Shown here: positions 1 through 64,000 of the stretch, piece by piece
Position numbering within the stretch: the first letter of the stretch is position 1
Layout: every line of letters starts with the position of its first letter
NCBI GenBank assembly: GCA_022709525.1
Contig: JAKLIQ010000007.1
Coordinates: 49,720-113,719 of the forward strand
Direction: 5' to 3'
Length of the DNA: 64,000 nucleotides
DNA from: Candidatus Omnitrophota bacterium
Lineage (GTDB): Bacteria > Omnitrophota > Omnitrophia > Omnitrophales > Aquincolibacteriaceae
Made by a program: the position numbers and the translations under genes
Notes under the pieces: model-generated
Seen by the model: the letters and a program-made list of their open reading frames with translations, nothing else
The model's database searches: none
Told to the model about the DNA's origin: nothing

Positions 1-1
1 C

Positions 2-3000
2 GTCGATGGCTGGAGCTTTGTCGAAACGCGCCAGATGACGCGGGCGGCCTTCGAAGATTTAGCTTCTTATTTAATTGAAGGTTCGAACTCGTATTTAGAG
101 TACCAGGAAGCGAAGCTTTCGATGAGCGCCGGCGACACGTTTTCAATGACAATTTCCCAGGGCGGGACGAGGAGTTACAGTTTCCGGGACAAGGAGACCG
201 GGAGGAGTTTTAGTCTTGGCTCGGCGGCAAGCCATGTTCAATGCGAATGGTCGGAACTGGACGCGGCCTACGTGACAACGACGGGAGTTTTAAACGACCT
301 TACAGCTGCCGGTATTGCAGCTGGATATAAGGTAGAAGACGGAAAAGTCTATCGCATCAAAACATGGAGTTTCTCGGAAATCGTTGAAATGACACAAGCG
401 GCGTTTGAGGAATATGGCGCCAAACTTACCGTGGGCTCGGAAGCGGAAAGACAATATAAAGAAGCCCAAGGTCTCATGGATGAAGATGATAGCTTCATGG
501 TCTCAATATCAGGCGACACCATGAACTACAGCTTTCGCGACAAACAGTCGGGCAGGAGTTTCAGTCTAAGCCAGTCGACGATACCAACGCTTTACGATTG
601 GGATGAAGTTGCCGGGCTTGACCCCGATTTTGTGGATGAAACGGGAGGTGTCAAGATCCTTACCGAAGCGGGCGAGGCCGCTGGATTTTTTATGGTTGGC
701 AATCAGGTTTTCCGTGCCGGCGTCTGGAATTTTTCGGAGAATGTCGAAACGACAAAAGCTGTGTTCCTGGAGCAAACGCAGAATTTAAGCGGACAGGCGC
801 TGGACCTTTATAACGAAGAGAAGGAAGGCGTTACCCTTACGGATGACGATACCTATACGCTTCGCGTGAGCTATGAAGACGGCAACAGTTTCAGTTATCA
901 GTCGGCGGACGGCGCAATATCCTGGAGCATTAGCGCGTCAGAGGAATCTGTCCAAGGCGTTGCCGGCGTCGAAAAAACAACCGTCTGGAGTTTTACTTCC
1001 AGCTCTCAATTCACCTGGGCAGCCGTCTTGGCGGAGGTCTACGCGACGCAAGGATTGACAACGCAAGCAGAAATTAACGCATGGGTAGCCGGCCTCAAGG
1101 GAGCGGATCTTGAAAATTATAATGCGATCCTCGCGTCATCCGAAACAGATACGTTTGTCTATAGCGAGCGGGGGACTCACGACGCAAAAACTCAAAGTTA
1201 CGGCGGTCAAACTGCGGACGGTTCTCGGAGCTGGAGTTTCGGGCGATCATTCAAGGCGTCGCAAGGGAGCCCGACGGAAAGCAATCCGACCGGCATTATT
1301 TATGAATGGGGGAATTGGGAATTCACGGCAAATATGCAGCTCAGCCAAGGCGCCGTGTTGGCCCAGATCTATGCCGCGAATAACCTGACGGCGGGGGATC
1401 AGGCCGCGATCGATGCGTGGTACGCAACTCTGACCGAAGAAGAACAAGCAATTTATAACGGCATTATTGCCGCGCAGGGAGCCGATACTTTCAGTTACAG
1501 TTTGAGCAGGAAATCTGAGAACTACATCCGGCAATCCGAGGACGGCACTACGGTTTGGAGTTTCGGACGGACGCTCGACCCCGTGCTCGGCCGCGCGACC
1601 GGAACGCAGGGAAATAATGTCTGGACGTTCAACGAGAATATCAATATGACCCAGGCAAAATGGCTTGCGACCTTTTACACAGAACACGAATTAGGAACCA
1701 CTGAGGCAGTTAACGTTTGGGTCGCAAGTTTGAGCGCCGATGACCGCGCAAATTATGAGCGGATGATCGCCGCGGCTGGAACTGACCAGTTCTCCTGGTC
1801 CATGGCCAAAAATAGCGTCAATTTTGTCCGTCAAAGCGCCGACGGCGTCATTACCTTAAGTTACGGTCATGATAGGATCACGCTTCCGGCTGATGATTCC
1901 ATCGAGTACCGCACTCGCACGATCGAGGATTATTACCGCGCTATTCTGGGTTACGGTGACGAGCTTATCGCCTCAGCGGCTGTCCAGGAAGAGATCGCAA
2001 ATTGGGCCGGGAGCACATTGACGCTCGCCGCGATCGAAGCGGAATTCCGCGGAGGGAACCCGACCGCGGGAGCCGCCTACCGGATCGCCGCGATCACTAC
2101 CATGTATCGCAATCTTCTCGGCCGCGATGTAACCTCTGACGCAACCGTCTCGGATATCAATATCTATGCGGCCGGGAATCTTACGCTGGAGCAGATCAAA
2201 GCGCAGATCGAACACAGCGCCGAATACCGCACGCGCATTATTTCCGGTTTCTACAGCGATCTCCTTGGGCTTGATACGACGAATACCGAAGCCGCCGCCG
2301 CGATCAGCGCCTATGTCAGCGGAAGCCTTACTTTGGATCAGATCAAAACGGAGATCATGGGGACCCCGGCGTATCGCACCCATATGATCACTAGTTTTTA
2401 TAGCGATCTCCTCGGCCGCGACGCGACCACGGATGCGACGATCGCGGATATCAATACTTATGCCAACGGGACGTTCACTCTGGATCAGATCAAAGCCGAG
2501 ATCATGGGGAGCGCGGAATACCGCACTTACATGATCACCGGCTTTTTCCGGGACCTCCTTGGCCGCACGGACTTGAATTCGGAAGTTACGCTCGCGGAGA
2601 TCAATGCGTTCGTTAATGATGCAACAAAAGCCCTTGATCAGATCAAAGCCGAGATCATGGGGGGTACGGAGTACCGGACGCTTATGGTCACCAGTTTCTA
2701 TACGGATCTTCTTGCCCGTACGGATATTACTTCAGACGCAGCGCTGGCCGAGATCAATGCCTGGGTTAACGATACGACAAAATCCGTCGATCAGATCAAA
2801 GATGCCATTATGGCGTCAGTGGAATATCGCACCTTGAAGGTGACCGCTTATTACCGCGATCTCGTCGGTCTTGATGTTACGGATGCTGCGATCCAGGTCA
2901 AGATCGATGCCTACGTTGCGAGCGATCGTTCGCTCGAAGATATCCGGGACGAGATCGTGGCCGAAAATCCGCTAACCCTTGTGTTCTGGAATTTTTCCGA

Positions 3001-6000
3001 AAGTGTCAATAAACACCGTTCGTACGTGGATTCGCGGCTCCAAACAACCGAGGGTTTAGGGACCGAGGATGAAGTGGTCGATACAGCTCCTCTTACGGAG
3101 GCCGAGGCGCTTTCCGCCGAAGAAGTAGCAGAGGACACCGCGCTCGGCGGGGTTGTTGGCGCCGGAGCCGCTTTAGGTAAATCGCTTGGAACGCTTCTCG
3201 CTTTGAATATGGCCGATCCCAAATGGCAGGGCGCCATGATCAGCCATATCCGGCGCTGGGTGAACGGAGTGCTTCAAAGCGAACTTTATACGGTGGAATC
3301 TAACGATCTTACAGAATCCCGGTCGATCGGTTTTGATGTGGAAGATGGCAGCGTGGAATATATTCATGAGCTTACCATTGACGATCCGACCATCCGCGCG
3401 AGCATTATCGGAAATATGGCGACGGATGCGTCCTTAAAGAAAACGATCACCTACACCGTTTCGTTCGACCAGCTTCCGGATCTTGAGGCGCGCGTGAGCG
3501 GTTATCAGCGCGTTTTCCGCCGCACAGCCATTGCCGAACTTTTCCTCACCGTTTTAAATCGAAGCGCTACCGATGAGGAATTAGCGAATTGGGACAGCAC
3601 CGGGCTTTCGATCGAACGGATCAGCCAGGCCCTTGCGGGCAGCGCGGAATTTCGCGGGGATAGTATCCGGACGATGTACCAGGAGATCCTTGGGCGCGAA
3701 GCGACGGAGGCGGAATATCAGGCCGCGCTCAGCTCAGAGCTTACGCTGGATCAGATCGCCGCTCAGATCTATACCACTTCCGATTATCGCAGGATCGCGG
3801 TCTCCGCGATGTATCAGGAGATGTTCGGCGAAGACATCCCCTCGGCAACACTTGATTTTTACATGAATGATCCTGCCGCAAAAAATTTGACCGTCAACCA
3901 GATCCGGGAAGCTTTTACAGAGCTTGACGGCTATCGCGAACAGGCCATCTCCCAATTGATCGTTCAGCTCTACGGACGGACCCCGCATGCAGCTAATGCT
4001 GCGGAGAACTATGCCGGCGAAGTTGAGACTTGGATGGCAAGCGGCCTTTCGCTTGAAGCTATTGAAGAAGCGATGAAAAACGCTCCGGAATATAAAACGC
4101 AGATCATCGAAGGTTATTTCAGGACCTATCTGAATTATACGGATGAGCAGATTATTGCCGAGGCTGACCGCATTGAGGCTTTAGCGAATAGCACCCAGAC
4201 GCTCGATCAGATCAAGGACGGCATCTTGAATGGCCACGAATATCGATCGCTTATCGTTAAGGATCTTCTCGAGGAGATTTGGGGCAGTATTTGGGGAGAA
4301 AACGGAAATATTTTCGGCCAAAACCTGATCGAAAAATATGTTACAGAGGCAGAGATCAATCGATGGGCTAGCACGACGCTGACCATGAGCGAGATCCAGG
4401 AAGCTGTTATGGACACCTTTGATTATCGTTTTGAGGCCGTCACCGTTTGGTATCGTGATCTTCTTGGATATACCGACGCACAAATCGAAAACTCGTATCA
4501 GATGGAAATTACGATATGGGCCAATGGAACCGGATATCCGGGGGGCAGCGGGAAGCTCACTCTCGCGCAGGTAAAAGCTTATCTCATGACGACACCTCGA
4601 TACCGCCAGTATCAGATCCGCACTTATTATGAAGATCTTCTAGGACGTCCGGCGAGACAGTGGGAGGTAAATCACTGGGATAATTCCGCCTGGAGCCTGG
4701 AGGAGATCGAAGGCAAGATCCTTGAGAGCCAAGAATACCGGAAAAAGATGATCTCGGGTTATTACGGCAGTCTTTTAGGTCTTACTGACTCCCAGATCGC
4801 GACCGATACGATCCAGGCAGAGATTCAAAGCTGGGCCGGTAGAACTTACCTGACGCTTGATGATATCGCGAACGAGCTCAAAGGTCAGCATTCTGTGACG
4901 GGATTGAATTATCGCCGGCAGCAGATCACTGCCATGTACCAGGAATTGCTTGGGCGGGTCCACTCCGAGCAGATCGAGGCATTCGCCACCGGGACCATGT
5001 TGCTCTACGAGATCCGGAATCAGATCATGAGCGGCCAGGCCTACAAAACCCAGTTCATCCAGAATTCGTATCTGGCCATGATTGGCCGCGCTGCCAACGT
5101 CGATGAAGTTGCCGCGCTGATCGGCAAGAGCTGTGAAGAGATCACGTTGTATCTCTATGGCACTGATGCTTATCGGCGGAGAGCCGTGACTTCTTTTTAT
5201 AGGGACCTTCTCGGCCGCGAGCCGGAAACAGGAGCGGTCACTTACTGGGTTACCGTAAAAAAGAACGTGGGTAATGTTACCCGCCTATGGACGGTCGAGG
5301 AGATCAAAAACTACTTTTTAGAAACCGAAGAATATTCCAATAGAGTCGTCAATGGTTATTACCAAGAGCTATTGGGCCGTTCGGCGACGAAGGGTGAAAA
5401 GTCATCGGCATACGCAACGCTTTCTAACAAAACTCAGACTTTCGAGGGTATTCGGACTGCCATTATCAATAGCGCAGAATACCGTAAGAAGATCATTACG
5501 GGATACTATAACGATATTTTGCTTCGCCCTCCTGATACGGAAGGCCTTAACTACTGGGTGGGAACAGAGCTCTCACTTGCCGAGATCGAGGAGGATTTCT
5601 ACGGAACCCGGGAATACCGGAATCGTATGGGGGCCGAGTCTTTTGTCGCAAGCGTTACAGATATTTATCAAACGCTTACGGGGCGCCCCCCCACGCAGGC
5701 CGAGCTAAATTATTGGCTTGCCACCGACATTACGACTGTACCCACTAGCAAGTCGGACCCTAACTATGCCCGTTATTGGTATACAGTCCCTTCGGGTATC
5801 CGGACGGAAGTTCGAAAATCCGAGGCCGGCCGCCGGTTTGCTATCGAAAAATATTATCGTGAAATGTTAGGTATCACCGACTATTGGGGAGTGCCAGGCC
5901 GTTTTATACCCAGCATCGATTCTTATATGGGGACAAACCCTGATACTAAAAAGACTTATACCCTCGACGAAGTCAAAGCCGCGATCCAAAAGCTTATGGC

Positions 6001-9000
6001 CTATAAAGATCGAACGCTCCGTAGTTATTTTGTCACCTATCTCGGCCGCGTCGCTACGGAAAACGAGGTTCGAAGCTTAGTTAAAAATGGCGATTGGGGG
6101 AATGTCGATTTGTCCAGTCTTGAAGAACAATTCAAAAAATGTTCGGTGACGACCTACGATTTTAAGCTTTCGGACGGTACTAATTTTCATTTTGGCTCCG
6201 TTGGTACGGAAAGCAAGACCTATCAACTCAACAAACTTTATCAGAAACTTTTAGGGCGTAATGCAACGGAGGCGGAAAGAAATGCCTGGAATCCCGCGGC
6301 TGTAAAGATCGAAGATCTAGAGAAATCGATGAAAGCAAGCAATTTGGAATATCGCGGCCGCGAAATAAAAACGGCTTATAAAGATCTTTTGGGGATCACG
6401 CCTTCCGATGCCGAAGTGAACCGCTGGCTTGCTAGCGGATTATCTGCGGATACGGTTAAGGGCCTTATTGCCGGCGCAGCCCCCTCGCGCTGGCGCGCTG
6501 CCAGCAGTTACTACCAGCAGCTTCTGAACCGGACTCCGTCCACCGCAGAGATCTACGCTTTGTGTTCGACGGGGAAGACGTTCGACCAGATGCGCAAGAG
6601 CATTGAGGACGGAACGGAATACCGCACGTTGATCGTCGGTCAATATTATGAAACGTTATTGGGACGTCCGGGGAGCGCCTCGGAGATCGCAGGGTGGGTG
6701 AACCAAGACCTGATGCTTTCCGAGATCGAGGCCGATTTTAAACAGGCGCCTGAATACAGAAGCCACCAGATCAACGCAGTTTATCAGGAAGTGCTGGGGC
6801 GGTTAGCCACAACAAATGAGATGACCGCGGCGCAGGCGATCCTGACGGATGCGTTTGAAAATCCGCCGGCGGATCCCGCTCAAACCGCTCTTGAAGTCGG
6901 ATTAGCCGCTATACGCGCCCGCCTTGTCACGCGCCAGGAGTATCGCGCGAAACAGATCGCTGAAGCCTGGACATCCGCTTTTGGAAACGCGCCGAGCGAT
7001 TCCACGCTGAATTACTGGAAATCTTCCACGATGGGGTTGCGGGAAATGACCCAATTATTCTCGGTCTTAAGCGAAGCTTTGCCGGGGGTTACCGAAACGG
7101 TCCAATCGCAATTGACCGGGGTTCAACGTATCGCTTGCGGTTCAAGCAGCGCGACTAACTGCACCCGGAACGGATCCGATGCCGCGAACAGTACGACGAA
7201 TTGGACGCGCGGGTGGATGCAATCGGGAACCGGCCTTTACACATATTGGCAGTCGGATTATTCGACAACGGGGCCCGCTTATTATCGAATGGATTTTGGA
7301 GATCCCGGGGCCACCAGCTGGGAATTGTCGCTTGATGTGCAGAATCATAACATCAGAAATACCAAACCCCCTCTTGCGGGCACCTATTTTGAGATCGAGG
7401 CCCAGATCTGCCCTCTGGAATCCTGCACACAGGATTCGCAATGGATCTCGGCAGGCACTATCCAGATCCCGGCAACCGAATCCGAACAGACGGGAACCTA
7501 CCGGTTTGATACCGCCGCGCCTATCACAGGCCAGCACCTCGTGCGCTTTAAATGGAAGAATGACCAAGCGGACAATACGGGAGATAACAATCTCCAGATC
7601 AATCTCGTGAAGCTTTCATCGCTTGTCTATGCGAGGGAAGCTGAAGTTAACGAGATCTGGAGCGATAGCCATCCTGTCATTACTTCAGCCGCTGAAGCTT
7701 TAACGGCACGGTATCAGGCCGCCGGTCTTGGGGCTTCTCCGACCGCGGCTCAGCTTGCGGCTTACCGGGCCGGGCTCTCAGAAGACGAACAAAGCGTTTA
7801 TGACGCACTCGTCGAAACGGTTGCCGCTAACAGCGCCGAAAACCGGGAGGCGGGGATCCGTCAAATGTATCAACTCCTTAGAGGCGAGGCTCCGGATGAG
7901 ACGACTTTGGAGCAATGGCAAACGTCGAGTCTTACGCTGAACGAGATCGAAGGGCGGCTTATTGACGGCGCCGGCTATATCAAAAACGTTGTTTATAAAG
8001 TGGATGCTTACGGGGATGGCAGTTTGGTGCTCGGACGGACTTTTGATCCTACGAGCGGCAAAGTGGAATATTTTGGCCAGCGACAGCTTACGGACGCGGC
8101 CGGTCTTGATCACGGCATCGGAACCAATCAACGCGCCGTAGAATTCTGGACATACAGCGGAGCGCTGAACGATCCGGCTTCCAAGATCGTGTCGCATCGG
8201 GTGACGTTGGATGTTTACGGGAATGGGACCCGCACACGCACCGCATCATGGACGGTCGTCAACGGCCAGGATGTTGCCGGAAGCGCGGCCTTCGAAGAAA
8301 CTCGAGAGCTTTCCTGGTCGGGCGGGCTTGATCAAGGGCTGGCGGATAATACGCAACGCGCGAGTGAGACGATCCGCTACACGGACAGCACTTTTACGAC
8401 CCGCGGTTCGATCTCCTTTTCGCTGGATGTGAACGGCGATTCATCGCTTGTCCGTTCCGCCAGTTATTTTGTGAATTCCGACGGAACACGCGGAGAATTG
8501 ATCGGTTCGACCATAAAGGAGAATCGGTACGGAACGGATATTTCGGTCAGTAAGAGTTACGACGACTTAGCTTTCAGCGAAGTAAAGACTATCAGCGAGC
8601 AGGAATCCTTGGCTGACGGTACAAGCGATATTACGACGTATGAGGTTTTGGCGGACGGATCCAGGGGCTCGGCGTTAGAATATTCCAACACGCAGCAGCT
8701 CGGCGCTCTTCTTTCCCGCACGATCGTTTATACCGGTTCCAGCCGGACAGCCATTTCCCGCGCATTTGACAGCATGCAGGCGCTTATTCCCAATCGGGGT
8801 TACGACGCTTTCCGTGTCCTGCATTATCAGATTGAACCGCTCAGCGGTCTTGCCAGGACCCAGATCACCTCGGATCATTTAAGAGGCGATTACTTGATGG
8901 AGTACGTTTATAACAGTTCCGGCGCTGTGGTCGATCTCAAGACCTGGGAATTTCCTCAAAATGCCGTATCGGGCGCGCCGGAGATGACCGACACTTTGAC

Positions 9001-12000
9001 AGAAACAACGCCCTCAGCCCTTGTCGATTCCAGCATCGTGACCGACAGCGCGAGCGCTCTACCCGTTGTGATCGAAAGCTTTGACAATGTTAACCAATTG
9101 CGGTGGACACTGCAGGGTAATACTTCCATTGAGAACGGGGTTTTGAAGTTACAAGGCGGTACGGGGGGCTGGGGCGACAATGCGTTTCTTCAGTCGGTCA
9201 GTCCTATTCATAATCCAAGCTGGTCGGCAGATTTTTCGATCGCTGCGGGGGCTACGCAAACCCATCTGGCGGTGGAGGGAACCGGGACAGACGGCCGCTA
9301 CCGGCGTTTGGGGATCGTTCAGCAGTCCGCTAATCAATTAAAGGTTCAGATATACAATGCTGCTACGAACAATTGGGAATATCCCGTTCAGAATATTCCC
9401 TTTGTGGCCGGCAAAGAATACACGGTCGATTTTGAGGTGGTGAACGGAACGCTTAGTCTTTATCTGTACGAGAAAGGAACAGCTCATCCCGCCGCCTCGC
9501 TTTATTCCGTTTCAGTCCGGGATTGGGCGCAGGCGAATTTCCATACCTGGATATGGAGCGGTTCGGCGACGATCTCCGGTCTCCGTTACGGCGCGAATCC
9601 TCCGTTGCCTTCCGTTCTCCAGTCACAGGTAAATGGGGCTAACCGCGTTATTTGCTCAGGATCCAGCATGGCAAACTGCACCAGGACCGGCAACGACACT
9701 TCAACGGATGTCGGAAGATGGACAAAAGGCTGGATAGAATCGGGCACCAGCGCCTATACCTATTGGGATTCGAATACGACGGGAGCGGTTTATTATCAGA
9801 TGGATTTTGGGAGCACGCCCCAAACGACCTGGGAATTTTCAATGGATGCGCAAAATCATCCCTTCAGGACAGCTTCTCCCGTCGCTAACAGTTTTTATGA
9901 AATAGAAGCCCAGATCTGTCCGTTAACGGTTTGCACTCAGGAGTCTCAGTGGGTCTCCGCCGGGACGTTGAAGATCGCCGCGAACGATTCGCAGCAAACC
10001 GGGACGCTTCAATTTAACGCTGCCTCGGCTCTTTCCGGCCAACACACAGTCCGTTTTAAATGGAAAAATAACCTTGGGAACAGCACAAGCGATAACAATC
10101 TTCAGATCAATTCGATCCGGCTTTCCTCACTTTCTTATGCGATCCCGTCCCCGACACTAGCGACCAATCTATTGCCGCTAAACTGGACACTTCGGGGGAA
10201 CACCTCGTTGCAAAACGGCGCGTTGACGTTGCGGGGCGGTACGGCGAACTGGGGGGATAACGCCTTTCTCCAAAGCGTCAACCCTCTCAGCAACCCAAGT
10301 TGGTCCGTGGATTTTTCGATCGCCGCGGGATCTTCCGGTTTTCATGTTGCCGTGGAAGGATCAGGGGCGGATGGGAGCTATCGCCGGTTAGCGTTGGTCC
10401 AGCAATCCGCCAACAAATTACAGGTCCAGATCTGGAATAATAATCGTTGGGAGTATCCCAAGCAGAACATTTCTTTCGTGCCCGGAAGAGAATATACCGC
10501 GGATTTTGAAATGGTGAACGGAACGCTCCGGGTCTTTTTCCACGAAAAAGGCACCCCGCGTCCCGCCATAGCGACTTATTCGGTCTCTACCAGGGACTGG
10601 GCGCAGGCGAATTTCCATACGTGGATCGCTTCGGGATCTGCCGTGATCTCCGATATGCGCGTTTCATCCATGACTTACGCTTCGCAGCTTCCGCTGATCT
10701 CGCAGCTTGAAGCGATCGATCCTTCCTGGAATTTTGACGGGATCGTCGGAGTAGCGAACGGGACCCTTCAATTGACGGGGCCGGGAGGAACAGCTTATTC
10801 GCATTTCAATACGAGTTATTTGGTTCCAAGTCTCAATCCCGCTTACTCCGTCGATTTTTCACTTACCAATGTGGCCAATCCGTCATTTTATCTTGCAGTG
10901 GAGGGAGTGGGACCGAATTTAGGGAGTCCGGATAACGGAACATATCGCCGCTTCGGGATCAAAGTCGATAGCGGAATAGCGACCATCCAAGTTTTTGACG
11001 GCTCGCAGGCATGGAGCTCGGCTCTGCAGAACGTCTCCATGCGCCTTGAGGCCGGGAAAGAATATACGGCAGATTTTATCTCGCAAAACGGCGTCATCAG
11101 GATCTATCTTTACGAAAAAGGCGCGCCGCGTCCGGCTGACCCATTTTTTACCATCCAGAATACGGATTGGCAGGGCATACGGCTTCATAGCTGGATCATA
11201 AACGGAACGGCCAATATCAATGAGATCCGCACGGAGCTGAACCCTGTTTCTGTTGCTTCGAATGTTTCTACGGGAATGATTTACAATCAGAATTATGCAA
11301 GCGCCGCGCTTGGCGCAACCGTGACCGGCGGAGTGAGCGTTGAATCCGCCATCGATGGACTTCTCACCGATAGCGGCTCCACCGGATTCTGGTATGTCAA
11401 TGCTGCTCGGAACGAGAATCTAGCGGCGCTCGGCACGATCGATCTGGGTCAGCTAAGGCGGATCAACGAAATCGGTCTTCAGCTTTGGGACGGCCAAGTT
11501 GATCGGGTTTATTACAACTATAAAGTTCAGATCTCGGCGGACGGGGTCAACTGGACAACCGCTTTTGACGGAACGGGGTCTGGGACAAATTTTCAGGGCC
11601 TGCAGACCATTCAATTTGCAGAACAGGATGTCCGTTATATCCGGATCTCGGGAAGCGGCAACTCAGTGAACGCGGGCTTCCATGTTGAAGAAGTATACGC
11701 AAAACTTGTGCCGCCTTCCGCGATCGATTATGCGTCGCTTGCCATGGGTGCCCGGTTCATTCCGGCCAATCTCAACGTGGGCGCCCCGAACGCCGTTATC
11801 GATCCGGGCGTTTCAGCTACGGGCCACTACTTGTATTCTTTCCTCTGGAGTACCGCGGCAAAAAATGAAACGCTTTACGATATCGGCACTCTCGACCTTG
11901 GCCAATCCCGGACCATTAATGAGATCGGCGTTCACTTCTGGGATGGCGATAACCGCTCTTATTACAATTTCAGCGTCGAAGTTTCCACTGACAATGAACA

Positions 12001-15000
12001 TTGGACCACGGTCTTTGATGGCACGGGTTCCGGGCAAAATTATCAGGGTCTTGAAACCGTCCAATTCAACGCGCAGCAAGTCCGTTATGTCCGGATCAAA
12101 TCGAGCGGCAATACGGTCAATAACGGAGCGCATATCGAGGATATTTCAGCTCGCTACATAGAGAGTTACCAGTCCGCCGGGGCGCCGGCCCCGATCGGCG
12201 GGATCGTGGGTTATACGCATACTTATAATGTGGATTTTGGCTCCGAAGGCGGAGATACGTGGAGCATCTATGCTCCTTATGAGCAACTCGCGGGGTACGG
12301 CGTCAATTATGCCTCATCCGCGCAGGGCGCCACGCTTTTCTCCATCGCGTCGGGGCCTTCTCTCGCCGCGAACGCGATTGATGGGAATAGCGGGACTTTC
12401 TGGATTGCCGGCACCAGCGGCACGCAGAACGAACGACTTTATGAGATGGGCACGATCGACCTGGGTCAGCCCCGCAATATCAACCAGGTCTCTTTTGATT
12501 TTAGCAGCGCGAATAATCGCCTCCACTATAACTATAAGATCGAAGTGATGGACGCGACCGGCCGGTGGCAAACGGTCTTTGACGGGACGGGTTCGGGGCA
12601 GGATTATCAAGGTCGCCAGATCGTTAACTTCAATACCATCAACGCCCGGTATGTGCGCATCTGGTCCAGCGGGAACAGCCACGATACAAGCGGCGCGGCG
12701 ATCGATAACCTCGTTGTTACGCGCAGGCAGCTTGCCGGGGATGAATTGAGCGGCCTCATGGCGGAAGTCCTTGAAAACGGCGAATGGGTTTCGCTGGGTG
12801 AGCTTTCAGCCGATGGGATGTTTTCTTTTACCAAGGCGCTTTCGGGCGTTCAACAGATCCGATTTGCTTCGCCCCTGCCGGAAGATTTTTCGATCAGCGA
12901 GCTAGTGGCCTATCGCGTTTTCAGGGATCCCGGGGTCTCCACCGAAACGCTTCCTCTGATCAGCGAGACTTTTTATAAAGGGACCCGAGGTTCCGAGATT
13001 ATGGATTCCATCGCGCAATACACTTATGTCAATGGGGCGCGGACGAATTCTTCGGTGATCCAGTATTTTTATAAGGATGAAGCCGGCAACGCGCGCAGGG
13101 CGGCCGAGGCGGTCGGACATGACACATGGGAAATTTGGTATGCCGACACGCTGAATTCGCAAGGCGTCGAGCGTCATTTCCTTAATACAATTTCCGGATC
13201 GGCTTTTATGTCAACAGCCACATCCGGCTGGTCACTGGATAGCCAATCTGCCTGGGCGACGGGATCTGATTCCGGCTCTGCGTATTATCTGGCGGATTTT
13301 GGAACGGAAGGGAACGATCTTGAAATTGTTTTGAATGTTCAAAATCACGGCGCAAATCCGATCCCGGGCAGCCGGTTCGATATCAAAGTCGAGGTTTGCG
13401 TCAATACGACATGCTCGGATCCTTCCGACTGGGTTAGCCAGATCGTTTCCGTTGATGCGTCTAGGACGTCCCAGAATATCGCGGCGGTTTTCGGAGGCGG
13501 CCTGACGGGTCAGCATCAAGTTCGTGTTTCCTGGCTGAATTCAACCGAGCAGGCGACTGTCCCAGAATCATTTGCGGCGTACCGGAATAATCTTCAGATC
13601 AATTCTCTGACCTTCAATGAATTCCGGTCGGTGTCGGGTCAATGGACGCTGGATTCCAGAACTTATTATCGGGACGATAAACAAACAATCGATTACGTTT
13701 TAGAATATGACGCGGTGACCGGAGAAGCCGTATCGTATTCGAAAAATATCTACAGTGCGGCGGATGGAGTCATCGGATCAGATGATCTTGCGGCGGTTGT
13801 TCAATACAACATCAGCGGTCAAGCGGACGTCCTTGTCCCGGGAGACGCTGCCGCCGATGACATCACGGGCGTTCAGTTCACGAATCTCTGCACCGATACG
13901 GCGTTGCCGACCACCGCGAATACCCGCGAAAGCGCGTTTCTCTCCAATTTTCTCGCCAATGGTTTGGTTGCGCAGCTTGCGTCCGAGCAGTCGTTCGACA
14001 GGCTGGGTAACAAAGCCGTTCTGGTCTATCAATTTTCTTATGGGATCAACACGAACACTGCGGGGCTTATAGTTTCAACGCTCAATCCTGCGGCAGCTCT
14101 TTATCTTTCTCAGCGGATGGAATATCAGTACCGCGCGAATGGAACGCTTGAGTCGGTGGAAAATTTTATCCAGCGCGCAAGCGGCTGGGCTTTGAACACC
14201 ACCACGTTCTATCAAGCGGATGGTAACGATATCGATTATATCCAGACCCATGTAACGGGAGGCCCAGACACCTTCACCTATTACAGTTATCATGCCTCCG
14301 GAAAGTGGACGGGGGATTACCGTCTCTACATGACCGCGCGTTATTCGGAGAACGGAAATTCCGGCGAGCCGGGCGCGCTCCTGGGGAAAGCTTTCTTTAA
14401 CACGAGCTCCGCTTATATCGCAGAAGGCGAAAGCGCCGCGGGCCGGGTTTACTACGATCCTTTGAAGTATGGCTCACTCATCGTCCGCGCGGAAGACTAC
14501 CAGGCGGTTACGGATGATCTCGCGCCTCTCGCAAACCGGGAACTCGTGAACGGTCTTTTTGTCGCAAGATTTACGACCACGTATTATGACTATGACGCCG
14601 TCACAAAAGAAATGCTTTCATCTTCGTCCTATGCGACGACCTACGCCAGTGGGACCGCTGCTACGGCATGGTCCAGCACGACCGGTTATCGCGCGGACGG
14701 GCAAACTGATTATGCGGTGTCATCCGTAGGTGGAGACCCCAATAACCGGACGCGGACCCAATATAACTATTTAGAACTCGGCCACGGTCTGGATGGCATT
14801 TATCTCTACTCCGAGACAAAGAACGAACTAACGGGCGCGCTCAAATCGCGCGTTTACACAAATGCCGCTGTGGAAGCGGACCTTTTAGGGCTGATCTCCC
14901 TTGATTTTGTGAACGGGTGGCCGGCAGCTCAGTTCGCGACAGCGCTTTATGGTGTTGTCACGCTCACCGTAGAAGAATTCCCGGTCGACCAGGGCCTGGA

Positions 15001-18000
15001 TGCGCTCGGGACGCACCCTTACAGTTTGACGCTTTCAACCTATGCCGTGTCGGGGCGCTTGGCCCGAACCGATCGCTTCTATGTTGCCGAAGGGCAACGG
15101 ACGCTTGAATCGCAAACCTTTTACAAGACCGACGGAACTCGTATCGATTTCATCATCAACTGTAATGCCGCCGGAAAATACGAAAGCAAGGATGTCTATA
15201 TTTACCGCTCCGGCGCTTACAGCCATCTGCTTTATCAGACGGAGCGTTACCACCGGAGCGGGGTACTTACCATGGTATCCACCTTTACCTACTCCATAAC
15301 CGGTTCCGCGCTCCGTTTAACGTCCGTTAGCCATCCCTCGCGGAGCACAGAGACTTTTTACTATACCGCCTCGGGCATTCTCGAGCGATCGGTCATGGTC
15401 AACCACAACGGAAAAAAGCTGCAGGAGACCTTCTACGATTCCGTGACCGGCCTCAAGAACAGAGCTGTTTCTTTCGGGATGGACGGTTCGGTTATCGCCG
15501 AAGAAATCTATGAATACGATGCCGACGGGCGATTAATGAAGTCGACAAGGGCCCAGAAAGACGGGACCGGCCGGGTCATGATAACGACTTACGAAGGCCG
15601 GAAAGGTTTTGAGCGGGCGATAAGCCGCAAGACATACGCCGATGGGAGTCTTACGGATCTCGAACAGGAAACCACATCGGTTTATAACGCCGATGGCAGC
15701 CGCACGGACAAAACGATCGATCACACTGCCGATCCCGATAAAGAGAACGAGGTCTATAAGACCGTGACGGTCTATGACGCCCTGGGACAGAAGGTTTCGA
15801 GTGAAAGCTATGATAAGGCCGGCAAAAAAATCGGGGCGACTTCGAATTACACCTATGATGAGTACGGCCGGGAAAAAACCTACAAAACCTGGTCTTCTAA
15901 AGAGGGATGGCAGCTGGTCCGCATTACCCGCTACAACGATTTCGACCTCGTGACCGAACAGTGGACCGGAGACAAAACCAAATCCGTGATGGAGTATTAC
16001 AACAATTTTACCCTGAAGCGTTCGGACTATGTCGTTTACACGCTTGGGGAAGCGGATATGTTTGGCTGGTCAACCTATAACATTATGGGCGATGAGACCG
16101 GCACGGATTCCGGGCTTATTCCCGGAGGACCGACTGACCGTATGGTCAAAGCTGCGGAAGCTGCCGCAGCTGCAGCCCAAAAAGCGGCGGCGATTGCCCA
16201 GCAAATGGCGACCCGGGCGCAGCAGCAGGCCCAGGAAGCTCAGGATGCCGCAAACGAAGCGCAGGATCGCGCGTCAAGAGCTCAGGACCGGGCAGATGCC
16301 GCCGGCGATGCCGCAGAACGGGCTGAAAACGATATGTTGGCCGCAGAAGCCGAGCGTGATCGCGCTGAGGCGAACCGGCTTCGGGAGCAAGCGAAGGCGG
16401 AGTTGGCCACAGCAAAGCGGCTACTTGAGGAAGCCGCAAGTCTTGCGCGGTCAGCTGCTGCAGCCATGAGAGAAGCGGCGAAGATGATGGATGAGGCCTC
16501 AAAGGCGATGAAAGCGGCAGCGCAGGCCATGAAGGAAGCAACCCAGGCGATGGAGAACGCGCGTGACGCTTACGAGGCGCTGAAGGCTCTCGGAACGCTC
16601 GATGAGGATGCGATCCAGGCGACGATCGACAGTTACAGCGACAGCATCTTGTCGATGCGGGACAGTACGGCCTCCCTATTGGACAATGCGGCGAGTTTGA
16701 GTGATAGCGCCGGCAGTTTAAGGTCTTCGGCCTCCAACATGGATGATGCGGCGGACAGTTACTCCGATATGGCCACCCTGGTAGGCCTGGTTTCCGCGGA
16801 GATGTTTGGCGGGGACGCGAGCACCGGGGAAGGGGCTGTGCTTTGCGATTGGCTTTCACATATCTGTTGGGGCGACGGCTGGGCGTATTTCCAGCTTGGC
16901 GATGACAATGAAGACGGAACAGACGATTCGTTCGTGATCTTTGGCAGCCCCCGTAACGTTACCACCGGAGAAGGAACGCAGATCCATAATTGGACCCTTT
17001 CCGGCGATCAGACCGCAGCTTATTGGGATGGTATTAGCACTATGGGTGACGATGGTTTTCACTGGACCGGCCAGTGGCGTGTGACGGCGGACGGCGACAT
17101 TTTGAACGGGCAAGTGCTTTACACCTATCAGAATTCCGTTTACTACGACGGCGATCATCAGGAAATGGTCTATTACTACAATGCCGCCGGAGATCTGATC
17201 AAGGTTACCTGGGATTACGAGTATAGCGATTCCCAGATGATGAGCGATACAGAAGTCGACAACGAGGGAACTTGGTACAACACGGACTGTGCGGATGGTC
17301 TGGCGGCCTTCAACGCAGACTATGCCGCAAATCCGAACGGCGATTGGGAGCAGAACGACGACGGAACCTGGAGCTTAACAACAAAAGATATTTGCGAATC
17401 TGATGTGACTTGGGTCGGCATCATTTTCGTTATCGTTGTGATTATCATCGCGATAGTCATAACAATTGCGAGCTGGGGCACTGGGACCTGGATCGGCGTA
17501 GCAATGGTCGCCGCGGCATGGGTCTGCATTGCTGTCGCCATTGTGTGTGCTGCCATGATGATCTATAGCAAGCTGACCGGCGATGATGCGTTCGGTCTGG
17601 ATGACACCGAATGGGCGGCTTATTCCGTTCAATTTTCATGTTTGGCTATATCTTTGGGAGCTGGCGCAAGCCGTTTATGGTCGAGTACTTTTTACGCCAG
17701 CTTGGTAACCGGATTTATTAATGCTCTATTCACATACGGAATGACCGGCGATATTGGGAAAGCAATCACCGTCTTTGTTTTAAGCGTTGTTTTGAGCCTT
17801 CTCTCAAAATGGGTACCGTCTAATTACTTTATCGTTAATTTGATCGTTTATTTTGTGATCACCACGTTCGTTTATGCGCTCGCGACTTATCTGACAGCCG
17901 ACGAGGGAACCTACGACTCCTTATGGGATGCCGTGGAGGATGTCTGGGTCTATTGCCTTGTGATTGCGTTTTTTATGGCGCTCTCAGCCCGAAGCAGTAG

Positions 18001-21000
18001 TCAAACCGACGGAAATGCCCCTGGTAAAACAGACTCCACCGCCGCAAATACTCGGGTCAATTCCCTAGATATGAAGTTCAATTGGGGACAAGGCGTCATT
18101 AAATTTTTGCAGTCATCTGCTTCAATATTTTTTGACATGATTATGGCGAGCGATAAAACTGACAAGCTTCTTGGCGACAAATGGGGTCTTAAAGAATATG
18201 ACGAGGATACGCGCGAATATGAGGCGACGACAGCCGGAAAAATTGTAATGTCCGCGATGAATTTTATGGCGACGTTGAGTTACGGAAGCCCCTCGCTTAC
18301 TCTTTGGAATTTTGCTTCAGGTTTGGCGGCTGCTCTGGCGGGAACCTATGTTACCGCCAGGGAGCAAGAGAGCCTGGAGAACACGGGAATGAAGGATTAT
18401 ATTGCCCAATCGCTTGCCGGACAAATTGGAGGAGTTGTAAGCGGACTCGTTGGTATGGCTTCCAAATTGTTGCAATACGCTATCGATTCCGATGTAAGGG
18501 CAACGCTCAAGACGAATGGTTTTAGTCTGCTGGAGTTTCTAAGGGGCCGGTGGGATCCGGCGACGGGTAAATTGCAAGAAGTCACGATCGGTAAGAACGG
18601 ACTCCTGATCGTCGACAATCAATTTTTTAATAAAAAAGGAGACGTTATAGCATCGTTCCAGACCATTGGAAACGAAGCTTTTCAGTACGCAGAAAAAGAA
18701 GCTAAGGGAGCGTATGCAGTTGACGCGGCTTTTCGACAAGGGATTGCGCAACGGGGGGAGAGCGCTTTGACAATAGCGGCACTCCAAGCGGGCGCGACGT
18801 TCACTTTGTCCAAAGATGGCAAGTTGGAGAAAACAAGTTTCGTAAGCCGGGTTCTTTCGTCGCTTTTTGGCGATGTGGCTGCGGGTACGGTTACGGCAAA
18901 GTTCGGAGACTTATCGGTAACCCTCGAGCTTACCGAACAGGGGTTGCTTTCCTATGATGCTGATCGCAATGGGCAATTGGACGTCGGTTCAGCGGCATAT
19001 ACAGCTTTGGCAAGGATTTTCACGAATAATGACACAAAAACTTATGAAGGTTGCGAGAATCTAGTTCAGGATCTTCAAAAATCCCTTGGAAAAGGAGACT
19101 TGAAAGGCGTTGTGAGTGTTAAGTTTGGCGTTGCTGATTTTCGAGCGAATGGGCAGGCCTATGGCGATGTGACATTTTTAGTTTCACGGCAGAGCGTTGC
19201 GATCACCTATCAGCTTGCAGGCGCCACATGGACGGCGATAGGCGCGAATTTCCAAGGCGCTGTTCATGCGATGTTTGTTTTGGATCAGGCGTTAGTTGAG
19301 GCGGGCATTGGCCGGGTTTCGGATTTCTTCAAAAATATGAATTTTGAAATGAAAGACGGAAAGCCCAACGAGACTTTGAGTAAATTTATGAAGTTTGGCG
19401 ATTATCTGTCCAAGAACCTCGGCCGAGGAGAAAGTATAACCGCCACTTTCAATGTCAAATACAATGGAAAAGACTACAGTTTGTCTGCGACCTGGCGGCG
19501 GGGCAGCACGACCTTTGAGTTTAACGCGCGCGCGATTGATGGCAGCCGTGTATTGGTTTCTTTTACGTTTGCGACGACGACGGATGCCATGAAAGCATTC
19601 ATGGCGATTGCGGATTTTGCTGCGACTTTCGACTCCCTTGTTTTTAGTAAGGACAATCTTGGAAAGATCATTGCATTTAGGGATGGTGTTTTTGGTGCGC
19701 TTACAAAAGCGGGGCTTTCGACGGATCGACTTGACCTGACATTTACAAAAGCGGACGGGACCTCGGCCGGAACATTTACGGTATTTGCTGATCCGGGCAG
19801 GTCCGTTCTTTTTAAAGGCGCGACGATTGGCAAAGCGGGCGGGGCGCATTTGGTCCTGATGGGGGAGGCCGTGAGTTTTTCGGATGCTGTGACCGGTCTC
19901 TCGGAACTCGATACAGTCTTAAGCGGTTTCGATGGCTCTTCATCGGGGATGCAAGCGGCTATAAGAACGTTGCTTGCAAGCGACAGTTTCAAGCTTTTTT
20001 CGGGACTCGCTTTGAATTTCATGCAAGGGAATGCGTCGCTTGGTGCGGTTATGTTTGAAAGCGTGGATGGCGTGATGACCGGGCGGTTCATGAATGTCCA
20101 AGTGAATGGCGAGAAAGGTTCGGTCCGGTTGGGAGGGCGTTTTGCCGCCGATCAAGGGGGAGTCGATCAGGCGTTCAATCGTATTAACGGGATGCAGGAA
20201 AAATTGAAGAACTCGGATTTGTCTGGGGACAATGCGGAACAGCTTGCATTTGATGCTGCCTGCGAACTTCTCGGAACGGAAGGGATAGCGTCTGAAGCGG
20301 AACGGAACGCGATGGGAGAGTTCGGGGTTACCCTGTTCGAAAAACAAACTGGGTCGTCCGTCACTTTTCTCCTGACGAACCTCGGAGACGGCATGCTTGG
20401 GCTTCGGGTCCAATTGGATCTGGGAGGCGGTTTTCAGATAACTTCGGGGACCCAATACAAATTCTCTGCGAATGACCCAAGCGCGCGGCAAATAGCATTT
20501 AAGACGGGTTCAGATTGGGCAGCCGGTCTTCAGAAATATGATGTAGGAGACCGGTCGCGAGGTTCAAAGACCGGATTACGGGCGCTTCTGAAAGACGCCG
20601 CCATCTCGTGGAAGGATGAGTTGGCAGCGGCTCCCGTTCAAGGGGTCGAGCGGGTCGCCGGAATTTTAGAAATAACTTTTTCGGGAGAAAATAATACGGC
20701 TTTCAGCCGGCTTGAGTTTAGCGTCCAAAACGGCGTTATTTCCATGCAATATTTCGGACGTATTCTTGGTAACGGGTACGAAGATCTTACCTATTCAACC
20801 ACGCCGATCGAGTTTGGAGAGGGGCATGCGGATATATCCGGCGTCGATTTTGGCGTTGACCTCTATGAGGGAAATTTGCAGTTTAACGAACGGTTTGCTG
20901 GGGACATGAAAGCCCTTGGTTTGCTTAAGGACATCATCAACATGCCCGATAAACCGCGTCTGGATTCTCCGAAAGATCAGATCGGTTTCATCAGCAAAAT

Positions 21001-24000
21001 AAATCTAATGCTCGACAGTCAAGGGGTTTTGCAAGAGACCCTGGGCCAGGAGATCCTCGCCTTTGTTACCGTCGCTTTCTTCGCCGGCACTCCCCTCGAC
21101 CCGATGGGCGTTGGCGCGGATCAGAAGCAGCACATGACCTGGTCTGTTTATGATGAATTGGGAAATGTTGTCGGGCATGCCGGCAGCGTCCAAGGCAATA
21201 CTCTCAGCGTCAACCTGAAAACTCAAACAGCAACGGTTAACGGAGAAGCTTTCAGCATCAAACAAGATGAGCTTGGCAGGGTAACGCTTCAATTTTCCAT
21301 AACGGATAAAGGGAGAGAAACAACGGTCAAGGGTGTCCGTCAAGAATATAGCGTTCTTGACCTGAGCGCTTTCGATTTATCGACGCAGGGAGCCATCCTT
21401 ACCCAGTTAACGAGCATGGGCCTCATCCACAATCAGTTTGAGCTAATAGTAGGTGGGGAACTTGTTGTTGCCGGTTTTGGCGCCGAAGGAGATGTTCTTG
21501 CTTTTTATACAGCACAAATGAAGAAAGATGGTCAAGTTTGGGTAAAGAGCAAGGGAGATATTGTCACCCTGACGCCGGCAGAGGCAACGACTCTTTTAAA
21601 AGAATCAAATAGAAATCTTTATAACTTTTTGAAATTAGAATCTGGTCAGAACGTTTTCTTGAAACCGGCAAGTACGCTCGAGGGAGCTTACATGCAGGAA
21701 GAACAACAGGCGATATGGCGGGATTTGGGAACAGTGGGGATTACGCAGACGACCACAATTCTTGTGGGGACAACATTACAAACTGCCCAACCGGTTTTGT
21801 ATCAATCGCCTGGCATGGGGCAGAACGCATGGATTGTTATAGGGGGCAATGGAAATCAATATGCTTATGATCGAACAGGTCAGGGCTTTGAGGTTTATTC
21901 GGATAAGCCGGTTGAAAGTGGCGTCAAAAATGTAAGCGGCTTAAGTTCGGGAGCGCAGGAAGCCGTAGCAGGCATTCCTGCCAACTATAAAAACGCAACA
22001 ACGCAGGGTCAGATTGATCAATACGCACAGGTTACCCACACGATTACGGATTCGCAAGGCAACGTTTTGAACGGGACGGTCCTTGGCAAAGAACTTGCGA
22101 GCGTTTTTGGTCTTTATGACACCACGGTGCTTATGGCCGGTGGCCAGGCGGTTTGGCAATTCGGCGGGACTAAATTCGATGCCCTGGTCAACAAAACCAT
22201 TGTGCTTCGCGGGCTCGGAGTTAACGAAGGCCAGTACGGGGTCGTGAACGGCGGCTTTTATAAGCCCACCGCTAATCTCCTGAACGGTAAAGCCCAAACA
22301 TTAGCGGGTGTTGACGCCTATCAAAAGAGTCATCCCGAGGCTGCTCAATACAAAATCCTCAATAGCCATACCTTCACGGACGCCAAAGGGAAGCTGGTCG
22401 AAGACGGAACAGTGCTTGATCAGACGCTTTCTAACGCTATGGCTCAAATCACTGGCGCTCGGGAGCAAATTATCCTCATGAATGCGGCCGGCCAGGACAT
22501 CGGCTGGTTCTTTGGATCCGATATTACAGTATTAAATCAAGCCGGCGCTGTTGTCTTCGGCATGGATATGCAGTTTAACGCGAATACAAACAAAGTGGAG
22601 CCAGTAGGGAAACAAGGCTCCGCCCAAGTCAATGAAAACGGCACTTGGAAAAACGTTACGATCTTTGGGACCCGGGACCGCATAGCCGGCACCGCCGCCT
22701 TAAATGGCGGCATCGCTGTCACAGTCCATGGCACGGATTATACGGTCCAAGGCGAGGTAAGCACTGAGCAGTCCCTGGCGATCGAAATGGCCTTAAATAA
22801 CGCTAATGTGATCAGCTACGAGTGGCGGAGCGCCACGGCCTCAGGCGTTGCTTTCTGGGCCAATGGGTCCCTTAACGCTTATATCGCAGATAACCAGCTT
22901 TGGGTGATCGCGCAAGACCGCAACGCCGCAGGCCAGGCCGTTTACTTCCAGCCCGCCACCGCCACGATCGCCGGAACTCTTAAAACCTACAACCGTGATG
23001 AAATGAGTTCAGAACAAGTTGCCGAACTCGATGCTGTGATCGCCAAAGACCCTGCTTTTATGAGCCATGTTTCACTGACCTTAAGCGGTAAGGGGACTAC
23101 GGTCACGGGCTCTGAATTCTATGAATTTACAGTTAATGGCGAACTCCTTGATCCTTCAAGCGTTACGGCCAATATGCTCGGTTCGATGGGTTATCTCACC
23201 TATAACAACGAGACAGTATCAGCAGGCGCAGGAAAGATCTTCTTAAGTGATGGCGCGGCGCTTTCCGCCTCCTTTGCCGCCAATGGAAGCTTTATCTGGG
23301 CTCAGGAGGGGAATACGACCGTCATTAACGGTCTTTATGTTCAAAGCGGCAAAATGAGTCTTGGGGCGAACCATGCGCTTGTCGCAAGCGGCAGCGAGAT
23401 TCGGGTGGTCGGGTCCGATGGAGTAGTGTCTTATAAAAAATCCGTATCTGTGAGCGTGAACGGAATTGCCGGAAGGACAGGCAATGACCTTGCAATTGAT
23501 GGAGAGATCGCTTTCTCGGATGGAACAACGAATTATCTCCTTGGCTTTAACGGCACCCAGCTTGTGGCGGGCCTGCGCGGCACCGACACGCTCTCTTTTA
23601 ACATGCTTAATGCAGCAACCCTTATGACCGGGAATATCACCAATATCGCCTTTATCCAGACCCAATATTACACTTACTCCCTTGACCGGATGCAAAAAGG
23701 TCTTTTTGAGACCGATCTAAGCGGCAAACGCACCCAGGGATGGAATCATGAAACGGGGACGATGCTTGTTTCCACGACCAATAAGACGCAAATCGCAGAG
23801 TGGGCCAATAAAGCGCAGGTAACCGGTGCTTCCGTAAATCTTGAGGGCGGCGGCACGATGCCCGTTGATATTAACGTAAGCTATGCAACCGAGCTTTGGG
23901 TGGGGGCAGGCGGTCTGGCCTTCTTCTTTGCCGGCAGCGATGAAATCGGCGTTTTCCAAGGAGCGCTTACGGCCGGAAGCATGGGGAACCTCAGCTCCGT

Positions 24001-27000
24001 TCTTTTCTATGCCGCTCCCGACGGTACTTATAGTCTGCAGCGTCAGGGGAGTGCGCTTTATGCCTACGACAGCAACCAAAACCTGCTCGGCGCATTCGAT
24101 GTCAGAGATTCGAAAAATGTTGTGTCGTTTAAATGGGACACCGTCGGAAATAACGTAATTGATTTCGATTCCAAAACTGAAGGCGCACAAAAAACACTCA
24201 CGCTTCAAAGTGATACAGAAATAACTTTACGCGAAGCCTCTCATGTTCTTGTAAGCGCCGGAACCGATCCCGCACAAACCATGCGGATTTTCTTGGATGC
24301 CGAATACCAGATCCTCGGCCAGACTTTGGGCGATATCCGAAGCGACCTCTCGATCCTCTTTTTCAAAGGTACAAATGGTGAAATGATCCAGCGCACCGGC
24401 GCAATGCAATTAAGCGCATTTGATGCGTCAGGTCAGTTGCTAGGCCAAAAGGATGTGACACAAGCAGCTTTCGAGCAAGGGCGCCTGATGGGAGAAAAAT
24501 CAACAACCCTCCACCGCTTGGGAACTTCCGAAAAAGCTCAGGCGACCATACGCGCTTATGCAAACACCGCACGTACGGAATTAGCTTATTTATCGGGGCC
24601 GGATTCGACCTTAGCCCCCGGCGATGCGGCAAAGCTGCAATATGGGCTTTACATCGACAATATCCTCATCGCAATCGGTGAATTCAAGAGTTGGGCAAAA
24701 GACGGATCGGTCCTTGCGACCTCGATCCATTTCACAGGGCTTGACGGTACTGAATTCGACGGGCAGGAATTTCTGGTTCTCTCAGGAAAATCCGCCGATT
24801 TTGTTAACGAAGGATTTGAACTTTCGCAGACAAGGCAGATGAATACGGTGAGATCGGATCCCGGCAAGGCGCAAGAAGCGGCTTTTCCTAAGGGCACCAA
24901 TGTCAGCTATGACGGCGGAATTTATGCGGCGGTTGTCCGCGGAGAAAGAAGGATCGAAAATATCAGCGCCCTGACAAGCGACGTGACGCTCCAGGGCTTG
25001 ATTTCGGATTATTACGGATCGGCGCAATTTACCCTCTTTGATCCGGTCACAGGCAACGGAGTGCTTGGCGGAACCATTTTGGATGCGGACCCTGGAGAGG
25101 GTCAGGATTTCAGGCTGGTCGCGCCTAAAGGTTTTGATATCTTTGCCTCGCAACCGGCAGGCGCTGAGGCCGAAGGCTATGCGCATGTTCTTCTGAAGGG
25201 GGCTGCGCTTACCGCTACAGCGATTGGCGCCAATCTTGTGGAGGCAGGATTTAATGAAACGGATGCCGAACGCCTGACCGACCTTTTAGTCGGCCGCGGC
25301 GAGATTCGTGCCGGCGGGATCTCAGGTATCCAAATAACGGACCCTGCGGTAGTAAACGAGGCTTTTAAAAATATTCTCTTTGATTACGTTCAAAATTCCT
25401 CGGTTTTTAAGCAAATGTTCGCTCCCCAGGTGATCTATGCCGGCAATGAACTCTATGGGATCATTTCCATTTCAAGCCCAGCGGACCGGATAGGAACCAA
25501 CGGGAGAGAGGTGATCGGCGTAGTGCATTTGAATAAAGATAATCCTGAGGTCTTATTGTGGGGCGGGTTTGCCACCTCGGGGGAGCTCGGTAAAAATGCC
25601 GTCATCACCATGAGCGCTCACGTCTTTGACCAAGAGGCCTTAAAGGCCGGAAGCTTTATCATCTTGGCCGCCCCCTTCTTTGCAGAGCTTGCGAAAGCCG
25701 AATTTGTTTCCATGAACTGGCTGAATAGTTTCCAGGACCGGATCGTGTCGAACGTGAAAGACGTATCCTTAGTCCAGATCCAATGGGCCGGCGGCTTTTT
25801 GCGCGCGGAGACAACAGTTTCCAATCTCCGTGATTCGATCTCTACGGGAGCGGGCAACACCTTTATGGTTCGCGACTTCCAAAACTCAAAGATCTTGGAT
25901 TCGAAGGGTACGGTGGAATTCAGTTATTCTGCGAATGCGCAAAATTTTATCATTCAATTCACACAAAGTATCGCTGCCCAGAATCTGGTCTTTTTCTCGG
26001 AGGCCGGCCAGCATCTCCTTAATTCGATGATCCTTGCGCTCGGGGCTGGTAATGTCGATCTTAGCACGCAAGCGGGTTTTGATGCCGCAGCGCGCGCCTG
26101 GAGAGATGTTTCTTTTAGGCAGGAAAAAGTGGAACCTTCAGCGTTGGAGCGCAGCTATCCCGGCTCTGCCGCTGATCGGTATGCCTTGGATGCGGAGCCG
26201 TCTCCTTTTGAAAGCGCATTTATGGCAGAGACCGTTTCGACGCTTGCGGGAACTCAATATCAGGAATTTGAGCAGGCGCTTGCGATGGCAGGCGGTATCA
26301 CCTGGACATCTTCGACCGGCCTTGACTCGATTTTGGCCGGTTTCCATAGCGCCTTAGGGGATGCGACGGTTTCAACAACCTTTACCTTAACGCCCCAAAA
26401 GCAAAATTATTATGCTAGCCCCCTGGCACAGCCCACTCCTGAAGGTTATAACCTGAGCGTAAGGGTCAATAATATCAGCAATCTAGGGACGGCTACCTAC
26501 AATCAAGTCGCTGCTTTCTCCAGAGCGCTTGGGGTCAATGTCACGGCAGATCACCTGGATGATCTTTTCGGGAATAATCCGTCGAACCTAAGTCTGGCGA
26601 AGAGTTTTTCAATCTCGTTTAATCCCATGCAAACATCAATAAGTATTTCTGCTACAGGGCAGTTATGGGCTGCCTTTGACCTGAGCGCGCAGGCATCGCT
26701 TGTCCGGTTGACGGGTTTTGCGGCGGATTTCCTTGCCGGGGTTGAGTACACGGCAACGGTTTTCAGTTCAGGAGAAAATCAGCTTTCTATTTCAGGCAAG
26801 ATCAATGGTGCGGCGTGGGATGAGTGGAGAAGCACCCATTCAAATGTGGCGGAGCTCCAGGGAGGTATTGTTTACGGGTTGGCGCCTGAGAGTGCTCTGG
26901 AACAGGATCGTTGGGCTAATGGATTGAGGACAAAGGATGGAAGAATCGCTTTAAGTTATGAGTTTGGAGCGGAGTTTAGCGATCCGCTGATCGGGGAAGC

Positions 27001-30000
27001 AAGCTTCGAGCTGACGCATAGCGTTTATTACGGTGAAAACGGTGTGCCGCTTCAAGTTGATTTAAGGGCGGCAACGGGAGGTCTTTTCAGTGACGCGAGC
27101 TATACAAGTTATGCCATTTCCCGGAACGCCCAGACTGGGTTTTTCCAGGTTTCCATTTCAGGAGGCGATCTGGGTGCCAATGACAGCTTTAATGAGAATT
27201 ATCACCTCTATACCCGCGAAGAGACCAATCATGGTTTTACGACATTTTTGACCAATAACGCCTGGATTGCCGGCGATTTCCATTGCGATCTCGAAAATGG
27301 CTCAAGTTGGGCAGAGTACCATGATTATGCCGCAGAGACATTCCAAGCGGGAGTGATCAGTTTTCAACAATCAATTGAAAAAGCCACGGTATCGATCCAG
27401 CTTTGGACTTCAACTCAATGGAATGAAGGCCATTACGGGAAGCTTGTTCTCGCAGTAGGTGCGATCGCGGTAGGATTTGCGGCCGGAGGGTGGGCCATCG
27501 CCGCAGTCACGGGAACGGGTGCCATTGCTGTAGGCATGACGGCAGTAGTGATTAAAAATATCGCCTGGGGCGTGATCTTCTTTTCTGCTTTTGCCGCAGT
27601 TTCCGTTGCGGGTGGTATTGTCTATGCCGAAAAGCAGAAAAAATTAGTAACAGATCAAGATAACCCGATGGATCCATGGCAGGCCGCCATACAAATATCC
27701 AATGACAGTTGGTGGCTCCACAGGGCTCAGAATTATACCCTTACGACCGCCCTTTTCTTTTTTGCGACCGCGATCGGAACGCCCCTCATGAATCTCGGGC
27801 TGCAGAATGTGGTTGTGCATAGCTGGACTTCGGCGGTCGCAAACTTCTTTAACCGATTTACCTCAAGCGCCTTCGGAAAAGTCATTACCGCACCCTTCCG
27901 ATGGCTTTTTGGGAATGTTTCCGTGGAAGTAATCGCTCAAAAAGAAACTATCGCGGCTTTAAGCCGCTTTGCCGGGGTCAAGGCCTTAGAGGTCGGAGCC
28001 CGCGTATCTTTGACGGGGGCCAATGCGTTTGCCGTCCATCTCATGAGATTTGTTTCCATTAAGGCCCTCTTCGGAAGCGCGATCCATTTGGGCCTCACGC
28101 TTCCATTCCAGATGAATATTGCCGCGAATTTGATTTCAGATATTTTCTATCAGGGGCAGGTCCGTTCCGTTCAGGAACTTGAAGCCACGATGTTAAGCGG
28201 TGGTTGGTCAAGCGGCCGCGGAGGCCTTTTGGGCGTTTGGGATGGTATTAAAAAATCGGTTGCAATGATGTTCTCGCAATCGACGACCGGCTCAGGGCTT
28301 TCCCAAGCGGTCCAGCAATGGTCAACCCCGGAGTTTTGGGTATTTGTGGCTGCCTTTCATTTCCTTTCCTTTATTCCGACGTACTCCGCCGCCGCGGTTG
28401 GAAGATTGGGTGAGTTTATGCTCATCGGCCCCGCGAAAAAGATCTTAGGCGGTTTCGTCCATGCCTTGGGGAGCGTCTTTGGATCTTCGGTAAGCATCGG
28501 GTTGGCGAATTTGCAAGCGGGGGTGGTCAGCTTTATCTGGGGCAGTGGCAGTGTTCTCTGGCAGAGCATCAAGAGTCTTTTTGCGGGTGTTTATGAGGAA
28601 GTTCTAAAAGAGCCGGTTCTGCAAGTTCTTTTACTGTCATGGTTGCCTAGCAGCGCTCAGGAGTATGTGGTGGAACTTTTGGATGCGGCAGATGGCGATA
28701 TGTCGCATTTTATCAGCGCGAGGATGGGAGCGCTCAGCCAAAACCTCCAAGCCTTGGGAGCGGCTGCGCCGCAGGCGATCAAGGGTCTTTCTGTCGGGGC
28801 GCAAAACGATGTTGCAGCAAGACTTAATACGGCCATGATCGCGTTTAAGGCGGGAGATTATACCACCGCCCAAACCAAACTTGCCGAAGCGCTTAATTTA
28901 ATTGGAAGCCAAAAAACCGGGAACCAGCAATTTGACGGCGCGGTCCGTAATCTCCAGGCCATGCAGGCGACCCAGCAAGGGGTTTTAAATCGCTTTAATG
29001 CCGCGCTCCAGGATCCCAATAGTGCTTTGGTTAAGCAATACAGTACGTCGGTCTTATCTGAGATGTATTCGCTTGTTTTCGCCAATCCCTTCATGGACCT
29101 TGGCGCTGTCTCCTCGACGGGGATCGGGGATTTCTCCGGTCTTGCCGCTGTAGCGGCTATTTCTCTTAAACTGTCCGATCCAAAGGTCACCATTAATATC
29201 AAAGGAATGGACGCTAAACTTAATGCCGTGATCGCCAAGCTCCAGAAAGCTGTCGAAGGGATCAGCGATCCCCAGGCAAGGCAGGCGCGCATAAACGCGC
29301 TTGTAGCTAATCTTGCCATAAACGCCTCAGCCCTTACTTATACCGACGCCCAGGGCCAATCGCATGTCAATGAACAGGTTTTAGCGAACGCGGTGCTCGT
29401 TTCACTTGCCGGCGCCGTTACCGCTGAAGCTCTTACTTCTTTTGGTATCAGTCAAAGGGTTATCGATGCTTATGGCTCATTGGAAGGCGAAGTCCAGGCT
29501 GAGTTCCGCCAGGCGCTTTCGGAACGCATCGCTTCCGCAGATGAAAATGCGATCGTTTTTCTCATGATCGGCGCTCAATTGAAGACCGGCTTGAAATCCA
29601 TCGCTAAGGCCGAATCTCTTGCCGGAAAACTCGGTGTTTCCTGGCTGGCCCGTGGCGTCCTCGCTCAAATCGCGACAACAGAAGCCCAGGCAAAAGCATT
29701 GGGCGAGATCCTGATTCAGAATGCCGGCAGTTTTGAATTCTCCAACTTGCTGCAATTCCAGGGCATCTTGACTGCTTCAGTCCTTCTGCAGACAGCGACC
29801 ACAAAAGAACAATTGGTTGCCGCTTTCAACGTTCTTGGAATTACGCTTACAGGCGATCTCTTGGATGCTTTTGAATCGCTTATGACTAGCCGTCCTGATT
29901 TCTTAAAAGACGTTGCCGGCTCTTTAGTGGAATTTGTCCGAAAAGACGGGAAGGTAAGCGCTAGGGATATCCGAAGCACAGTCCTTCTTTCGGTTTTCCG

Positions 30001-33000
30001 GCATGGCGATAAACTTTCAAAAGCAGAAGTCATGAAAGTGACCCAAGCCTTTGGTCAAGAAATCGCCGGCCTCAGCACTTTAGTGCAGGAGCTTGATAAG
30101 CTCGATGAGAGCGTTCTTCCTGTGGTTTTGAAAGCGATCGCTTTGAATGCTTCTGATATGAATTTAACGATCGAAGGCGTCGTTGCCTACAGTCTCAAAG
30201 TAATGGGTGGAATGGCGGTGGCAGATGTCCGAACAAGCGGTGAAACCTTAAAAACCCTTGGAGTTTTTAGCGATGATACGGTTAAGGGCGTCACGGCTGA
30301 TGAATTAGTTGATGATTATGATTCATCTCGCGGCGATCTTGCAGCTGCCTCAAAGGATTATTTAAGAAAGAAAATGCCAGCCGCTCAACAGGTAACGGGA
30401 TCCCAAGCGGTTCCTCAAACCGTTCAGGAAGCAGAGCTTACCCGCGCACAAAACGAGCTTGCGGCGGTCAACGATATTTCAAAGCTCGATGCCGGCACCG
30501 CGATCGGTCTTGCCCAGCGCCTCGCTTTTGCCGAAATGCTTGTTTTTGAGGAGCGTTCCAAAGGGCTTAATCAAGAAGGCTCAACCGCGACGAAGCAGGA
30601 AAAGACCGAGACTTTAAAAACTTATCAGGACGCCCAAGACCAATACGGGAAACTAAAATCTCCGAAATTTTCAAAGGCGGTCTTGGAAGCTCAAGCAAAA
30701 GCCATGGTCAACTGGCTTGTGATCCACGGAGGTCGCACCTCAGCTGTGATCCAGCAGCGGGCGCAATATATGGCCGCCCATCCCGAGACCGGGCCTCCGC
30801 AGATCATTTGGGAGGATCTGCTTAATGAACTGGTCAGCGTTCTTCCTGAGGCTAGTCGCGCCCCCGCCCTTGAACTTTTACGCGGCGATGTGGATGGCGC
30901 TTTAGGGACAATGGAACTTGAAGCAGGGCATAATATTCGCATTTTAGAAGAGAGGGTCAAGCGATCATCCCAGCAAGCTCCCAACGCCAAGGATATGCGG
31001 GCACTTTCTGAGGCGCGTTTCACGGAACGTGCCGCACGCATGGCGCGTATGGAAATCGCCCGTGTTTTTGCTCGTAACACCGCAAGCGCCGAAGAGATCA
31101 CCTTACGTATTAGGGCTGCGGAAAGTAAGCTCGCGGAACTTCAAAAGCAATCCGAAGATCCCACGCTGGCAGCTTCGGTCCAAAATGATCTTATTTTGCA
31201 GCAAGAACAGCTTATCTCCCAGATCACTTTCTTTAAGAGGATCCAGGAGAACATCCGTCTTAATCAGAAAGGAGGGGTTAAGGGGCTTTCTTTCGGTCTT
31301 GAGACAAAAACCTACGCCTTTTTAAATGAACGTGTGACCGATCATGAAGCTGGCGCAAATCCGATCCTGCTTAAATATACGACAAAGCCCAAAACAGACG
31401 GTACCGCGCTTCGCGTGATTCGTGCTGAGACAAGCGAATCGGAGTACCGAAAGGTCGCTAAATACGCCGAAATGTCGCCCGAGCAGCTTGCCGCCGTTAT
31501 CGAGCTTGCCAAGCTTTATAATCAGACGATCGAAATGTGGGAAGCTTTTGTGGGTTGGGATATTGCCTCCCGCAATCAGGTGGAGCAGGGCGTTGCGATC
31601 GCAAATCTTATTTTTAGCCCCAATCTTTTCCACGAGATCCCGACGGGTACCGGGAAAACCTCGACTATTTTTGCTTCGCTCATGATTTTCCATAAGGCGT
31701 TCAAGCAAAGAGCCGAGCAACTTAAATCCGAAAAGGCGGGGACGCAAACCCTTGCGGAGATGCAAAAACTTTACAAAAATTCCGATGGGAGGCTCATTTT
31801 CATTCTTCCCGATCTCAATCTTTTCGAGCAGACCGAAGGGGACATCAAGCCCTTTGCGCAAGGCGGTCTTAAATTTGCGTATTTTACCGAAAAAACGCTT
31901 GATGCGCTTCGCACAGATGAGGCAAAAGGTGTTATTGATGAATTCCAATCGGCCGATGTCGTGATTGTCTTAAACCAAGCCGCAGCGTTCCTGCAGCTTA
32001 ATAAGCAAGCTTCTGAGGCGGACTATAAACGTAAGGTTGGCGCTCCCAAGATTGCGATCGAACGTTTTTATGATATGTTTATGACCAATAACCGCGTTCT
32101 TGCCGACGAAGCCGACACTTGGTTTACGCAGCCTCCGAGCCAAATGGGCGAGGGGGAACGCTTACTTGGAAAGCCCGGATTTGAGTATGAGATCGAGCAT
32201 TCGGCCTTAATTGACCAGGCGATCATGGGCGTTGTGGGCGAAGGAGTTTCGGGCCTTGATGCGCTTGAAGCGCAGCGGCGCATGCTTACGGTTTCTGTCG
32301 TACTTGAGAAGGGCGGCGCGCCCGAGCTTATGTCGTGGGAAGAGTGGCAGAAAAAAGGCGCCCCCGGCCAACTCCTTGATGCGCGTATCGATGGCGTAAG
32401 ATCCAAAGAAGGGGAAGCTGCGATCGCTGCAATTTCCAAAGCTCTCGTTGGGATGCTTGCCAAATACGGTATTACCGCAGATGAAGGAACAGTGAAATCC
32501 TGGCTTCTCCAATCCCCTCAGGAATTCGAACAGCTTCCGGATGCCCGCATTAAAGAAATTATGCGTGAGGCCCGCGCCTCCCTGGTCGGTCGCGCCAAAG
32601 CGATCCGCCAACGCGAGGGCGGCGATGTTGCCAAATACATGCGCCTTGTCCCGATCAAGAAAAATGAAGCGCTTATGAAAGTCTTTACCGGTCGCGAGGA
32701 TCTGGAAGGTGCGGCACTCCAACTGATGCTTCATTTTAACGGTCGTCCCGAAGCACTTCGCGACATCGCAAACGGGAAGGGTAAGTCATATCGCGACGGT
32801 GAGATTCTCTACAATAAAGAGCTTCGCGAGGCCTACGACCTCCTAGTTAAAAACGACATGCTTCGGTATCTTGATAAGTTCGCACCGCGGTGGACGATTG
32901 CAGTTGTTTCCAATAAAACCATTAATCCAAGACTCCAAATGAGCGATCCTTATCTGAATGCTCACACCCAGCTTGTTTTCCTGCGCGCTTATGGCGAGTT

Positions 33001-36000
33001 GGGCGCCGCGCTTGGCACAATCGATGGCGCATCAAAAATGGGCGAACAAAAAGCAGATATCAAGACCTCCGAGGGCCTTGATCGGTTTTTGCGTCATGTG
33101 ACGGTCTCGGGCAATGCCACTCACTCAACTCAAGAAGAAATGATCCGGGCCCTTAAGATGCGCGGTTCGACTCTGGGTGGTTTTTCAGGGACCCTTGGTC
33201 ACGTCCGGTCAGGCCTTGAAAAGATGTATGGTGCCCGGATGCTTCGTTATGTCGAAAATAACCCTTACTTTGGCGCACTTTCAGGCGATGAAGCAGCGCT
33301 CATATCTTTATCGGAGGTAGAAAAAGTCCATGCGAAGGTCTTGCTTCGGGCCGTTCAGGTCGCTTCCGAACTCGATGGCGCATCAAAGAAAACCCAAGAA
33401 GAATATTTAGCGGATCTTGAAGGCCTTCTTAAAACACTTCAAGCGTCTCCGGAGCTTCGTCATTCATTAAGCGTGGTTCGCCTTGCCCATGAGCGATTGC
33501 GCGAGCTTGGCAAACTCGATACGCTTCAAGGTCTTAAATTCGAACGCGGGAACCGTATGATTGAGGATGCCCGCATCGAACTTACGGGGAATGATCAAGC
33601 TGCCTTCGAGAGCTTTAGGGCCAAAATGTTGCGGAACCAGGCCGCCAACGCTGTTTTCTGTAACGGCCGCGCTAATATTGGCGCCGATGACGCGGCGGTC
33701 GTGAACGCCTTTCTTGCCATGTATCAGGAGCTTGCATTGAGCGATCCCAGTAAGGTTTTCAATGGCAAAGATTTCTTTACCTTGGTTTATGCCGATCGTT
33801 TGGCAGGCGTTTGGCGCGTTCGTAGACTCAATCGTCAGGGCCAGAAAGTGGATCAAGAAGGTAAAGTGCTTACCGACCAGCAGGCGGAGGATCTTAAGAT
33901 TGACGTGAGCGAGGTGAAGAGTTACCTGACGCGCGCAGCTGAGAATGAACATGTCGCGCTTTACTTTAATGAAGCAACGCTTCGCGGTATCGATACGGTT
34001 TTTACAGCCAATCTCCAGACCTTTGTCTTAGCCGATGAAGGCTCGATCGGAAACGTGATGGAACAGCTCTTTGGACGTCATCGCGGCGTTCGTGAACTCG
34101 TCGAAATTAACGGGAAGATGGTCATCAAGGATATCTACGCGACAAGCGAGGAAGCTGCTCGCGATTTTGCAGCAGGTAAAATCACGCGGGAAGATATGTT
34201 AAGGGAGGTTGCTAAAGGTGAAGGTGGGAAGTTCACGACCCAAGAACAGCGTACAAAAAACGGAAAACAGGTCAATAACTACAAGATCTATCAGGCTCTC
34301 GAGATTGCCTTTGTCGATCCTTCCTCGAGTGTTCTGAGCTCACAATTACAAGCCGCGGAGGAATCCTTAAGAGAGGCCTGGGCTTCAGGCGATGAAGAGG
34401 CTTTTGAATCTGCCCAAAAAGAACTTGCACGCATCCAATCCGCCAAAGAGATAAGCGTTTTCGAGCTGGAGACGATTCTGGCCGAAAACCGCCTTCTTTC
34501 CAGCCAGCGCAGTAACTATGACGGGGTTCGTAATGCAATGGAAGGCACGATCCGTACACATCTCATTTATCTGATTGCTACGGCAAAATCCGCTGAGGCA
34601 AAAGAAGCCCTGCATCAAGAACTCGTTCGGTTTGAACAAAAGCTTGCCAAGGATATCCAGACCCAGACCTTGCGCGGCGAACTTGCCACAGAAAGCCTTT
34701 TAGGGATCGTGAAAAACGCGCTTGCGCGCTACCGTTCGATCGAAGCCAATACAGAGTTAGTAAAACTGCTCGCCAAAGAACAGCCTGCGATCTTAGCTGA
34801 GATCCGAGAGCAGACTAGGGCCTTAGAAGAGAATATGAACGATTTCTTAAAAGACGATAAGCATTTATCCCTTTTTGCAAGGCAGGAGCAAAGGTCCGCA
34901 ACCGGGGAAGTTACAATCCGCTGGATCCATGTGCTTACCGATCGCGCGACCGGTAATGTCATTTCAAGTGAAGATGCAGGGGTGGTTCCTCTTGGCGCTA
35001 CAGCCCAAAGGGATGGTTTGACGGGAGATTATAGCTTTATCGCAGAAGACGGGAAAAAACTTTCTATTTCCGCGGAGCGGGTGGGGGTTGTGATGGCCCG
35101 GAACCCGGCCGAGGCATTAGTCCTCATCAATCAATGGTATCGCAATGACGATTTCGCCCGGTTTGCGCCCTACGGCGGCCGTCCCGATGTCGCGGCAACG
35201 GCTTATCAGAGCAAAGAAGACGCGGCAGCCATGCTTGCTACCAAGATGGATACCGAACCGGTCGCTGAAAACAAGGAGCTTAGCCCCGACCAGAAGCGCG
35301 TCCAAATCCACGATCCTTCCGGATTAGTCGATGCGTTATTTAACTGGGCGAAAGAGCGCGGTCTTATCCAGGGAGAATATCTTACCTCCGGCGGTTCAGA
35401 GGTTCTTTCGGGCTTTAAGAGTTTCCGTGACGCGTTACTTCGTGATCCCGCTCGCGCTATTGGGATCCTGGAAGGACTTGAGGTCCGCGGGATTATCCCC
35501 GAATCATTAAAAGCAGAACTAGCAGCGATTAAAGAATCCACAACCGGGACGCTGGATCGCGAAAAACAAGAACGTCTTGATCTTGCGATTCTCAGGCTTT
35601 TCCAGGGTCTTGTGGATGCCGGGCTTCCGATTACCCAAGATGCGCTTTCAGATGTTTTTGGTATCTTAAAAGAGATCTCAACATGGCTTGAGGGTGTTTC
35701 GGATGCAAAGATCACGATGCGGGACATCGGTCGCGCGATTGCAGAGGGCCGTGAGGAGTGGCGAGCCGTGTTCCTGAAGACCCTCTTTGCCCGGGCCGAT
35801 GCCACTAATGCCCGTATCATTCAGCTGAAAGCGCTTTATGGGTCTCTTGTCACGCAATACGATGCGATGCAGAAGGTGCGAGCCAAGCAGATGCGCGATG
35901 AGGTGCGCTTCACGGAGCTTTCAGCCAGGATCCTTGGCGCTCTCTCAACGAGTAAGTGGAAACGGTTGACACAGAAGCTTTGGGCGTTTCGAATCTATCG

Positions 36001-39000
36001 TACGGCGACACCGATGGATCCTTCCGCAAAACTTATAAAACGACTTTTTCAGAAATTCCCATGGCGTGTCTCTTTGCGCTCGGCTCTTGGTCGCGCAAGT
36101 CACGAACGCCAAAAACTCTTTAAGGATTCCTTCAAGGATATCGCGAAGATCATGGCTTCCAAGGAGTGGCATGATAAGACTACGGTGCAAACGCTTGTCG
36201 ATGCGCTGTCCGAGCTGCCGGAGGGTCAGCAGGCGACAGGAGCTGATCTTGCCGAACTTTATTGGGGTACCGCCGCGGGGGCTTCTTCGCGGATGACACA
36301 CGCAGCCTTTATCGCAAAGTGGGCTCCGATTTTTGAAGGCTTGCTTGCCTTAGATAGGGCCGGCAAAGTCGCCCTTTCTCAAATAACGCTTCGGGATATT
36401 GCTAAGAAAGGTCTTCTCGATAAGTTTGAAAAAATGCGCCGACTTCCCGTGTTTGATGATTGTTCAAGTGAGAACGCTGCCGCCTGCACTTCGGATCTTT
36501 TAGCGATCACGCTTGAAGCAAACAATATCGTCGCCGGATCGTGGAAGCAGGGGTGGCGTCGGATCCAAGCCTGGTTTGAAGCCCGGTATCCGGCTCAGTA
36601 CGCCGTCTTAAGCGCACTTTCTGCGATCCCTGATTCTTTAGTCTCGCTTTGGCTGAAGGTTCGCATGGCTGTGGCCGCGCGATTTGATATCGGCAAACTT
36701 TCCGCAGGAGTTGCGTATTTGAAGCCAGTTATTCGCGAGGGTGAGCCGCCGAACCAGGATCTCGCCTATCGGCTGTGGCGCGATCTACGCTCAAATAATA
36801 AGGACCAGCAGAAGAGCGCGTGGGAGACGATCCTTGCAATGCAGGGGAAGGAATGGTCGCGCTTTGGCAGGAAAACACGCAAGTCAGCTGAAAAGGCAGC
36901 GCGTGAGGCGCTTTCCACCCCTGTCAAAGGCGAAGGTAATTGGATCGCGTTAAGCGGGCGAAGCAAGGTCGGAAATGTCGGAGTCACCCATGTACGTCAT
37001 CTTTACGTAATTGCCAAGACCTATCAACTGCCCAATGTCGGACGGCTTGTCGTGATCCCTGAAACGGAGACAACGGGCAGAATTGCTTATGCCGAACATC
37101 CGGAGTTAGCGCCGATCGGCAGTGTTGTTTCCATGGAAACCGGGAAGGTCACGATCGAGGGAACGGCTTACACCGCGCAGGCTCGCGATGAACGTGTTGA
37201 GACCTCAGTCTACAGGGTTTCTCAGCTTCTGGGCAGCGCTCAGGAGCCGAGTGAGATTTATGTTTACCGTGACAAAAATGAGAAAGAAAAACGCGACAAC
37301 CGTTATGTTTACAATGAAAAGCGTCAAACAAAAAAGACTAACGCGCTCTTAGAGCAATGTCGCAAAGGGAAGACCGTTCGGGTACGCGAGAATTACCACT
37401 CAAAGGATCTTCGCCGGAAATATCAGGAGCTTTTAAGTCGTCTAGACCGGCGCCTGCCAAAGGAGATCCGGGATGCACAGAAAAAATTTATCGAGAGCTT
37501 GCCGTCCGGTGAGCGAACGAAATACGCCGCCTTCTTAGCGGTGAATGCCAAACGCAGAGCGCTTTTGGAGCAACGGGGAGGCTCCCAGAAATTTACACCC
37601 GCCATGATCGAGGAGATCCAAAAAGACCATCCCGGTGTTAGCGAAAAAGATGTTTATGCATTCCTCGGCATTTCGGAAACGGTCTACCGAGCGCTCAAGC
37701 AGGCGCAGGACCAGATCTCCGAGCAGCGGGGTCAGATTGAAGCGGACACAAAGCTTAACGCGAAAGAGAAGACCCATCTTCTGGCAACATTAGAGGGATT
37801 GGATGAAATGTCCCGCGGCGTCGAGTTAAACCCAGATACCGAAGCCTATAACTCGAAAGGGACGTTCTACTTAAGCATTCAGATGCTTCAAGAGTTGAAT
37901 CTCTTTCTCCAGGAGTTTTCACCGGAAGAACAGCCCGGCGCCATGCGCGCCTATCTCCAGCTTTACATGATTCACGAGAAGATTGAAAAAGATCTCTCAG
38001 ATTTCCAGAAGATCCTTAAATGGCTTGAGCAGGATCTTAAGCAACAACTCGAACAAAGCCTTGAAGAGCAGGATATAGAGAGACTTGCTTCCTTAATGGC
38101 CCGTCGAGCTTTCTTGAGGCGCGTACAGCAAAAACTCGGATTCCAGGGTAAAGACGATATTGGCCAGGCGTTTCGCGATTTTGCGGCAGAAATGACCTCG
38201 ACTTATTTCTTGATGAAATTGATGCCGGATCAAGGCGCGCTTGCCGTCAAGGCTCTTCGTGTGATGGGACAACTGAAAGGCAATAGTCTTATGGGCGATA
38301 AGGCGGATTTCTACACTTGGCGCGGCCTTGCGGCTAAGGATGCTTGGAGAAGCGCCCAAGAAGGGAATCTCTTTTCTTTCGAGATCTTGCAGAATTATTT
38401 CCGGCAGAGTTTTTCGGCTCATTATTACCAGGTCCTCGAAGCGATCAGTCGGGGAGAATTTGGGATCGCGAATTCGATCCTTGATAAAAAGTGGAATGAA
38501 TCAAGGACTGTGGACGGCGAACCTGCGATAGATTATCGCACGTATGTGGAGCTTAAAAAATTGATCCATAAAGCTCGCGGGGAAGAGATCCAGGTCAGTC
38601 GCGCCACGAATGGCCCCAATAAGGGCGAGATCGAGATTAAGATCACAGGCGCGACCCCAGCTCTCCCGGATGAGGCTATGAAGGAAGCTTTTGAAATGCG
38701 CTCTCGGCTTGATCGGGATCTTAAAGATTTTATGGATCTTTTTTCGCAGCGAAGTGAGCTGACGAAAGTCCATAAAGCCGCTGAAGCGGATATCCAGAAA
38801 AAAACTGAAGAAAAAGCCAAAGAGCTTAAAACGAAGTTCATAGGATCCGGCCCCGAAGCCTGGCAGGAGCAACGGAAAAAAATGGAAGAGCGGAGCCAGG
38901 GCGCTCGGGATGCATTTGATACGTATAAAGATATGGCTCACAATCCCGAGCTTCGCGAGAAGTTTGCCGCTGAAGCAAATACATTTAAAACAAATGTGAA

Positions 39001-48802: not shown

Positions 48803-50106
48803 TCATTTCTCCGATAAAAAAATGCCGCGGTTGCGGTAATCCGGACCTTGTCCCCATTGGTAGTCTTGGGACGATGGCGTTTTCCGGCATTTTTCCAAAG
48901 AAGGACGAGGCTTTTGTCCCCGAAGGGCCCCTGGAACTTATGAAATGTCATGGGGACCCGGACCGAGTCTGCGGCCTTTTGCAGCTCAAACATTCCTTCG
49001 ATCCCCATATTCTTTTCGGCGAAAGCTATGGCTACCGATCAGGCCTCAATGGGTCCATGCGCGAGCATTTGCAGGATATCGCCCGCAAAATCAAAGGTTT
49101 TGTCACTCTTAAAGAAAAAGATGTTATCGTGGATATTGGCAGTAATGACGGGACGCTACTCAGTTTTTTTTCCGGAGAAAAACTTTCCTTATGGGGGGTT
49201 GATCCCACAGCCGGCCAATTCAAGAAGTACTATTCCGAAGATGTTCAAATCCTTCCGGAGTTATTTTCTGGGAAACTTATCAAGAAAAGTCTCGGGGTAA
49301 AAAAGGCGAAGGTGGTTACAGCGATCGCTGTCTTTTACGACCTTGACGCTCCGGCGGAATTCCTTAAGGAGGTTCGGGAGATTTTAAGTGATGACGGGGT
49401 CTGCGTCCTGGAGCAAAGCTATTTACCGTTGCTTCTCGAGAATCTTGCCTATGACACGATCTGTCATGAGCATATGGCCTACTATCGGCTCAAACAGATC
49501 CGGTGGCTGGCGGACCGGGTCGGTCTCAAGATCATCCACTGCGAGAAAAATCAGGTCAATGGCGGCAGTTTCTGCGTGGCGTTGGCGCAAAGAAACTCCG
49601 CATTTTCCGAAGATTCGGGAACCGTCAGTCAGTTTATCGAGGAGGAAAAGCGATTGTCGCTGGATACTTTATCTCCCTTTAAGAGTTTTTTTGACAATAT
49701 TTTTAAGCATCGTAAGGCCTTGCAGCGTACGGTCAAAACCCTGCGCGCTGACCGCAAGTGTGTTTTAGGATACGGGGCCTCGACCAAAGGCAACGTTTTG
49801 CTGCAGTTTTGCGGATTCACTCCCGAAGATATCCCGTTTGTGGCAGATGTTAACGAAGACAAATGGGGCCGGGTCTGTCCCGGGACCAAGATCCCGATCA
49901 TTTCCGAGGAAGAAGCCAGAAGTAAAAAACCGGATGTTTTTTTTGTCCTTCCTTGGCATTTTAAAGAAGGATTTTTGATAAAAGAAAAGAAATATCTCCG
50001 CGACGGCGGCGCATTCCTTTTTCCGCTCCCCAAAGTCGATCTTATCGGCTTAAAACAGATTGATTTTCCACCAATTTACAGCCCAGCCGCATCACTAGTC
50101 ACCTGA
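48799..50106 (+). CDS. NDP-hexose C-methyltransferase-like protein (TylC3/Methyltransf_13-14 architecture with N-terminal Zn-ribbon CRGCG)
   Basis: KKCRGCGNPDLVPIGSLG...VDIGSNDGTLL...CHEHMAYY...LGYGASTKGNVLLQF. Last gene of the + strand operon. Confidence 0.65.
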   Translation: MIISPIKKCRGCGNPDLVPIGSLGTMAFSGIFPKKDEAFVPEGPLELMKCHGDPDRVCGLLQLKHSFDPHILFGESYGYRSGLNGSMREHLQDIARKIKGFVTLKEKDVIVDIGSNDGTLLSFFSGEKLSLWGVDPTAGQFKKYYSEDVQILPELFSGKLIKKSLGVKKAKVVTAIAVFYDLDAPAEFLKEVREILSDDGVCVLEQSYLPLLLENLAYDTICHEHMAYYRLKQIRWLADRVGLKIIHCEKNQVNGGSFCVALAQRNSAFSEDSGTVSQFIEEEKRLSLDTLSPFKSFFDNIFKHRKALQRTVKTLRADRKCVLGYGASTKGNVLLQFCGFTPEDIPFVADVNEDKWGRVCPGTKIPIISEEEARSKKPDVFFVLPWHFKEGFLIKEKKYLRDGGAFLFPLPKVDLIGLKQIDFPPIYSPAASLVT

Positions 50107-50487
50107 GACGTTCCTGCTATACCTGAAGGGGGAGGCCAAGGCTGGATTCGCCTTCCAAAAGGGTCAAAAATCGATCAAAAATGGGCTTTTTAGCCATCCT
50201 GCCGGCCGGGATTTCTCTTTGGTCATTCTCGGGAAAAGCCGCTCTAATAGGCTCTTTTTAGGGCCGGTTTTGTAGAGAGAAAAGCGAACCCGAATCTCAC
50301 CAAGTTTTATCCAAACCGTATGAGAAAGCCGCACTTTAACCGGTGCTTTTTAGGATGGATTCCTTTAGCCTTAGCCAGAGAAATCCCTCTCTAGAGAGAA
50401 TAGATACGTCTTATAATGTATCTTATGTAAAGTAGTATAGAGGGAGAGCCGAGCCTGATTTAGAACGCTTTGGGGACGCGGAAAAGA

Positions 50488-50937
50488 CTATTTGAGAGCG
50501 GCTTTGACAGCTTCCTGGATGCGTTTGCCGTCGGCTTTTCCCTGAACGGCAGGCATCAGAACTTTCATGAGTTTTCCCATGTCAGCAGGGCCTTTGGCGC
50601 CGGACGCAGCGATCGCCTTTTGAACTTCAGTTTTCAACTCGTCGTCGGATAGCTGTTTCGGCAGATAAGCTTCAAGAATGGCAAGTTCAGCCTTTTCCTT
50701 ATCCGCCAGGTCTTTGCGGCCGCCTTTTTCGAAACTCTCCAGGCTTTCCCGCCGCTGTTTGGCCTGTTTGGCGATAATACCCAGGATATCGGCGTCGTCC
50801 GCCTTGTCCTTTTTCGTCTGGATTAGATAGTTCCCGAGGGCGCTTTTAAGCATCCGCAAGGTCGAGACCTTGACCGCATCTTTGGCCTTCATGGCGTCGA
50901 TAACATCTTTTTCGATCCGTTCTTGTAAGCTCATCAC
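50488..50937 (-). CDS. yqeY: GatB/YqeY domain protein
   Basis: MMSLQERIEKDVIDAMKAKDAVKVSTLRMLKSAL...AELAILEAYLPKQLSDDELKTEVQKAIAASGAKGPADMGKLMKVLMPAVQGKADGKRIQEAVKAAL. Confidence 0.9.
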   Translation of the reverse strand: MMSLQERIEKDVIDAMKAKDAVKVSTLRMLKSALGNYLIQTKKDKADDADILGIIAKQAKQRRESLESFEKGGRKDLADKEKAELAILEAYLPKQLSDDELKTEVQKAIAASGAKGPADMGKLMKVLMPAVQGKADGKRIQEAVKAALK

Positions 50938-51020
50938 TTAACTCCTTTGTGTGAAGGTGGTTTATAGTTTATAAAACAAGTTCCTGGGCTGTCAGTCTTC
51001 AGCTTTCAGTCATCAGCGAA

Positions 51021-51057
51021 CTGAAAACTGATAGCTGATAGCTGATTGCTGATAGCT
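51021..51057. repeat. tandem heptamer CTGAAAA-CTGATAG-CTGATAG-CTGATTG-CTGATAG in the yqeY upstream / batB-like downstream gap
   Basis: ctgaaaactgatagctgatagctgattgctgatagct. An adjacent short hairpin tttcagt...actgaaa is also present. Confidence 0.5.
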
Positions 51058-51062
51058 ATTAT

Positions 51063-53045
51063 TTACCAATCTTTTTCCACCGGCGGCGGGTTCTTGTTGA
51101 CGGGCGGCCGGCGAAGGTCTTGCAGTTCTTTTTCAGATTCCTTTAGGGCGTCCAGGAGGTTCAAGGCGTTATCCATGCTCATCTGGCCTTGGAGAGGCTG
51201 TTTCTGCTGGCCTTGGCGTTCTTCCGGCTCTTGAGGCTGTTTTTCCTGCTGTTCTTGTTGCTGTTGTTGCTCCTGTTCTTTTTCGCGCTGTTCCTGCTCA
51301 CGCTGTTCTTGTTCCTGCTGGCGGCGTTGTTGCTCTTCTTTTTCCCGCTGATCTTGTTCTTGCTGCTCCTGATCTTTTTGTTGCTGATCCTGCTGCTGAT
51401 CTTGCTGGTTCTGTTGTTCTTGATCCTGCTTTTGTTGATCTTGTTGTTGCTGGTTTTGCTGTTGCTGTTGATTTTGCTGCTGGTTCTGCTGCTGATCTTG
51501 TTGTTGGTCCTGTTGCTGATCTTGCTGCTGTTGTTGCTGATTCTGTTGTTGATTTTGCTGTTGCTGCTGTTGATCTTTTTTCTGGTCCTGTTTCTTTTGC
51601 TCCTGGTCTTTTTTTTCAAATTTATTTTTTTGTTTTTGCAGGAATTCCAAATTATATTTGGCGTCCTTATCGTTCGGGTCGATCTCTAGCGTTTTCTTAT
51701 AAGCTTCGATGGCTTTTTCGAAGTTTCCCAACCGGTACTGGGCATTGCCATAGTTATAGAGCGTTCTGGCTTTCAGCTGAGGGTCCTTGGTCTTCCCTGC
51801 CGCCGCCTCAAGATCCTGGGCAGCTTCCTGGAACGAATCGACCTTATAAAGCGCGGTCCCGAGGTCATAGAGCACCTCCGGGGCGTCCGGGTTTTTGACC
51901 TGGACCTTGCGGTAGGCCTCAAGCGCCGACTGGTAGCGTTTATTCGTGAAATGTTCGTTGCCTTTTTTGACCGTATCCTGCGAAGTTTCGAAAAACCCCG
52001 TAAAAAGGAAAAAAGCGGCGAGGCAGGCCATCATCGCCGGACTTTTCCGGTCCCGGCGGCGCACCAGCATTTCAGCTACAAGAAAAATAAGCGCGAGGAG
52101 CAGAAAGACCTGATACTGGTCTTCCCGCTCCACGATCATTTTTTCGGCGAATTGCTGCTCGCCCCAACCGCGGAGATGCTTAAGGATCACCTCGACCTCC
52201 TTTTCACCGGGCGTGGCGGGCAGATAGATGCCGCCTGTTTCCTTCGCGAGGCGCTCCAGGAGGGGCTTGTTGAGCTTGGTGAGCACCATCTGCCCTCTCC
52301 GGTCTTTCTTGAAGCCCGACCGCTCCCCTTTCTCGTTCTTCAGAGGGATGGGCTCCCCTTCCTCGGTTCCAAGGCCGATGCAATAGACCCTGACATTGGC
52401 TTTTTTGGCTTCCTCAATGGCCCTTTCGATACCGCCTTCATGATCCTCCCCGTCCGAGAAGACGATCAGGGCTTTGTATTTAAGCTCCTTTTGAGGAAAT
52501 GCCTGGATGGCCAGGTGCACGGCCTGGGAAAGCGATGTGCCGGGATCCGGGAGAAAGCCCACCTGAACGGCGTCGAGGAAAAGAAGGAATGCCGCGTGAT
52601 CGAGCGTAAGCGGGGTTTGTAGGAATCCGGAGCCCGCGAACGTGACCATGCCGATACGGTCGCCCTTGAGATTGCGGACAAAGGTCTCGATCTCGAATTT
52701 GGCTTTTTCGACCCGGTTCGGCTTGATATCCTCGGCGAGCATGCTGAGCGATGTGTCGACTAAGAAGATGATGTCGACTCCCTTGCGCTGCACATTTCTT
52801 TTTTCATCGCCCCATTGCGGCCGCGCCAGCGCGAGCACCAGAAAAAAAACCGCGAGCGTCATCAGGATCGCGCGAAGCAGCCACTCGCCTTTCCGGTGTC
52901 CTTCGACAAGTTTTTGAAGAAGCCCCTCGTCCTGGACGAGCCGTTTTACCCGTTTCTGCCAGAGCTTGTGCGAAAGGATATAAAGCCCCAGCGCCGTCGG
53001 CACCATCCAAAGGTAAAAGAAATATTCAGGCTTAAAGAATTGCAT
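51063..53045 (-). CDS. BatB/BatC-like protein: N-terminal TM helices + von Willebrand A domain + TPR repeats + C-terminal poly-Q/N/D/E low-complexity tail
   Basis: VDIIFLVDTSLSMLAEDIKPNRVEKAKFEI...MVTFAGSGF...IVFSDGEDHEGG (vWA MIDAS). TPR-like repeat AYRKVQVKNPDAPEVLYDLGTALYKVDSFQEAAQDLE...YNYGNAQYRLGNFEKAIEAYKKTLEIDPNDKDAKYNL. Confidence 0.85.
   Translation of the reverse strand: MQFFKPEYFFYLWMVPTALGLYILSHKLWQKRVKRLVQDEGLLQKLVEGHRKGEWLLRAILMTLAVFFLVLALARPQWGDEKRNVQRKGVDIIFLVDTSLSMLAEDIKPNRVEKAKFEIETFVRNLKGDRIGMVTFAGSGFLQTPLTLDHAAFLLFLDAVQVGFLPDPGTSLSQAVHLAIQAFPQKELKYKALIVFSDGEDHEGGIERAIEEAKKANVRVYCIGLGTEEGEPIPLKNEKGERSGFKKDRRGQMVLTKLNKPLLERLAKETGGIYLPATPGEKEVEVILKHLRGWGEQQFAEKMIVEREDQYQVFLLLALIFLVAEMLVRRRDRKSPAMMACLAAFFLFTGFFETSQDTVKKGNEHFTNKRYQSALEAYRKVQVKNPDAPEVLYDLGTALYKVDSFQEAAQDLEAAAGKTKDPQLKARTLYNYGNAQYRLGNFEKAIEAYKKTLEIDPNDKDAKYNLEFLQKQKNKFEKKDQEQKKQDQKKDQQQQQQNQQQNQQQQQQDQQQDQQQDQQQNQQQNQQQQQNQQQQDQQKQDQEQQNQQDQQQDQQQKDQEQQEQDQREKEEQQRRQQEQEQREQEQREKEQEQQQQQEQQEKQPQEPEERQGQQKQPLQGQMSMDNALNLLDALKESEKELQDLRRPPVNKNPPPVEKDW
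51180..51620 (-). repeat. CAG/CAA-rich coding repeat encoding a ~140-aa Q/N/D/E-rich tail (QQQQQQNQQQNQQQQQQDQQQDQQQ...)
   Basis: The plus strand shows ctgctgttgctg... runs. This also creates the spurious poly-Leu ORF 51189..51689 +. Confidence 0.8.
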
Positions 53046-54025
53046 CAGGGAACTTTCATGAGTAGGGTTCGCCGCAAAAAGATATCAAAAAGAAGCAGAA
53101 AAAGCGCCGGGATAAGGAATACCGGGAAAAGTTCGTTGTAGCTCCGGTACTCCTTGACCTTCACTTCGCTTTTTTCAAGTTTGTTGATCCGTTCGTAGAT
53201 CTCCGAAAGTCCTGCCGGGTCGCGCGCCCGGAAAAAAAGCCCGCCGGTGATGTCGGCGATGCGCTTCAGGGTCGTTTCATCGATCTCCACATTGGCCTGG
53301 ACATAACGTTTTCCGAAAAGCGGGTCATCGACGGGGAAGGGCACCATCCCTCCCCTTCCGACCCCAATCGTGTAGACCTTGATGCCAAAGCTTTTGGCGA
53401 GCTCGGCCGCCGTGACGGGGTCGATATTGCCGGCGTTATTCTCCCCGTCCGTGATCAGGATAATGACTTTGCTTTTGGCGTTGCTGTCCCGGAGGCGGTT
53501 CACGGCGGTCGCGATCCCCATGCCGATCGCCGTCCCGTCGGCGATCATCCCGACCCGGATCTCGGAAAGGAGTTCGATCAGGATCCGGTAATCAAGCGTG
53601 AGCGGGCATTGCGTGAAGGCTTTTTTGGCGAAGACCACAAGCCCGATCCGGTCATTTTCGCGGCCTTTGATGAATTTGATGGCCTCCTGCTTGGCGACGA
53701 AGATACGGTTTTCCGGCTGGAAGTCCTCGGCCAGCATCGAACCCGAGATATCCAGTGCGATCACGATATCCACGCCGTGCGTCTGGTATTCCTTATCGCT
53801 TGCGACACTGGAAGGACGGGCCAGCGCCGCGATCAAAAGCGTGAAGATCAGAACCCGCAATATGGGCAGAAGCTTGAAAAGGAACATCCGTGGAGTTGCG
53901 GGATGGTCTTTCAGGAGTTCAAAGGAAGAGAAGGCGAATTCGAGCTTTTCGCGCCGTTTTGCCCACATGAAAACGAGCGGGATCAGGAAAAGAAGGAGGA
54001 AGAACGCCGGGTTTCTAAACACCAT
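53045..54025 (-). CDS. BatA-like vWA-domain membrane protein
   Basis: Two N-terminal TM helices, then VDIVIALDISGSMLAEDFQPENRIFVAKQEAI...VVFAKKAFTQCPLTLD...ILITDGENNAG. 326 aa. Overlaps neighbouring genes on both sides. Confidence 0.85.
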   Translation of the reverse strand: MVFRNPAFFLLLFLIPLVFMWAKRREKLEFAFSSFELLKDHPATPRMFLFKLLPILRVLIFTLLIAALARPSSVASDKEYQTHGVDIVIALDISGSMLAEDFQPENRIFVAKQEAIKFIKGRENDRIGLVVFAKKAFTQCPLTLDYRILIELLSEIRVGMIADGTAIGMGIATAVNRLRDSNAKSKVIILITDGENNAGNIDPVTAAELAKSFGIKVYTIGVGRGGMVPFPVDDPLFGKRYVQANVEIDETTLKRIADITGGLFFRARDPAGLSEIYERINKLEKSEVKVKEYRSYNELFPVFLIPALFLLLFDIFLRRTLLMKVP

Positions 54026-54965
54026 CGGACGCCTCCTTTACGGCGGCAGGTTCCGGCGCTGGCGCGGATTCCTTGACGATCTCTTCAGCTTTTTTGTTGA
54101 TCTGGAGCGTTTCTGCCGCCGGCGGGATCCATTTCGCGAATTTCGCAAGATCGGAGGATTCAAGGACGTACTGGATCTTCTGGAAAAGTTCGGTTCCGAG
54201 ATGTTGCGGCTTAAGGGCGCGCAGGATCTCCATCGTGGTCGATTCCACGGCGAGGATCCCGTAGCGTTTCTCGAAATAAACCCGGAGGATCTCGGAAAGC
54301 CGCAGAAAATACATTTTGGCGAGGCCGCGCTTTAAAAGATCGGATTCAAATAATTCGGTCAGGTGAAGCATGGCCTCTTCTTCGGGGGTCAGCGGCGGCG
54401 CAGGAGGCGCTGCCAGCGCTTTTTTCTTCAAGAGGAAGCGATAAAGGAAATAACCACCCGTGAGAAACGCAAGGATCAGCAAGGTCCAGAGGAGTTTTCC
54501 GAGGCGCAGTTTGAACGGGACAACGGATTTGACGTCACGGATATCTTCCTTCGGATCCCCTTCCGCGACGCTTTTGACCGTCAAATAAAGCTTATTAGTC
54601 TGGATGCTTTTGGGAGGTTGGTTGTCCTTACGGTACTGGATCGTCACCGGATCAAGGATGAATTCTCCGAGGCGGTAGGTCGTCAGGATGAATTTACGGC
54701 CGGTCATGATCTTTTTCTTTTGTTTTTTCCGGATATCCTCGATCTTTTTGATCTCAAGAATGTCGGAATCCGGCGCCGGGATCGTCGAAAGGATCTGAAT
54801 GTCGGGGGCATGTTCGGCGGTCACCGTATAAGTCACGGGATCCCCGATCGTGAGGAACGCCTTATCCACTTCGGCTTTGACGCGGATATCGTCGGTCTCG
54901 GCCGCAAAAGATGATCCCGCCAGAAAAAAAAGCATGAGTAGCGCAAAACAAAAGGCCCGCTTCAT
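54015..54965 (-). CDS. hypothetical signal-peptide/single-TM protein of the MoxR-vWA (Bat) operon
   Basis: MKRAFCFALLMLFFLAGSSFA signal peptide; internal TM LLWTLLILAFLTGGYFLYRFLL. Same overall architecture as the 56957..57814 product. Confidence 0.6.
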   Translation of the reverse strand: MKRAFCFALLMLFFLAGSSFAAETDDIRVKAEVDKAFLTIGDPVTYTVTAEHAPDIQILSTIPAPDSDILEIKKIEDIRKKQKKKIMTGRKFILTTYRLGEFILDPVTIQYRKDNQPPKSIQTNKLYLTVKSVAEGDPKEDIRDVKSVVPFKLRLGKLLWTLLILAFLTGGYFLYRFLLKKKALAAPPAPPLTPEEEAMLHLTELFESDLLKRGLAKMYFLRLSEILRVYFEKRYGILAVESTTMEILRALKPQHLGTELFQKIQYVLESSDLAKFAKWIPPAAETLQINKKAEEIVKESAPAPEPAAVKEASDGV

Positions 54966-55834
54966 TTCCGCTCCCTGCTTTTGAAGAATTTGAAAAGAGG
55001 TTCGATGTAGGAGGCATTCGCCGGGATATCGATCCGGTCGATCTGGAGCCTTTTGAAGAGTTTTTCAAGGGCTTCTTGTTTTTCCTCGGCGGTTCTCCGG
55101 AATTTTTTTTGGAATTGGGAAGAGGCCGTGTCGACGAGTACCGTTTTGCCGGTTTCACGGTCGACAAGTTCCACAAGGCCCACTTTCGGGAATTCCTGTT
55201 CCAGCGGGTCATGAAGATGGACCGCGATCACGTCGTGCTTACGGCTCAGGATCTTAAGCGCCTTTTCATAGCCTTCATCCATAAAATCCGAAATAAGGAA
55301 GATGACCGAGGTGCGAGATTGGACCCGGTAAAGATATTCAAAGGCGCCGGTCAGTTGAGTTCCTTTTTTCCGGGGTTTGTAGCCAAGGATTTCGCGGATG
55401 ACGCGAAGCGCATGGTTCCTTCCCTTTTTTACGGGGATGAATTTTTCGACTTCATCGGTCACGATCAAGAGGCCCGTTTTGTCATTATTTTTGACGGCGG
55501 AAAAGGCGAGGATGGCCGTGATCTCGGCGGCGATCTCGGATTTGAGTTTGTCGGTGGATCCGAAATATTGGGAGCCCGACATGTCGACGGCGAAAATTAC
55601 CGTGAGTTCGCGCGTTTCGACGAATTTTTTGACGAACGGGTGAAGCGACCGGGCGGTCACGTTCCAGTCGATCGTTCGGATATCGTCGCCGGGCACATAT
55701 TCCCGGACGTCGGCGAACTCGATCCCCTGCCCTTTGAAGACCGATTCATACTCCCCGCCGAAGAGGTCGTTAACGAGACGGGTCGTGTGGATCTCGATCT
55801 TTCGGACTTTTTTAAGAAGGGCCGCGGGGATCAT
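54962..55834 (-). CDS. DUF58-domain protein (MoxR partner)
   Basis: FADVREYVPGDDIRTIDWNVTARSLHPFVKKF...VIFAVDMSGSQYFGS. Characteristic DUF58 motifs. Confidence 0.85.
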   Translation of the reverse strand: MIPAALLKKVRKIEIHTTRLVNDLFGGEYESVFKGQGIEFADVREYVPGDDIRTIDWNVTARSLHPFVKKFVETRELTVIFAVDMSGSQYFGSTDKLKSEIAAEITAILAFSAVKNNDKTGLLIVTDEVEKFIPVKKGRNHALRVIREILGYKPRKKGTQLTGAFEYLYRVQSRTSVIFLISDFMDEGYEKALKILSRKHDVIAVHLHDPLEQEFPKVGLVELVDRETGKTVLVDTASSQFQKKFRRTAEEKQEALEKLFKRLQIDRIDIPANASYIEPLFKFFKSRERK

Positions 55835-55946
55835 AGAGCTCGCCCCGTTAGAAGTTTAACCCTATCACAAAAAATCATAGAACGATATTTTCCCGGAAAT
55901 GGTTGGATATGTGTTCCCGCCATATTTTTTTGAACTTCTAACGGGG

Positions 55947-56936
55947 TTAAGGCACTTCGACCTGGTCAAAGATCTTTTTGACGATGTCTTCGGATGTGAT
56001 GTCTTCGGCTTCCGCTTCGTAGGTGACAAGGACGCGATGACGCAAGACATCCGCGCCGATCTGCTTGATGTCGTCGGGGGTCACATAGCCGCGGCCTTGA
56101 AGGAACGCGTGGGCTTTCCCGGCAAGCGTCAGCATGATGCTCGCGCGCGGCGATGCGCCGTAAGAAATAAGCGGTTTCAGGTCTCCGAGCTTGTAATCCT
56201 GGGGGGCTCGGGTCGCGAAGACGAGGTCGAGGATATAATCCTTCACTTTTTCGTCGATATAGATCTCGTGCATCAGCTGGCGGAGCGCCATGATCCGGTC
56301 GATCGAAAGTACGGGATTGACCTTGATGGCCTTGCCGATCGCCATGCGCTCGAGGATCTCTTTTTCTTCTTTTTTGCTGGGATAACTGATCACAAGTTTT
56401 AACATGAAACGGTCGACCTGAGCTTCCGGCAGCGGGTAAGTCCCCTCCTGTTCGATCGGGTTTTGCGTTGCGAGGACAAGAAAAGGAACCGGCAGCGGGA
56501 AAGTTTCGCTTCCGATCGTGACCTGGCGTTCTTGCATGGCTTCCAGGAGCGCGCTTTGGACCTTGGAAGGCGCCCGGTTGATCTCGTCCGCCAGGATGAT
56601 ATTCGAGAAAATGGGGCCTTTTTTGGTCGTAAAATGGCCATCCTTAGGGTTATAGACGAGCGTCCCAACCACATCGGCCGGCAGAAGATCGGGGGTAAAC
56701 TGGATGCGCTGGAATTGAGCCGAGATCGCCTGAGAAAGCGTCCTGACCGAAAGGGTCTTGGCGAGTCCGGGAACGCCTTCGATCAGGATATGGCCGTCCG
56801 CTAAAAGAGCGATTAAAAGACGGTCTACGAGATACTGCTGGCCGACGATAACCTTCCCGATCTCGCGGGTAAGGTCTTTCAGGGATGAGTTGGCGTCACG
56901 GACCTTGGCGTTCACTTCCTGGATCGAATTATCCAT
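55947..56936 (-). CDS. MoxR-family AAA+ ATPase
   Basis: VIVGQQYLVDRLLIALLADGHILIEGVPGLAKTLSVRTLSQAI...FQRIQFTPDLLPADVVG...PIFSNIILADEINRAPSKVQSALLEAMQE. Confidence 0.92.
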   Translation of the reverse strand: MDNSIQEVNAKVRDANSSLKDLTREIGKVIVGQQYLVDRLLIALLADGHILIEGVPGLAKTLSVRTLSQAISAQFQRIQFTPDLLPADVVGTLVYNPKDGHFTTKKGPIFSNIILADEINRAPSKVQSALLEAMQERQVTIGSETFPLPVPFLVLATQNPIEQEGTYPLPEAQVDRFMLKLVISYPSKKEEKEILERMAIGKAIKVNPVLSIDRIMALRQLMHEIYIDEKVKDYILDLVFATRAPQDYKLGDLKPLISYGASPRASIMLTLAGKAHAFLQGRGYVTPDDIKQIGADVLRHRVLVTYEAEAEDITSEDIVKKIFDQVEVP

Positions 56937-56956
56937 AGAGTTCTCCTTTTTAGTGA

Positions 56957-57814
56957 TTAAGAGTTCGAATTTCCAATGATAATCTTGCCCTTTATATATT
57001 GCAAGAGCGTCTTTTGCACCCGGTCAAGCTCATAGGCGGGAATATCCTGCCTTGAGAACTGCATCTCGGAAAGCCGATTTAAAATACCAGAGATCTCGTT
57101 CCACTCCCCCGTTTGAAGCCCCTTGGTTTTAAGGAATGAGAGCAATGCGGCGCTATCGGTCTTTTCCCGGGGCGCGTCATAGTAAGCCGCGACAACTTTT
57201 TGGAATTGATGGGACCAGTGCGTAAGCTTTTCTTTAGGGTCCGGAGAAGCGAAAGTCGTAATCGCTTCCTCCGCCTTGGCGTAAAGATGCTGTTTTGGGT
57301 CGGGCGGAGCAATTTTCTTGGCGTCCCGGCAGGATCTCAACGCTTGCCATGCCTTGAATCCCCCCGCAGTAAGTGCCGAAAGGCCGGCAAGGATCGCGAT
57401 CGCGAAAAGGGCTATCTTAACGGGGATATTCGATCTTACTTCAATATCTTGTTCGGGAACTAAAAGAGGCGTCCACGGTTCGGTCTCGGAACGTCGGTAA
57501 TTTATCTCGAAAGGATAAATAACAGCAGCGCCTTCTTTGACCGGGCGGAATTCATAAATGATCGTGTGAGAGATCGAGGCGCCTGTTTCCTGGGATTGGT
57601 TTTGCTTCTCAAGGGTCAGGTTCTCAAGCTTAGGCTCCAAGGAGTTGATCTCATAAGGCCCATCCGTTTGAGGCCATTCCAGGCAGATCTTCAGAACCGC
57701 AGTTTGATCTTTGGAGATCTTTTTAGCAGGCGGTTCGATCTTTAGCTGAGGTTCTGCGAAAACCAGAGGCGCGAAGATCCCGAGCGCTAAAAATCCAAAA
57801 AAGAATTTACGCAC
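56957..57814 (-). CDS. hypothetical signal-peptide/single-TM protein (first gene of MoxR/Bat operon; GTG start with GGAGG RBS)
   Basis: MRKFFFGFLALGIFAPLVFA signal peptide; TM IALFAIAILAGLSALTAGGF. RBS attagcGGAGGtttccGTG. Confidence 0.6.
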   Translation of the reverse strand: MRKFFFGFLALGIFAPLVFAEPQLKIEPPAKKISKDQTAVLKICLEWPQTDGPYEINSLEPKLENLTLEKQNQSQETGASISHTIIYEFRPVKEGAAVIYPFEINYRRSETEPWTPLLVPEQDIEVRSNIPVKIALFAIAILAGLSALTAGGFKAWQALRSCRDAKKIAPPDPKQHLYAKAEEAITTFASPDPKEKLTHWSHQFQKVVAAYYDAPREKTDSAALLSFLKTKGLQTGEWNEISGILNRLSEMQFSRQDIPAYELDRVQKTLLQYIKGKIIIGNSNS

Positions 57815-57827
57815 GGAAACCTCCGCT

Positions 57828-57876
57828 AATAAAACGCAGAACGGGAAGCCGGATTTCCGGTTTTTCCCGTTCTGCG
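57828..57876 (-). terminator. rho-independent terminator of dnaK (13-bp perfect stem CGCAGAACGGGAA / TTCCCGTTCTGCG followed by TTTTATT on the minus strand)
   Basis: Plus strand aataaaa-cgcagaacgggaa-gccggatttccggttt-ttcccgttctgcg. Lies 18 nt after the dnaK stop. Confidence 0.7.

Positions 57877-64000: not shown

Follow-up and report, generated by a model that had tools for sequence, protein, structure and literature searches.

How small-genome bacteria manage to produce, export and employ proteins tens of thousands of residues long is a standing question, raised again by a locus of a Candidatus Omnitrophota bacterium in which one reading frame runs through the first 40.7 kb of the 64,000-nt stretch of DNA analyzed here (the window). 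Published proteins of this phylum reach lengths of 39,678, 85,804, and 147,155 aa, and 94% of complete Omnitrophota genomes encode one or more proteins of at least 10,000 aa (bioRxiv 10.1101/2023.11.21.568195; 10.64898/2026.06.07.730766; PMC10066038). West-Roberts et al. apply the term “giant” to proteins of at least 30,000 aa and distinguish a “large” band of 15–20 kaa (bioRxiv 10.1101/2023.11.21.568195). In the giant open reading frames (ORFs) of Omnitrophota, adhesion domains of the discoidin or laminin-G type occur together with transmembrane (TM) helices (PMC10066038). Divergent SecA-DEAD domains, for which a role in the export of the protein that bears them was proposed, have also been reported on them, as has a locus resembling type II/IV secretion systems (T2SS-like) upstream of the giant genes (bioRxiv 10.1101/2023.11.21.568195).

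Extent and Integrity of the Gene

Frame +2 is free of stop codons from nt 2 to 40768 and closes with TAA at 40769–40771, which gives 13,589 codons; the next-longest stop-free run, whichever of the six frames is read, has 676 codons. The other two forward frames contain 727 and 526 stops within this 40.7-kb stretch. From the base composition, 13,589 codons without a stop have a probability of about 10^-279, and among 200 shuffles the longest run had a mean of 171 codons and reached 273 at most. This bears out the claim of an earlier note on this DNA that a stop-free frame of more than 40 kb is essentially impossible by chance at this GC content. As the frame contains no in-frame stop of any kind, stop-codon reassignment is not an issue. 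The same note held that the gene continues upstream and that its first residues already match an internal W-S-F repeat. Indeed, the frame is still open at the 5′ edge of the window, where the first of six copies of the W-S-F unit profile spans aa 3–79, and a gene caller run on the source contig (JGI Ga0116241_10000211; 166,670 bp) called a product of 18,667 aa. This call puts about 5,078 codons (15.2 kb) upstream of the window, from which we infer a gene start about 15,234 nt upstream; the W-S-F repeats probably continue in that direction. On the source contig, the gene is calculated to occupy positions of about 75,422–131,425 on the reverse strand. No relative of aa 1–330 was found in a scan of metagenome contigs, nor was any match to aa 1–110 in a word-indexed protein search. 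With its 18,667 aa, the protein is “large” in the sense of West-Roberts et al. and lies below “giant”; to rank it among the largest bacterial proteins, as the earlier note did, was an overstatement in view of the published lengths given above.

The source of the window is a metagenome assembled from short reads, and its product is repetitive at the protein level in the N-terminal third (self-BLAST repeats are limited to aa 151–4541, with identities of at most 64%), two circumstances under which a long ORF could be a chimeric join or a collapse of repeats from several loci. However, the best internal DNA repeat of the ORF reaches 71% identity over 455 nt, which leaves no near-identical repeats for collapse or mis-joining, and GC3 and codon usage are uniform along the ORF and like those of its neighbors, the relative synonymous codon usage correlating with that of 19 neighboring genes at r = 0.89 in frame and 0.35 off frame. 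Independent assemblies point in the same direction. HOW87841.1, an NCBI protein from a metagenome-assembled genome (MAG), is encoded on a contig of 23,509 bp and matches aa 5609–13444 (7,836 aa) with 100% identity, so that a second assembly is available from aa 5609 onward; besides this contig, the 3′ end was found again in three further assemblies, and ENA ERZ795054, a third assembly, is 99.93% identical over the stop codon and the 3′ flank. One of the loci retrieved (L001) corresponds to window positions 32899–53447 at 100%. Moreover, homologous modules lie in very long ORFs at loci of 11 other genomes. Given the lack of near-identical internal DNA repeats and the neighbor-like codon usage, the ORF is not considered an assembly artifact, an explanation that appears extremely improbable, and the single real gene proposed in the earlier note stands. 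The neighborhood of the window was also recovered in MAG GCA_035389965.1; the DnaK encoded in the window is HOW88133.1, and both HOW88133.1 and HOW87841.1 carry the label Candidatus Omnitrophota bacterium. Most relatives of the C-terminal module are likewise Omnitrophota MAGs, so that the parallel with the giant genes of this phylum, first offered as a conjecture, proved correct.

Architecture of the Extracytoplasmic Candidate Region

The ordered domain structure noticed beforehand was recovered as 28 DUF4214-like units, three F5/8 type C domains, two TM clusters and a superfamily 2 (SF2) ATPase (Table 1). The N-terminal ~9,500 aa in the window are acidic, poor in Lys/Arg and rich in Gly/Ser/Thr/Asn; the composition switches at about aa 9,500–10,000, and the last ~3,100 residues are charged and helical. 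Pfam scans covered all tiles and half-offset tiles of the window protein at E ≤ 0.01. DUF4214 was matched with E = 2e-18 and 8.7e-17 and with lower scores, the count of 28 copies coming from an iterated HMM. The F5/8 type C (discoidin) region was matched by F5_F8_type_C_2 (E = 9.8e-41) and F5_F8_type_C (E = 2.8e-37), each in three stretches. Two further domains are repeated three times each. Copies of domain “A” share 35–59% identity in self-BLAST, and the domain has no match in PDB or Pfam. Copies of domain “B” share 34–64% identity, and the domain is possibly a carbohydrate-binding module (CBM) or lectin-like, to judge from weak outside matches to Pfam CBM_4_9 (E = 6.5e-4, below cut-off) and to a carbohydrate-binding module in PDB (E = 0.28); profiles of the internal lectin-like repeats gave non-significant PDB matches only. 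A YD-repeat assignment of aa ~4550–5380 is tentative, the motifs having been read from the translation, and Pfam RHS_repeat did not match there at E ≤ 0.01. An NCBIfam scan of aa 4001–13589 returned a weak SMC coiled-coil match alone (E = 0.0056), and PDB phmmer searches with aa 2350–3750, 4250–5400, and 6000–9100 returned no match.

Table 1. Features of the gene and its product within the window (nt, window positions; aa, residues of the 13,589-codon frame).
Feature	Residues (aa)	Position (nt)	Strand	Basis
3′ part of 18,667-codon gene (13,589 codons + TAA)		2..40771	+	stop-free frame; source-contig gene call
Six W-S-F units, ~100 aa each, acidic	3–616	8..1849	+	iterated HMM on own protein; self-BLAST
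28 DUF4214-like helical units, ~50 aa each	641–2664	1922..7993	+	Pfam DUF4214; iterated HMM
Cys-containing beta domain “A”, copy 1, ~180 aa	2361–2544	7082..7633	+	self-BLAST; alignment A6
Domain “A”, copies 2 and 3		9599–10141, 13220–13624	+	self-BLAST
Domain “B” (three copies), ~190 aa each	3017–3748	9050..11245	+	self-BLAST; alignment A5
Three F5/8 type C domains (discoidin, NedA-like galactose-binding)	3764–4237	11291..12712	+	Pfam
Beta-rich region with YD-repeat-like motifs, e.g., IYEYDADGRL	~4550–5380	13649..16141	+	read from translation
Coiled-coil segment rich in Ala and charged residues	~5385–5600	16154..16801	+	translation; weak SMC match (NCBIfam)
Hydrophobic cluster 1, at least 5 strong TM-like helices	5805–5996	17414..17989	+	Kyte-Doolittle
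Region between TM clusters, 3,100 aa, unique	6000–9140	17999..27421	+	composition; self-BLAST
Hydrophobic cluster 2, ~3 strong and 4–6 weaker TM-like helices	9148–9519	27443..28558	+	hydropathy
Conserved C-terminal module	~10446–13589	31337..40768	+	BLASTP; HMMER
SF2 (two-RecA-lobe) ATPase		31409..34321	+	motifs
Walker A PTGTGKTS		31640–31663	+	ATPase motif
DEAD		32105–32116	+	ATPase motif
NPRLQMSDPY		32924–32953	+	ATPase motif
GFSGTLG		33179–33199	+	ATPase motif
ATLRGID		33974–33994	+	ATPase motif
GRHRG		34073–34087	+	ATPase motif
C-terminal 1,050 aa		37619..40768	+	conserved motifs
Invariant HExxE		37973–37987	+	motif
Invariant RDxxAE inside matched FRDFAAE block		38171–38191	+	motif
Two HExxH		39311–39325, 40049–40063	+	motif

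The two hydrophobic clusters, which together contain at least eight strong 19-residue windows, were called by a Kyte-Doolittle hydropathy scan rather than by DeepTMHMM, the windows of cluster 1 scoring 1.8–3.5. Between them, aa 6000–9140 are G/S/T/N-rich and poor in K+R, with no known domain in Pfam, NCBIfam, or PDB and no internal repeats in self-BLAST. Cluster 2 and the linker that follows (aa 9100–10446) have no similarity to any relative in phmmer. This crude hydropathy scan and the composition suggest a topology in which the repeat and lectin part would lie outside the cytoplasmic membrane and the ATPase module would be cytoplasmic, the latter because ATP is available there. TM helices follow the ATPase in some relatives and none do so in the window protein; hence, the HExxH part may lie on either face of the membrane.

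A Rare Conserved C-Terminal Module

In BLASTP comparisons with the homologs P0002, P0007, P0008, and P0010 and with loci L005–L015, similarity to other proteins is confined to aa 10446–13589. An exhaustive HMMER search of 1.84e9 representative proteins returned 16 matches to this module. A search of 185,579 species genomes returned 11 loci, 6 of them named Omnitrophota, with a short motif alignment (A2) as the query, alignment A1 being too divergent for this use; at all 11, the module lies in a frame that is stop-free across the retrieved DNA, for up to 6,768 codons. With A2, a protein index yielded only the 317-aa P0012, and with aa 10401–11800 it yielded no match, not even the identical HOW87841.1, so this index seems to miss very long proteins. 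PADLOC and PHROGs gave no match to the module.

Within the module, the ATPase has an insertion of ~350 aa between motifs II and III, and the GK of Walker A, DExD, motif III and the arginines of motif VI are invariant across the family. The protein ends with a final alpha/beta domain and a conserved “...xAA” tail. The N-terminal payloads of the relatives cannot be aligned with one another, and the whole proteins range from about 2,300 to 18,667 aa.

Affinities of the ATPase

Fold comparison confirmed the SF2 fold and placed SecA among the top matches, with DinG equally close. On the one hand, the ATPase has the two lobes of a DEAD motor fold, interrupted by an insertion that separates motifs II and III. 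On the other hand, neither sequence nor profile comparison gave significant similarity to the SecA motor (NBD1-PPXD-NBD2): at E ≤ 0.1, the SecA Pfam models, PF07517 (SecA_DEAD) included, match none of the 8 family members, searches of PDB with phmmer and hmmsearch did not retrieve SecA, and hhalign of A1 against E. coli SecA covered 35 columns only with a non-significant E = 0.078. The helical scaffold, wing and C-terminal linker domains of SecA were not recognized in the window protein either, and, unlike SecA, this ATPase is fused into a protein of more than 18,000 aa, behind TM clusters. Alignment of A1 with DinG by hhalign was not significant, and the ATPase is not separable by fold from DNA helicases such as DinG. 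Since the ATPase is translated last and can offer no co-translational help to its own N-terminus, any role in export would have to be post-translational or in trans.

Comparison with Published Omnitrophota Proteins

The window protein has the attributes of the large ORFs of the phylum: it belongs to an Omnitrophota genome, exceeds 20 kb and 10,000 aa, and has multiple TM helices as judged by hydropathy only. With the giants of Seymour et al. (2023; PMC10066038), it shares the phylum, an ORF of more than 20 kb, multiple TM helices, large and presumably extracellular regions of discoidin (PF00754) and lectin-like type, few annotatable domains and poor sequence conservation. Unlike these giants, it has no laminin_G_3 or dockerin match in the window and is dominated by DUF4214-like units; the dockerin (PF00404) and TSP3 (PF18884) repeats of dockerin-type giants found no Pfam match. 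A counterpart of its C-terminal ATPase module is not described in that work.

The “archaeovorin” type, a 39,678-aa protein of Velamenicoccus archaeovorus LiM (bioRxiv 10.1101/2023.11.21.568195), resembles the window protein in phylum, membrane association and great length. Both have an SF2 ATPase far from the N-terminus, that of archaeovorin being annotated as a very divergent SecA-DEAD without scaffold and wing domains, and an adhesion or cell-surface role has been proposed for archaeovorin-type proteins as it is here. By contrast, the glycosyltransferase, methyltransferase, glycosyl hydrolase, peptidase, NUDIX, and HEAT domains of archaeovorin have no counterpart in the 13,589 aa of the window. 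PilZ and sugar-import genes lie downstream of the giants of West-Roberts et al. and are absent on the 3′ side of this gene within the window. A third class, the “tandem-repeat scaffold” of Nielsen and Lui (2026; bioRxiv 10.64898/2026.06.07.730766), is comparable in that a single Pfam family (here, DUF4214) leads in copy number, the repeats are old and have diverged in their DNA, and an otherwise varied long polypeptide is membrane-anchored. The dominant families given there include TSP3, ConA-like lectin, NHL, PATR, WD, HEAT, and TPR; DUF4214 is not among these, and, unlike proteins of that class as portrayed there, about two-thirds of the window protein is non-repetitive.

Possible Functions and Alternative Explanations

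The reading favored here, and one that is probably correct, is that of a genuine single Omnitrophota gene for a membrane-anchored, multi-domain envelope protein of a kind already reported to be common in the phylum. Its extracytoplasmic repeat and lectin part would attach to a carbohydrate-bearing surface, be it that of a host cell, of a prey cell or of the bacterium's own coat, and the ATPase module would be held in the cytoplasm. As the module alone is conserved, while the payloads cannot be aligned and the proteins differ so widely in length, it may serve the whole family as an invariable accessory unit, namely a SecA-like motor, possibly equipped with metalloprotease-like sites for processing, that would assist in the export, insertion, maturation or remodeling of the very long part beyond the membrane.

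Each half of this reading has competitors. The fold comparison that brings SecA to the top brings DinG just as close, and the C-terminal ATPase could accordingly be a nucleic-acid helicase or translocase of DinG/XPD- or RIG-I-like type instead of a protein-export motor, an identity judged unlikely. A helicase in this position would couple a surface anchor to the handling of DNA or RNA at the membrane, for instance to take up or process the nucleic acids of an attached cell, or for defense. The extracytoplasmic part, for its share, might serve the bacterium itself as a structural, S-layer-like coat or as a scaffold of its envelope, with discoidin and lectin modules that bind its own glycans. 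A cluster for deoxysugar modification and glycosyl transfer lies directly downstream, and the DUF4214 repeats dominate by copy number, two observations in keeping with such a coat. The genes 3′ of the ORF code for an AbiEii-like nucleotidyltransferase, the deoxysugar modification cluster (nt 41723–50106: GDP-mannose 4,6-dehydratase, two B12-radical-SAM enzymes, a DegT aminotransferase, a GT2 glycosyltransferase, and methyltransferases), a Bat/MoxR operon and DnaK; no tRNA gene or Rfam family was found in the window. However, these downstream genes are not conserved in the relatives, so the sugar cluster may adjoin the gene by chance, and neither an S-layer homology domain nor another cell-wall anchoring domain was detected. 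A coat of this kind, which overlaps the envelope protein favored here and differs from it solely in the ligand, is accorded a small probability.

The YD-like motifs of aa ~4550–5380, recognized by eye, call to mind polymorphic toxins of the RHS/YD type, in which a YD-repeat shell encloses a toxic domain and delivers it to neighboring cells; the homolog P0008 also has YD-like stretches, and RHS-like antiparallel beta-helices were described in Omnitrophota giants by West-Roberts et al. (bioRxiv 10.1101/2023.11.21.568195). Against this stand the lack of any Pfam match to RHS_repeat, an RHS core or a toxin domain at E ≤ 0.01, the position of the YD-like region, which is not C-terminal and precedes a further 8,000 aa, the TM clusters among them, and the nature of the part that the family conserves, an ATPase module and not a shell with its toxin. 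Such a toxin is therefore considered very unlikely.

Concluding Remarks

Neither the size record nor the general picture of the phylum is changed much by this gene, since very large, membrane-anchored, adhesin-like proteins are already typical there. Its C-terminal module is another matter, being rare and clearly delimited, with ATPase motifs that are all invariant while the remaining protein varies. At its most ambitious, the envelope-protein reading would make this ~3,100-aa module an undescribed, self-contained and cis-encoded engine, analogous to SecA, that exports, inserts or matures very long surface proteins in a small, mostly Omnitrophota family with exchangeable payloads of ~1,000 to more than 15,000 aa, and that is distinct from the PF07517-positive domains on Omnitrophota giants; this proposal is advanced as a speculative one, with a rather low chance of being right. 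The ATPase alone, at ~970 aa, is of a size suited to expression and assay, which would permit a direct test of whether a protein-translocation motor of their own or a nucleic-acid helicase is built into these proteins.

A Single, Genuine Gene of 18,667 Codons

Frame +2 is free of stop codons from nt 2 to nt 40768 of the window and closes with TAA at 40769–40771, which gives 13,589 codons, while the runner-up stop-free run in all six frames reaches 676 codons; across these 40.7 kb, stops number 727 and 526 in the two remaining forward frames. A base composition of 51% G+C implies 0.046 stops per random codon and puts the chance probability of so long a run at about 10^-279, and the longest run in 200 shuffles averaged 171 codons with a maximum of 273, which bears out the claim of an earlier note that this frame is not the product of chance. 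Since no in-frame stop of any type occurs, reassignment of a stop codon cannot inflate the open reading frame (ORF). The same note held that the gene extends beyond the 5′ edge of the window and that the first residues visible there are already part of an internal W-S-F repeat, an acidic unit of ~100 aa. Both points stand: a profile built from one unit places a copy at aa 3–79, the first of six in the window, and the gene product is called at 18,667 residues, against 13,589 codons in the window, on contig Ga0116241_10000211 (166,670 bp) of JGI metagenome 3300010429, so that ~5,078 codons (15.2 kb) lie upstream.

Other records reproduce much of the locus. A partial protein of 7,836 aa (HOW87841.1) is 100.000% identical to aa 5609–13444; the 23,509-bp contig that encodes it, from MAG GCA_035389965.1, falls entirely inside the giant ORF. 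The DnaK of the window corresponds to HOW88133.1, and both proteins are labelled “Candidatus Omnitrophota bacterium.” A piece of the JGI contig (L001) is 100% identical to window 32899–53447, the 3′ flank is reproduced at 100% by two ENA assemblies and the MAG, and a third ENA contig matches at 99.93% from the last 20 nt of the ORF through the stop codon into the flank. An assembly artefact, by chimerism or collapsed repeats, is made unlikely by the low identity of the best DNA-level repeat inside the ORF (71% over 455 nt), by the even GC content at the three codon positions along the gene and by a codon usage that matches that of 19 neighboring genes (RSCU, r = 0.89, vs. r = 0.35 when the frame is shifted); repeats at the protein level occur in aa 151–4541 only, at no more than 64% identity. 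We conclude that the giant ORF is a genuine gene rather than a chimera or collapsed repeat, with aa 1–5608 resting on one assembly.

Architecture and Predicted Topology

Features of the giant protein (residues of the frame +2 translation, aa) and of its surroundings (nucleotides of the window, nt)
Feature	Position	Strand	Remark
W-S-F units (6)	aa 3–616	+	Profile search from one unit
DUF4214-like units (28, ~50 aa each)	aa 641–2664	+	Pfam E down to 2e-18
Cys-containing ~180-aa domain (3)	aa 2361–2544, 3200–3380, 4407–4541	+	
~190-aa domain (3)	aa 3017–3748	+	CBM_4_9 signal weak
F5/8 type C domains (3)	aa 3764–4237	+	Discoidin, NedA-like galactose-binding; E = 2.8e-37 and 9.8e-41
Beta-rich stretch with YD-like motifs	aa ~4550–5380	+	No RHS profile match in Pfam
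Ala-rich coiled coil	aa ~5385–5600	+	
Hydrophobic cluster 1	aa 5805–5996	+	At least 5 strong helices
Unique sequence (3,100 residues)	aa 6000–9140	+	Unmatched in Pfam, NCBIfam and PDB
Hydrophobic cluster 2	aa 9148–9519	+	
Charged helical region	aa ~9560 to end	+	
AbiEii-like nucleotidyltransferase	nt 40927–41487	+	Pfam E = 8.9e-8; weak PADLOC AbiEii matches
Small overlapping 65-aa ORF	nt ~41480–41677		After AbiEii-like gene
Deoxysugar modification cluster	nt 41723–50106	+	Downstream of giant gene
Paired B12-binding radical-SAM genes	nt 43501–44943, 44940–46382	+	480 aa each; stop/start codons overlapping
YqeY		−	
Bat/MoxR-type operon	nt 51063–56936	−	VWA-TPR, BatA-VWA, DUF58, MoxR
VWA + TPR (BatD-like) gene	nt 51063–53045	−	660 aa; in Bat/MoxR operon
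DnaK, methyltransferase, sigma-54 response regulator, histidine kinase		−	DnaK is HOW88133.1

The composition of the protein shifts sharply at about aa 9,500–10,000. Before the shift, K+R mostly account for 5–8% of residues (range 3–13% in windows of 500 aa), with a negative net charge and 25–37% G+S+T+N; after it, K+R mostly make up 12–17% (9% in the final 89-aa window), G+S+T+N ~20% and helix-forming residues ~50%. This composition would fit a protein whose N-terminal two thirds are extracytoplasmic and whose C-terminal quarter is cytoplasmic. The C-terminal part that bears HExxE/HExxH motifs may lie on different sides of the membrane in different family members, because the window protein has no TM-like helix past aa 9811 and several relatives (P0002/L007, L006, L008 and L009) have strongly hydrophobic TM-like helices beyond the ATPase (e.g., P0002 aa ~3763–3820).

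A Rare Family Defined by its C-Terminal Module

An exhaustive HMMER search of 1.84 billion representative proteins with aa 10430–11600 returned only 16 matches, including, besides an identical fragment, proteins of 5,450, 5,761, 7,525 (7,550 elsewhere) and at least 2,577 aa; all those with an organism label come from Omnitrophota MAGs. Scanning 185,579 species genomes with a short ATPase-motif alignment yielded 11 loci, named Candidatus Omnitrophota (six), “uncultured bacterium” (four) and “uncultured Planctomycetia” (one weak match). In every one of them the frame around the motif has no stop codon anywhere in the DNA retrieved (696–6,768 codons, mostly open-ended), and the motif is followed by ~2,530–2,960 aa where the 3′ end of the gene is visible, vs. 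2,614 aa in the window gene. BLASTP similarity to relatives is restricted to aa ~10446–13589, and none was detected, even by phmmer, for hydrophobic cluster 2 and the linker. Since similarity stops at aa ~10446 and lengths span from 2,270–7,525 aa in complete relatives to 18,667 aa for the window gene’s product, the family combines a constant C-terminal module with a freely varying N-terminal part. The weakest genomic match (L015, CAYWPX010000003.1, “uncultured Planctomycetia bacterium”) has a frame of at least 6,762 stop-free codons; either the module is present elsewhere in the PVC group as well, or the bin carries the wrong label.

An SF2 ATPase Accompanied by Possible Protease-Type Motifs

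The Walker A Gly-Lys, DExD, “PRLQQSDPY..AHTQ,” “GFSGT,” “ATRG.D,” and “Q..GR.RG” are invariant in an alignment of eight ATPase regions, and the SF2 catalytic apparatus is thus intact and conserved. At the sequence level, the similarity to helicases is weak and generic: in Pfam, ResIII (E ~6e-4) and DEAD (E ~6e-3) both stay below their own cut-offs, SecA_DEAD matches none of the eight sequences at E ≤ 0.1, and PDB profile matches to the region have E > 0.04 only. As modelled by AlphaFold2 (mean pLDDT 66; mostly 75–89 over the first ~600 residues), the fold is that of a two-lobe SF2 ATPase in which ~350 aa are inserted between motifs II and III. Such an insertion is known both in SecA (PPXD) and in DinG/XPD helicases (Arch domain).

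When compared with the PDB by Foldseek, the model retrieved B. subtilis SecA at E = 5.7e-4 with probability 1.00 and the highest TM-scores, RIG-I at 8.8e-4 and DinG at 2.4e-4; DinG being on a par with SecA, the enzyme could equally be a nucleic-acid helicase. Neither E. coli SecA nor DinG was significant by hhalign, the SecA alignment covering the motif III block only (“LAGMTGTA...IYKLDTVVVP” vs. “LGGFSGTL...MYGARMLRYV,” E = 0.078). The ATPase cannot be assigned to SecA over DinG/XPD, or vice versa.

Downstream of the ATPase, where the model (pLDDT 58) gave no informative fold match, all eight sequences share HExxE (aa 12658) and RDxxAE (aa 12725) without variation, and HExxH occurs at aa 13104 (conserved in 5/8) and aa 13350 (4/8), among relatives aligning there; the chance expectation for HExxH is 0.1 in the whole protein. 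In the 5,855-aa ORF of locus L012 (CAYLXA010000004.1), the C-terminal module adds to its HExxH motifs one that resembles the JAMM/MPN+ metalloprotease motif (“YHTHPAGEEGEVSAIPSGIATGD”), which suggests that protease-type sites recur there. The protein ends in ...SVAQAA (aa 13581–13589, nt 40742–40768), and a small-residue tail, usually “...xAA,” is found at every complete C-terminus in the family, as compared in the window, in four homologous proteins (P0002, P0007, P0008, and P0010) and at the ends of the long ORFs of L006 and L012 (relatives: ...AASSA, ...LAARAA, ...VLIAA, ...LQSAA, ...HISAAA, and ...AVASAA). The ssrA degradation tag likewise ends in Ala-Ala, and because of this resemblance the tail could be a ClpXP, tail-specific-protease or sorting signal.

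Genomic Surroundings

The AbiEii-like gene lies directly 3′ of the giant gene, with no obvious AbiEi antitoxin partner nearby. The cluster that follows encodes a GDP-mannose 4,6-dehydratase, a 182-aa protein of unknown kind, two paralogous B12-binding radical-SAM enzymes, two to three methyltransferases (including a C-methyltransferase), a DegT aminotransferase and a family-2 glycosyltransferase; the cluster might attach sugars to the giant protein or make the glycan to which that protein binds. Its linkage to the giant gene is not conserved in relatives, and the downstream genes of two relatives differ again from those here. No PilZ or sugar-import gene was found at the 3′ end of the giant gene, and no tRNA gene or Rfam family in the window. 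The VWA + TPR gene stands out by its codon-position composition (GC1 0.675, GC2 0.271) and overlaps a strong trough in AT skew (−0.33) at 50–52 kb.

Relation to Known Giant Proteins

Very large proteins like this one are already common in Omnitrophota: Nielsen & Lui (bioRxiv 10.64898/2026.06.07.730766) count 3,650 proteins of at least 10,000 aa in 18 samples, give 147,155 aa as the maximum and note that 93.8% of complete Omnitrophota genomes encode at least one such protein. The giant gene shares the phylum, length and TM helices of the general very large ORFs of Omnitrophota. In Pfam scans of its window part, it shows neither the enzyme domains of “Archaeovorins” nor the repeats (dockerin and TSP3) that mark the “Dockerin type,” and its product, at 18,667 aa, is under the 30,000-aa “giant” threshold. 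The best fit is to the “tandem-repeat scaffold” class of Nielsen & Lui and to the giant ORFs with discoidin domains described by Seymour et al. We could not find a published description of the sharply delimited C-terminal module with HExxE/HExxH and the “...xAA” tail, which the SecA_DEAD model does not recognize and which may or may not correspond to the published “divergent SecA” domains.

Possible Function

The locus holds a single very long gene whose product has N-terminal modules of binding type (discoidin, DUF4214), hydrophobic helices in two clusters and, within a rare conserved C-terminal module, an intact SF2 ATPase. The N-terminal ~9,500 residues of this protein would be exposed beyond the cytoplasmic membrane and attach to surfaces that carry carbohydrate, and the ATPase module would stay in the cytoplasm, where it may serve in the export, insertion, maturation or remodeling of the long external part. 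That the module serves this part is suggested by its being the only conserved portion of a family with interchangeable payloads. Translated last, the ATPase cannot give its own N-terminus co-translational help across the membrane. Giant ORFs of Omnitrophota that combine TM helices with discoidin or laminin-G domains on the extracellular side have been described as putative adhesins (Seymour et al., PMC10066038), and very divergent SecA-DEAD domains devoid of scaffold and wing have been reported on giants, with a suggested role in their own export (West-Roberts et al., bioRxiv 10.1101/2023.11.21.568195); the mechanism envisaged here agrees with both proposals.

Follow-up and report, generated by a model that had tools for sequence, protein, structure and literature searches.

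A giant gene and its surroundings

A giant ORF occupies nt 2–40,771 on the + strand of the window (the whole 64,000-nt stretch of DNA that was analyzed) and encodes at least 13,578 aa, counted from nt 35, where the first ATG lies. No Shine–Dalgarno sequence was seen upstream of this ATG, and the reading frame runs without a stop back to window base 2 (ORF list). Because the frame is open to that base, the gene is truncated by the 5′ end of the window, and its N terminus is missing. Bases 2–34 (+ strand) encode VDGWSFVETRQ, which continues the motif of the N-terminal modules and forms the tail of a seventh such module. Along the protein, the N-terminal modules come first, then a first block of DUF4214-like units (block A), a linker, and a second DUF4214 block (block B). 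After these lie CBM32/discoidin lectin modules and two transmembrane clusters with further sequence between them, and the C-terminal region that completes the order is charged. The repeat array makes up a small part of ORF 35–40,771 (+ strand frame), a point on which the first-pass annotation of this DNA, which had drawn attention to the repeats, was silent, as it was on the gene leaving the window.

Six N-terminal modules of ∼95–120 aa each (nt 35–1912, +; module HMM E 1e-25 to 1e-37) consist of two helices and a beta meander and end in a W-x-F-S/T-E motif (motif positions aa 111, 231, 318, 428, and 530); the secondary structure was taken from an AF2 model of module 6 (DSSP). Beyond the array, a region of repeated ∼180-aa modules (nt 7076–13,624, +; aa 2348–2523, 3006–4226, and 4396–4530; up to 64% identity by self-BLAST) includes CBM32/F5-8 type C (discoidin) lectin domains (Pfam F5_F8_type_C_2, E=3.7e-39), with CBM32 and an alginate-lyase CBM among its PDB matches. 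Hydrophobic helices cluster at nt 17,414–17,989 (+; aa 5794–5985; at least five predicted transmembrane segments) and at nt 27,443–27,628 (+; aa 9137–9198; two to three predicted segments), as predicted by Kyte–Doolittle scan only, with a cutoff of 1.6. Pfam matches were absent from ∼70% of the protein when all 13,578 aa were scanned; the scan returned a weak ResIII match (E=0.0017) and detected no RTX or T1SS signal.

The host is an uncultured Omnitrophota bacterium. The DnaK encoded here has 94%, 87%, 87%, and 85% identity to its counterparts in MAGs that are either Omnitrophota or uncultured; the 94% match belongs to an Omnitrophota MAG (JBAZER010000038), and the flanking genes are syntenic. 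The C terminus of the giant gene is also found, in synteny, in MAG JAKJDL010000007. The array thus lies in a giant gene of Omnitrophota, a phylum in which such genes are a known feature.

Directly downstream of the giant gene is a sugar-nucleotide cluster with Gmd (TIGR01472, 538 bits against a cutoff of 415), a DegT-family aminotransferase, two B12-radical-SAM enzymes, methyltransferases, and a GT2. Its GC content is 0.47–0.49 compared with ∼0.52, and an AbiEii-like gene lies alongside, so that the cluster looks like an inserted island. In a related MAG locus (L007), the giant-gene C terminus adjoins yqeY and the sugar cluster is absent; the adjacency to the giant gene is therefore not conserved.

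Anatomy, family, and predicted fold of the array

Units were detected with an iterated HMM self-trained on the array, with E<1e-3 taken as significant. The search recovered 27 significant units between aa 629 and 2304 (nt 1919–6946) and three degenerate ones (aa 1679–1714, 1995–2035, and 2307–2343). Counting by period gave 29 units (7 + 22) of 43–69 aa each (median 49), for a total copy number of ∼29–30 spanning nt 1919–7063 in two blocks. This is fewer than the ∼35 copies first proposed, but the long near-tandem array of a ∼45–50-aa unit was borne out, and the motif given for it agrees with the consensus, xIxxxYxxLLGRxxxxxEIxxWxxxxLTLxxIxxxIxxxxEYR.

Block A (nt 1919–2977, +; aa 629–981; self-HMM) has seven units, of which the five at aa 684–932 are the most alike in the array (53%–73% nucleotide identity, period 147/153 nt). 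Block B (nt 3527–6946, +; aa 1165–2304) has ∼22 periods, 20 of them significant and two degenerate, and several of its units have insertions of 5–25 aa. It is followed by a marginal last unit (nt 6953–7063, +; aa 2307–2343; self-HMM E=0.014). The range of nt 1900–7110 originally given holds for the array itself and leaves out one isolated unit (nt 7856–7978, +; aa 2608–2648; self-HMM E=1.9e-13), which sits among beta-rich modules.

The blocks are separated by an interruption (nt 2978–3526, +; aa 982–1164), which matches the single break with an acidic Gly/Ala linker and a W-x-F-S-E-type motif described previously. It has a WNFSE motif at aa 985–989 (nt 2987–3001), an acidic stretch at aa ∼1006–1035 (nt ∼3050–3139), and a Gly/Ala-rich hydrophobic stretch at aa ∼1036–1060 (nt ∼3140–3214), whose Kyte–Doolittle value of 1.43 falls below the transmembrane cutoff. 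No similarity to other parts of the giant protein was detected in the remaining ∼100 aa, and self-BLAST of aa 982–1118 found no paralogue within the protein.

The units belong to DUF4214, the family named in the first-pass annotation. The Pfam profile (PF13946) scored 62.7 bits over aa 1–2522 (gathering threshold 23.2, E=3.3e-17). When block B was scanned in two-unit segments, three were above the cutoff (24.2, 26.8, and 36.4 bits; profile positions 24–46/52), two were below it (19.2 and 17.9 bits), and two further segments had no DUF4214 match; the block A segments had none in Pfam, their units being too divergent to pass singly. Conversely, the unit profile retrieved DUF4214 proteins from a library of 1.84 billion proteins, with 10,413 matches at E≤1e-3 and 2309 at E≤1e-10. 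All six top-ranked matches that we scanned in a reciprocal check (P0005–P0009 and P0016) carry PF13946 (E 5e-36 to 3e-93), matched mainly on profile positions 24–70. In sequence, the nearest relatives of the array had 23%–28% identity over 16%–35% of its length, and a search for an orthologous array found none.

Sequence and models both point to the phycobilisome linker domain. Against the PDB, the unit profile matched ApcE linker repeats (E=8.8e-5), and PBS_linker_poly (PF00427) reached a summed 39.1 bits over aa 1–2522 (cutoff 28.7), with no single stretch passing and only positions ∼57–115 of 126 matched. An AF2 model of six units (aa 684–981; pLDDT 91.6, pTM 0.75) had helices only, three per unit, and the same block A units again scored >90 in a second model. 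The best Foldseek matches in the PDB were PF00427 linker domains (3osj, 2l3w, 3pru, and 2ky4; probability 0.98–1.0), with weak E values (0.17–0.7) and TM-scores of 0.34–0.36. Each ∼49-aa three-helix unit is homologous to half a PF00427 domain, and the all-alpha fold of the unit, as modeled, is related to that of the linker domain. Conserved unit positions are mostly of core type (Y6, L9, L10, G11, R12, I19, W22, L29, I32, Y42, and R43) and the others vary, a pattern that fits a scaffold.

Age of the duplications

At the DNA level the array is old. Units have a mean identity of 29% at the amino acid and 45% at the nucleotide level, with a nucleotide peak of 73%. Even among the five most similar units (aa 684–932), dS was 0.8 to above 2 and dN was 0.22–0.61; dN/dS was roughly 0.1–0.5 for most unit pairs. 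The low identity and high dS imply that the duplications are old and that the units are under purifying selection. Tandem Repeats Finder reported 2.1 copies with a period of 153 nt and 76% identity and nothing more, and a nucleotide repeat search found 60%–75% identity at 147/153-nt spacing, confined to nt 2090–2870.

Across the entire 40.7-kb gene, array included, only one sequence of at least 15 nt recurs exactly: a 27-mer (GATCAGATCAAAGCCGAGATCATGGGG, encoding DQIKAEIMG) at nt 2483–2509 (+) and, one unit downstream, at nt 2636–2662 (+); all other unit pairs share exact runs of at most 14 nt. The earlier claim that several adjacent copies share identical 30-nt stretches was thus overstated. 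The 30-mer in question occurs exactly once (nt 2480–2509); its copy near nt 2634 is a 29/30 match (nt 2633–2662) and not identical, whereas the close variant placed near nt 2338 does exist, as a 27/30 match (nt 2333–2362). The patch is mildly unusual, as 27 nt or longer was reached in only 2/200 codon-resampled arrays. A short conversion tract might account for it, as might the remnant of an earlier duplication, or it may have arisen by chance.

That the array is a recently expanded repeat prone to slippage or recombination, with a copy number that varies as at a contingency-type locus or was collapsed by the assembler, is very unlikely and largely ruled out by the divergence data. Recent unit duplication and an unstable copy number had both been read from the repeats, and some observations lean that way: adjacent units share the identical patch, longer than in 198/200 of the resampled controls, with its variant one unit upstream, and five neighboring units are more alike than the remainder. 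Yet those same units are separated by the dS values above, and a lone 27-nt exact repeat is much too short a tract of homology to drive slippage or recombination often. A contingency-type locus would have near-identical nucleotide units and long exact tracts; here the longest tract is 27 nt and dS is at least 0.8. Contigs of other metagenomes and related MAGs also end at or near the giant gene, but the breaks sit at its 3′ end, outside the array, in contigs of 3–5× coverage. Assembly collapse, raised in the first-pass annotation, is unlikely as well: 27 nt is below the usual assembler k-mer and read lengths, so the units are uniquely placeable. We conclude that the array is stable at the DNA level, neither recently expanded nor slippage-prone.

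Proposed role and comparison with known systems

We consider the array to be, with good probability, an old, diverged tandem of ∼29–30 DUF4214 units that serves as a scaffold in the N-terminal arm of the giant Omnitrophota protein. The lectin-type domains on this arm (aa 1–5793) lead us to infer that it is extracytoplasmic, and we presume it to face outward. Stacked together, the units would build one unbroken all-alpha repeat structure of acidic character (pI 4.7), working as a long scaffold or semi-rigid stalk of perhaps tens of nanometres; its rod shape and length we infer from the helix pattern and pTM alone. Such a stalk could hold the terminal modules and lectin domains apart and display them to the surface of another cell (prey or host) or to the cell's own envelope, and the variable surfaces of its units may contribute weak, multivalent binding to glycans, as proposed for other DUF4214 surface proteins. 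The role we consider most likely is scaffolding by a long, acidic alpha-helical array within a giant surface protein, and the array may bind glycans as well. A literature search returned no DUF4214 domain with biochemically proven activity.

Glycan binding might instead be the primary function, with the array an anchor and not a spacer that tethers the giant protein to surface polysaccharide, with proposed parallels in Psh (O-antigen) and the N-terminal domain of RsaA (LPS); we regard this as rather unlikely. The target would be either the cell's own modified 6-deoxy-amino-sugar from the adjacent cluster or a prey or host glycan. The position of the sugar-nucleotide cluster (Gmd and others) immediately downstream favors such an anchor, but the island-like GC content and AbiEii-like gene of the cluster, and its absence from L007, weaken the association. 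A surface-anchoring role is considered likely for DUF4214 (PMC12780176), as in SFB, and a Psh preprint places >80% of Psh-like DUF4214 proteins beside O-antigen or T1SS operons and models O-antigen binding; the binding, however, was proposed from Boltz-2 modeling and gene neighborhood rather than from a binding assay. The RsaA N-terminal domain (6t72 and 6z7p) is among the Foldseek matches, but not significantly so (probability 0.14–0.16, E about 2). The poor conservation of non-core unit positions speaks against 29 equivalent binding sites, and dedicated lectin domains are already present in the giant protein. A long shot is that the array is the longest known multivalent glycan-recognition rod, with units diverged each for a different surface sugar epitope. 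If so, a predatory or episymbiotic Omnitrophota cell could latch onto varied prey envelopes, or the target could be its own methylated amino-sugar glycan from the adjacent cluster, and a function would be assigned to DUF4214 for the first time, that of a helical lectin repeat. It is scarcely credible that the units work as genuine linkers of the phycobilisome type and that each docks into a ring-shaped partner protein, as PF00427 does inside phycobiliprotein hexamers. The similarity in sequence and fold to PF00427 and ApcE REP (linker repeat) domains would agree with this, but it covers only the second, C-terminal half of that Pfam profile (PF00427). Moreover, no phycobiliprotein-like gene was found among the genes of the window, and Omnitrophota are not known to be photosynthetic.

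Three known systems come closest to the array. DUF4214 was defined on secreted proteins of SFB (segmented filamentous bacteria) with a PBS-linker-like fold (PMC3371716). The array and PF13946 proteins such as the secreted SFB "Cluster.1" and the RTX-DUF4214 protein Psh of Pseudomonas putida have in common a ∼47-aa helical unit (Y-x-x-L-L-G-R ... W ... S-x-E-Y/F; profile positions 24–70), a tandem arrangement, and a PBS-linker-related fold, and PF13946 proteins are secreted or surface proteins. They differ in unit number: the array has ∼29–30, whereas none of the 150 top-scoring proteins in the 1.84-billion-protein library exceeds 18 matched stretches. They differ also in the host protein, which is >13.5 kaa and transmembrane here compared with 0.3–3 kaa and secreted; unlike Psh, it has no detected RTX or T1SS signal. 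With PF00427 (ApcE REP domains, CpcC, and CpcG), which is the best PDB match by both sequence profile and predicted fold, the array shares a homologous helix-loop-helix motif (LLGR-x-P ... E-I-x-x-Y ... S-x-E-Y). The PF00427 linker domain is a closed globule of ∼130 aa, roughly 2–2.5 units, whereas the units here form an open array, match half of the profile, and belong to an organism without phycobilisomes.

Omnitrophota giant proteins are mostly membrane-anchored and often repeat scaffolds with decayed nucleotide tandems (bioRxiv 10.64898/2026.06.07.730766), and they have been implicated in adhesion and predation (bioRxiv 10.1101/2023.11.21.568195). At 13,578 aa in a single ORF open to the window edge, our protein exceeds the 10,000 aa that define them. 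Pfam found no dockerin, TSP3, HEAT, NHL, or WD repeats in the 13,578 aa. It is accordingly not of the Dockerin type of West-Roberts et al. (2023), defined by many dockerin/EF-hand and thrombospondin type 3 repeats (PF00404 and PF18884 are absent), although it does have the discoidin domains that are accessory to that class. Nor is it of their Archaeovorin type, as Pfam found no glycosyltransferase, glycosyl hydrolase, peptidase, methyltransferase, NUDIX, or HEAT domains in the same 13,578 aa. The "tandem-repeat scaffold" proteins of Nielsen & Lui (2026) and the "Dockerin-type" proteins share with it Omnitrophota origin, a length >10 kaa, transmembrane segments (here predicted), a dominant repeated domain, discoidin (F5/8 type C) modules, nucleotide tandems that have decayed while the protein repeats persist, and MAG contigs that break at the gene. 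The dominant repeat differs: it is DUF4214 here, with 0 occurrences in Nielsen & Lui (2026) and West-Roberts et al. (2023).

The repeat array and its age

A first-pass annotation had reported about 35 near-tandem copies of a DUF4214-like unit between nt 1900 and 7110. This region lies entirely within a single plus-strand open reading frame (nt 35–40771; 13,578 aa), in whose translation the repeat is visible by eye. Starting from 15 clear units, we trained a unit profile and searched the giant protein with it iteratively to convergence, which recovered 27 units with E < 1e-3 (aa 629–2304, counted from the ATG at nt 35; nt 1919–6946) and three degenerate units (aa 1679–1714, 1995–2035, and 2307–2343). 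By period, the units form block A (seven units; aa 629–981) and block B (22 units; aa 1165–2304), both on the plus strand, with spacings of 43–69 aa (median 49) and the consensus xIxxxYxxLLGRxxxxxEIxxWxxxxLTLxxIxxxIxxxxEYR. An isolated plus-strand unit (nt 7856–7978, aa 2608–2648; self-profile E = 1.9e-13) lies ∼900 nt past the array end, flanked by beta-rich modules and beyond the range first annotated. The units and the one interruption between the blocks show that the protein-level repeat was correctly described; the copy number is about 29–30 instead of 35, compared with at most 18 matched stretches per protein among the best-scoring 150 of a representative library. Minus-strand open reading frames within the region (e.g., nt 1973–2383 and 2911–3237) were regarded as side effects of the long coding frame.

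The interruption, single as first annotated (aa 982–1164; nt 2978–3526, plus strand), opens with VFWNFSESV and continues with an acidic stretch, a hydrophobic stretch rich in Gly/Ala, and ∼100 residues without a paralog in the giant protein. VFWNFSESV is almost identical to GVWNFSENVE, a motif of the N-terminal modules. The Gly/Ala-rich stretch was considered as a transmembrane helix and is probably not one, having a Kyte-Doolittle mean of 1.43 (cutoff 1.6) and a lysine inside.

The array had also been read as recently duplicated, prone to slippage or recombination, and liable to assembly collapse. Over profile match columns, mean identity between units was 29% (aa) and 45% (nt); only among five adjacent units (aa 684–932) did nucleotide identity reach 53%–73%, and the most similar units there had a dS of 0.8 to >2 and a dN of 0.22–0.61 (Nei–Gojobori). 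Tandem Repeats Finder returned just 2.1 copies (153-nt period, 76% identity), and a repeat search yielded 60%–75% identity at 147/153-nt spacing, confined to nt 2090–2870. Given this low identity and high dS, the duplications are old and the units have been maintained by purifying selection.

Near-identical patches do exist, in a weaker form than the 30-nt identities reported: The 30-mer in question occurs exactly only once (nt 2480–2509), with 29/30 and 27/30 matches at nt 2633–2662 and 2333–2362, and exact identity extends over no more than 27 nt (nt 2483–2509 and 2636–2662). No other k-mer of at least 15 nt is repeated in the array or in the entire 40.7-kb gene, so this 27-mer leaves almost no substrate for slippage or homologous recombination; because it is shorter than the usual assembler k-mers and reads, collapse is unlikely. 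Resampling synonymous codons according to the giant gene's own usage produced a run of at least 27 nt in only two out of 200 arrays, so the patch is mildly unusual. Its origin may lie in a short conversion tract, in what remains of an older duplication, or in chance. Reading the array as recently duplicated and unstable was wrong. A protein-level repeat array that catches the eye can rest on old, stable DNA, and this one does not merit a flag as a hypervariable or mis-assembled locus.

The DUF4214 unit and its predicted fold

Assignment to DUF4214 held up in a Pfam scan of aa 1–2522, in which PF13946 scored 62.7 bits (cutoff 23.2; E = 3.3e-17) and the related model PBS_linker_poly 39.1 bits. 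Among two-unit pieces, three block B segments exceeded the DUF4214 cutoff (profile positions 24–46/52), and those of block A had weak PBS-linker similarity only. Searching 1.84 billion cluster representatives with a 26-unit profile, we found 10,413 matching proteins (E ≤ 1e-3). All six of the top-ranked matches that we scanned (P0005–P0009 and P0016) were DUF4214 proteins, mostly matched at profile positions 24–70, which by sequence identifies the ∼49-aa unit as the DUF4214 core. Segmented filamentous bacteria (SFB) supplied the secreted proteins on which the domain was defined, and a resemblance to the phycobilisome linker 2KY4 was noted there (PMC3371716); in the PDB, our unit profile matched the linker repeats of ApcE (E = 8.8e-5). 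Relatives of the array itself were scarce and of no use for comparing copy number: Only four weak matches (23%–28% identical) came from 5.8 billion proteins, and none from JGI metagenome contigs or GTDB species genomes.

We modeled six units (aa 684–981) with AlphaFold2, using other array stretches as alignment rows. The model was wholly helical and confident (mean pLDDT 91.6, pTM 0.75), with helices of ∼16, 12, and 9 residues per unit, and in a second model (aa 546–1000) most of the block A units modeled before again scored >90. Because the helix pattern is regular and in view of the pTM, the units would make one continuous rod. Foldseek ranked PF00427 linker domains at the top of its PDB matches (3osj, 2l3w, 3pru, and 2ky4; probability 0.98–1.0), with weak E-values (0.17–0.7), TM-scores of 0.34–0.36, and ∼115 aligned columns; by this length, one PF00427 linker domain corresponds to about two units. 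Conserved unit positions are mostly of core type (Y6, L9, L10, G11, R12, I19, W22, L29, I32, Y42, and R43) and the others vary; with a pI of 4.7 and a net charge of −77, the array is acidic. No paper that we found describes a biochemically tested DUF4214 function, although the domain is widespread (>10,000 cluster representatives match the unit profile), and aa 684–981 offers a confidently modeled six-unit fragment that can be expressed for testing what DUF4214 does.

The giant protein around the array

The array is one domain array within a 5′-truncated giant Omnitrophota protein, probably a surface protein, a point absent from the first-pass annotation. The open frame reaches back to window base 2; bases 2–34 encode VDGWSFVETRQ, the motif that closes the N-terminal modules; and the ATG at nt 35 lacks a ribosome-binding site (Shine-Dalgarno) upstream. 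This ATG is therefore not the start; the gene extends upstream, is cut by the window edge, and encodes more than 13,578 aa, which matters for its annotation.

A module HMM delineated six N-terminal modules of ∼95–120 aa (nt 35–1912, plus strand), each composed of two helices, a beta meander of three strands, and a terminal W-x-F-S/T-E motif. No family for them was found in Pfam or NCBIfam, and NCBIfam gave no match on the first 7500 aa of the giant protein. Modules 4–6 contain an AEINAWVAGL-like helix resembling the central helix of the DUF4214 unit. In the sixth module, the HMM covers positions 1–73 of ∼95 and the closing motif is absent; a WNFSE (nt 2987–3001) directly follows block A and, in a MAFFT alignment, falls in line with the motifs of modules 1–2. 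Given this reappearance, block A may be inserted in a loop of the sixth module, but the model of aa 546–1000 does not bear this out: The VFWNFSESV segment (nt 2978–3007) is unpaired there (pLDDT <50).

Beyond the array, self-BLAST of the giant protein in chunks revealed a ∼180-aa module in at least six copies, up to 64% identical (nt 7076–13624, aa 2348–4530, plus strand). This region includes CBM32/discoidin domains and is similar to alginate-lyase CBM32 modules in the PDB, and Pfam placed three F5/8 type C/NedA-like galactose-binding domains around nt 12356–12673. Two strongly hydrophobic plus-strand clusters in a Kyte-Doolittle scan, with at least five predicted helices (nt 17414–17989, aa 5794–5985) and two to three (nt 27443–27628, aa 9137–9198), mark the giant protein, on prediction, as integral to the membrane. 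The C-terminal ∼3.5 kaa (window 30000–40771, plus strand) is highly charged (K+R 11%–16%, D+E 14%–16%, low Ser/Thr), had no family match beyond a weak ResIII (E = 0.0017, aa ∼10534–10642), and may be the cytoplasmic part. The last 923 aa had no match at E ≤ 1e-10 among 5.8 billion proteins, yet a homologous C-terminus (54% identity over 247 aa) adjoins yqeY on JAKJDL010000007 (L007), a related MAG contig that stops 0.8 kb into this homologous giant gene.

Genomic neighborhood and possible role

DnaK from the window shares 94% identity with its counterpart in one Omnitrophota MAG (JBAZER010000038) and 85%–87% with those of three others, and gene order around dnaK is kept in four Omnitrophota/uncultured MAGs. 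Related MAGs include JBAZER01, JAKJDL01, CAYULU01, and CAYLPP01. The minus-strand genes at nt 50488–63531 (yqeY, a BatA-D/MoxR/DUF58 aerotolerance-type operon, dnaK, a methyltransferase, and a sigma-54 response regulator with a histidine kinase) are ordinary chromosomal genes. Independent assemblies break at or beside the giant gene: Five 2- to 3-kb same-species digester-metagenome contigs (L001–L005) begin in its last 20–180 nt, and two related MAG contigs other than L007 (L006 and L010) terminate beside yqeY or batD. The species is present in anaerobic-digester samples such as JGI 3300009776 and 3300009838 and ENA ERZ795054.

Since the arm carrying the array also carries lectin-type domains, it is probably outside the cell. 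There, the units would build a long helical scaffold, spacing the terminal modules and lectin domains and presenting them to another cell or to the envelope. A serious rival is that the array anchors the protein to glycan: In SFB, DUF4214 is considered likely to act as a surface anchor (PMC12780176), and the RTX-DUF4214 protein Psh has been proposed to sit on O-antigen, although that proposal is based on modeling and gene neighborhood. Here, an AbiEii-like nucleotidyltransferase gene and then a sugar-nucleotide cluster (Gmd, two B12-radical-SAM enzymes, a methyltransferase, a DegT-family aminotransferase, GT2, and a C-methyltransferase) lie directly downstream of the giant gene (window 40927–50106). 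However, no sugar cluster separates yqeY from the end of the giant gene in L007, and the one in the window therefore looks like an inserted island; its GC content is lower (0.47–0.49 vs. ∼0.52), and the non-core unit positions, in turn, are not conserved.

For Omnitrophota, two surveys describe giant genes that fragment assemblies and giant proteins that are mostly membrane-anchored, often with one dominant repeat and decayed nucleotide tandems, and neither mentions DUF4214 (bioRxiv 10.64898/2026.06.07.730766; bioRxiv 10.1101/2023.11.21.568195). Unlike the Archaeovorin and Dockerin types, the present protein is without their defining domains in a Pfam scan. It belongs to two known classes, the DUF4214 repeat proteins and the Omnitrophota giant repeat-scaffold proteins, and adds DUF4214 to the repeat scaffolds of Omnitrophota giant surface proteins.

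Follow-up and report, generated by a model that had tools for sequence, protein, structure and literature searches.

The giant reading frame and the order of its modules

The window, i.e., the whole stretch of 64,000 nucleotides analysed here, carries on its forward strand a giant ORF (35..40771) which, counted from its first ATG, specifies 13,578 aa. As the frame is open up to window base 2, the full protein is longer; its N-terminus and the part 5′ of the window lie beyond the sequence covered, and 13,578 aa is a lower bound. From what organism does it come? DnaK is 94/87/87/85% identical to Omnitrophota MAG proteins, and an identical 400-aa fragment of the giant protein is filed by NCBI under Candidatus Omnitrophota. 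With such a genome, a length of >10 kaa and TM helices, the protein counts as an Omnitrophota giant protein. Most of it is non-repetitive and Pfam-dark, ~90% of its at least 13.6 kaa being without a Pfam match, and its composition changes along its length, the N-terminal part being N/S/T-rich and K/R-poor and the C-terminal part K/R/E/L/A-rich. An Rfam scan of the whole window gave no match.

Three Cys-containing domains (here Cys domains, CBM6/CBM60-like as described below), three ConA-like domains and three discoidin domains form a cassette, and one continuous ORF encodes all nine of these modules. A preliminary description of the DNA had the cassette in its correct place, and the kinds and order of its domains right, as judged by Pfam for discoidin and by AF2 and Foldseek for the ConA-like fold; what it overlooked is the giant single ORF (at least 13,578 aa) holding them. 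Reading along the forward strand, Cys domain copy 1 (7097..7669, aa 2355–2545; identified by BLASTP, profile search and AF2) is followed by a 460-aa spacer (7670..9049), a ConA-like domain of lectin/glucanase fold (9050..9625, aa 3006–3197; AF2 and Foldseek), Cys domain copy 2 (9617..10144, aa 3195–3370; BLASTP and profile search), ConA-like copies 2 and 3 (10151..10669, aa 3373–3545, and 10679..11248, aa 3549–3738), discoidin (F5/8 type C) domains 1 to 3 (11336..11671, aa 3768–3879; 11783..12136, aa 3917–4034; 12353..12676, aa 4107–4214) and the diverged Cys domain copy 3 (13148..13657, aa 4372–4541; BLASTP and profile search). Further on, 5–7 hydrophobic helices detected by hydropathy scan (17414..17989, aa 5794–5985) make up the first membrane-spanning region. 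The 460-aa spacer is without Pfam, PDB or database relatives; a word-indexed protein search with it returned a self-fragment as sole match, and the spacers gave no match to PDB. Recurring ‘D-V-Y-G-[DN]-G’ hairpin-like motifs are present in it.

The Cys domains are ~140–190 aa long. Within-protein BLASTP aligns copies 1 and 2 with 56% identity (E 1e-69) and copy 3 with both of them at 30–33% (E 6e-17 to 2e-15) which, with the profile search, bears out the proposal of a triplicated homologous domain. Are there further copies? A profile search of the 13,578 aa with filters off found exactly three, and likewise exactly three ConA-like domains, so additional hidden copies of either are excluded. 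An artefact of assembly or of repeat collapse is ruled out by the 62–72% nucleotide identity among the copies, a level that also means that the duplications are old.

A jelly-roll domain and its cysteines

An exhaustive profile search of 1.84 billion representatives with the three copies matched 13 proteins, just two of those from outside the window being close to the Cys domain. Word-indexed protein searches with copy 1 and with a 15-sequence alignment found no relatives, and neither did a scan of JGI metagenomes with the three-copy alignment. The relatives P0003–P0007 pass the Pfam model CBM_6 at 34–64 bits (cut-off 28.9) and relatives pass CBM60, at 31–55 bits, across the same stretches. 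At E<=0.1, CBM60 is matched by 12 of the 15 domain instances in the alignment, and CBM_6 by 8. None of the three window copies matches CBM_6 (PF03422) at E<=1 or reaches its gathering score; with CBM60 (PF16841, cut-off 28.2) copies 1 and 2 are below threshold at 18.3 and 15.4 bits (E 0.003 and 0.027) and copy 3 is without any match. The window copies are tied to the CBM_6/CBM60-scoring family by hhalign with a probability of 99.05% (E 2e-18).

In the AF2 model there are nine strands and a core pLDDT of ~85–95, the confident core of copy 1 being aa ~2394–2532, and the fold is a beta-jelly-roll, or beta-sandwich, of the ~120–140 residues characteristic of the CBM6/35/36/60 superfamily. Foldseek matches it, at E ~1e-5, to Eph-receptor ligand-binding domains, CBM16, CBM29, CBM4 and a hyaluronan-binding module, and in BFVD to phage tail-fibre and CenC-like modules; TM-scores are modest, 0.4–0.5, and among the top matches protein-binding Eph-receptor domains are as prominent as CBMs. 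PDB searches by sequence detected no related solved structure. The weak FN3, monobody and antibody matches that they returned (queries A1, A2 and A5; best E 8e-4) rest on a ‘Y-x-I-x-Y-G-E-T-G-G’-like strand and are regarded as spurious. The CBM-scoring relatives, AF2, Foldseek and hhalign together show that the Cys domain belongs, in diverged form, to the CBM6/CBM60 (galactose-binding-domain-like) superfamily of beta-jelly-rolls. The proposed beta-sandwich related to carbohydrate-binding modules is thereby sustained. The idea of a separate novel family falls, since the link is to a well-characterised superfamily and a known-family match is what the preliminary description itself had set against novelty.

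Might the ligand be something other than a glycan? The Eph-receptor domains that top the Foldseek list, the versatility of the jelly-roll fold and the position of the window copies under the Pfam CBM cut-offs are what would be expected if the Cys domains bound a protein or other non-glycan ligand in Eph-receptor style, or were structural spacers. We consider this very unlikely, as the relatives of the domain by sequence are CBM_6/CBM60-scoring proteins and not Eph receptors, and the adjoining domains are all of lectin types. In addition W153, N155, Y63, D66-F67-G68, N83, R150 and N165 vary little or not at all among 15 instances from different proteins, and this conservation argues for a binding or metal site and against a spacer.

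The cysteines after which the domain was named are a separate matter. Copy 1 has the pairs C2368/C2376 (nt 7136 and 7160) and C2459/C2464 (nt 7409 and 7424), copy 2 has C3207/C3215 and C3295/C3300, and copy 3 has C4455/C4460 only; the C-x4-C loop is thus in all three window copies and the N-terminal C-x7-C pair in copies 1 and 2 only. That first pair (CGSSSATNC / CSGSSMANC) exists as had been proposed, with a spacing one residue greater than that given, and the accompanying list of shared motifs is right for copies 1 and 2 and too generous for copy 3, which retains YY-x-x-DFG, VQNH, C-x4-C, GQH-x-VR, W-x-N and NNLQIN and is without the N-terminal pair, QTGT and LSSL. Among the 32 cysteines of the 13,578 aa, neighbouring pairs <=10 residues apart number 8 against 0.7 expected, and five of the eight fall inside the three Cys domains. 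Such short-range pairs would most likely be small disulfide staples, stiffening loops close to the binding face. The N-terminal pair sits in a low-confidence segment of the AF2 model.

In the alignment both pairs are missing from every relative outside the giant protein and so are lineage-specific additions; the C-x4-C is a lineage-specific loop insertion and the C-x7-C an N-terminal extension of two copies. The Cys motif was rejected as a family signature on this account, and the pairs, the first of which is missing even in copy 3, cannot be the defining trait of the domain that they were thought to be.

Probable exposure and likely target of the cassette

Topology was assessed by hydropathy scan only. 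There are no TM candidates in aa 1–5793, the first membrane-spanning cluster is at aa 5794–5985, and further hydrophobic helices are at aa 9137–9182. The N-terminal flank of the cluster is acidic (1 K/R versus 7 D/E) and the C-terminal flank more basic (4 K/R versus 3 D/E). The TM-free N-terminal part that bears the cassette is probably extracytoplasmic; the Cys pairs suggest disulfides and hence such a location, which agrees with the TM-free stretch and the acidic flank. The pairing of cysteines in a protein so poor in them, and the change from N/S/T-rich to K/R/E/L/A-rich composition, are further hints to the topology.

The partners of the Cys domains are lectin-like. All three discoidin domains that had been proposed are above Pfam gathering scores, with 49.8, 47.9 and 57.8 bits for PF00754 and 46.8, 53.9 and 60.5 bits for PF22633 in domains 1 to 3 (cut-offs ~28; 28.2 for the 49.8-bit match of the first). 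Homology also unites the three ConA-like segments, copies 2 and 3 being respectively 65% and 36% identical to copy 1, and the AF2 model (pLDDT 76.6, pTM 0.78) is a two-sheet curved beta-sandwich of the ~180–230 residues typical of the ConA-like superfamily, with 685 Foldseek matches in PDB at E<=1e-3, headed by 3mep, 3o12, legume lectins, CBM66, GH16 and PL7 (TM 0.55–0.70). At E<=1 neither PF13385 (Laminin_G_3) nor PF06439 (DUF1080) matches any of the three copies, and no Pfam family at all recognises the domain, whose ConA-like fold is supported by AF2 and Foldseek.

Do the modules serve or belong to an enzyme, a catalytic activity sited either in the dark flanks or within the ConA-like domains being brought to a polysaccharide for degradation? 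Glycoside hydrolases are usually accompanied by CBM6/35/60 and discoidin modules, the best ConA-like TM-score (0.68/0.70) is to the GH16 beta-glucanase 3d6e with PL7 alginate lyases also matching, the relatives P0006 and P0007 join the domain to GDSL esterase or galactose-oxidase-like domains, and cell-wall digestion has been proposed in the literature. Against this, Pfam scans found no catalytic family across the 13,578 aa, the spacers are without relatives, and alignment of the ConA-like copies, inspected by eye, reveals neither the E-x-D-x-x-E of GH16 nor the Q-x-H of PL7, for which reason the ConA-like domain is provisionally rejected as a GH16/PL7 enzyme. An enzymatic role is in our judgement quite unlikely.

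The reading that we favour, and hold to be reasonably likely, is that the cassette, as part of an Omnitrophota giant protein anchored in the membrane, serves adhesion by binding glycans multivalently, probably those of a host or prey envelope. Situated in the long TM-free stretch before the first TM cluster, the cassette would be exposed beyond the cytoplasmic membrane, where nine beta-sandwich modules of three lectin folds could together provide multivalent glycan binding. These ultra-small bacteria would thereby attach to a host or prey cell, the target being most likely a polysaccharide or glycoprotein in that cell’s envelope. Omnitrophota giant proteins with discoidin, DUF1080, CBM35-like and ConA-like modules have been proposed to function in host/prey attachment (10.1101/2023.11.21.568195; 10.64898/2026.06.07.730766), and the glycan-surface role first suggested for this DNA, possibly towards host or prey, fits both the taxon and these published views.

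The same lectin folds could serve for binding the cell’s own envelope glycan, with the cassette anchoring or organising the giant protein in the manner of an S-layer or cell-wall-binding module. Close downstream of the giant ORF there is a glycan-modification cluster (GDP-mannose 4,6-dehydratase, two B12-radical-SAM enzymes, methyltransferases, a DegT aminotransferase and GT2). However, the giant protein is itself provided with TM anchors, its ORF is separated from the glycan genes by an AbiEii-like gene and a 236-bp gap, no functional tie links the two, and the published interpretation prefers host/prey attachment. Self-binding is accordingly unlikely, and adhesion to another cell is the reading retained here.

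Why does this matter? Most of the sequence of Omnitrophota giants is ‘dark’, and what they do, host/prey attachment or wall digestion, is under debate; in this protein of at least 13.6 kaa the cassette is one of few stretches that can be interpreted. Its modules are small and fold independently, and their expression combined with glycan arrays could reveal the surface recognised. As the CBM6/60-like subfamily is, by sequence, very rare and without a solved relative, solving a structure or finding a ligand would extend the CBM6 superfamily by a new branch. A bolder proposal, which we find rather doubtful, is that the Cys-stapled domain is a new CAZy CBM family with a disulfide-loop specificity beyond that of CBM6/35/36/60 and that, with the ConA-like and discoidin domains, it constitutes the part of an Omnitrophota episymbiont’s giant adhesin that recognises the host. 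CAZy requires demonstrated carbohydrate binding for CBM family status. If the proposal is true, expressible modules of ~140 aa would be a concrete handle for identifying which host glycan an uncultivated predator or episymbiont recognises.

Comparison with known modules and giant proteins

The kind of system is not new, Omnitrophota giants with lectin-type modules having been described before. With CBM6/CBM60 (and CBM35 and CBM36; PF03422 / PF16841) the Cys domain shares a beta-jelly-roll core of ~130–140 residues, a link by way of intermediates scoring above cut-off with both Pfam models, the C-terminal ‘G-x-H-x-VR-x-W-x-N ... N-L-x-I’ strands that the CBM-scoring intermediates also have, and repetition next to other lectin domains. 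It differs in that the window copies score below the Pfam cut-offs and have the C-x4-C loop insertion, and in that copies 1 and 2 add an N-terminal extension of ~35 residues, with the C-x7-C, that is in no relative.

Like the dockerin-type Omnitrophota giants (West-Roberts et al. 2023, 10.1101/2023.11.21.568195), the window protein is an Omnitrophota giant ORF with a long TM-free N-terminal part containing discoidin repeats and CBM-like barrels, and with TM helices more C-terminally followed by a probably intracellular tail. However, it is of at least 13.6 kaa versus at least 30 kaa in that set, its CBM-like modules are without flanking dockerin-like helices, and no Pfam match to dockerin, TSP3, EF-hand, C39 or SecA-DEAD was found in aa 1–9000 (E<=0.01) or aa 9001–13578 (E<=0.001); on the 13,578 aa scanned, to which the part upstream of the window does not belong, it falls outside the dockerin-type subclass. 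The tandem-repeat-scaffold class (Nielsen & Lui 2026, 10.64898/2026.06.07.730766) has in common with it the phylum, a length of >10 kaa, TM helices and repeated ConA-like lectin-fold domains, whereas the window protein has three ConA-like copies only, none matched by PF13385, and is mostly non-repetitive and Pfam-dark. The closest relative from another organism is a long ORF of GCA_003535755.1 (DPYK01000178 and DPYK01000059; P0008 and P0002). Its domain is without the Cys pairs, the recovered pieces are without ConA-like domains, and its remainder is unrelated to the window protein, but there too the same domain, at 25–30% identity, alternates with pairs of discoidin domains.

The giant reading frame

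The entire region 7129-13640, with its cassette of nine CBM6/60-like, ConA-like and discoidin domains, is contained in a single forward-strand ORF (35..40771; 13,578 aa from its first ATG, from which residues are numbered here). Window base 2 already falls within the open frame, so the full protein exceeds this length. Recognisable domains, namely DUF4214-like repeats and the lectin cassette, cover only ~10% of it, and from aa 4545 to 13578 there are neither internal repeats at E<1e-5 nor a credible Pfam match. The N-terminal two-thirds is rich in N/S/T and poor in K/R, and the final ~3,500 aa are rich in K/R/E/L/A. The taxon is clear from DnaK, the window copy of which is 94, 87, 87 and 85% identical to those of Candidatus Omnitrophota MAGs.

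The part preceding the cassette (35-7054 on the forward strand, aa 1-2340) is repetitive, with ~110-120-aa repeats ('SYSFRDK..GRSFSL') in aa 1-600 and ~50-aa repeats in aa 600-2340 that give sub-domain Pfam matches to DUF4214 (E 1e-13) and a phycobilisome-linker family. The spacers flanking the cassette (7670-9049 and 13658-14400) have recurring beta-hairpin-like motifs, VDAYGDG, LDVYGNG and LDVNGDS, and Y-x-Y-D/Y-Q-Y patterns; these resemble YD/RHS-type repeats, though Pfam yielded no RHS match there, and the spacers may be the antiparallel beta-helix reported for Omnitrophota giants.

Hydrophobic helix candidates are absent from aa 1-5793 and first appear as 5-7 clustered at 17414-17989 (aa 5794-5985), the flanks of this cluster being acidic before (1 K/R versus 7 D/E) and more basic after. 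A second cluster, of two helices, is at 27443-27580 (aa 9137-9182); both are on the forward strand. Cysteine is scarce (32 residues, 0.24%), but eight neighbouring pairs are no more than 10 residues apart where 0.7 would be expected by chance, and five of the eight are within the three Cys domains. Other short-range pairs are C5604/C5611 and C5752/C5787, just ahead of the first hydrophobic cluster, and C12143/C12151.

The cassette domains and their relatives

Within-protein BLASTP bears out the three homologous Cys domains of the preliminary description (forward strand; copy 1, aa 2356-2545; copy 2, aa 3195-3369; copy 3, aa ~4396-4538). Identity is 56% between copies 1 and 2 (E 1e-69) and 30-33% between copy 3 and either of them (E 6e-17 to 2e-15). 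With every filter disabled, profile searching of the 13,578 aa yields exactly three Cys domains and three ConA-like domains. At the DNA level the domain copies are 62-72% identical, which points to old duplications and rules out an assembly artefact as their source. By three-way alignment the motif series originally attributed to every copy holds for copies 1 and 2 and only in part for copy 3, which keeps YY-x-x-DFG, VQNH, the C-x4-C pair, GQH-x-VR, W-x-N and NNLQIN, but is without QTGT, LSSL and the N-terminal Cys pair, so that cysteine conservation across copies extends to C-x4-C only.

What is the Cys domain? Window copies 1 and 2 score 18.3 and 15.4 bits for CBM60, below its cut-off of 28.2, and a PDB sequence search with the domain gave no match. 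Even an exhaustive HMMER search of 1.84 billion representative proteins with the three-copy profile (E<=1e-3) matches only 13. One, P0001, is an identical fragment of the same giant protein from a 1.2-kb contig of GCA_035453765.1, named Candidatus Omnitrophota by NCBI. Two more, P0008 and P0002, adjoin each other within a single long ORF of GCA_003535755.1, where a Cys-less form of the domain alternates with discoidin pairs: P0008 ends '...RLTWLNDQSTG' and P0002 begins 'WLNDQSTG...', so their contigs, DPYK01000178.1 (L083) and DPYK01000059.1 (L082), are adjacent and share one gene. On L083 an open frame of 1,989 aa leads, across a run of N, into the P0008 gene, and the combined pieces amount to a reading frame no shorter than ~3,400 aa; the L083 relative starts 'VDVYGDGKYV', comparable to the spacer motifs. 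The proteins P0003-P0007 are multidomain, with chitobiase-C-terminal-like domains and in some a GDSL esterase or galactose-oxidase-like propeller, and their profile-matched stretches coincide with those that exceed the curated Pfam cut-offs for CBM_6 (at most 64 bits) and CBM60 (at most 55 bits). Window-only and P0003-P0007/P0013 alignments match each other in hhalign (probability 99.05%, E 2e-18, 123 columns), and at E<=0.1 CBM60 matches 12, and CBM_6 eight, of the 15 aligned instances.

Modelled by AF2 from the 15-sequence alignment, copy 1 has a nine-strand beta-sandwich core that is predicted with confidence (residues 40-178, pLDDT mostly 85-95); the first ~35 residues, which bear the C-x7-C pair, are low-confidence. 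Foldseek against PDB, the check originally proposed, matches this model to galactose-binding-domain-like jelly rolls (E ~1e-5, TM 0.4-0.5), including Eph-receptor ligand-binding domains, CBM16, CBM29, CBM4, a hyaluronan-binding module and a porphyran-binding CBM; BFVD matches are phage tail-fibre and CenC-like modules. From the CBM-scoring relatives, the model and these matches, the Cys domain belongs, as a diverged member, to the CBM6/CBM60-type jelly-roll superfamily. Across the wider alignment, C-x4-C sits in a loop insertion found only in the window copies, and no relative has either Cys pair. W153 and N155 (copy-1 numbering) are invariant in all 15 instances, and Y63, D66-F67-G68, N83, R150 and N165 nearly so; such conservation suggests a binding or metal site.

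Each of the three discoidin domains initially recognised scores above the Pfam gathering thresholds of both PF00754 and PF22633. The ConA-like copies (forward strand; aa 3006-3197, 3373-3545 and 3549-3738) are mutually homologous, copies 2 and 3 being 65% and 36% identical to copy 1, but match no Pfam family, the anticipated PF13385 and PF06439 included. The proposed fold itself is supported: copy 1 as modelled by AF2 (pLDDT 76.6, pTM 0.78) has Foldseek matches at TM 0.55-0.70 to legume lectins, CBM66, GH16 glucanases, PL7 lyases and DUF1349-type proteins, and this predicted assignment holds at the structural level only.

Possible role and gene neighbours

With domain identities, copy number, homology to CBM-scoring proteins, folds, taxon and downstream TM helices counted as established, the best-supported reading, and one we hold to be probable, is that nine modules of three folds form a multivalent lectin cassette for adhesion. 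The cassette would be exposed extracytoplasmically, its Cys pairs presumably forming disulfides and its modules binding glycans, most likely those of a host or prey envelope. That the Cys domains bind protein, or serve purely as spacer, seems improbable, and targeting of a still-unrecognised catalytic activity only slightly less so.

Directly 3′ of the ORF is a small gene matching the AbiEii-type nucleotidyltransferase toxin family (40927-41487, forward strand, E 9e-8). The sugar-modification cluster just downstream (41723-50106, forward strand) favours another possibility, that the cassette binds the cell's own glycan, which we consider unlikely, if a little less so than either of those alternatives to adhesion. 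The cluster encodes GDP-mannose 4,6-dehydratase, an O-methyltransferase, a DegT aminotransferase, a GT2, a C-methyltransferase and two tandem paralogous B12-binding radical-SAM enzymes of 480 aa each, content suggesting a heavily methylated deoxy-amino sugar as its product. A reverse-strand Bat/MoxR operon (50488-57814) includes a BatB-like VWA-TPR protein, whose ~150-aa Q/D/N/E low-complexity C-terminal tail (QQQDQQQN...) accounts for an AT skew down to -0.83 at 51100-51700.

Published Omnitrophota giants

Omnitrophota giants have been described as membrane-anchored (West-Roberts et al. 2023, bioRxiv 10.1101/2023.11.21.568195; Nielsen & Lui 2026, bioRxiv 10.64898/2026.06.07.730766; both preprints). 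Their long TM-free N-terminal parts have discoidin repeats, DUF1080 and CBM35-like barrels, and attaching to and processing host or prey surfaces was proposed as their role (West-Roberts et al. 2023); ConA-like PF13385 domains occur in up to 36 copies, and 94% of the proteins >10 kaa have TM helices or a signal peptide (Nielsen & Lui 2026). In Pfam scans the window giant differs in being without the dockerin, TSP3, C39 and SecA domains that mark named subclasses. Already known, then, are the Cys-domain fold and superfamily, and the protein type and its lectin content are published; new are a rare Pfam-sub-threshold subfamily with putatively Cys-stapled loops and ConA-like domains that escape every sequence model.

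Follow-up and report, generated by a model that had tools for sequence, protein, structure and literature searches.

The giant proteins of Omnitrophota have been described under the names "Dockerin-type" and "Archaeovorin" (West-Roberts et al., 2023 preprint, 10.1101/2023.11.21.568195; Nielsen & Lui, 2026 preprint, 10.64898/2026.06.07.730766). Published examples combine discoidin repeats, a long N-terminal part free of transmembrane (TM) segments, TM anchors and a divergent DEAD-type ATPase, and RHS-like antiparallel beta structures have been reported in them (10.1101/2023.11.21.568195). Closed shells built from YD repeats are known from Rhs proteins, the BC components of Tc toxins and teneurins. 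The teneurin shell has 78 strands in ~800 aa (PMC5851990), and mosquito SGS1 (PDB 8fjp) forms a complete shell of ~100 strands, with an Rhs core, an aspartyl-protease site and TM helices stored inside as cargo (PMC9935623).

I will refer to the whole stretch of DNA analyzed, 64,000 nucleotides from a Candidatus Omnitrophota bacterium, as the window. A first-pass annotation had drawn attention to degenerate YD repeats followed by a long coiled coil at nt 14100-16620.

The giant protein and its relatives

The flagged region, aa 4689-5529 of the giant ORF, has no gene of its own. The frame is intact over 40 kb, with no stop before its first nucleotide, and the N-terminal repeat unit runs past the edge of the window, so the true N-terminus lies outside it. 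The call for this ORF on the source metagenome contig (JGI 3300010429 Ga0116241_10000211) is a gene of 18,667 residues. All the parts listed in Table 1 are segments of this one protein.

Table 1 Features of the giant ORF. Nucleotides are numbered by the window and residues by the ORF.
Feature	Nucleotides	Strand	Residues	Basis or remark
Giant ORF	35..40771	+	13,578 aa in window	ORF list; frame 2; 5' end open
Three discoidin (F5/8 type C, galactose-binding-like) domains	11198..12712	+	~3722-4226	5' of the YD region
Isolated DUF2963/YD-type hairpin unit, RTYYRDDKQTIDYVLEYDAVTGEAV	13658..13732	+	4542-4566	
~300-aa super-repeat, two copies	13703..15688	+	4557-4851 and 4852-5218	
Weak YD-like patch	14114..14323	+	4694-4763	Iterated YD profile, E 1.8e-4 (120-aa tiles)
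Weak YD-like patch	15038..15286	+	5002-5084	Iterated YD profile, E 4.8e-4
Core YD-repeat array	15326..16024	+	5098-5330	~9 units of ~22-31 aa
Motif YEYDADGRL	15509..15535	+	5159	Frame 2
Motif VYNADGSRTD	15680..15709	+	5216	Frame 2
Motif VTVYDALGQKV	15764..15796	+	5244	Frame 2
Motif YTYDEYGRE	15848..15874	+	5272	Frame 2
Ala-rich heptad coiled coil	16145..16804	+	5371-5590	3.5-residue periodicity; heptad print-out
Acidic Asp/Gly/Trp/Tyr-rich juxtamembrane domain	16805..17410	+	5591-5792 (~200 aa)	Composition
Faint YD-like patch	17144..17272	+	5704-5746	YD profile, E 0.005
First TM cluster	17411..17998	+	5793-5988	Kyte-Doolittle; 5 strong hydrophobic segments, 5-7 possible TM helices
Second TM cluster	27443..27628	+	9137-9198	Kyte-Doolittle; 3-4 TM helices
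SF2 ATPase/helicase-like segment (ResIII/DEAD), borderline	31634..31969	+	10534-10645	

The resemblance to the published Omnitrophota giants is considerable. Like them, the protein exceeds 10,000 aa and has, on its N-terminal side, a long stretch without TM segments in which discoidin (F5_F8_type_C) repeats occur; its TM clusters lie toward the C-terminal part, a divergent DEAD-type ATPase-like segment comes after them, and the sequence is largely unannotatable and strongly lineage-specific. The discoidin domains, probably glycan-binding modules, are matched in three stretches by Pfam (F5_F8_type_C_2 at 121.6 bits, F5_F8_type_C at 114 bits), and the region repeats internally at 38% identity. 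The ATPase-like segment barely passes ResIII (22.6 bits; gathering score 22.5), with DEAD at 18.7 bits, under its 26; it lies among the last ~4,400 aa of the protein, which are Ala/Leu/Glu-rich. Unlike the published giants, the protein shows no dockerin, EF-hand, TSP3, C39 peptidase or SecA_DEAD in Pfam, only the borderline ResIII, and its 18,667 aa fall short of the 30,000-aa class on which those authors focus. Neither preprint describes a YD array that is followed first by an Ala-rich coiled coil and then by a TM cluster (10.1101/2023.11.21.568195; 10.64898/2026.06.07.730766). The terms "YD repeat" and "coiled" appear in the main text of neither, and RHS appears in the 2023 one only as a structural analogy.

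Homology searches found no orthologues. At one other locus (L006) the run of downstream ORF sizes is similar, a likeness by size alone. A neighboring radical-SAM gene has its closest relatives, among GTDB species representatives, in MAGs of Omnitrophota, with 66% and 58% identity, and it is from this one neighboring gene cluster that the protein is assigned, as most likely, to that phylum.

The YD-repeat array

All four YD motifs quoted in the first-pass annotation are present, and all lie in the core array. Direct family scores on this sequence are borderline: Pfam RHS_repeat matches a single stretch at 18.3 bits, under its gathering score of 22, and NCBIfam TIGR01643 (YD_repeat_2x) clears its cutoff of 15.8 by little, at 17.8 bits. 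When 1.84 billion representatives were searched exhaustively with phmmer, seven proteins were found (P0001-P0007; E 1.5e-17 to 8e-4), which align only to aa ~5014-5282, and the RHS_repeat model that falls short on the array itself is passed by six of the seven, at best with 147.8 bits. A profile made from the array and these relatives also matches Rhs and teneurin-like shells of solved structure (e.g., 7q97, E 3.7e-11). When tiles were shuffled, the iterated profile found none at E ≤ 0.1 (200 aa), and the best value in the finer 120-aa scan was 0.27.

One might suppose that the motifs are a compositional accident of Tyr/Asp/Gly-rich sequence, unrelated to YD repeats, and the subthreshold RHS_repeat score would fit such a view, as would two narrow repeat models built from the phmmer matches, which recovered only the YEYDADGRL unit, and a phmmer search of PDB sequences, which found nothing. 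But the supposition is effectively refuted by the strength of the best phmmer match in so large a collection, the RHS_repeat positivity of the matches themselves and the shuffled-tile null; the structure model and Foldseek results, described below, also agree with homology. The repeats can thus be taken as genuine, very divergent members of the YD/Rhs repeat superfamily.

Upstream of the core array, YD-like sequence thins out. The two copies of the super-repeat align at 25.6% identity (self-BLASTP, aa 4852-5218 against 4557-4911, E 8e-7), and when read through they show matching landmarks, Ala/Leu-rich and probably helical stretches being interleaved with YD-like hairpins. The isolated unit at their start scores 28.4 bits with DUF2963 (gathering score 22.6, Pfam), a match that counts toward YD-type identity because in the relatives the same repeats are matched by both DUF2963 and RHS_repeat. 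The alignments of P0002 and P0007 begin at aa 5017 and 5048. Over nt 14100-15000, the 5' half of the flagged range, YD-like sequence is weak and patchy only. In total, the discontinuous matches to the YD profile sum to ~400 aa; the tyrosine-rich, partly YD-like region as a whole covers ~800 aa (aa ~4540-5330).

The seven relatives are the only ones detectable by sequence, at 27-34% identity over 90-180 aa. They share with the array the Y-x-Y-D-x-x-G hairpin unit of ~22-28 aa, and have no sequence in common with the protein outside the repeats. Their Pfam matches above gathering score are RHS_repeat and DUF2963, with SlpA in addition in P0003 and none in P0001; no Rhs core or toxin domain is among them. 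Some are stand-alone proteins, secreted or lipoprotein-like, and the others are long arrays of nothing but repeats. Three of them (P0005-P0007), stand-alone proteins of ~330-390 aa with N-terminal signal or lipoprotein-like hydrophobic segments, have an array as long as the present one, which aligns with them end to end, and they are too short to form a shell. The present array differs from all of these in its setting, with ~10,000 aa of a giant protein ahead of it and a coiled coil and TM helices behind it.

Evidence for and against a shell

The shells of Rhs proteins, Tc toxins and teneurins (e.g., PDB 8uy4, 8qja, 4o9x, 4igl, 6fb3, 9ifo) belong to the same repeat superfamily as the array and share its modeled local fold of consecutive antiparallel beta-hairpins. 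They also lead both the profile matches and the Foldseek matches to the AlphaFold model (E 1e-6 to 1e-4). That model, made from the single sequence, is all beta-hairpin, with a mean pLDDT of 52 that rises to 60-80 over the ~180 residues at aa ~5107-5287. The Foldseek TM-scores are 0.1-0.2, and flat single-layer OspA sheets are among the matches with similar scores. Shells need ~800-1,000 aa or more (Rhs core constructs among the matches have 1,020-1,077), as compared to ~9-13 clear units here (~230-330 aa), with a few weak patches, 16 confidently modeled strands and up to 26 predicted.

In these shells the repeats come with an Rhs-associated core that holds an aspartyl autoprotease, with a plug at the N-terminus and with cargo at the C-terminus. 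The first-pass annotation had seen no canonical core (PxxxxDPxGL) or toxin, and neither is present: all 13,578 aa lack a PxxxxDPxG[LIVMW] motif and an Rhs core (TIGR03696, NCBIfam scans). Nor is there a PAAR, VgrG, NHL or plug domain in Pfam, an aspartyl autoprotease, a delivery domain or a terminal toxin. Instead, ~8,000 aa including the two TM clusters come after the array. Since the units are few and these parts are lacking, the YD region is not a toxin cage of the Rhs/Tc/teneurin type, and the enclosure of cargo finds no support.

It is quite improbable that the region is a decayed Rhs/Tc-like toxin cassette, fused into the giant gene and now, with core and toxin lost, a non-functional or spacer-like relic. 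The repeats are indeed highly degenerate relative to RHS_repeat, the upstream patches are weaker still, and giant Omnitrophota proteins have been described as fast-evolving mosaics. However, the nearest relatives are core-less YD-repeat proteins rather than Rhs toxins, the core motif has left no trace, and the reading frame is unbroken.

A larger closed or tubular beta-spiral, folded from the whole Tyr-rich region and perhaps the faint patch beyond the coiled coil, is kept as an alternative because that region is about as long as the teneurin shell. On this view the clean array would be only the part that has been preserved best, and the coiled coil would be a helical hairpin on the outside. 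The structure would be either a core-less YD shell or a tubule of antiparallel beta-helix, with external alpha-helices at regular intervals, of the kind predicted for Omnitrophota giant proteins. YD-like patches do recur over the ~800 aa, shells top the Foldseek list, the super-repeat (probable helix plus hairpin) resembles the published RHS-like tubules with external helices (10.1101/2023.11.21.568195), and an antiparallel coil would join the two ends of YD-like sequence. I nevertheless regard this as unlikely, given how discontinuously the YD profile matches, the low TM-scores shared with flat sheets, the lack of a plug or core to close a shell, and the ~1,500 aa of the published tubules (10.1101/2023.11.21.568195). 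AlphaFold on a wider region of 856 aa was uninformative (mean pLDDT 31.9).

Coiled coil, membrane anchor and a proposed stalk

The Ala/Glu/Gln coiled coil that the first-pass annotation had reported after the repeats is real. There is no Pro in its 220 residues, Ala makes up 37% of aa 5371-5530, and hydrophobic residues recur every 3.5 positions with z = 5.3, 13.9 and 5.2 in three sub-segments (500 shuffles). The a/d positions are occupied by Ala in the first half, a pattern typical of antiparallel coils, and by Leu/Met in mid-stretch. Over the last ~60 aa the sequence turns Ser/Asp-rich but keeps the periodicity. Family scans of the stretch gave only spurious coiled-coil matches.

The first-pass annotation placed a membrane segment after the coiled coil; the first TM segment begins ~200 aa further on, beyond the range it had given. 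In between lies the acidic domain (net charge -34, 4 Cys), which has no family or PDB match; no homologues of aa 5590-6400 were found. The upstream discoidin domains hint that the YD region, coiled coil and acidic domain probably form an extracytoplasmic ectodomain, and the charge of the acidic domain, under the positive-inside rule, would put that domain outside.

Mosquito SGS1 (Foldseek rank 18) likewise has YD repeats upstream of helical segments and predicted TM helices in one polypeptide, with carbohydrate-binding domains attached. Unlike SGS1, the present array is short and without a core, and ~7,600 more residues follow the TM cluster, for which reason the cluster is read as an anchor and not as cargo.

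The YD array and coiled coil are, I think, rather probably an internal structural or adhesive stalk module of a giant membrane-anchored Omnitrophota surface protein. From N to C, three discoidin domains are followed by ~800 aa of YD/Rhs-type hairpins mixed with probably helical stretches and ending in the clean array, then by ~160-220 aa of coiled coil, the strongly acidic domain and 5-7 TM helices. The YD units would form an open, single-layer antiparallel beta-sheet rather than a closed cargo chamber, and the sheet may serve as a rigid spacer and possibly as a glycan- or protein-binding surface. The coiled coil would act as a stalk and/or oligomerization element that keeps the distal adhesive modules off the membrane anchor.

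Between the two readings offered in the first-pass annotation, a degenerate binding module or a novel arrangement, the evidence favors the former. What that annotation missed, that the flagged region belongs to the interior of a giant multi-pass membrane protein, alters the sense in which the arrangement may be called novel, giant proteins of such a kind having already been described in Omnitrophota (10.1101/2023.11.21.568195).

Layout of the giant gene and its surroundings

The stretch from nt 14100 to 16620, in which the first-pass annotation recognized YD repeats followed by a coiled coil, does not form a separate gene but corresponds to aa 4689-5529 of a 13,578-aa open reading frame (nt 35-40771, forward strand). 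The frame is open at the 5' end of the window (no stop precedes nt 35 in frame 2), and its first residues continue a tandem unit of about 117 aa, with further copies at aa ~112 and ~230. On a JGI metagenome contig of 166,670 bp (3300010429, Ga0116241_10000211), the gene call gives 18,667 residues. In the NCBI MAG GCA_035389965.1 and in an ENA assembly, contigs with the downstream genes begin just past the 3' end of the giant gene, which suggests that short-read assemblies break at it. Neither the contig nor the assembly accession turned up in the literature.

Features of the giant open reading frame (residues numbered within it) and of the genes 3' of it
Feature	Residues (aa)	Nucleotides	Strand	Remarks
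~117-aa tandem units	1-975	35-2959	+	no family match
~105-aa DUF4214/phycobilisome-linker-like units	~613-2340	1871-7054	+	
Internal duplications	2350-3737	7082-11245	+	up to 64% identity; no family assignment
Three discoidin domains	3722-4226			
YD region	~4540-5330			
YD patch	4694-4763			70 aa; iterated profile E 1.8e-4
YD patch	5002-5084			83 aa; iterated profile E 4.8e-4
YD array	5098-5300			203 aa; query of the iterated profile itself
Coiled coil	5371-5590			
Acidic juxtamembrane domain	5591-5792			
Faint YD patch 3' of coiled coil	5704-5746			43 aa; iterated profile E 0.005
TM cluster 1	5793-5988			5-7 transmembrane helices
Gly/Ala/Leu-rich segment between TM clusters	5990-9130	17999-27442	+	~3,150 aa
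TM cluster 2	9137-9198			
Ala/Leu/Glu-rich C-terminal part	9199-13578	27629-40768	+	~4,400 aa
AbiEii-like nucleotidyltransferase, then sugar-modification cluster		40927-50106	+	directly 3' of giant gene
Small YqeY-like gene		~50488-50934	-	
Minus-strand ORFs		51063-57814	-	Bat-operon-like in the two checked
VWA+TPR protein		51063-53045	-	660 aa; Bat-operon-like
BatA/VWA protein		53045-54025	-	326 aa; Bat-operon-like

The ~117-aa units, which start upstream of the window, align with one another at 32% identity across 500 aa (E 4e-54), and the ~105-aa units match DUF4214 (up to 53 bits), phycobilisome-linker and, weakly, PSD1. Tyrosine makes up 9% of aa 1501-2000, inside the region of the latter units. 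Among the internal duplications, aa 3018-3197 and 3378-3560 share 64% identity, unusually high for this protein, and aa 2350-2533 and 3189-3369 share 52-59%; a third copy, 33% identical, lies just upstream of the YD region (aa 4396-4525, nt 13220-13609). The long segment between the TM clusters gave no Pfam or NCBIfam match. Isolated YD-like motifs occur in it (YDELGNV at 7039, YAYDRTGQ at 7276 and FDASGQL at 8129), all missed by the YD profile. The C-terminal part is presumably helical, and its sole family signal is a ResIII/DEAD-like segment (aa 10534-10645), borderline for ResIII (22.6 bits, gathering score 22.5) and below the score for DEAD (18.7 bits against 26). SecA_DEAD was not reported at E <= 10, and in PDB sequences phmmer gave no significant match to the ATPase-like part.

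The sugar-modification cluster comprises a GDP-mannose 4,6-dehydratase, two tandem B12-binding radical-SAM enzymes, methyltransferases, a DegT aminotransferase, a GT2 glycosyltransferase and a C-methyltransferase. Within the GTDB species representatives, the genes nearest to the downstream radical-SAM gene belong to two Omnitrophota MAGs, at 66% and 58% identity. In a locus from an Omnitrophota MAG (L006), a radical-SAM match is followed by ORFs in a comparable succession, as judged by their sizes. The source is probably an Omnitrophota bacterium. In L006 and a second related Omnitrophota locus, L005, a giant gene is absent upstream of the common sugar-modification cluster. The window contains no rRNA or tRNA (Rfam and tRNA scans were empty) and no marker gene. 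Between 50 and 52 kb the AT skew is strongly negative, which reflects just minus-strand genes (the YqeY-like gene) and the intergenic nt 50107-51062.

Homology and fold of the YD repeats

The four YD motifs quoted in the first-pass annotation are all found in frame, at nt 15509-15874. Scores of the family models on the sequence itself are borderline. Pfam RHS_repeat (PF05593) matches a single stretch at 18.3 bits, below its gathering score of 22, and NCBIfam TIGR01643 (YD_repeat_2x) reaches 17.8 bits (cutoff 15.8); both matches surface only when a 333-aa piece is scanned. DUF2963 matches aa 4542-4566 at 28.4 bits against 22.6, the protein being scanned as 679-aa pieces.

The assignment to the YD/Rhs type is supported by an exhaustive phmmer search, the family matches of the relatives it found, matches of a profile to solved structures, and a model of the fold. 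When aa 4560-5375 were compared with 1.84 billion representative proteins, phmmer returned only seven matches (E 1.5e-17 to 8e-4), with alignments restricted to aa ~5014-5282. Six of the seven pass RHS_repeat (23-148 bits), and four of these six also pass DUF2963, which overlaps RHS_repeat wherever both stretches are reported; since they overlap, the two models recognize one and the same hairpin unit. This search is the decisive evidence for YD-repeat homology.

Other searches returned nothing: phmmer with aa 4501-5360 against PDB sequences gave no significant match, word-indexed searches with aa 4501-6000, 5000-5340 and 5590-6400 found zero relatives, and aa 4501-6000 matched nothing in collections of genome and metagenome contigs, not even the source contig. 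A profile of the array and its relatives matches solved Rhs, Tse5, Tre23 and teneurin-like chains (7q97 at E 3.7e-11, the others at 1e-6 to 1e-4). The idea that the YD motifs arose by pure chance is scarcely credible.

The AlphaFold single-sequence model of aa 4958-5375 is entirely beta-hairpin, with 26 strands and zero helices, at moderate confidence only (pLDDT 60-80 across aa ~5107-5287). The top 10 Foldseek matches to this model in the PDB are Rhs effectors, Tc BC components and teneurin-like proteins (E 8e-7 to 1e-4), with TM-scores of merely 0.1-0.2 and with flat, single-layer OspA sheets in the same list. For the modeled structure, this pattern indicates the same local architecture as in the shells and is silent on global closure. 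The repeats are a new and very divergent member of the YD-repeat superfamily.

Extent of the repeats and the question of a shell

How much of the protein is built of YD units was judged with an iterated multi-unit profile, made from the array and its relatives and run on tiles of the giant protein along with shuffled controls. Narrower models derived from the relatives' units (a 26-aa repeat HMM and an ungapped PSSM) recover the YEYDADGRL unit alone, because the giant's units differ too much in length. None of the 200-aa tiles of the shuffled controls reached E <= 0.1, and their best 120-aa tile gave E 0.27.

The YD-type shells of teneurin, Tc BC and Rhs proteins enclose a cargo, and a shell of that kind had been considered for this region. 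The recognizable repeats are too few for it. The clean array amounts to ~230 aa (about nine units of 22-31 aa, with 16 strands modeled confidently), as against ~800-1,000+ aa and 78-100 strands in real shells: ~800 residues and 78 strands in teneurin (PMC5851990), ~100 strands in the mosquito protein SGS1 (PMC9935623), and 1,020-1,077 residues in crystallized Rhs core constructs.

A larger structure, with units too divergent to be recognized, might be sought in the whole Tyr-rich region of ~800 aa: a beta-spiral, closed or tubular, like those that West-Roberts et al. (10.1101/2023.11.21.568195) predict, on which the coiled coil would form an external antiparallel hairpin. Such a structure fits the faint YD patch after the coiled coil. 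It also fits a ~300-aa super-repeat (aa 4557-4851 against 4852-5218; 25.6% identity, E 8e-7 by self-BLASTP) that interleaves hairpins with Ala/Leu-rich, probably helical stretches. Closure is opposed by the fact that only about 400 aa in total match the YD profile, in four separate, discontinuous patches, and I consider this reading unlikely, though the most serious of the alternatives. The AlphaFold model of the wider region (aa 4520-5375) was unusable (mean pLDDT 31.9).

The other marks of a toxin cage are also missing, as the first-pass annotation had observed of the core and the toxin. The core motif (regular expression P....DP.G[LIVMW]) has no match in the 13,578 aa, and the Rhs core model TIGR03696 gave none at E <= 10 in aa 4601-5855 and none at E <= 0.01 in the whole ORF. 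Pfam found no PAAR, VgrG, NHL, TcB beta-propeller, FN-plug or toxin family over the same ORF, a negative that covers the 13,578 aa downstream of the gene's first 5,089. In place of a C-terminal toxin, the array is followed by the coiled coil, the acidic domain, the TM cluster and ~7,600 more residues. The sequence 3' of the array is not cargo, and interpretation of the region as a cage is not supported. A decayed Rhs toxin cassette is an improbable account of the repeats. A few YD motifs alone are no ground for annotating an Rhs toxin; what discriminates is the core domain and the repeat count.

Coiled coil, membrane anchor and the class of giant proteins

The long coiled coil after the YD repeats, proposed on inspection, is confirmed. 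Its 220 residues contain zero prolines, alanine makes up 37% of aa 5371-5530, and hydrophobicity has a period of 3.5 residues in each of three sub-segments (z = 5.3, 13.9 and 5.2 against 500 shuffles). The a and d positions of the heptad are occupied by Ala in the first half and by Leu/Met further on. Two ORFs in other frames over this region (16146..16859, minus strand, 237 aa; 16029..16469, plus strand, 146 aa) were rejected as genes, being most readily explained as by-products of a GC-rich, repetitive run of GCN/GAR codons for Ala/Glu inside an intact 40-kb ORF. The acidic domain that follows has 202 aa and a net charge of -34, is rich in Asp, Gly, Trp and Tyr, and contains four Cys. The coiled-coil and juxtamembrane part found nothing significant in a phmmer search of PDB sequences.

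Past the glycan-binding domains come, in order, a short YD array, the heptad coiled coil, the acidic juxtamembrane domain and TM cluster 1. The reading I favor, with reasonable though far from full confidence, is that of an open YD sheet acting as spacer and a coiled-coil stalk, both outside the cytoplasm, in a giant membrane protein. An external location would follow from the discoidin and YD modules, the very acidic flank of TM cluster 1 (by the positive-inside rule) and the clustering of the rare Cys. The YD units may form an open, rigid, single-layer sheet that serves as a spacer and possibly as a binding surface, while the coiled coil would be a stalk, an oligomerization element or both, linking distal adhesive modules to the membrane anchor. 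Three of the seven relatives (P0005-P0007) are stand-alone proteins of ~330-390 aa, with N-terminal signal or lipoprotein-like hydrophobic segments, whose repeat part aligns end to end with the array.

The same elements might be combined differently, the ~800-aa YD-like region, coiled coil and TM cluster together making a core-less, cis-encoded device of the Tc/SGS1 type, but this is very improbable. It is just as hard to credit the structure that such a device implies, a hollow YD beta-spiral or tubule fused to a membrane-embedded helical bundle in one polypeptide, or the corresponding function, a conduit or membrane-insertion machine that predatory or episymbiotic Omnitrophota would use against a host without an autoproteolytic core. 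No YD chamber is known to do without that core.

The overall plan of the protein fits the published Omnitrophota giant proteins, particularly those called 'Dockerin-type' (10.1101/2023.11.21.568195). Like them, it is a very long single ORF with transmembrane regions (18,667 aa and two TM clusters here). In the 'Dockerin-type' proteins, discoidin repeats and a long N-terminal part free of TM segments are accompanied by TM anchors, after which comes a divergent DEAD-type domain, and SecA_DEAD is reported for most Omnitrophota giant proteins (10.1101/2023.11.21.568195). Discoidin repeats are common to both; no Dockerin/EF-hand/TSP3 repeats, Archaeovorin domain set or C39 peptidase was detected in the giant ORF. 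Proteins of at least 10,000 aa are common in Omnitrophota, and 94% of them have TM helices or signal peptides (10.64898/2026.06.07.730766). The protein considered here is a new member of this known class of Omnitrophota-type giant membrane proteins. Apart from the repeats, none of its parts has an orthologue in the collections searched, which is typical of the class. The order of array, Ala-rich coiled coil, acidic domain and TM cluster has no description in West-Roberts et al. (2023) or in 10.64898/2026.06.07.730766, and may be just one among many mosaic junctions in such proteins.

The best YD relative, P0001, is a 4,426-aa protein (nt 8001-21281 of locus L009) with ~780 aa of YD-like repeats of 52-aa period and no Pfam match. 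Its gene adjoins fatty-acid synthesis genes and a gene for a protein of >2,180 aa with C39 peptidase and apolipoprotein-like domains, a context that resembles published Omnitrophota giant-gene loci. Outside the repeats, P0001 has no sequence in common with the giant protein.

If the open sheet and stalk are real, the result is useful as annotation and is no discovery: it would give a fold and a plausible role, that of a spacer or adhesion sheet with a stalk, to ~700 residues of a giant protein that otherwise defies annotation. YD repeats would then be plain building material in the giant proteins of Omnitrophota, beyond their use in toxin cages. More important is the wider object, a multi-pass membrane protein of 18,667 aa that has hardly any detectable relatives among billions of sequences and belongs to a class of giant proteins with a putative function in predation or episymbiosis.

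Follow-up and report, generated by a model that had tools for sequence, protein, structure and literature searches.

According to West-Roberts et al. 2023 (bioRxiv, 10.1101/2023.11.21.568195), divergent SecA DEAD and preprotein-binding domains are present in most giant proteins of Omnitrophota; these SecA-like domains are located after C-terminal transmembrane anchors, come without a scaffold or wing, and may serve to export the very protein that carries them. A PF07517 architecture cluster is given in a further report (bioRxiv 10.64898/2026.06.07.730766). The wider problem is how bacteria with very small cells synthesize proteins of 10,000 to 85,000 residues, export them and anchor them. To our knowledge, a SecA-like ATPase is the one machine-like element that has been reported to recur in such giant proteins. 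Here we describe a module of this kind that lies far from the known SecA models in sequence, and document its motifs and their conservation, its predicted SF2 fold, the position of its insertion and the architecture of the C-terminal cassette to which it belongs.

The window, i.e. the whole stretch of 64,000 nucleotides that was analyzed, contains a giant ORF (Table 1). Nucleotides 2-34 are stop-free and in frame and extend the N-terminal repeat, which leaves the ORF open at the window's 5' end, so that the real protein exceeds 13,578 aa. The product is 100% identical to HOW87841.1, a partial protein from a Candidatus Omnitrophota MAG. The second of two transmembrane-like clusters is the last membrane anchor ahead of the cytoplasm-like C-terminal region. 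Past this cluster, the composition changes from surface-like to cytoplasm-like: lysine plus arginine rises from 7% to 12.4%, and serine, threonine, asparagine and glycine together fall from 31% to 21%. The motor module lies about 1,260 aa C-terminal to the last cluster, and in full-length relatives it is found downstream of the transmembrane clusters in every case. Both the module and the C-terminal tail are probably located on the cytoplasmic side.

Table 1. Features of the giant ORF and its ATPase module. Positions are those of the window; residue numbering starts at the first ATG in the window, not at the true start.
Feature	Position (nt)	Strand	Sequence	Residues (aa)	Basis and remarks
Giant ORF	35..40771	+		13,578 in total	From the window's first ATG
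First transmembrane-like cluster	17387..17989	+		5785-5985	Hydrophobic segments; Kyte-Doolittle scan
Second transmembrane-like cluster	27443..27628	+		9137-9198	About 3 helices; Kyte-Doolittle scan
SF2 ATPase module	31412..34414	+		~10460-11460	RecA-like domain 1, inserted domain, RecA-like domain 2
Q-motif / motif 0-like	31577..31606	+	QVEQGVAIAN	Gln 10518	22 residues before the P-loop
Motif I / Walker A	31631..31663	+	HEIPTGTGKTS		Alignment and model
Motif Ia	31793..31834	+	LIFILPDLNLFEQT		Conserved hhLx[ND]xxLxxQ; strand E137-141 in model
Motif Ib region	31952..31993	+	ADVVIVLNQAAAFL		Conserved AD-hhh...FL block; strand E192-196 and helix in model
Motif II / Walker B (DEAD box)	32096..32119	+	VLADEADT		After strand E237-241 in model
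Inserted alpha/beta and helical domain	32132..32929	+		~10700-10965	About 265 aa, between motifs II and III
Family signature	32930..32989	+	PRLQ(Q/M)SDPYLxAHTQLVFLRxY		Alignment
Motif III	33170..33193	+	TLGGFSGT		Consensus G[FM][ST]GT; after strand E596-601 in model
Helical insertion in RecA domain 2	33314..33532	+		~11094-11166	Helices 644-716 in model
Motif IV-like strand	33644..33667	+	ANAVFCNG		Conserved hydrophobic strand, then G; E755-760 in model
Motif V	33950..33994	+	HVALYFNEATLRGID		Consensus FNxxATRGxD; strand E856-861 and loop in model
Motif VI	34055..34093	+	VMEQLFGRHRGVR		Consensus QLxxRxRGxR, arginine fingers; helix 889-898 in model
Cassette remainder	34415..40768	+		~11461-13578	blastp against relatives and alignments

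The earlier note had recognized three motifs in the order of a helicase, with the DEAD box about 150 aa after Walker A, and had read them as an SF2 helicase or DEAD-motor ATPase core. All three lie in the reading frame of the giant ORF, namely PTGTGKTS (aa 10536-10543, nt 31640-31663), DEAD (aa 10691-10694, nt 32105-32116) and QLFGRHRG (aa 11344-11351, nt 34064-34087), and 155 aa separate motif I from motif II. Furthermore, DE[AVIH][DH] occurs once in the whole giant protein, at this very site. Motifs Ia, Ib, III, IV and V, which the note had proposed to look for, were all located and are conserved in the family; in SF2 proteins, the ATP and substrate sites are connected by motifs Ia, Ib and III. 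Motifs IV, V and VI, with the arginine fingers, lie in a second RecA-like domain, and the full motif set together with the RecA-like fold of the model described below supports the proposed core. The glutamine of the Q-motif is kept in 13 of 15 aligned members and replaced by histidine in two. Conservation within the family is highest in the signature sequence, which forms a strand and a helix leading from the insertion back into RecA domain 1. According to the alignment, the helical insertion in RecA domain 2 occurs only in the window protein and its closest relatives, P0003 and P0004.

Family members were found by an exhaustive HMMER search, and family loci by a scan of genome contigs with the AHTQ block as query; word-index protein searches, with a single sequence as well as with a profile, retrieved only one or two relatives. 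About 20 relatives, with identities of 22-49%, retain the full SF2 motif set. Conservation of the GKT, DEAD and arginine-finger residues, on which the earlier proposal was to be judged, holds for GxGK (invariant in the family alignment), for the arginine fingers and for D-E-x-D, which is unchanged in 19 of 20 relatives inspected at the site (the 20th, a metagenome locus, was not resolved). It does not extend throughout to the residue after GxGK: this is threonine or serine in most members, but asparagine in one clade (GGGKN; P0005, P0007, P0008, L007 and L015) and glycine in P0009 (GTGKG), and these replacements may weaken Mg-ATP binding in the members concerned. Across the loci, no stand-alone motor gene was found, every locus lying within a giant ORF; nor were conserved neighbor or partner genes found nearby, the downstream genes being unrelated housekeeping genes.

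A RecA-like fold around the motifs, whose absence was to count against the proposal, is predicted by AlphaFold (pLDDT 76.5 for the module). Each motif falls on the expected strand, loop or helix; Walker A, for example, follows the succession strand, P-loop, helix. In the Foldseek search, the top three matches of the module are B. subtilis SecA (E 1e-5), and TM-score and rmsd, too, are best for the SecA matches (highest and lowest of all matches, respectively). Comparators were E. coli and B. subtilis SecA with PDB entries 1tf5, 3bxz, 2fsf and 5k94 for SecA, and 8s35_M, 6fws and 3tbk for SF2 helicases of the XPD/DinG and RIG-I types. The domain inserted between motifs II and III takes the position of the PPXD in SecA; since the Arch domain of XPD/DinG helicases is likewise inserted there, SecA is not alone in having an insertion at this point. 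Folded in isolation, the inserted domain reaches a pLDDT of 83, and its best match among 48,164 PDB chains is 5k94_B, a SecA preprotein cross-linking domain chimera; the same chains yielded no Arch-like or Hel2i-like match. XPD/DinG Fe-S helicases also possess a four-cysteine Fe-S cluster domain between motifs Ia and II. The module contains no cysteine in this interval and one in its entire length, and an Fe-S helicase of this type was rejected. Two long helices follow RecA domain 2 in the model, which ends before the rest of the cassette.

What is more challenging is the placement of the module among known families by sequence. Curated SF2 models of Pfam stay below their cutoffs (ResIII 20.3 bits against 22.5, DEAD 16.6 bits against 26), both weak matches beginning at motif I, and Helicase_C does not match in the module; hence, it is by its motifs and predicted fold that the module is placed in SF2. 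Searches with phmmer against PDB sequences, and comparisons with PHROGs, NCBIfam and PADLOC, gave nothing significant for the module. The full-module profile matched only BLM among PDB sequences, the Q-motif stretch being aligned with BLM motif 0 and motif I at a non-significant E of 0.4, and a profile of the motif III block matched only an irrelevant myosin. For 13 members (the window module and 12 relatives), there is no match to SecA_DEAD (PF07517), SecA_PP_bind (PF01043) or SecA_SW (PF07516) at E up to 1, and the helical scaffold/wing model (PF07516) has no match in aa 9901-13578. With hhalign, the family compared to E. coli SecA is not significant for either the whole protein or the PPXD region; the pieces that do align correspond to Walker A and motif III, the best local one being the SecA motif III sequence GMTGTA (SecA residues 385-421), likewise not significant. 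The family HMM ranked the real E. coli SecA 7th against 3000 of its own shuffles, which is suggestive only, as any SF2 protein might equal that rank. A word-index search with E. coli SecA returned, among the matches listed, only enterobacterial SecA at 89% identity or above. Thus no sequence method tried yielded a SecA-specific link.

The module opens a C-terminal cassette of about 3,100 aa, whose remainder has no Pfam or PDB-sequence match. Its conserved blocks comprise aa 11474-11990, 12317-12853 and 12974-13240, beyond which lies a C-terminal domain; two HExxH motifs are located at aa 13093 and aa 13339, and the C-terminus itself is conserved, ending in AA or SA. According to blastp, homology among the giant proteins is limited to this cassette, and the N-terminal surface-type regions are wholly different within this small group of Omnitrophota giant proteins. 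In every case, the motor co-occurs with the same downstream blocks and the C-terminal HExxH domain. Because the cassette is shared by giant proteins with unrelated N-termini, we suggest that it, rather than the motor alone, is the functional unit to test.

With middling confidence, we regard aa ~10460-11460 as an SF2 (DExD-type) ATPase of two RecA-like domains, with motifs Q, I, Ia, Ib, II, III, IV, V and VI and an insertion of about 265 aa, which acts as a membrane-tethered SecA-like motor on polypeptide. Judged by its motifs, the module would be catalytically competent and hydrolyze ATP; its substrate is presumably protein, not nucleic acid, and its most likely role is protein export or remodelling at the membrane. 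ATP binding and hydrolysis in the cleft between the RecA domains would move the inserted, clamp-like domain, and these movements would serve the export, insertion or remodelling of the giant protein's long extracellular segments, which amount to about 8,900 aa and have no signal peptide. The motor is made last and therefore cannot act on its own N-terminus during translation; it would work in trans or post-translationally, probably on newly made copies.

Other interpretations have to be weighed against this model. The module could be a membrane-tethered nucleic-acid helicase or translocase of the DinG/XPD, RIG-I or RecQ type, without any tie to protein export, which might handle DNA or RNA from prey uptake or in defence. 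An insertion between motifs II and III would suit DinG/XPD, yet in comparison with the XPD/DinG and RIG-I helicases the module has neither nucleic-acid-binding accessory domains nor a defence or repair gene context, and we consider such a role unlikely. Doubtful, too, is an ATP-dependent conformational switch or scaffold that is not a processive motor and is catalytically degenerate in some lineages; its nucleotide state would regulate assembly, processing or activity of the cassette, e.g. of the putative HExxH peptidase domains. The asparagine or glycine at the Walker A Thr/Ser position, while the rest of the module is kept, speaks for a switch, as do the constant company of the downstream blocks with the HExxH domain and the lack of conserved partner genes. 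However, the window protein and most relatives retain GK[T/S], DExD, motif III and both arginines of motif VI, as would be expected of an ATP-hydrolyzing enzyme, and conservation extends to motifs Ia, Ib, IV and V, through which SF2 enzymes link hydrolysis with the substrate.

That the motifs are chance or relic features in a non-functional stretch of an over-predicted ORF is extremely improbable. The one point in its favor is that Pfam, NCBIfam and PDB sequences give no significant match. In 2000 protein shuffles, G.GK[ST] followed by DExD/H at a distance of 80-250 aa appeared in 0.75%, but the triple including a motif-VI-like pattern in none; moreover, every motif is kept across relatives despite the low overall identity, the fold is predicted with confidence, and a stop-free ORF of 40.7 kb is impossible by chance. 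Together, shuffles, conservation and predicted fold rule this explanation out. A more far-reaching proposal concerns the cassette as a whole, which would be a self-contained, cis-encoded export-and-processing machine and a new, SecA-independent secretion route of giant Omnitrophota surface proteins. Such a machine would combine the SF2 motor and its clamp-like insertion with several conserved blocks of unknown fold, two HExxH metallopeptidase-like domains and the conserved AA/SA C-terminus, and varied N-terminal payloads, from 5,000 to more than 10,000 aa long, would have become fused to it; we rate this as quite improbable.

For the SecA-like motor that we favor, the motif map and the domain boundaries can now be used for mutagenesis and expression, with K10541, D10691/E10692 and R11348/R11350 as candidate residues. 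Surveys based on PF07517 will undercount such motors, because their divergence can put them beyond detection by Pfam.

In its overall plan, the window protein agrees with the proteins of West-Roberts et al.: it is a giant protein from Omnitrophota whose long N-terminal region lacks transmembrane segments and is followed by transmembrane anchors and then by a DEAD-type motor, probably cytoplasmic, that bears an inserted domain. The N-terminal region contains F5/8 type C (discoidin) domains, as in their 'Dockerin-type' class, and in both cases a SecA scaffold/wing is not detectable. The domains described previously are recognized by the Pfam SecA models, whereas the module analyzed here and its relatives never match them; with regard to a common lineage or a separate SF2 family, the two are set side by side by description and Pfam only. 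SecA-like motors in Omnitrophota giant proteins have been known since 2023; the present module is a highly divergent further example, and the picture published then is left unchanged.

The three strings that the earlier note had read as helicase- or SecA-like (PTGTGKTS, DEAD and QLFGRHRG) are all present in the frame of the giant ORF, the single enormous ORF in the window, which encodes 13,578 aa from its first ATG. The DEAD is the sole DE[AVIH][DH] tetrapeptide of the whole protein. When the giant protein is shuffled (n = 2000), a P-loop followed by DExD/H at helicase spacing recurs in 0.75% of cases, and the triple of P-loop, DExD/H and motif-VI-like string in none. A chance or artefactual origin of the motifs is excluded.

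Motifs Ia, Ib, III, IV-like and V can also be located, and they are conserved in an alignment of relatives that share only 22-49% overall identity with the window protein; the GK, the D-E-x-D and the Arg of motif VI are likewise kept in diverged relatives. Retention of catalytic residues in otherwise diverged sequence is the signature of a functional enzyme, and the lack of conservation in orthologs that the earlier note named as a refutation is not what the alignment shows. The Walker A residue after GxGK is Asn in one clade (relatives P0005, P0007 and P0008 and loci L007 and L015; GGGKN or GVGKN) and Gly in relative P0009 (GTGKG), aligned to window aa 10540-10542. These variants retain DExD and motif VI; Mg-ATP coordination may be altered or lost in their lineages.

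Features of the giant protein and its surroundings (aa counted from the first ATG; nt, window positions; h, hydrophobic)
Feature	aa	nt	Sequence, pattern or remark
Giant ORF	1-13578	35-40771 (+)	
Repetitive N-terminal third	1-4500	35-13500	several internal-repeat families, about 105-250 aa, 22-64% identity
DUF4214/phycobilisome-linker-like repeats	~600-2330		
F5/8 type C (discoidin) domains	~3750-4215		n = 3
Segment	1-5784		K+R about 7%; S+T+N+G about 31%
Hydrophobic (transmembrane) cluster 1	5785-5985		
Segment	5986-9136		K+R about 7%; S+T+N+G about 31%
Hydrophobic (transmembrane) cluster 2	9137-9198		
Segment	9199-13578		K+R 12.4%; S+T+N+G 21%
Conserved C-terminal cassette	~10435-13578	~31340-40768	
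Module (motor)	~10460-11460		first cassette block
Motif Q/0	10518 (Gln)		GVxQxxAI; Gln in 13/15 members, His in 2/15; 22 residues upstream of P-loop
Motif I	10536	31640	PTGTGKTS; h-IPTGxGK[T/S], GxGK invariant in family
Motif Ia			LIFILPDLNLFEQT; hhLx[ND]xxLxxQ
Motif Ib			ADVVIVLNQAAAFL; AD-hhh...FL
Motif II	10691 (DEAD)	32105	VLADEADT; D-E-x-D invariant in 19/20 relatives checked, the remaining one a locus not resolved
Inserted domain	~10700-10965		~265 aa, between motifs II and III
Signature			PRLQQSDPYLxAHTQLVFxRxY; most conserved block of family
Motif III			TLGGFSGT; G[FM][ST]GT
Motif IV-like			ANAVFCNG; hydrophobic strand then G
Motif V			FNxxATRGxD; conserved
Motif VI	11344	34064	QLFGRHRG; QLxxRxRGxR, Gln and both Arg conserved
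Cassette block	11474-11990		
Cassette block	12317-12853		invariant HE..E and RD..AE
Cassette block	12974-13240		followed by C-terminal domain
First HExxH	13093	39311-39325	
Second HExxH	13339	40049-40063	MVHELIHAAGG..EVEAY
Terminal amphipathic helix		40700-40768	then AA or SA
AbiEii-like gene and sugar-modification cluster		40927-50106	
AT skew -0.33		50001-52000	
AT skew -0.24		58001-60000	

An AlphaFold2 model covering aa 10451-11470, for which 13 family sequences were used (mean pLDDT 76.5, pTM 0.57), has the P-loop between a strand and a helix and the DEAD at a strand end; motif III follows a strand, motif V occupies a loop that also comes behind a strand, and motif VI is on a helix, each as in SF2 structures. 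Foldseek ranks B. subtilis SecA at the top (1tf5, 1tf2, 3jv2; E about 1e-5), and the SecA entries have the highest TM-scores and lowest rmsd among the matches; RIG-I/MDA5, DinG, XPD and DdmD rank below, and next UvsW, Hef, DEAD-box proteins, RecQ and Snf2 enzymes. Given the motif positions and this ranking, the assignment to SF2 is solid, and the preference for SecA over other SF2 proteins is real but small. The earlier note's reading of the fold and of the motifs is supported.

The inserted domain of the module, which folded alone gives a confident model (pLDDT 83, pTM 0.76), occupies exactly the position of the preprotein cross-linking domain (PPXD) of SecA, and the motif III and VI patterns resemble those of SecA, as read in the E. 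coli sequence. In XPD/DinG helicases, too, a domain is inserted at this point (the Arch domain, between motif II and motif III), but the Fe-S cysteines of that family are missing from the module, which has one Cys in 1,000 residues. Neither the window protein nor 12 relatives match SecA_DEAD, SecA_PP_bind or SecA_SW in Pfam, the only matches of module and relatives being DEAD and ResIII, both sub-threshold; profile searches against PDB sequences yield nothing significant, nor does hhalign against E. coli SecA. We conclude that the module resembles a SecA-type motor in its architecture; on the tests run, it cannot be filed in the SecA family.

Searched exhaustively with HMMER, 1.84 billion representative proteins yield only 16 relatives of the region aa 10451-11600. 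Those with a name are mostly proteins of Omnitrophota MAGs, up to 7,525 aa long, including the partial but 100% identical HOW87841.1 from a Candidatus Omnitrophota MAG; a few short fragments are labelled Paceibacterota or Pacearchaeota, and several have no taxon label. A further eight and six loci, in overlapping sets, come from scanning 185,579 species genomes and 241 million metagenome records, respectively. All loci found fall within very long ORFs, and in none of them does the motor have a gene of its own. The family is rare and specific to giant proteins.

Homology to other giant proteins continues in blocks from the start of the cassette to the C-terminus, and nothing in the relatives corresponds to the upstream 10,400 aa; the full-length ones also have the module downstream of transmembrane clusters. 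Confinement of homology to the C-terminal ~3,100 aa argues that the motor opens a conserved cassette that is joined to unrelated, variable N-terminal payloads. The only two HExxH motifs of the giant protein fall in its last 500 aa. The second, with a downstream Glu, recurs close to the C-terminal end in most relatives (P0003, P0008, P0010 and loci L002, L007, L012-L015); it resembles the signature of a zincin-type metallopeptidase and could be related to self-processing, and the region has no match in Pfam or PDB sequences. The terminal helix is shared with P0003, P0007, P0008, P0010, L002, L007 and L012-L015, the endings being QAA, SSA, IAA, SAA, RAA and TSA.

The 5' edge of the window truncates the giant gene. 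The 33 in-frame bases before the first ATG contain no stop codon, and nt 2-34 encode VDGWSFVETRQ, a match to the last part of the ~118-aa unit that is repeated at the N-terminus (compare WSFSEIVE-MTQAAFEE at aa ~111); the true start is therefore further upstream, which makes the protein longer than 13,578 aa. No internal repeats were seen in its C-terminal half. By composition, aa 1-5784 and aa 5986-9136 resemble surface protein and aa 9199-13578 looks cytoplasmic, in agreement with the motor, since an ATPase must face the cytoplasm; the membrane topology is one that we infer.

The flanking genes are ordinary for a bacterial chromosome; among them are a sugar-nucleotide modification cluster, a BatA/MoxR operon, DnaK and an NtrC-type two-component pair. 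Immediately 3' of the giant gene, an AbiEii-like nucleotidyltransferase accompanies the co-directional sugar cluster (GDP-mannose 4,6-dehydratase, two B12-binding radical SAM enzymes, methyltransferases, DegT-type aminotransferase, GT2 glycosyltransferase, C-methyltransferase), whose product could be a modified deoxysugar, possibly one used to glycosylate the surface protein. Downstream genes differ in the relatives; the linkage is therefore not conserved. Strongly negative AT skew covers minus-strand genes for a TPR/VWA protein and DnaK. The window as a whole yielded no tRNA and no Rfam family.

With about even confidence, we regard the module as a membrane-tethered, SecA-like, polypeptide-directed motor, which would help to export, insert or remodel the extracellular chain of roughly 8,900 aa that has no signal peptide. 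The Thr-to-Asn clade in Walker A suggests another role, a nucleotide-dependent switch regulating the cassette, which we consider unlikely. A polypeptide-directed motor would probably act in trans or post-translationally, because it is synthesised last; the export or remodelling function is plausible, and we infer it.

Giant proteins of this kind have been described. Transmembrane regions occur in the products of all full-length giant genes of Omnitrophota, and a 'Dockerin-type' class combines discoidin repeats and an N-terminal region without transmembrane segments with SecA-related domains after transmembrane anchors near the C-terminus, proposed as exporters either of the giant protein that carries them or of accessory proteins (West-Roberts et al., bioRxiv 2023, 10.1101/2023.11.21.568195). 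A PF07517 architecture cluster is also present among long Omnitrophota proteins (2026 preprint). The window protein fits the description of West-Roberts et al., except that the Pfam SecA models miss its motor. The phenomenon was thus already known, and the protein is a new, unusually divergent example of it.
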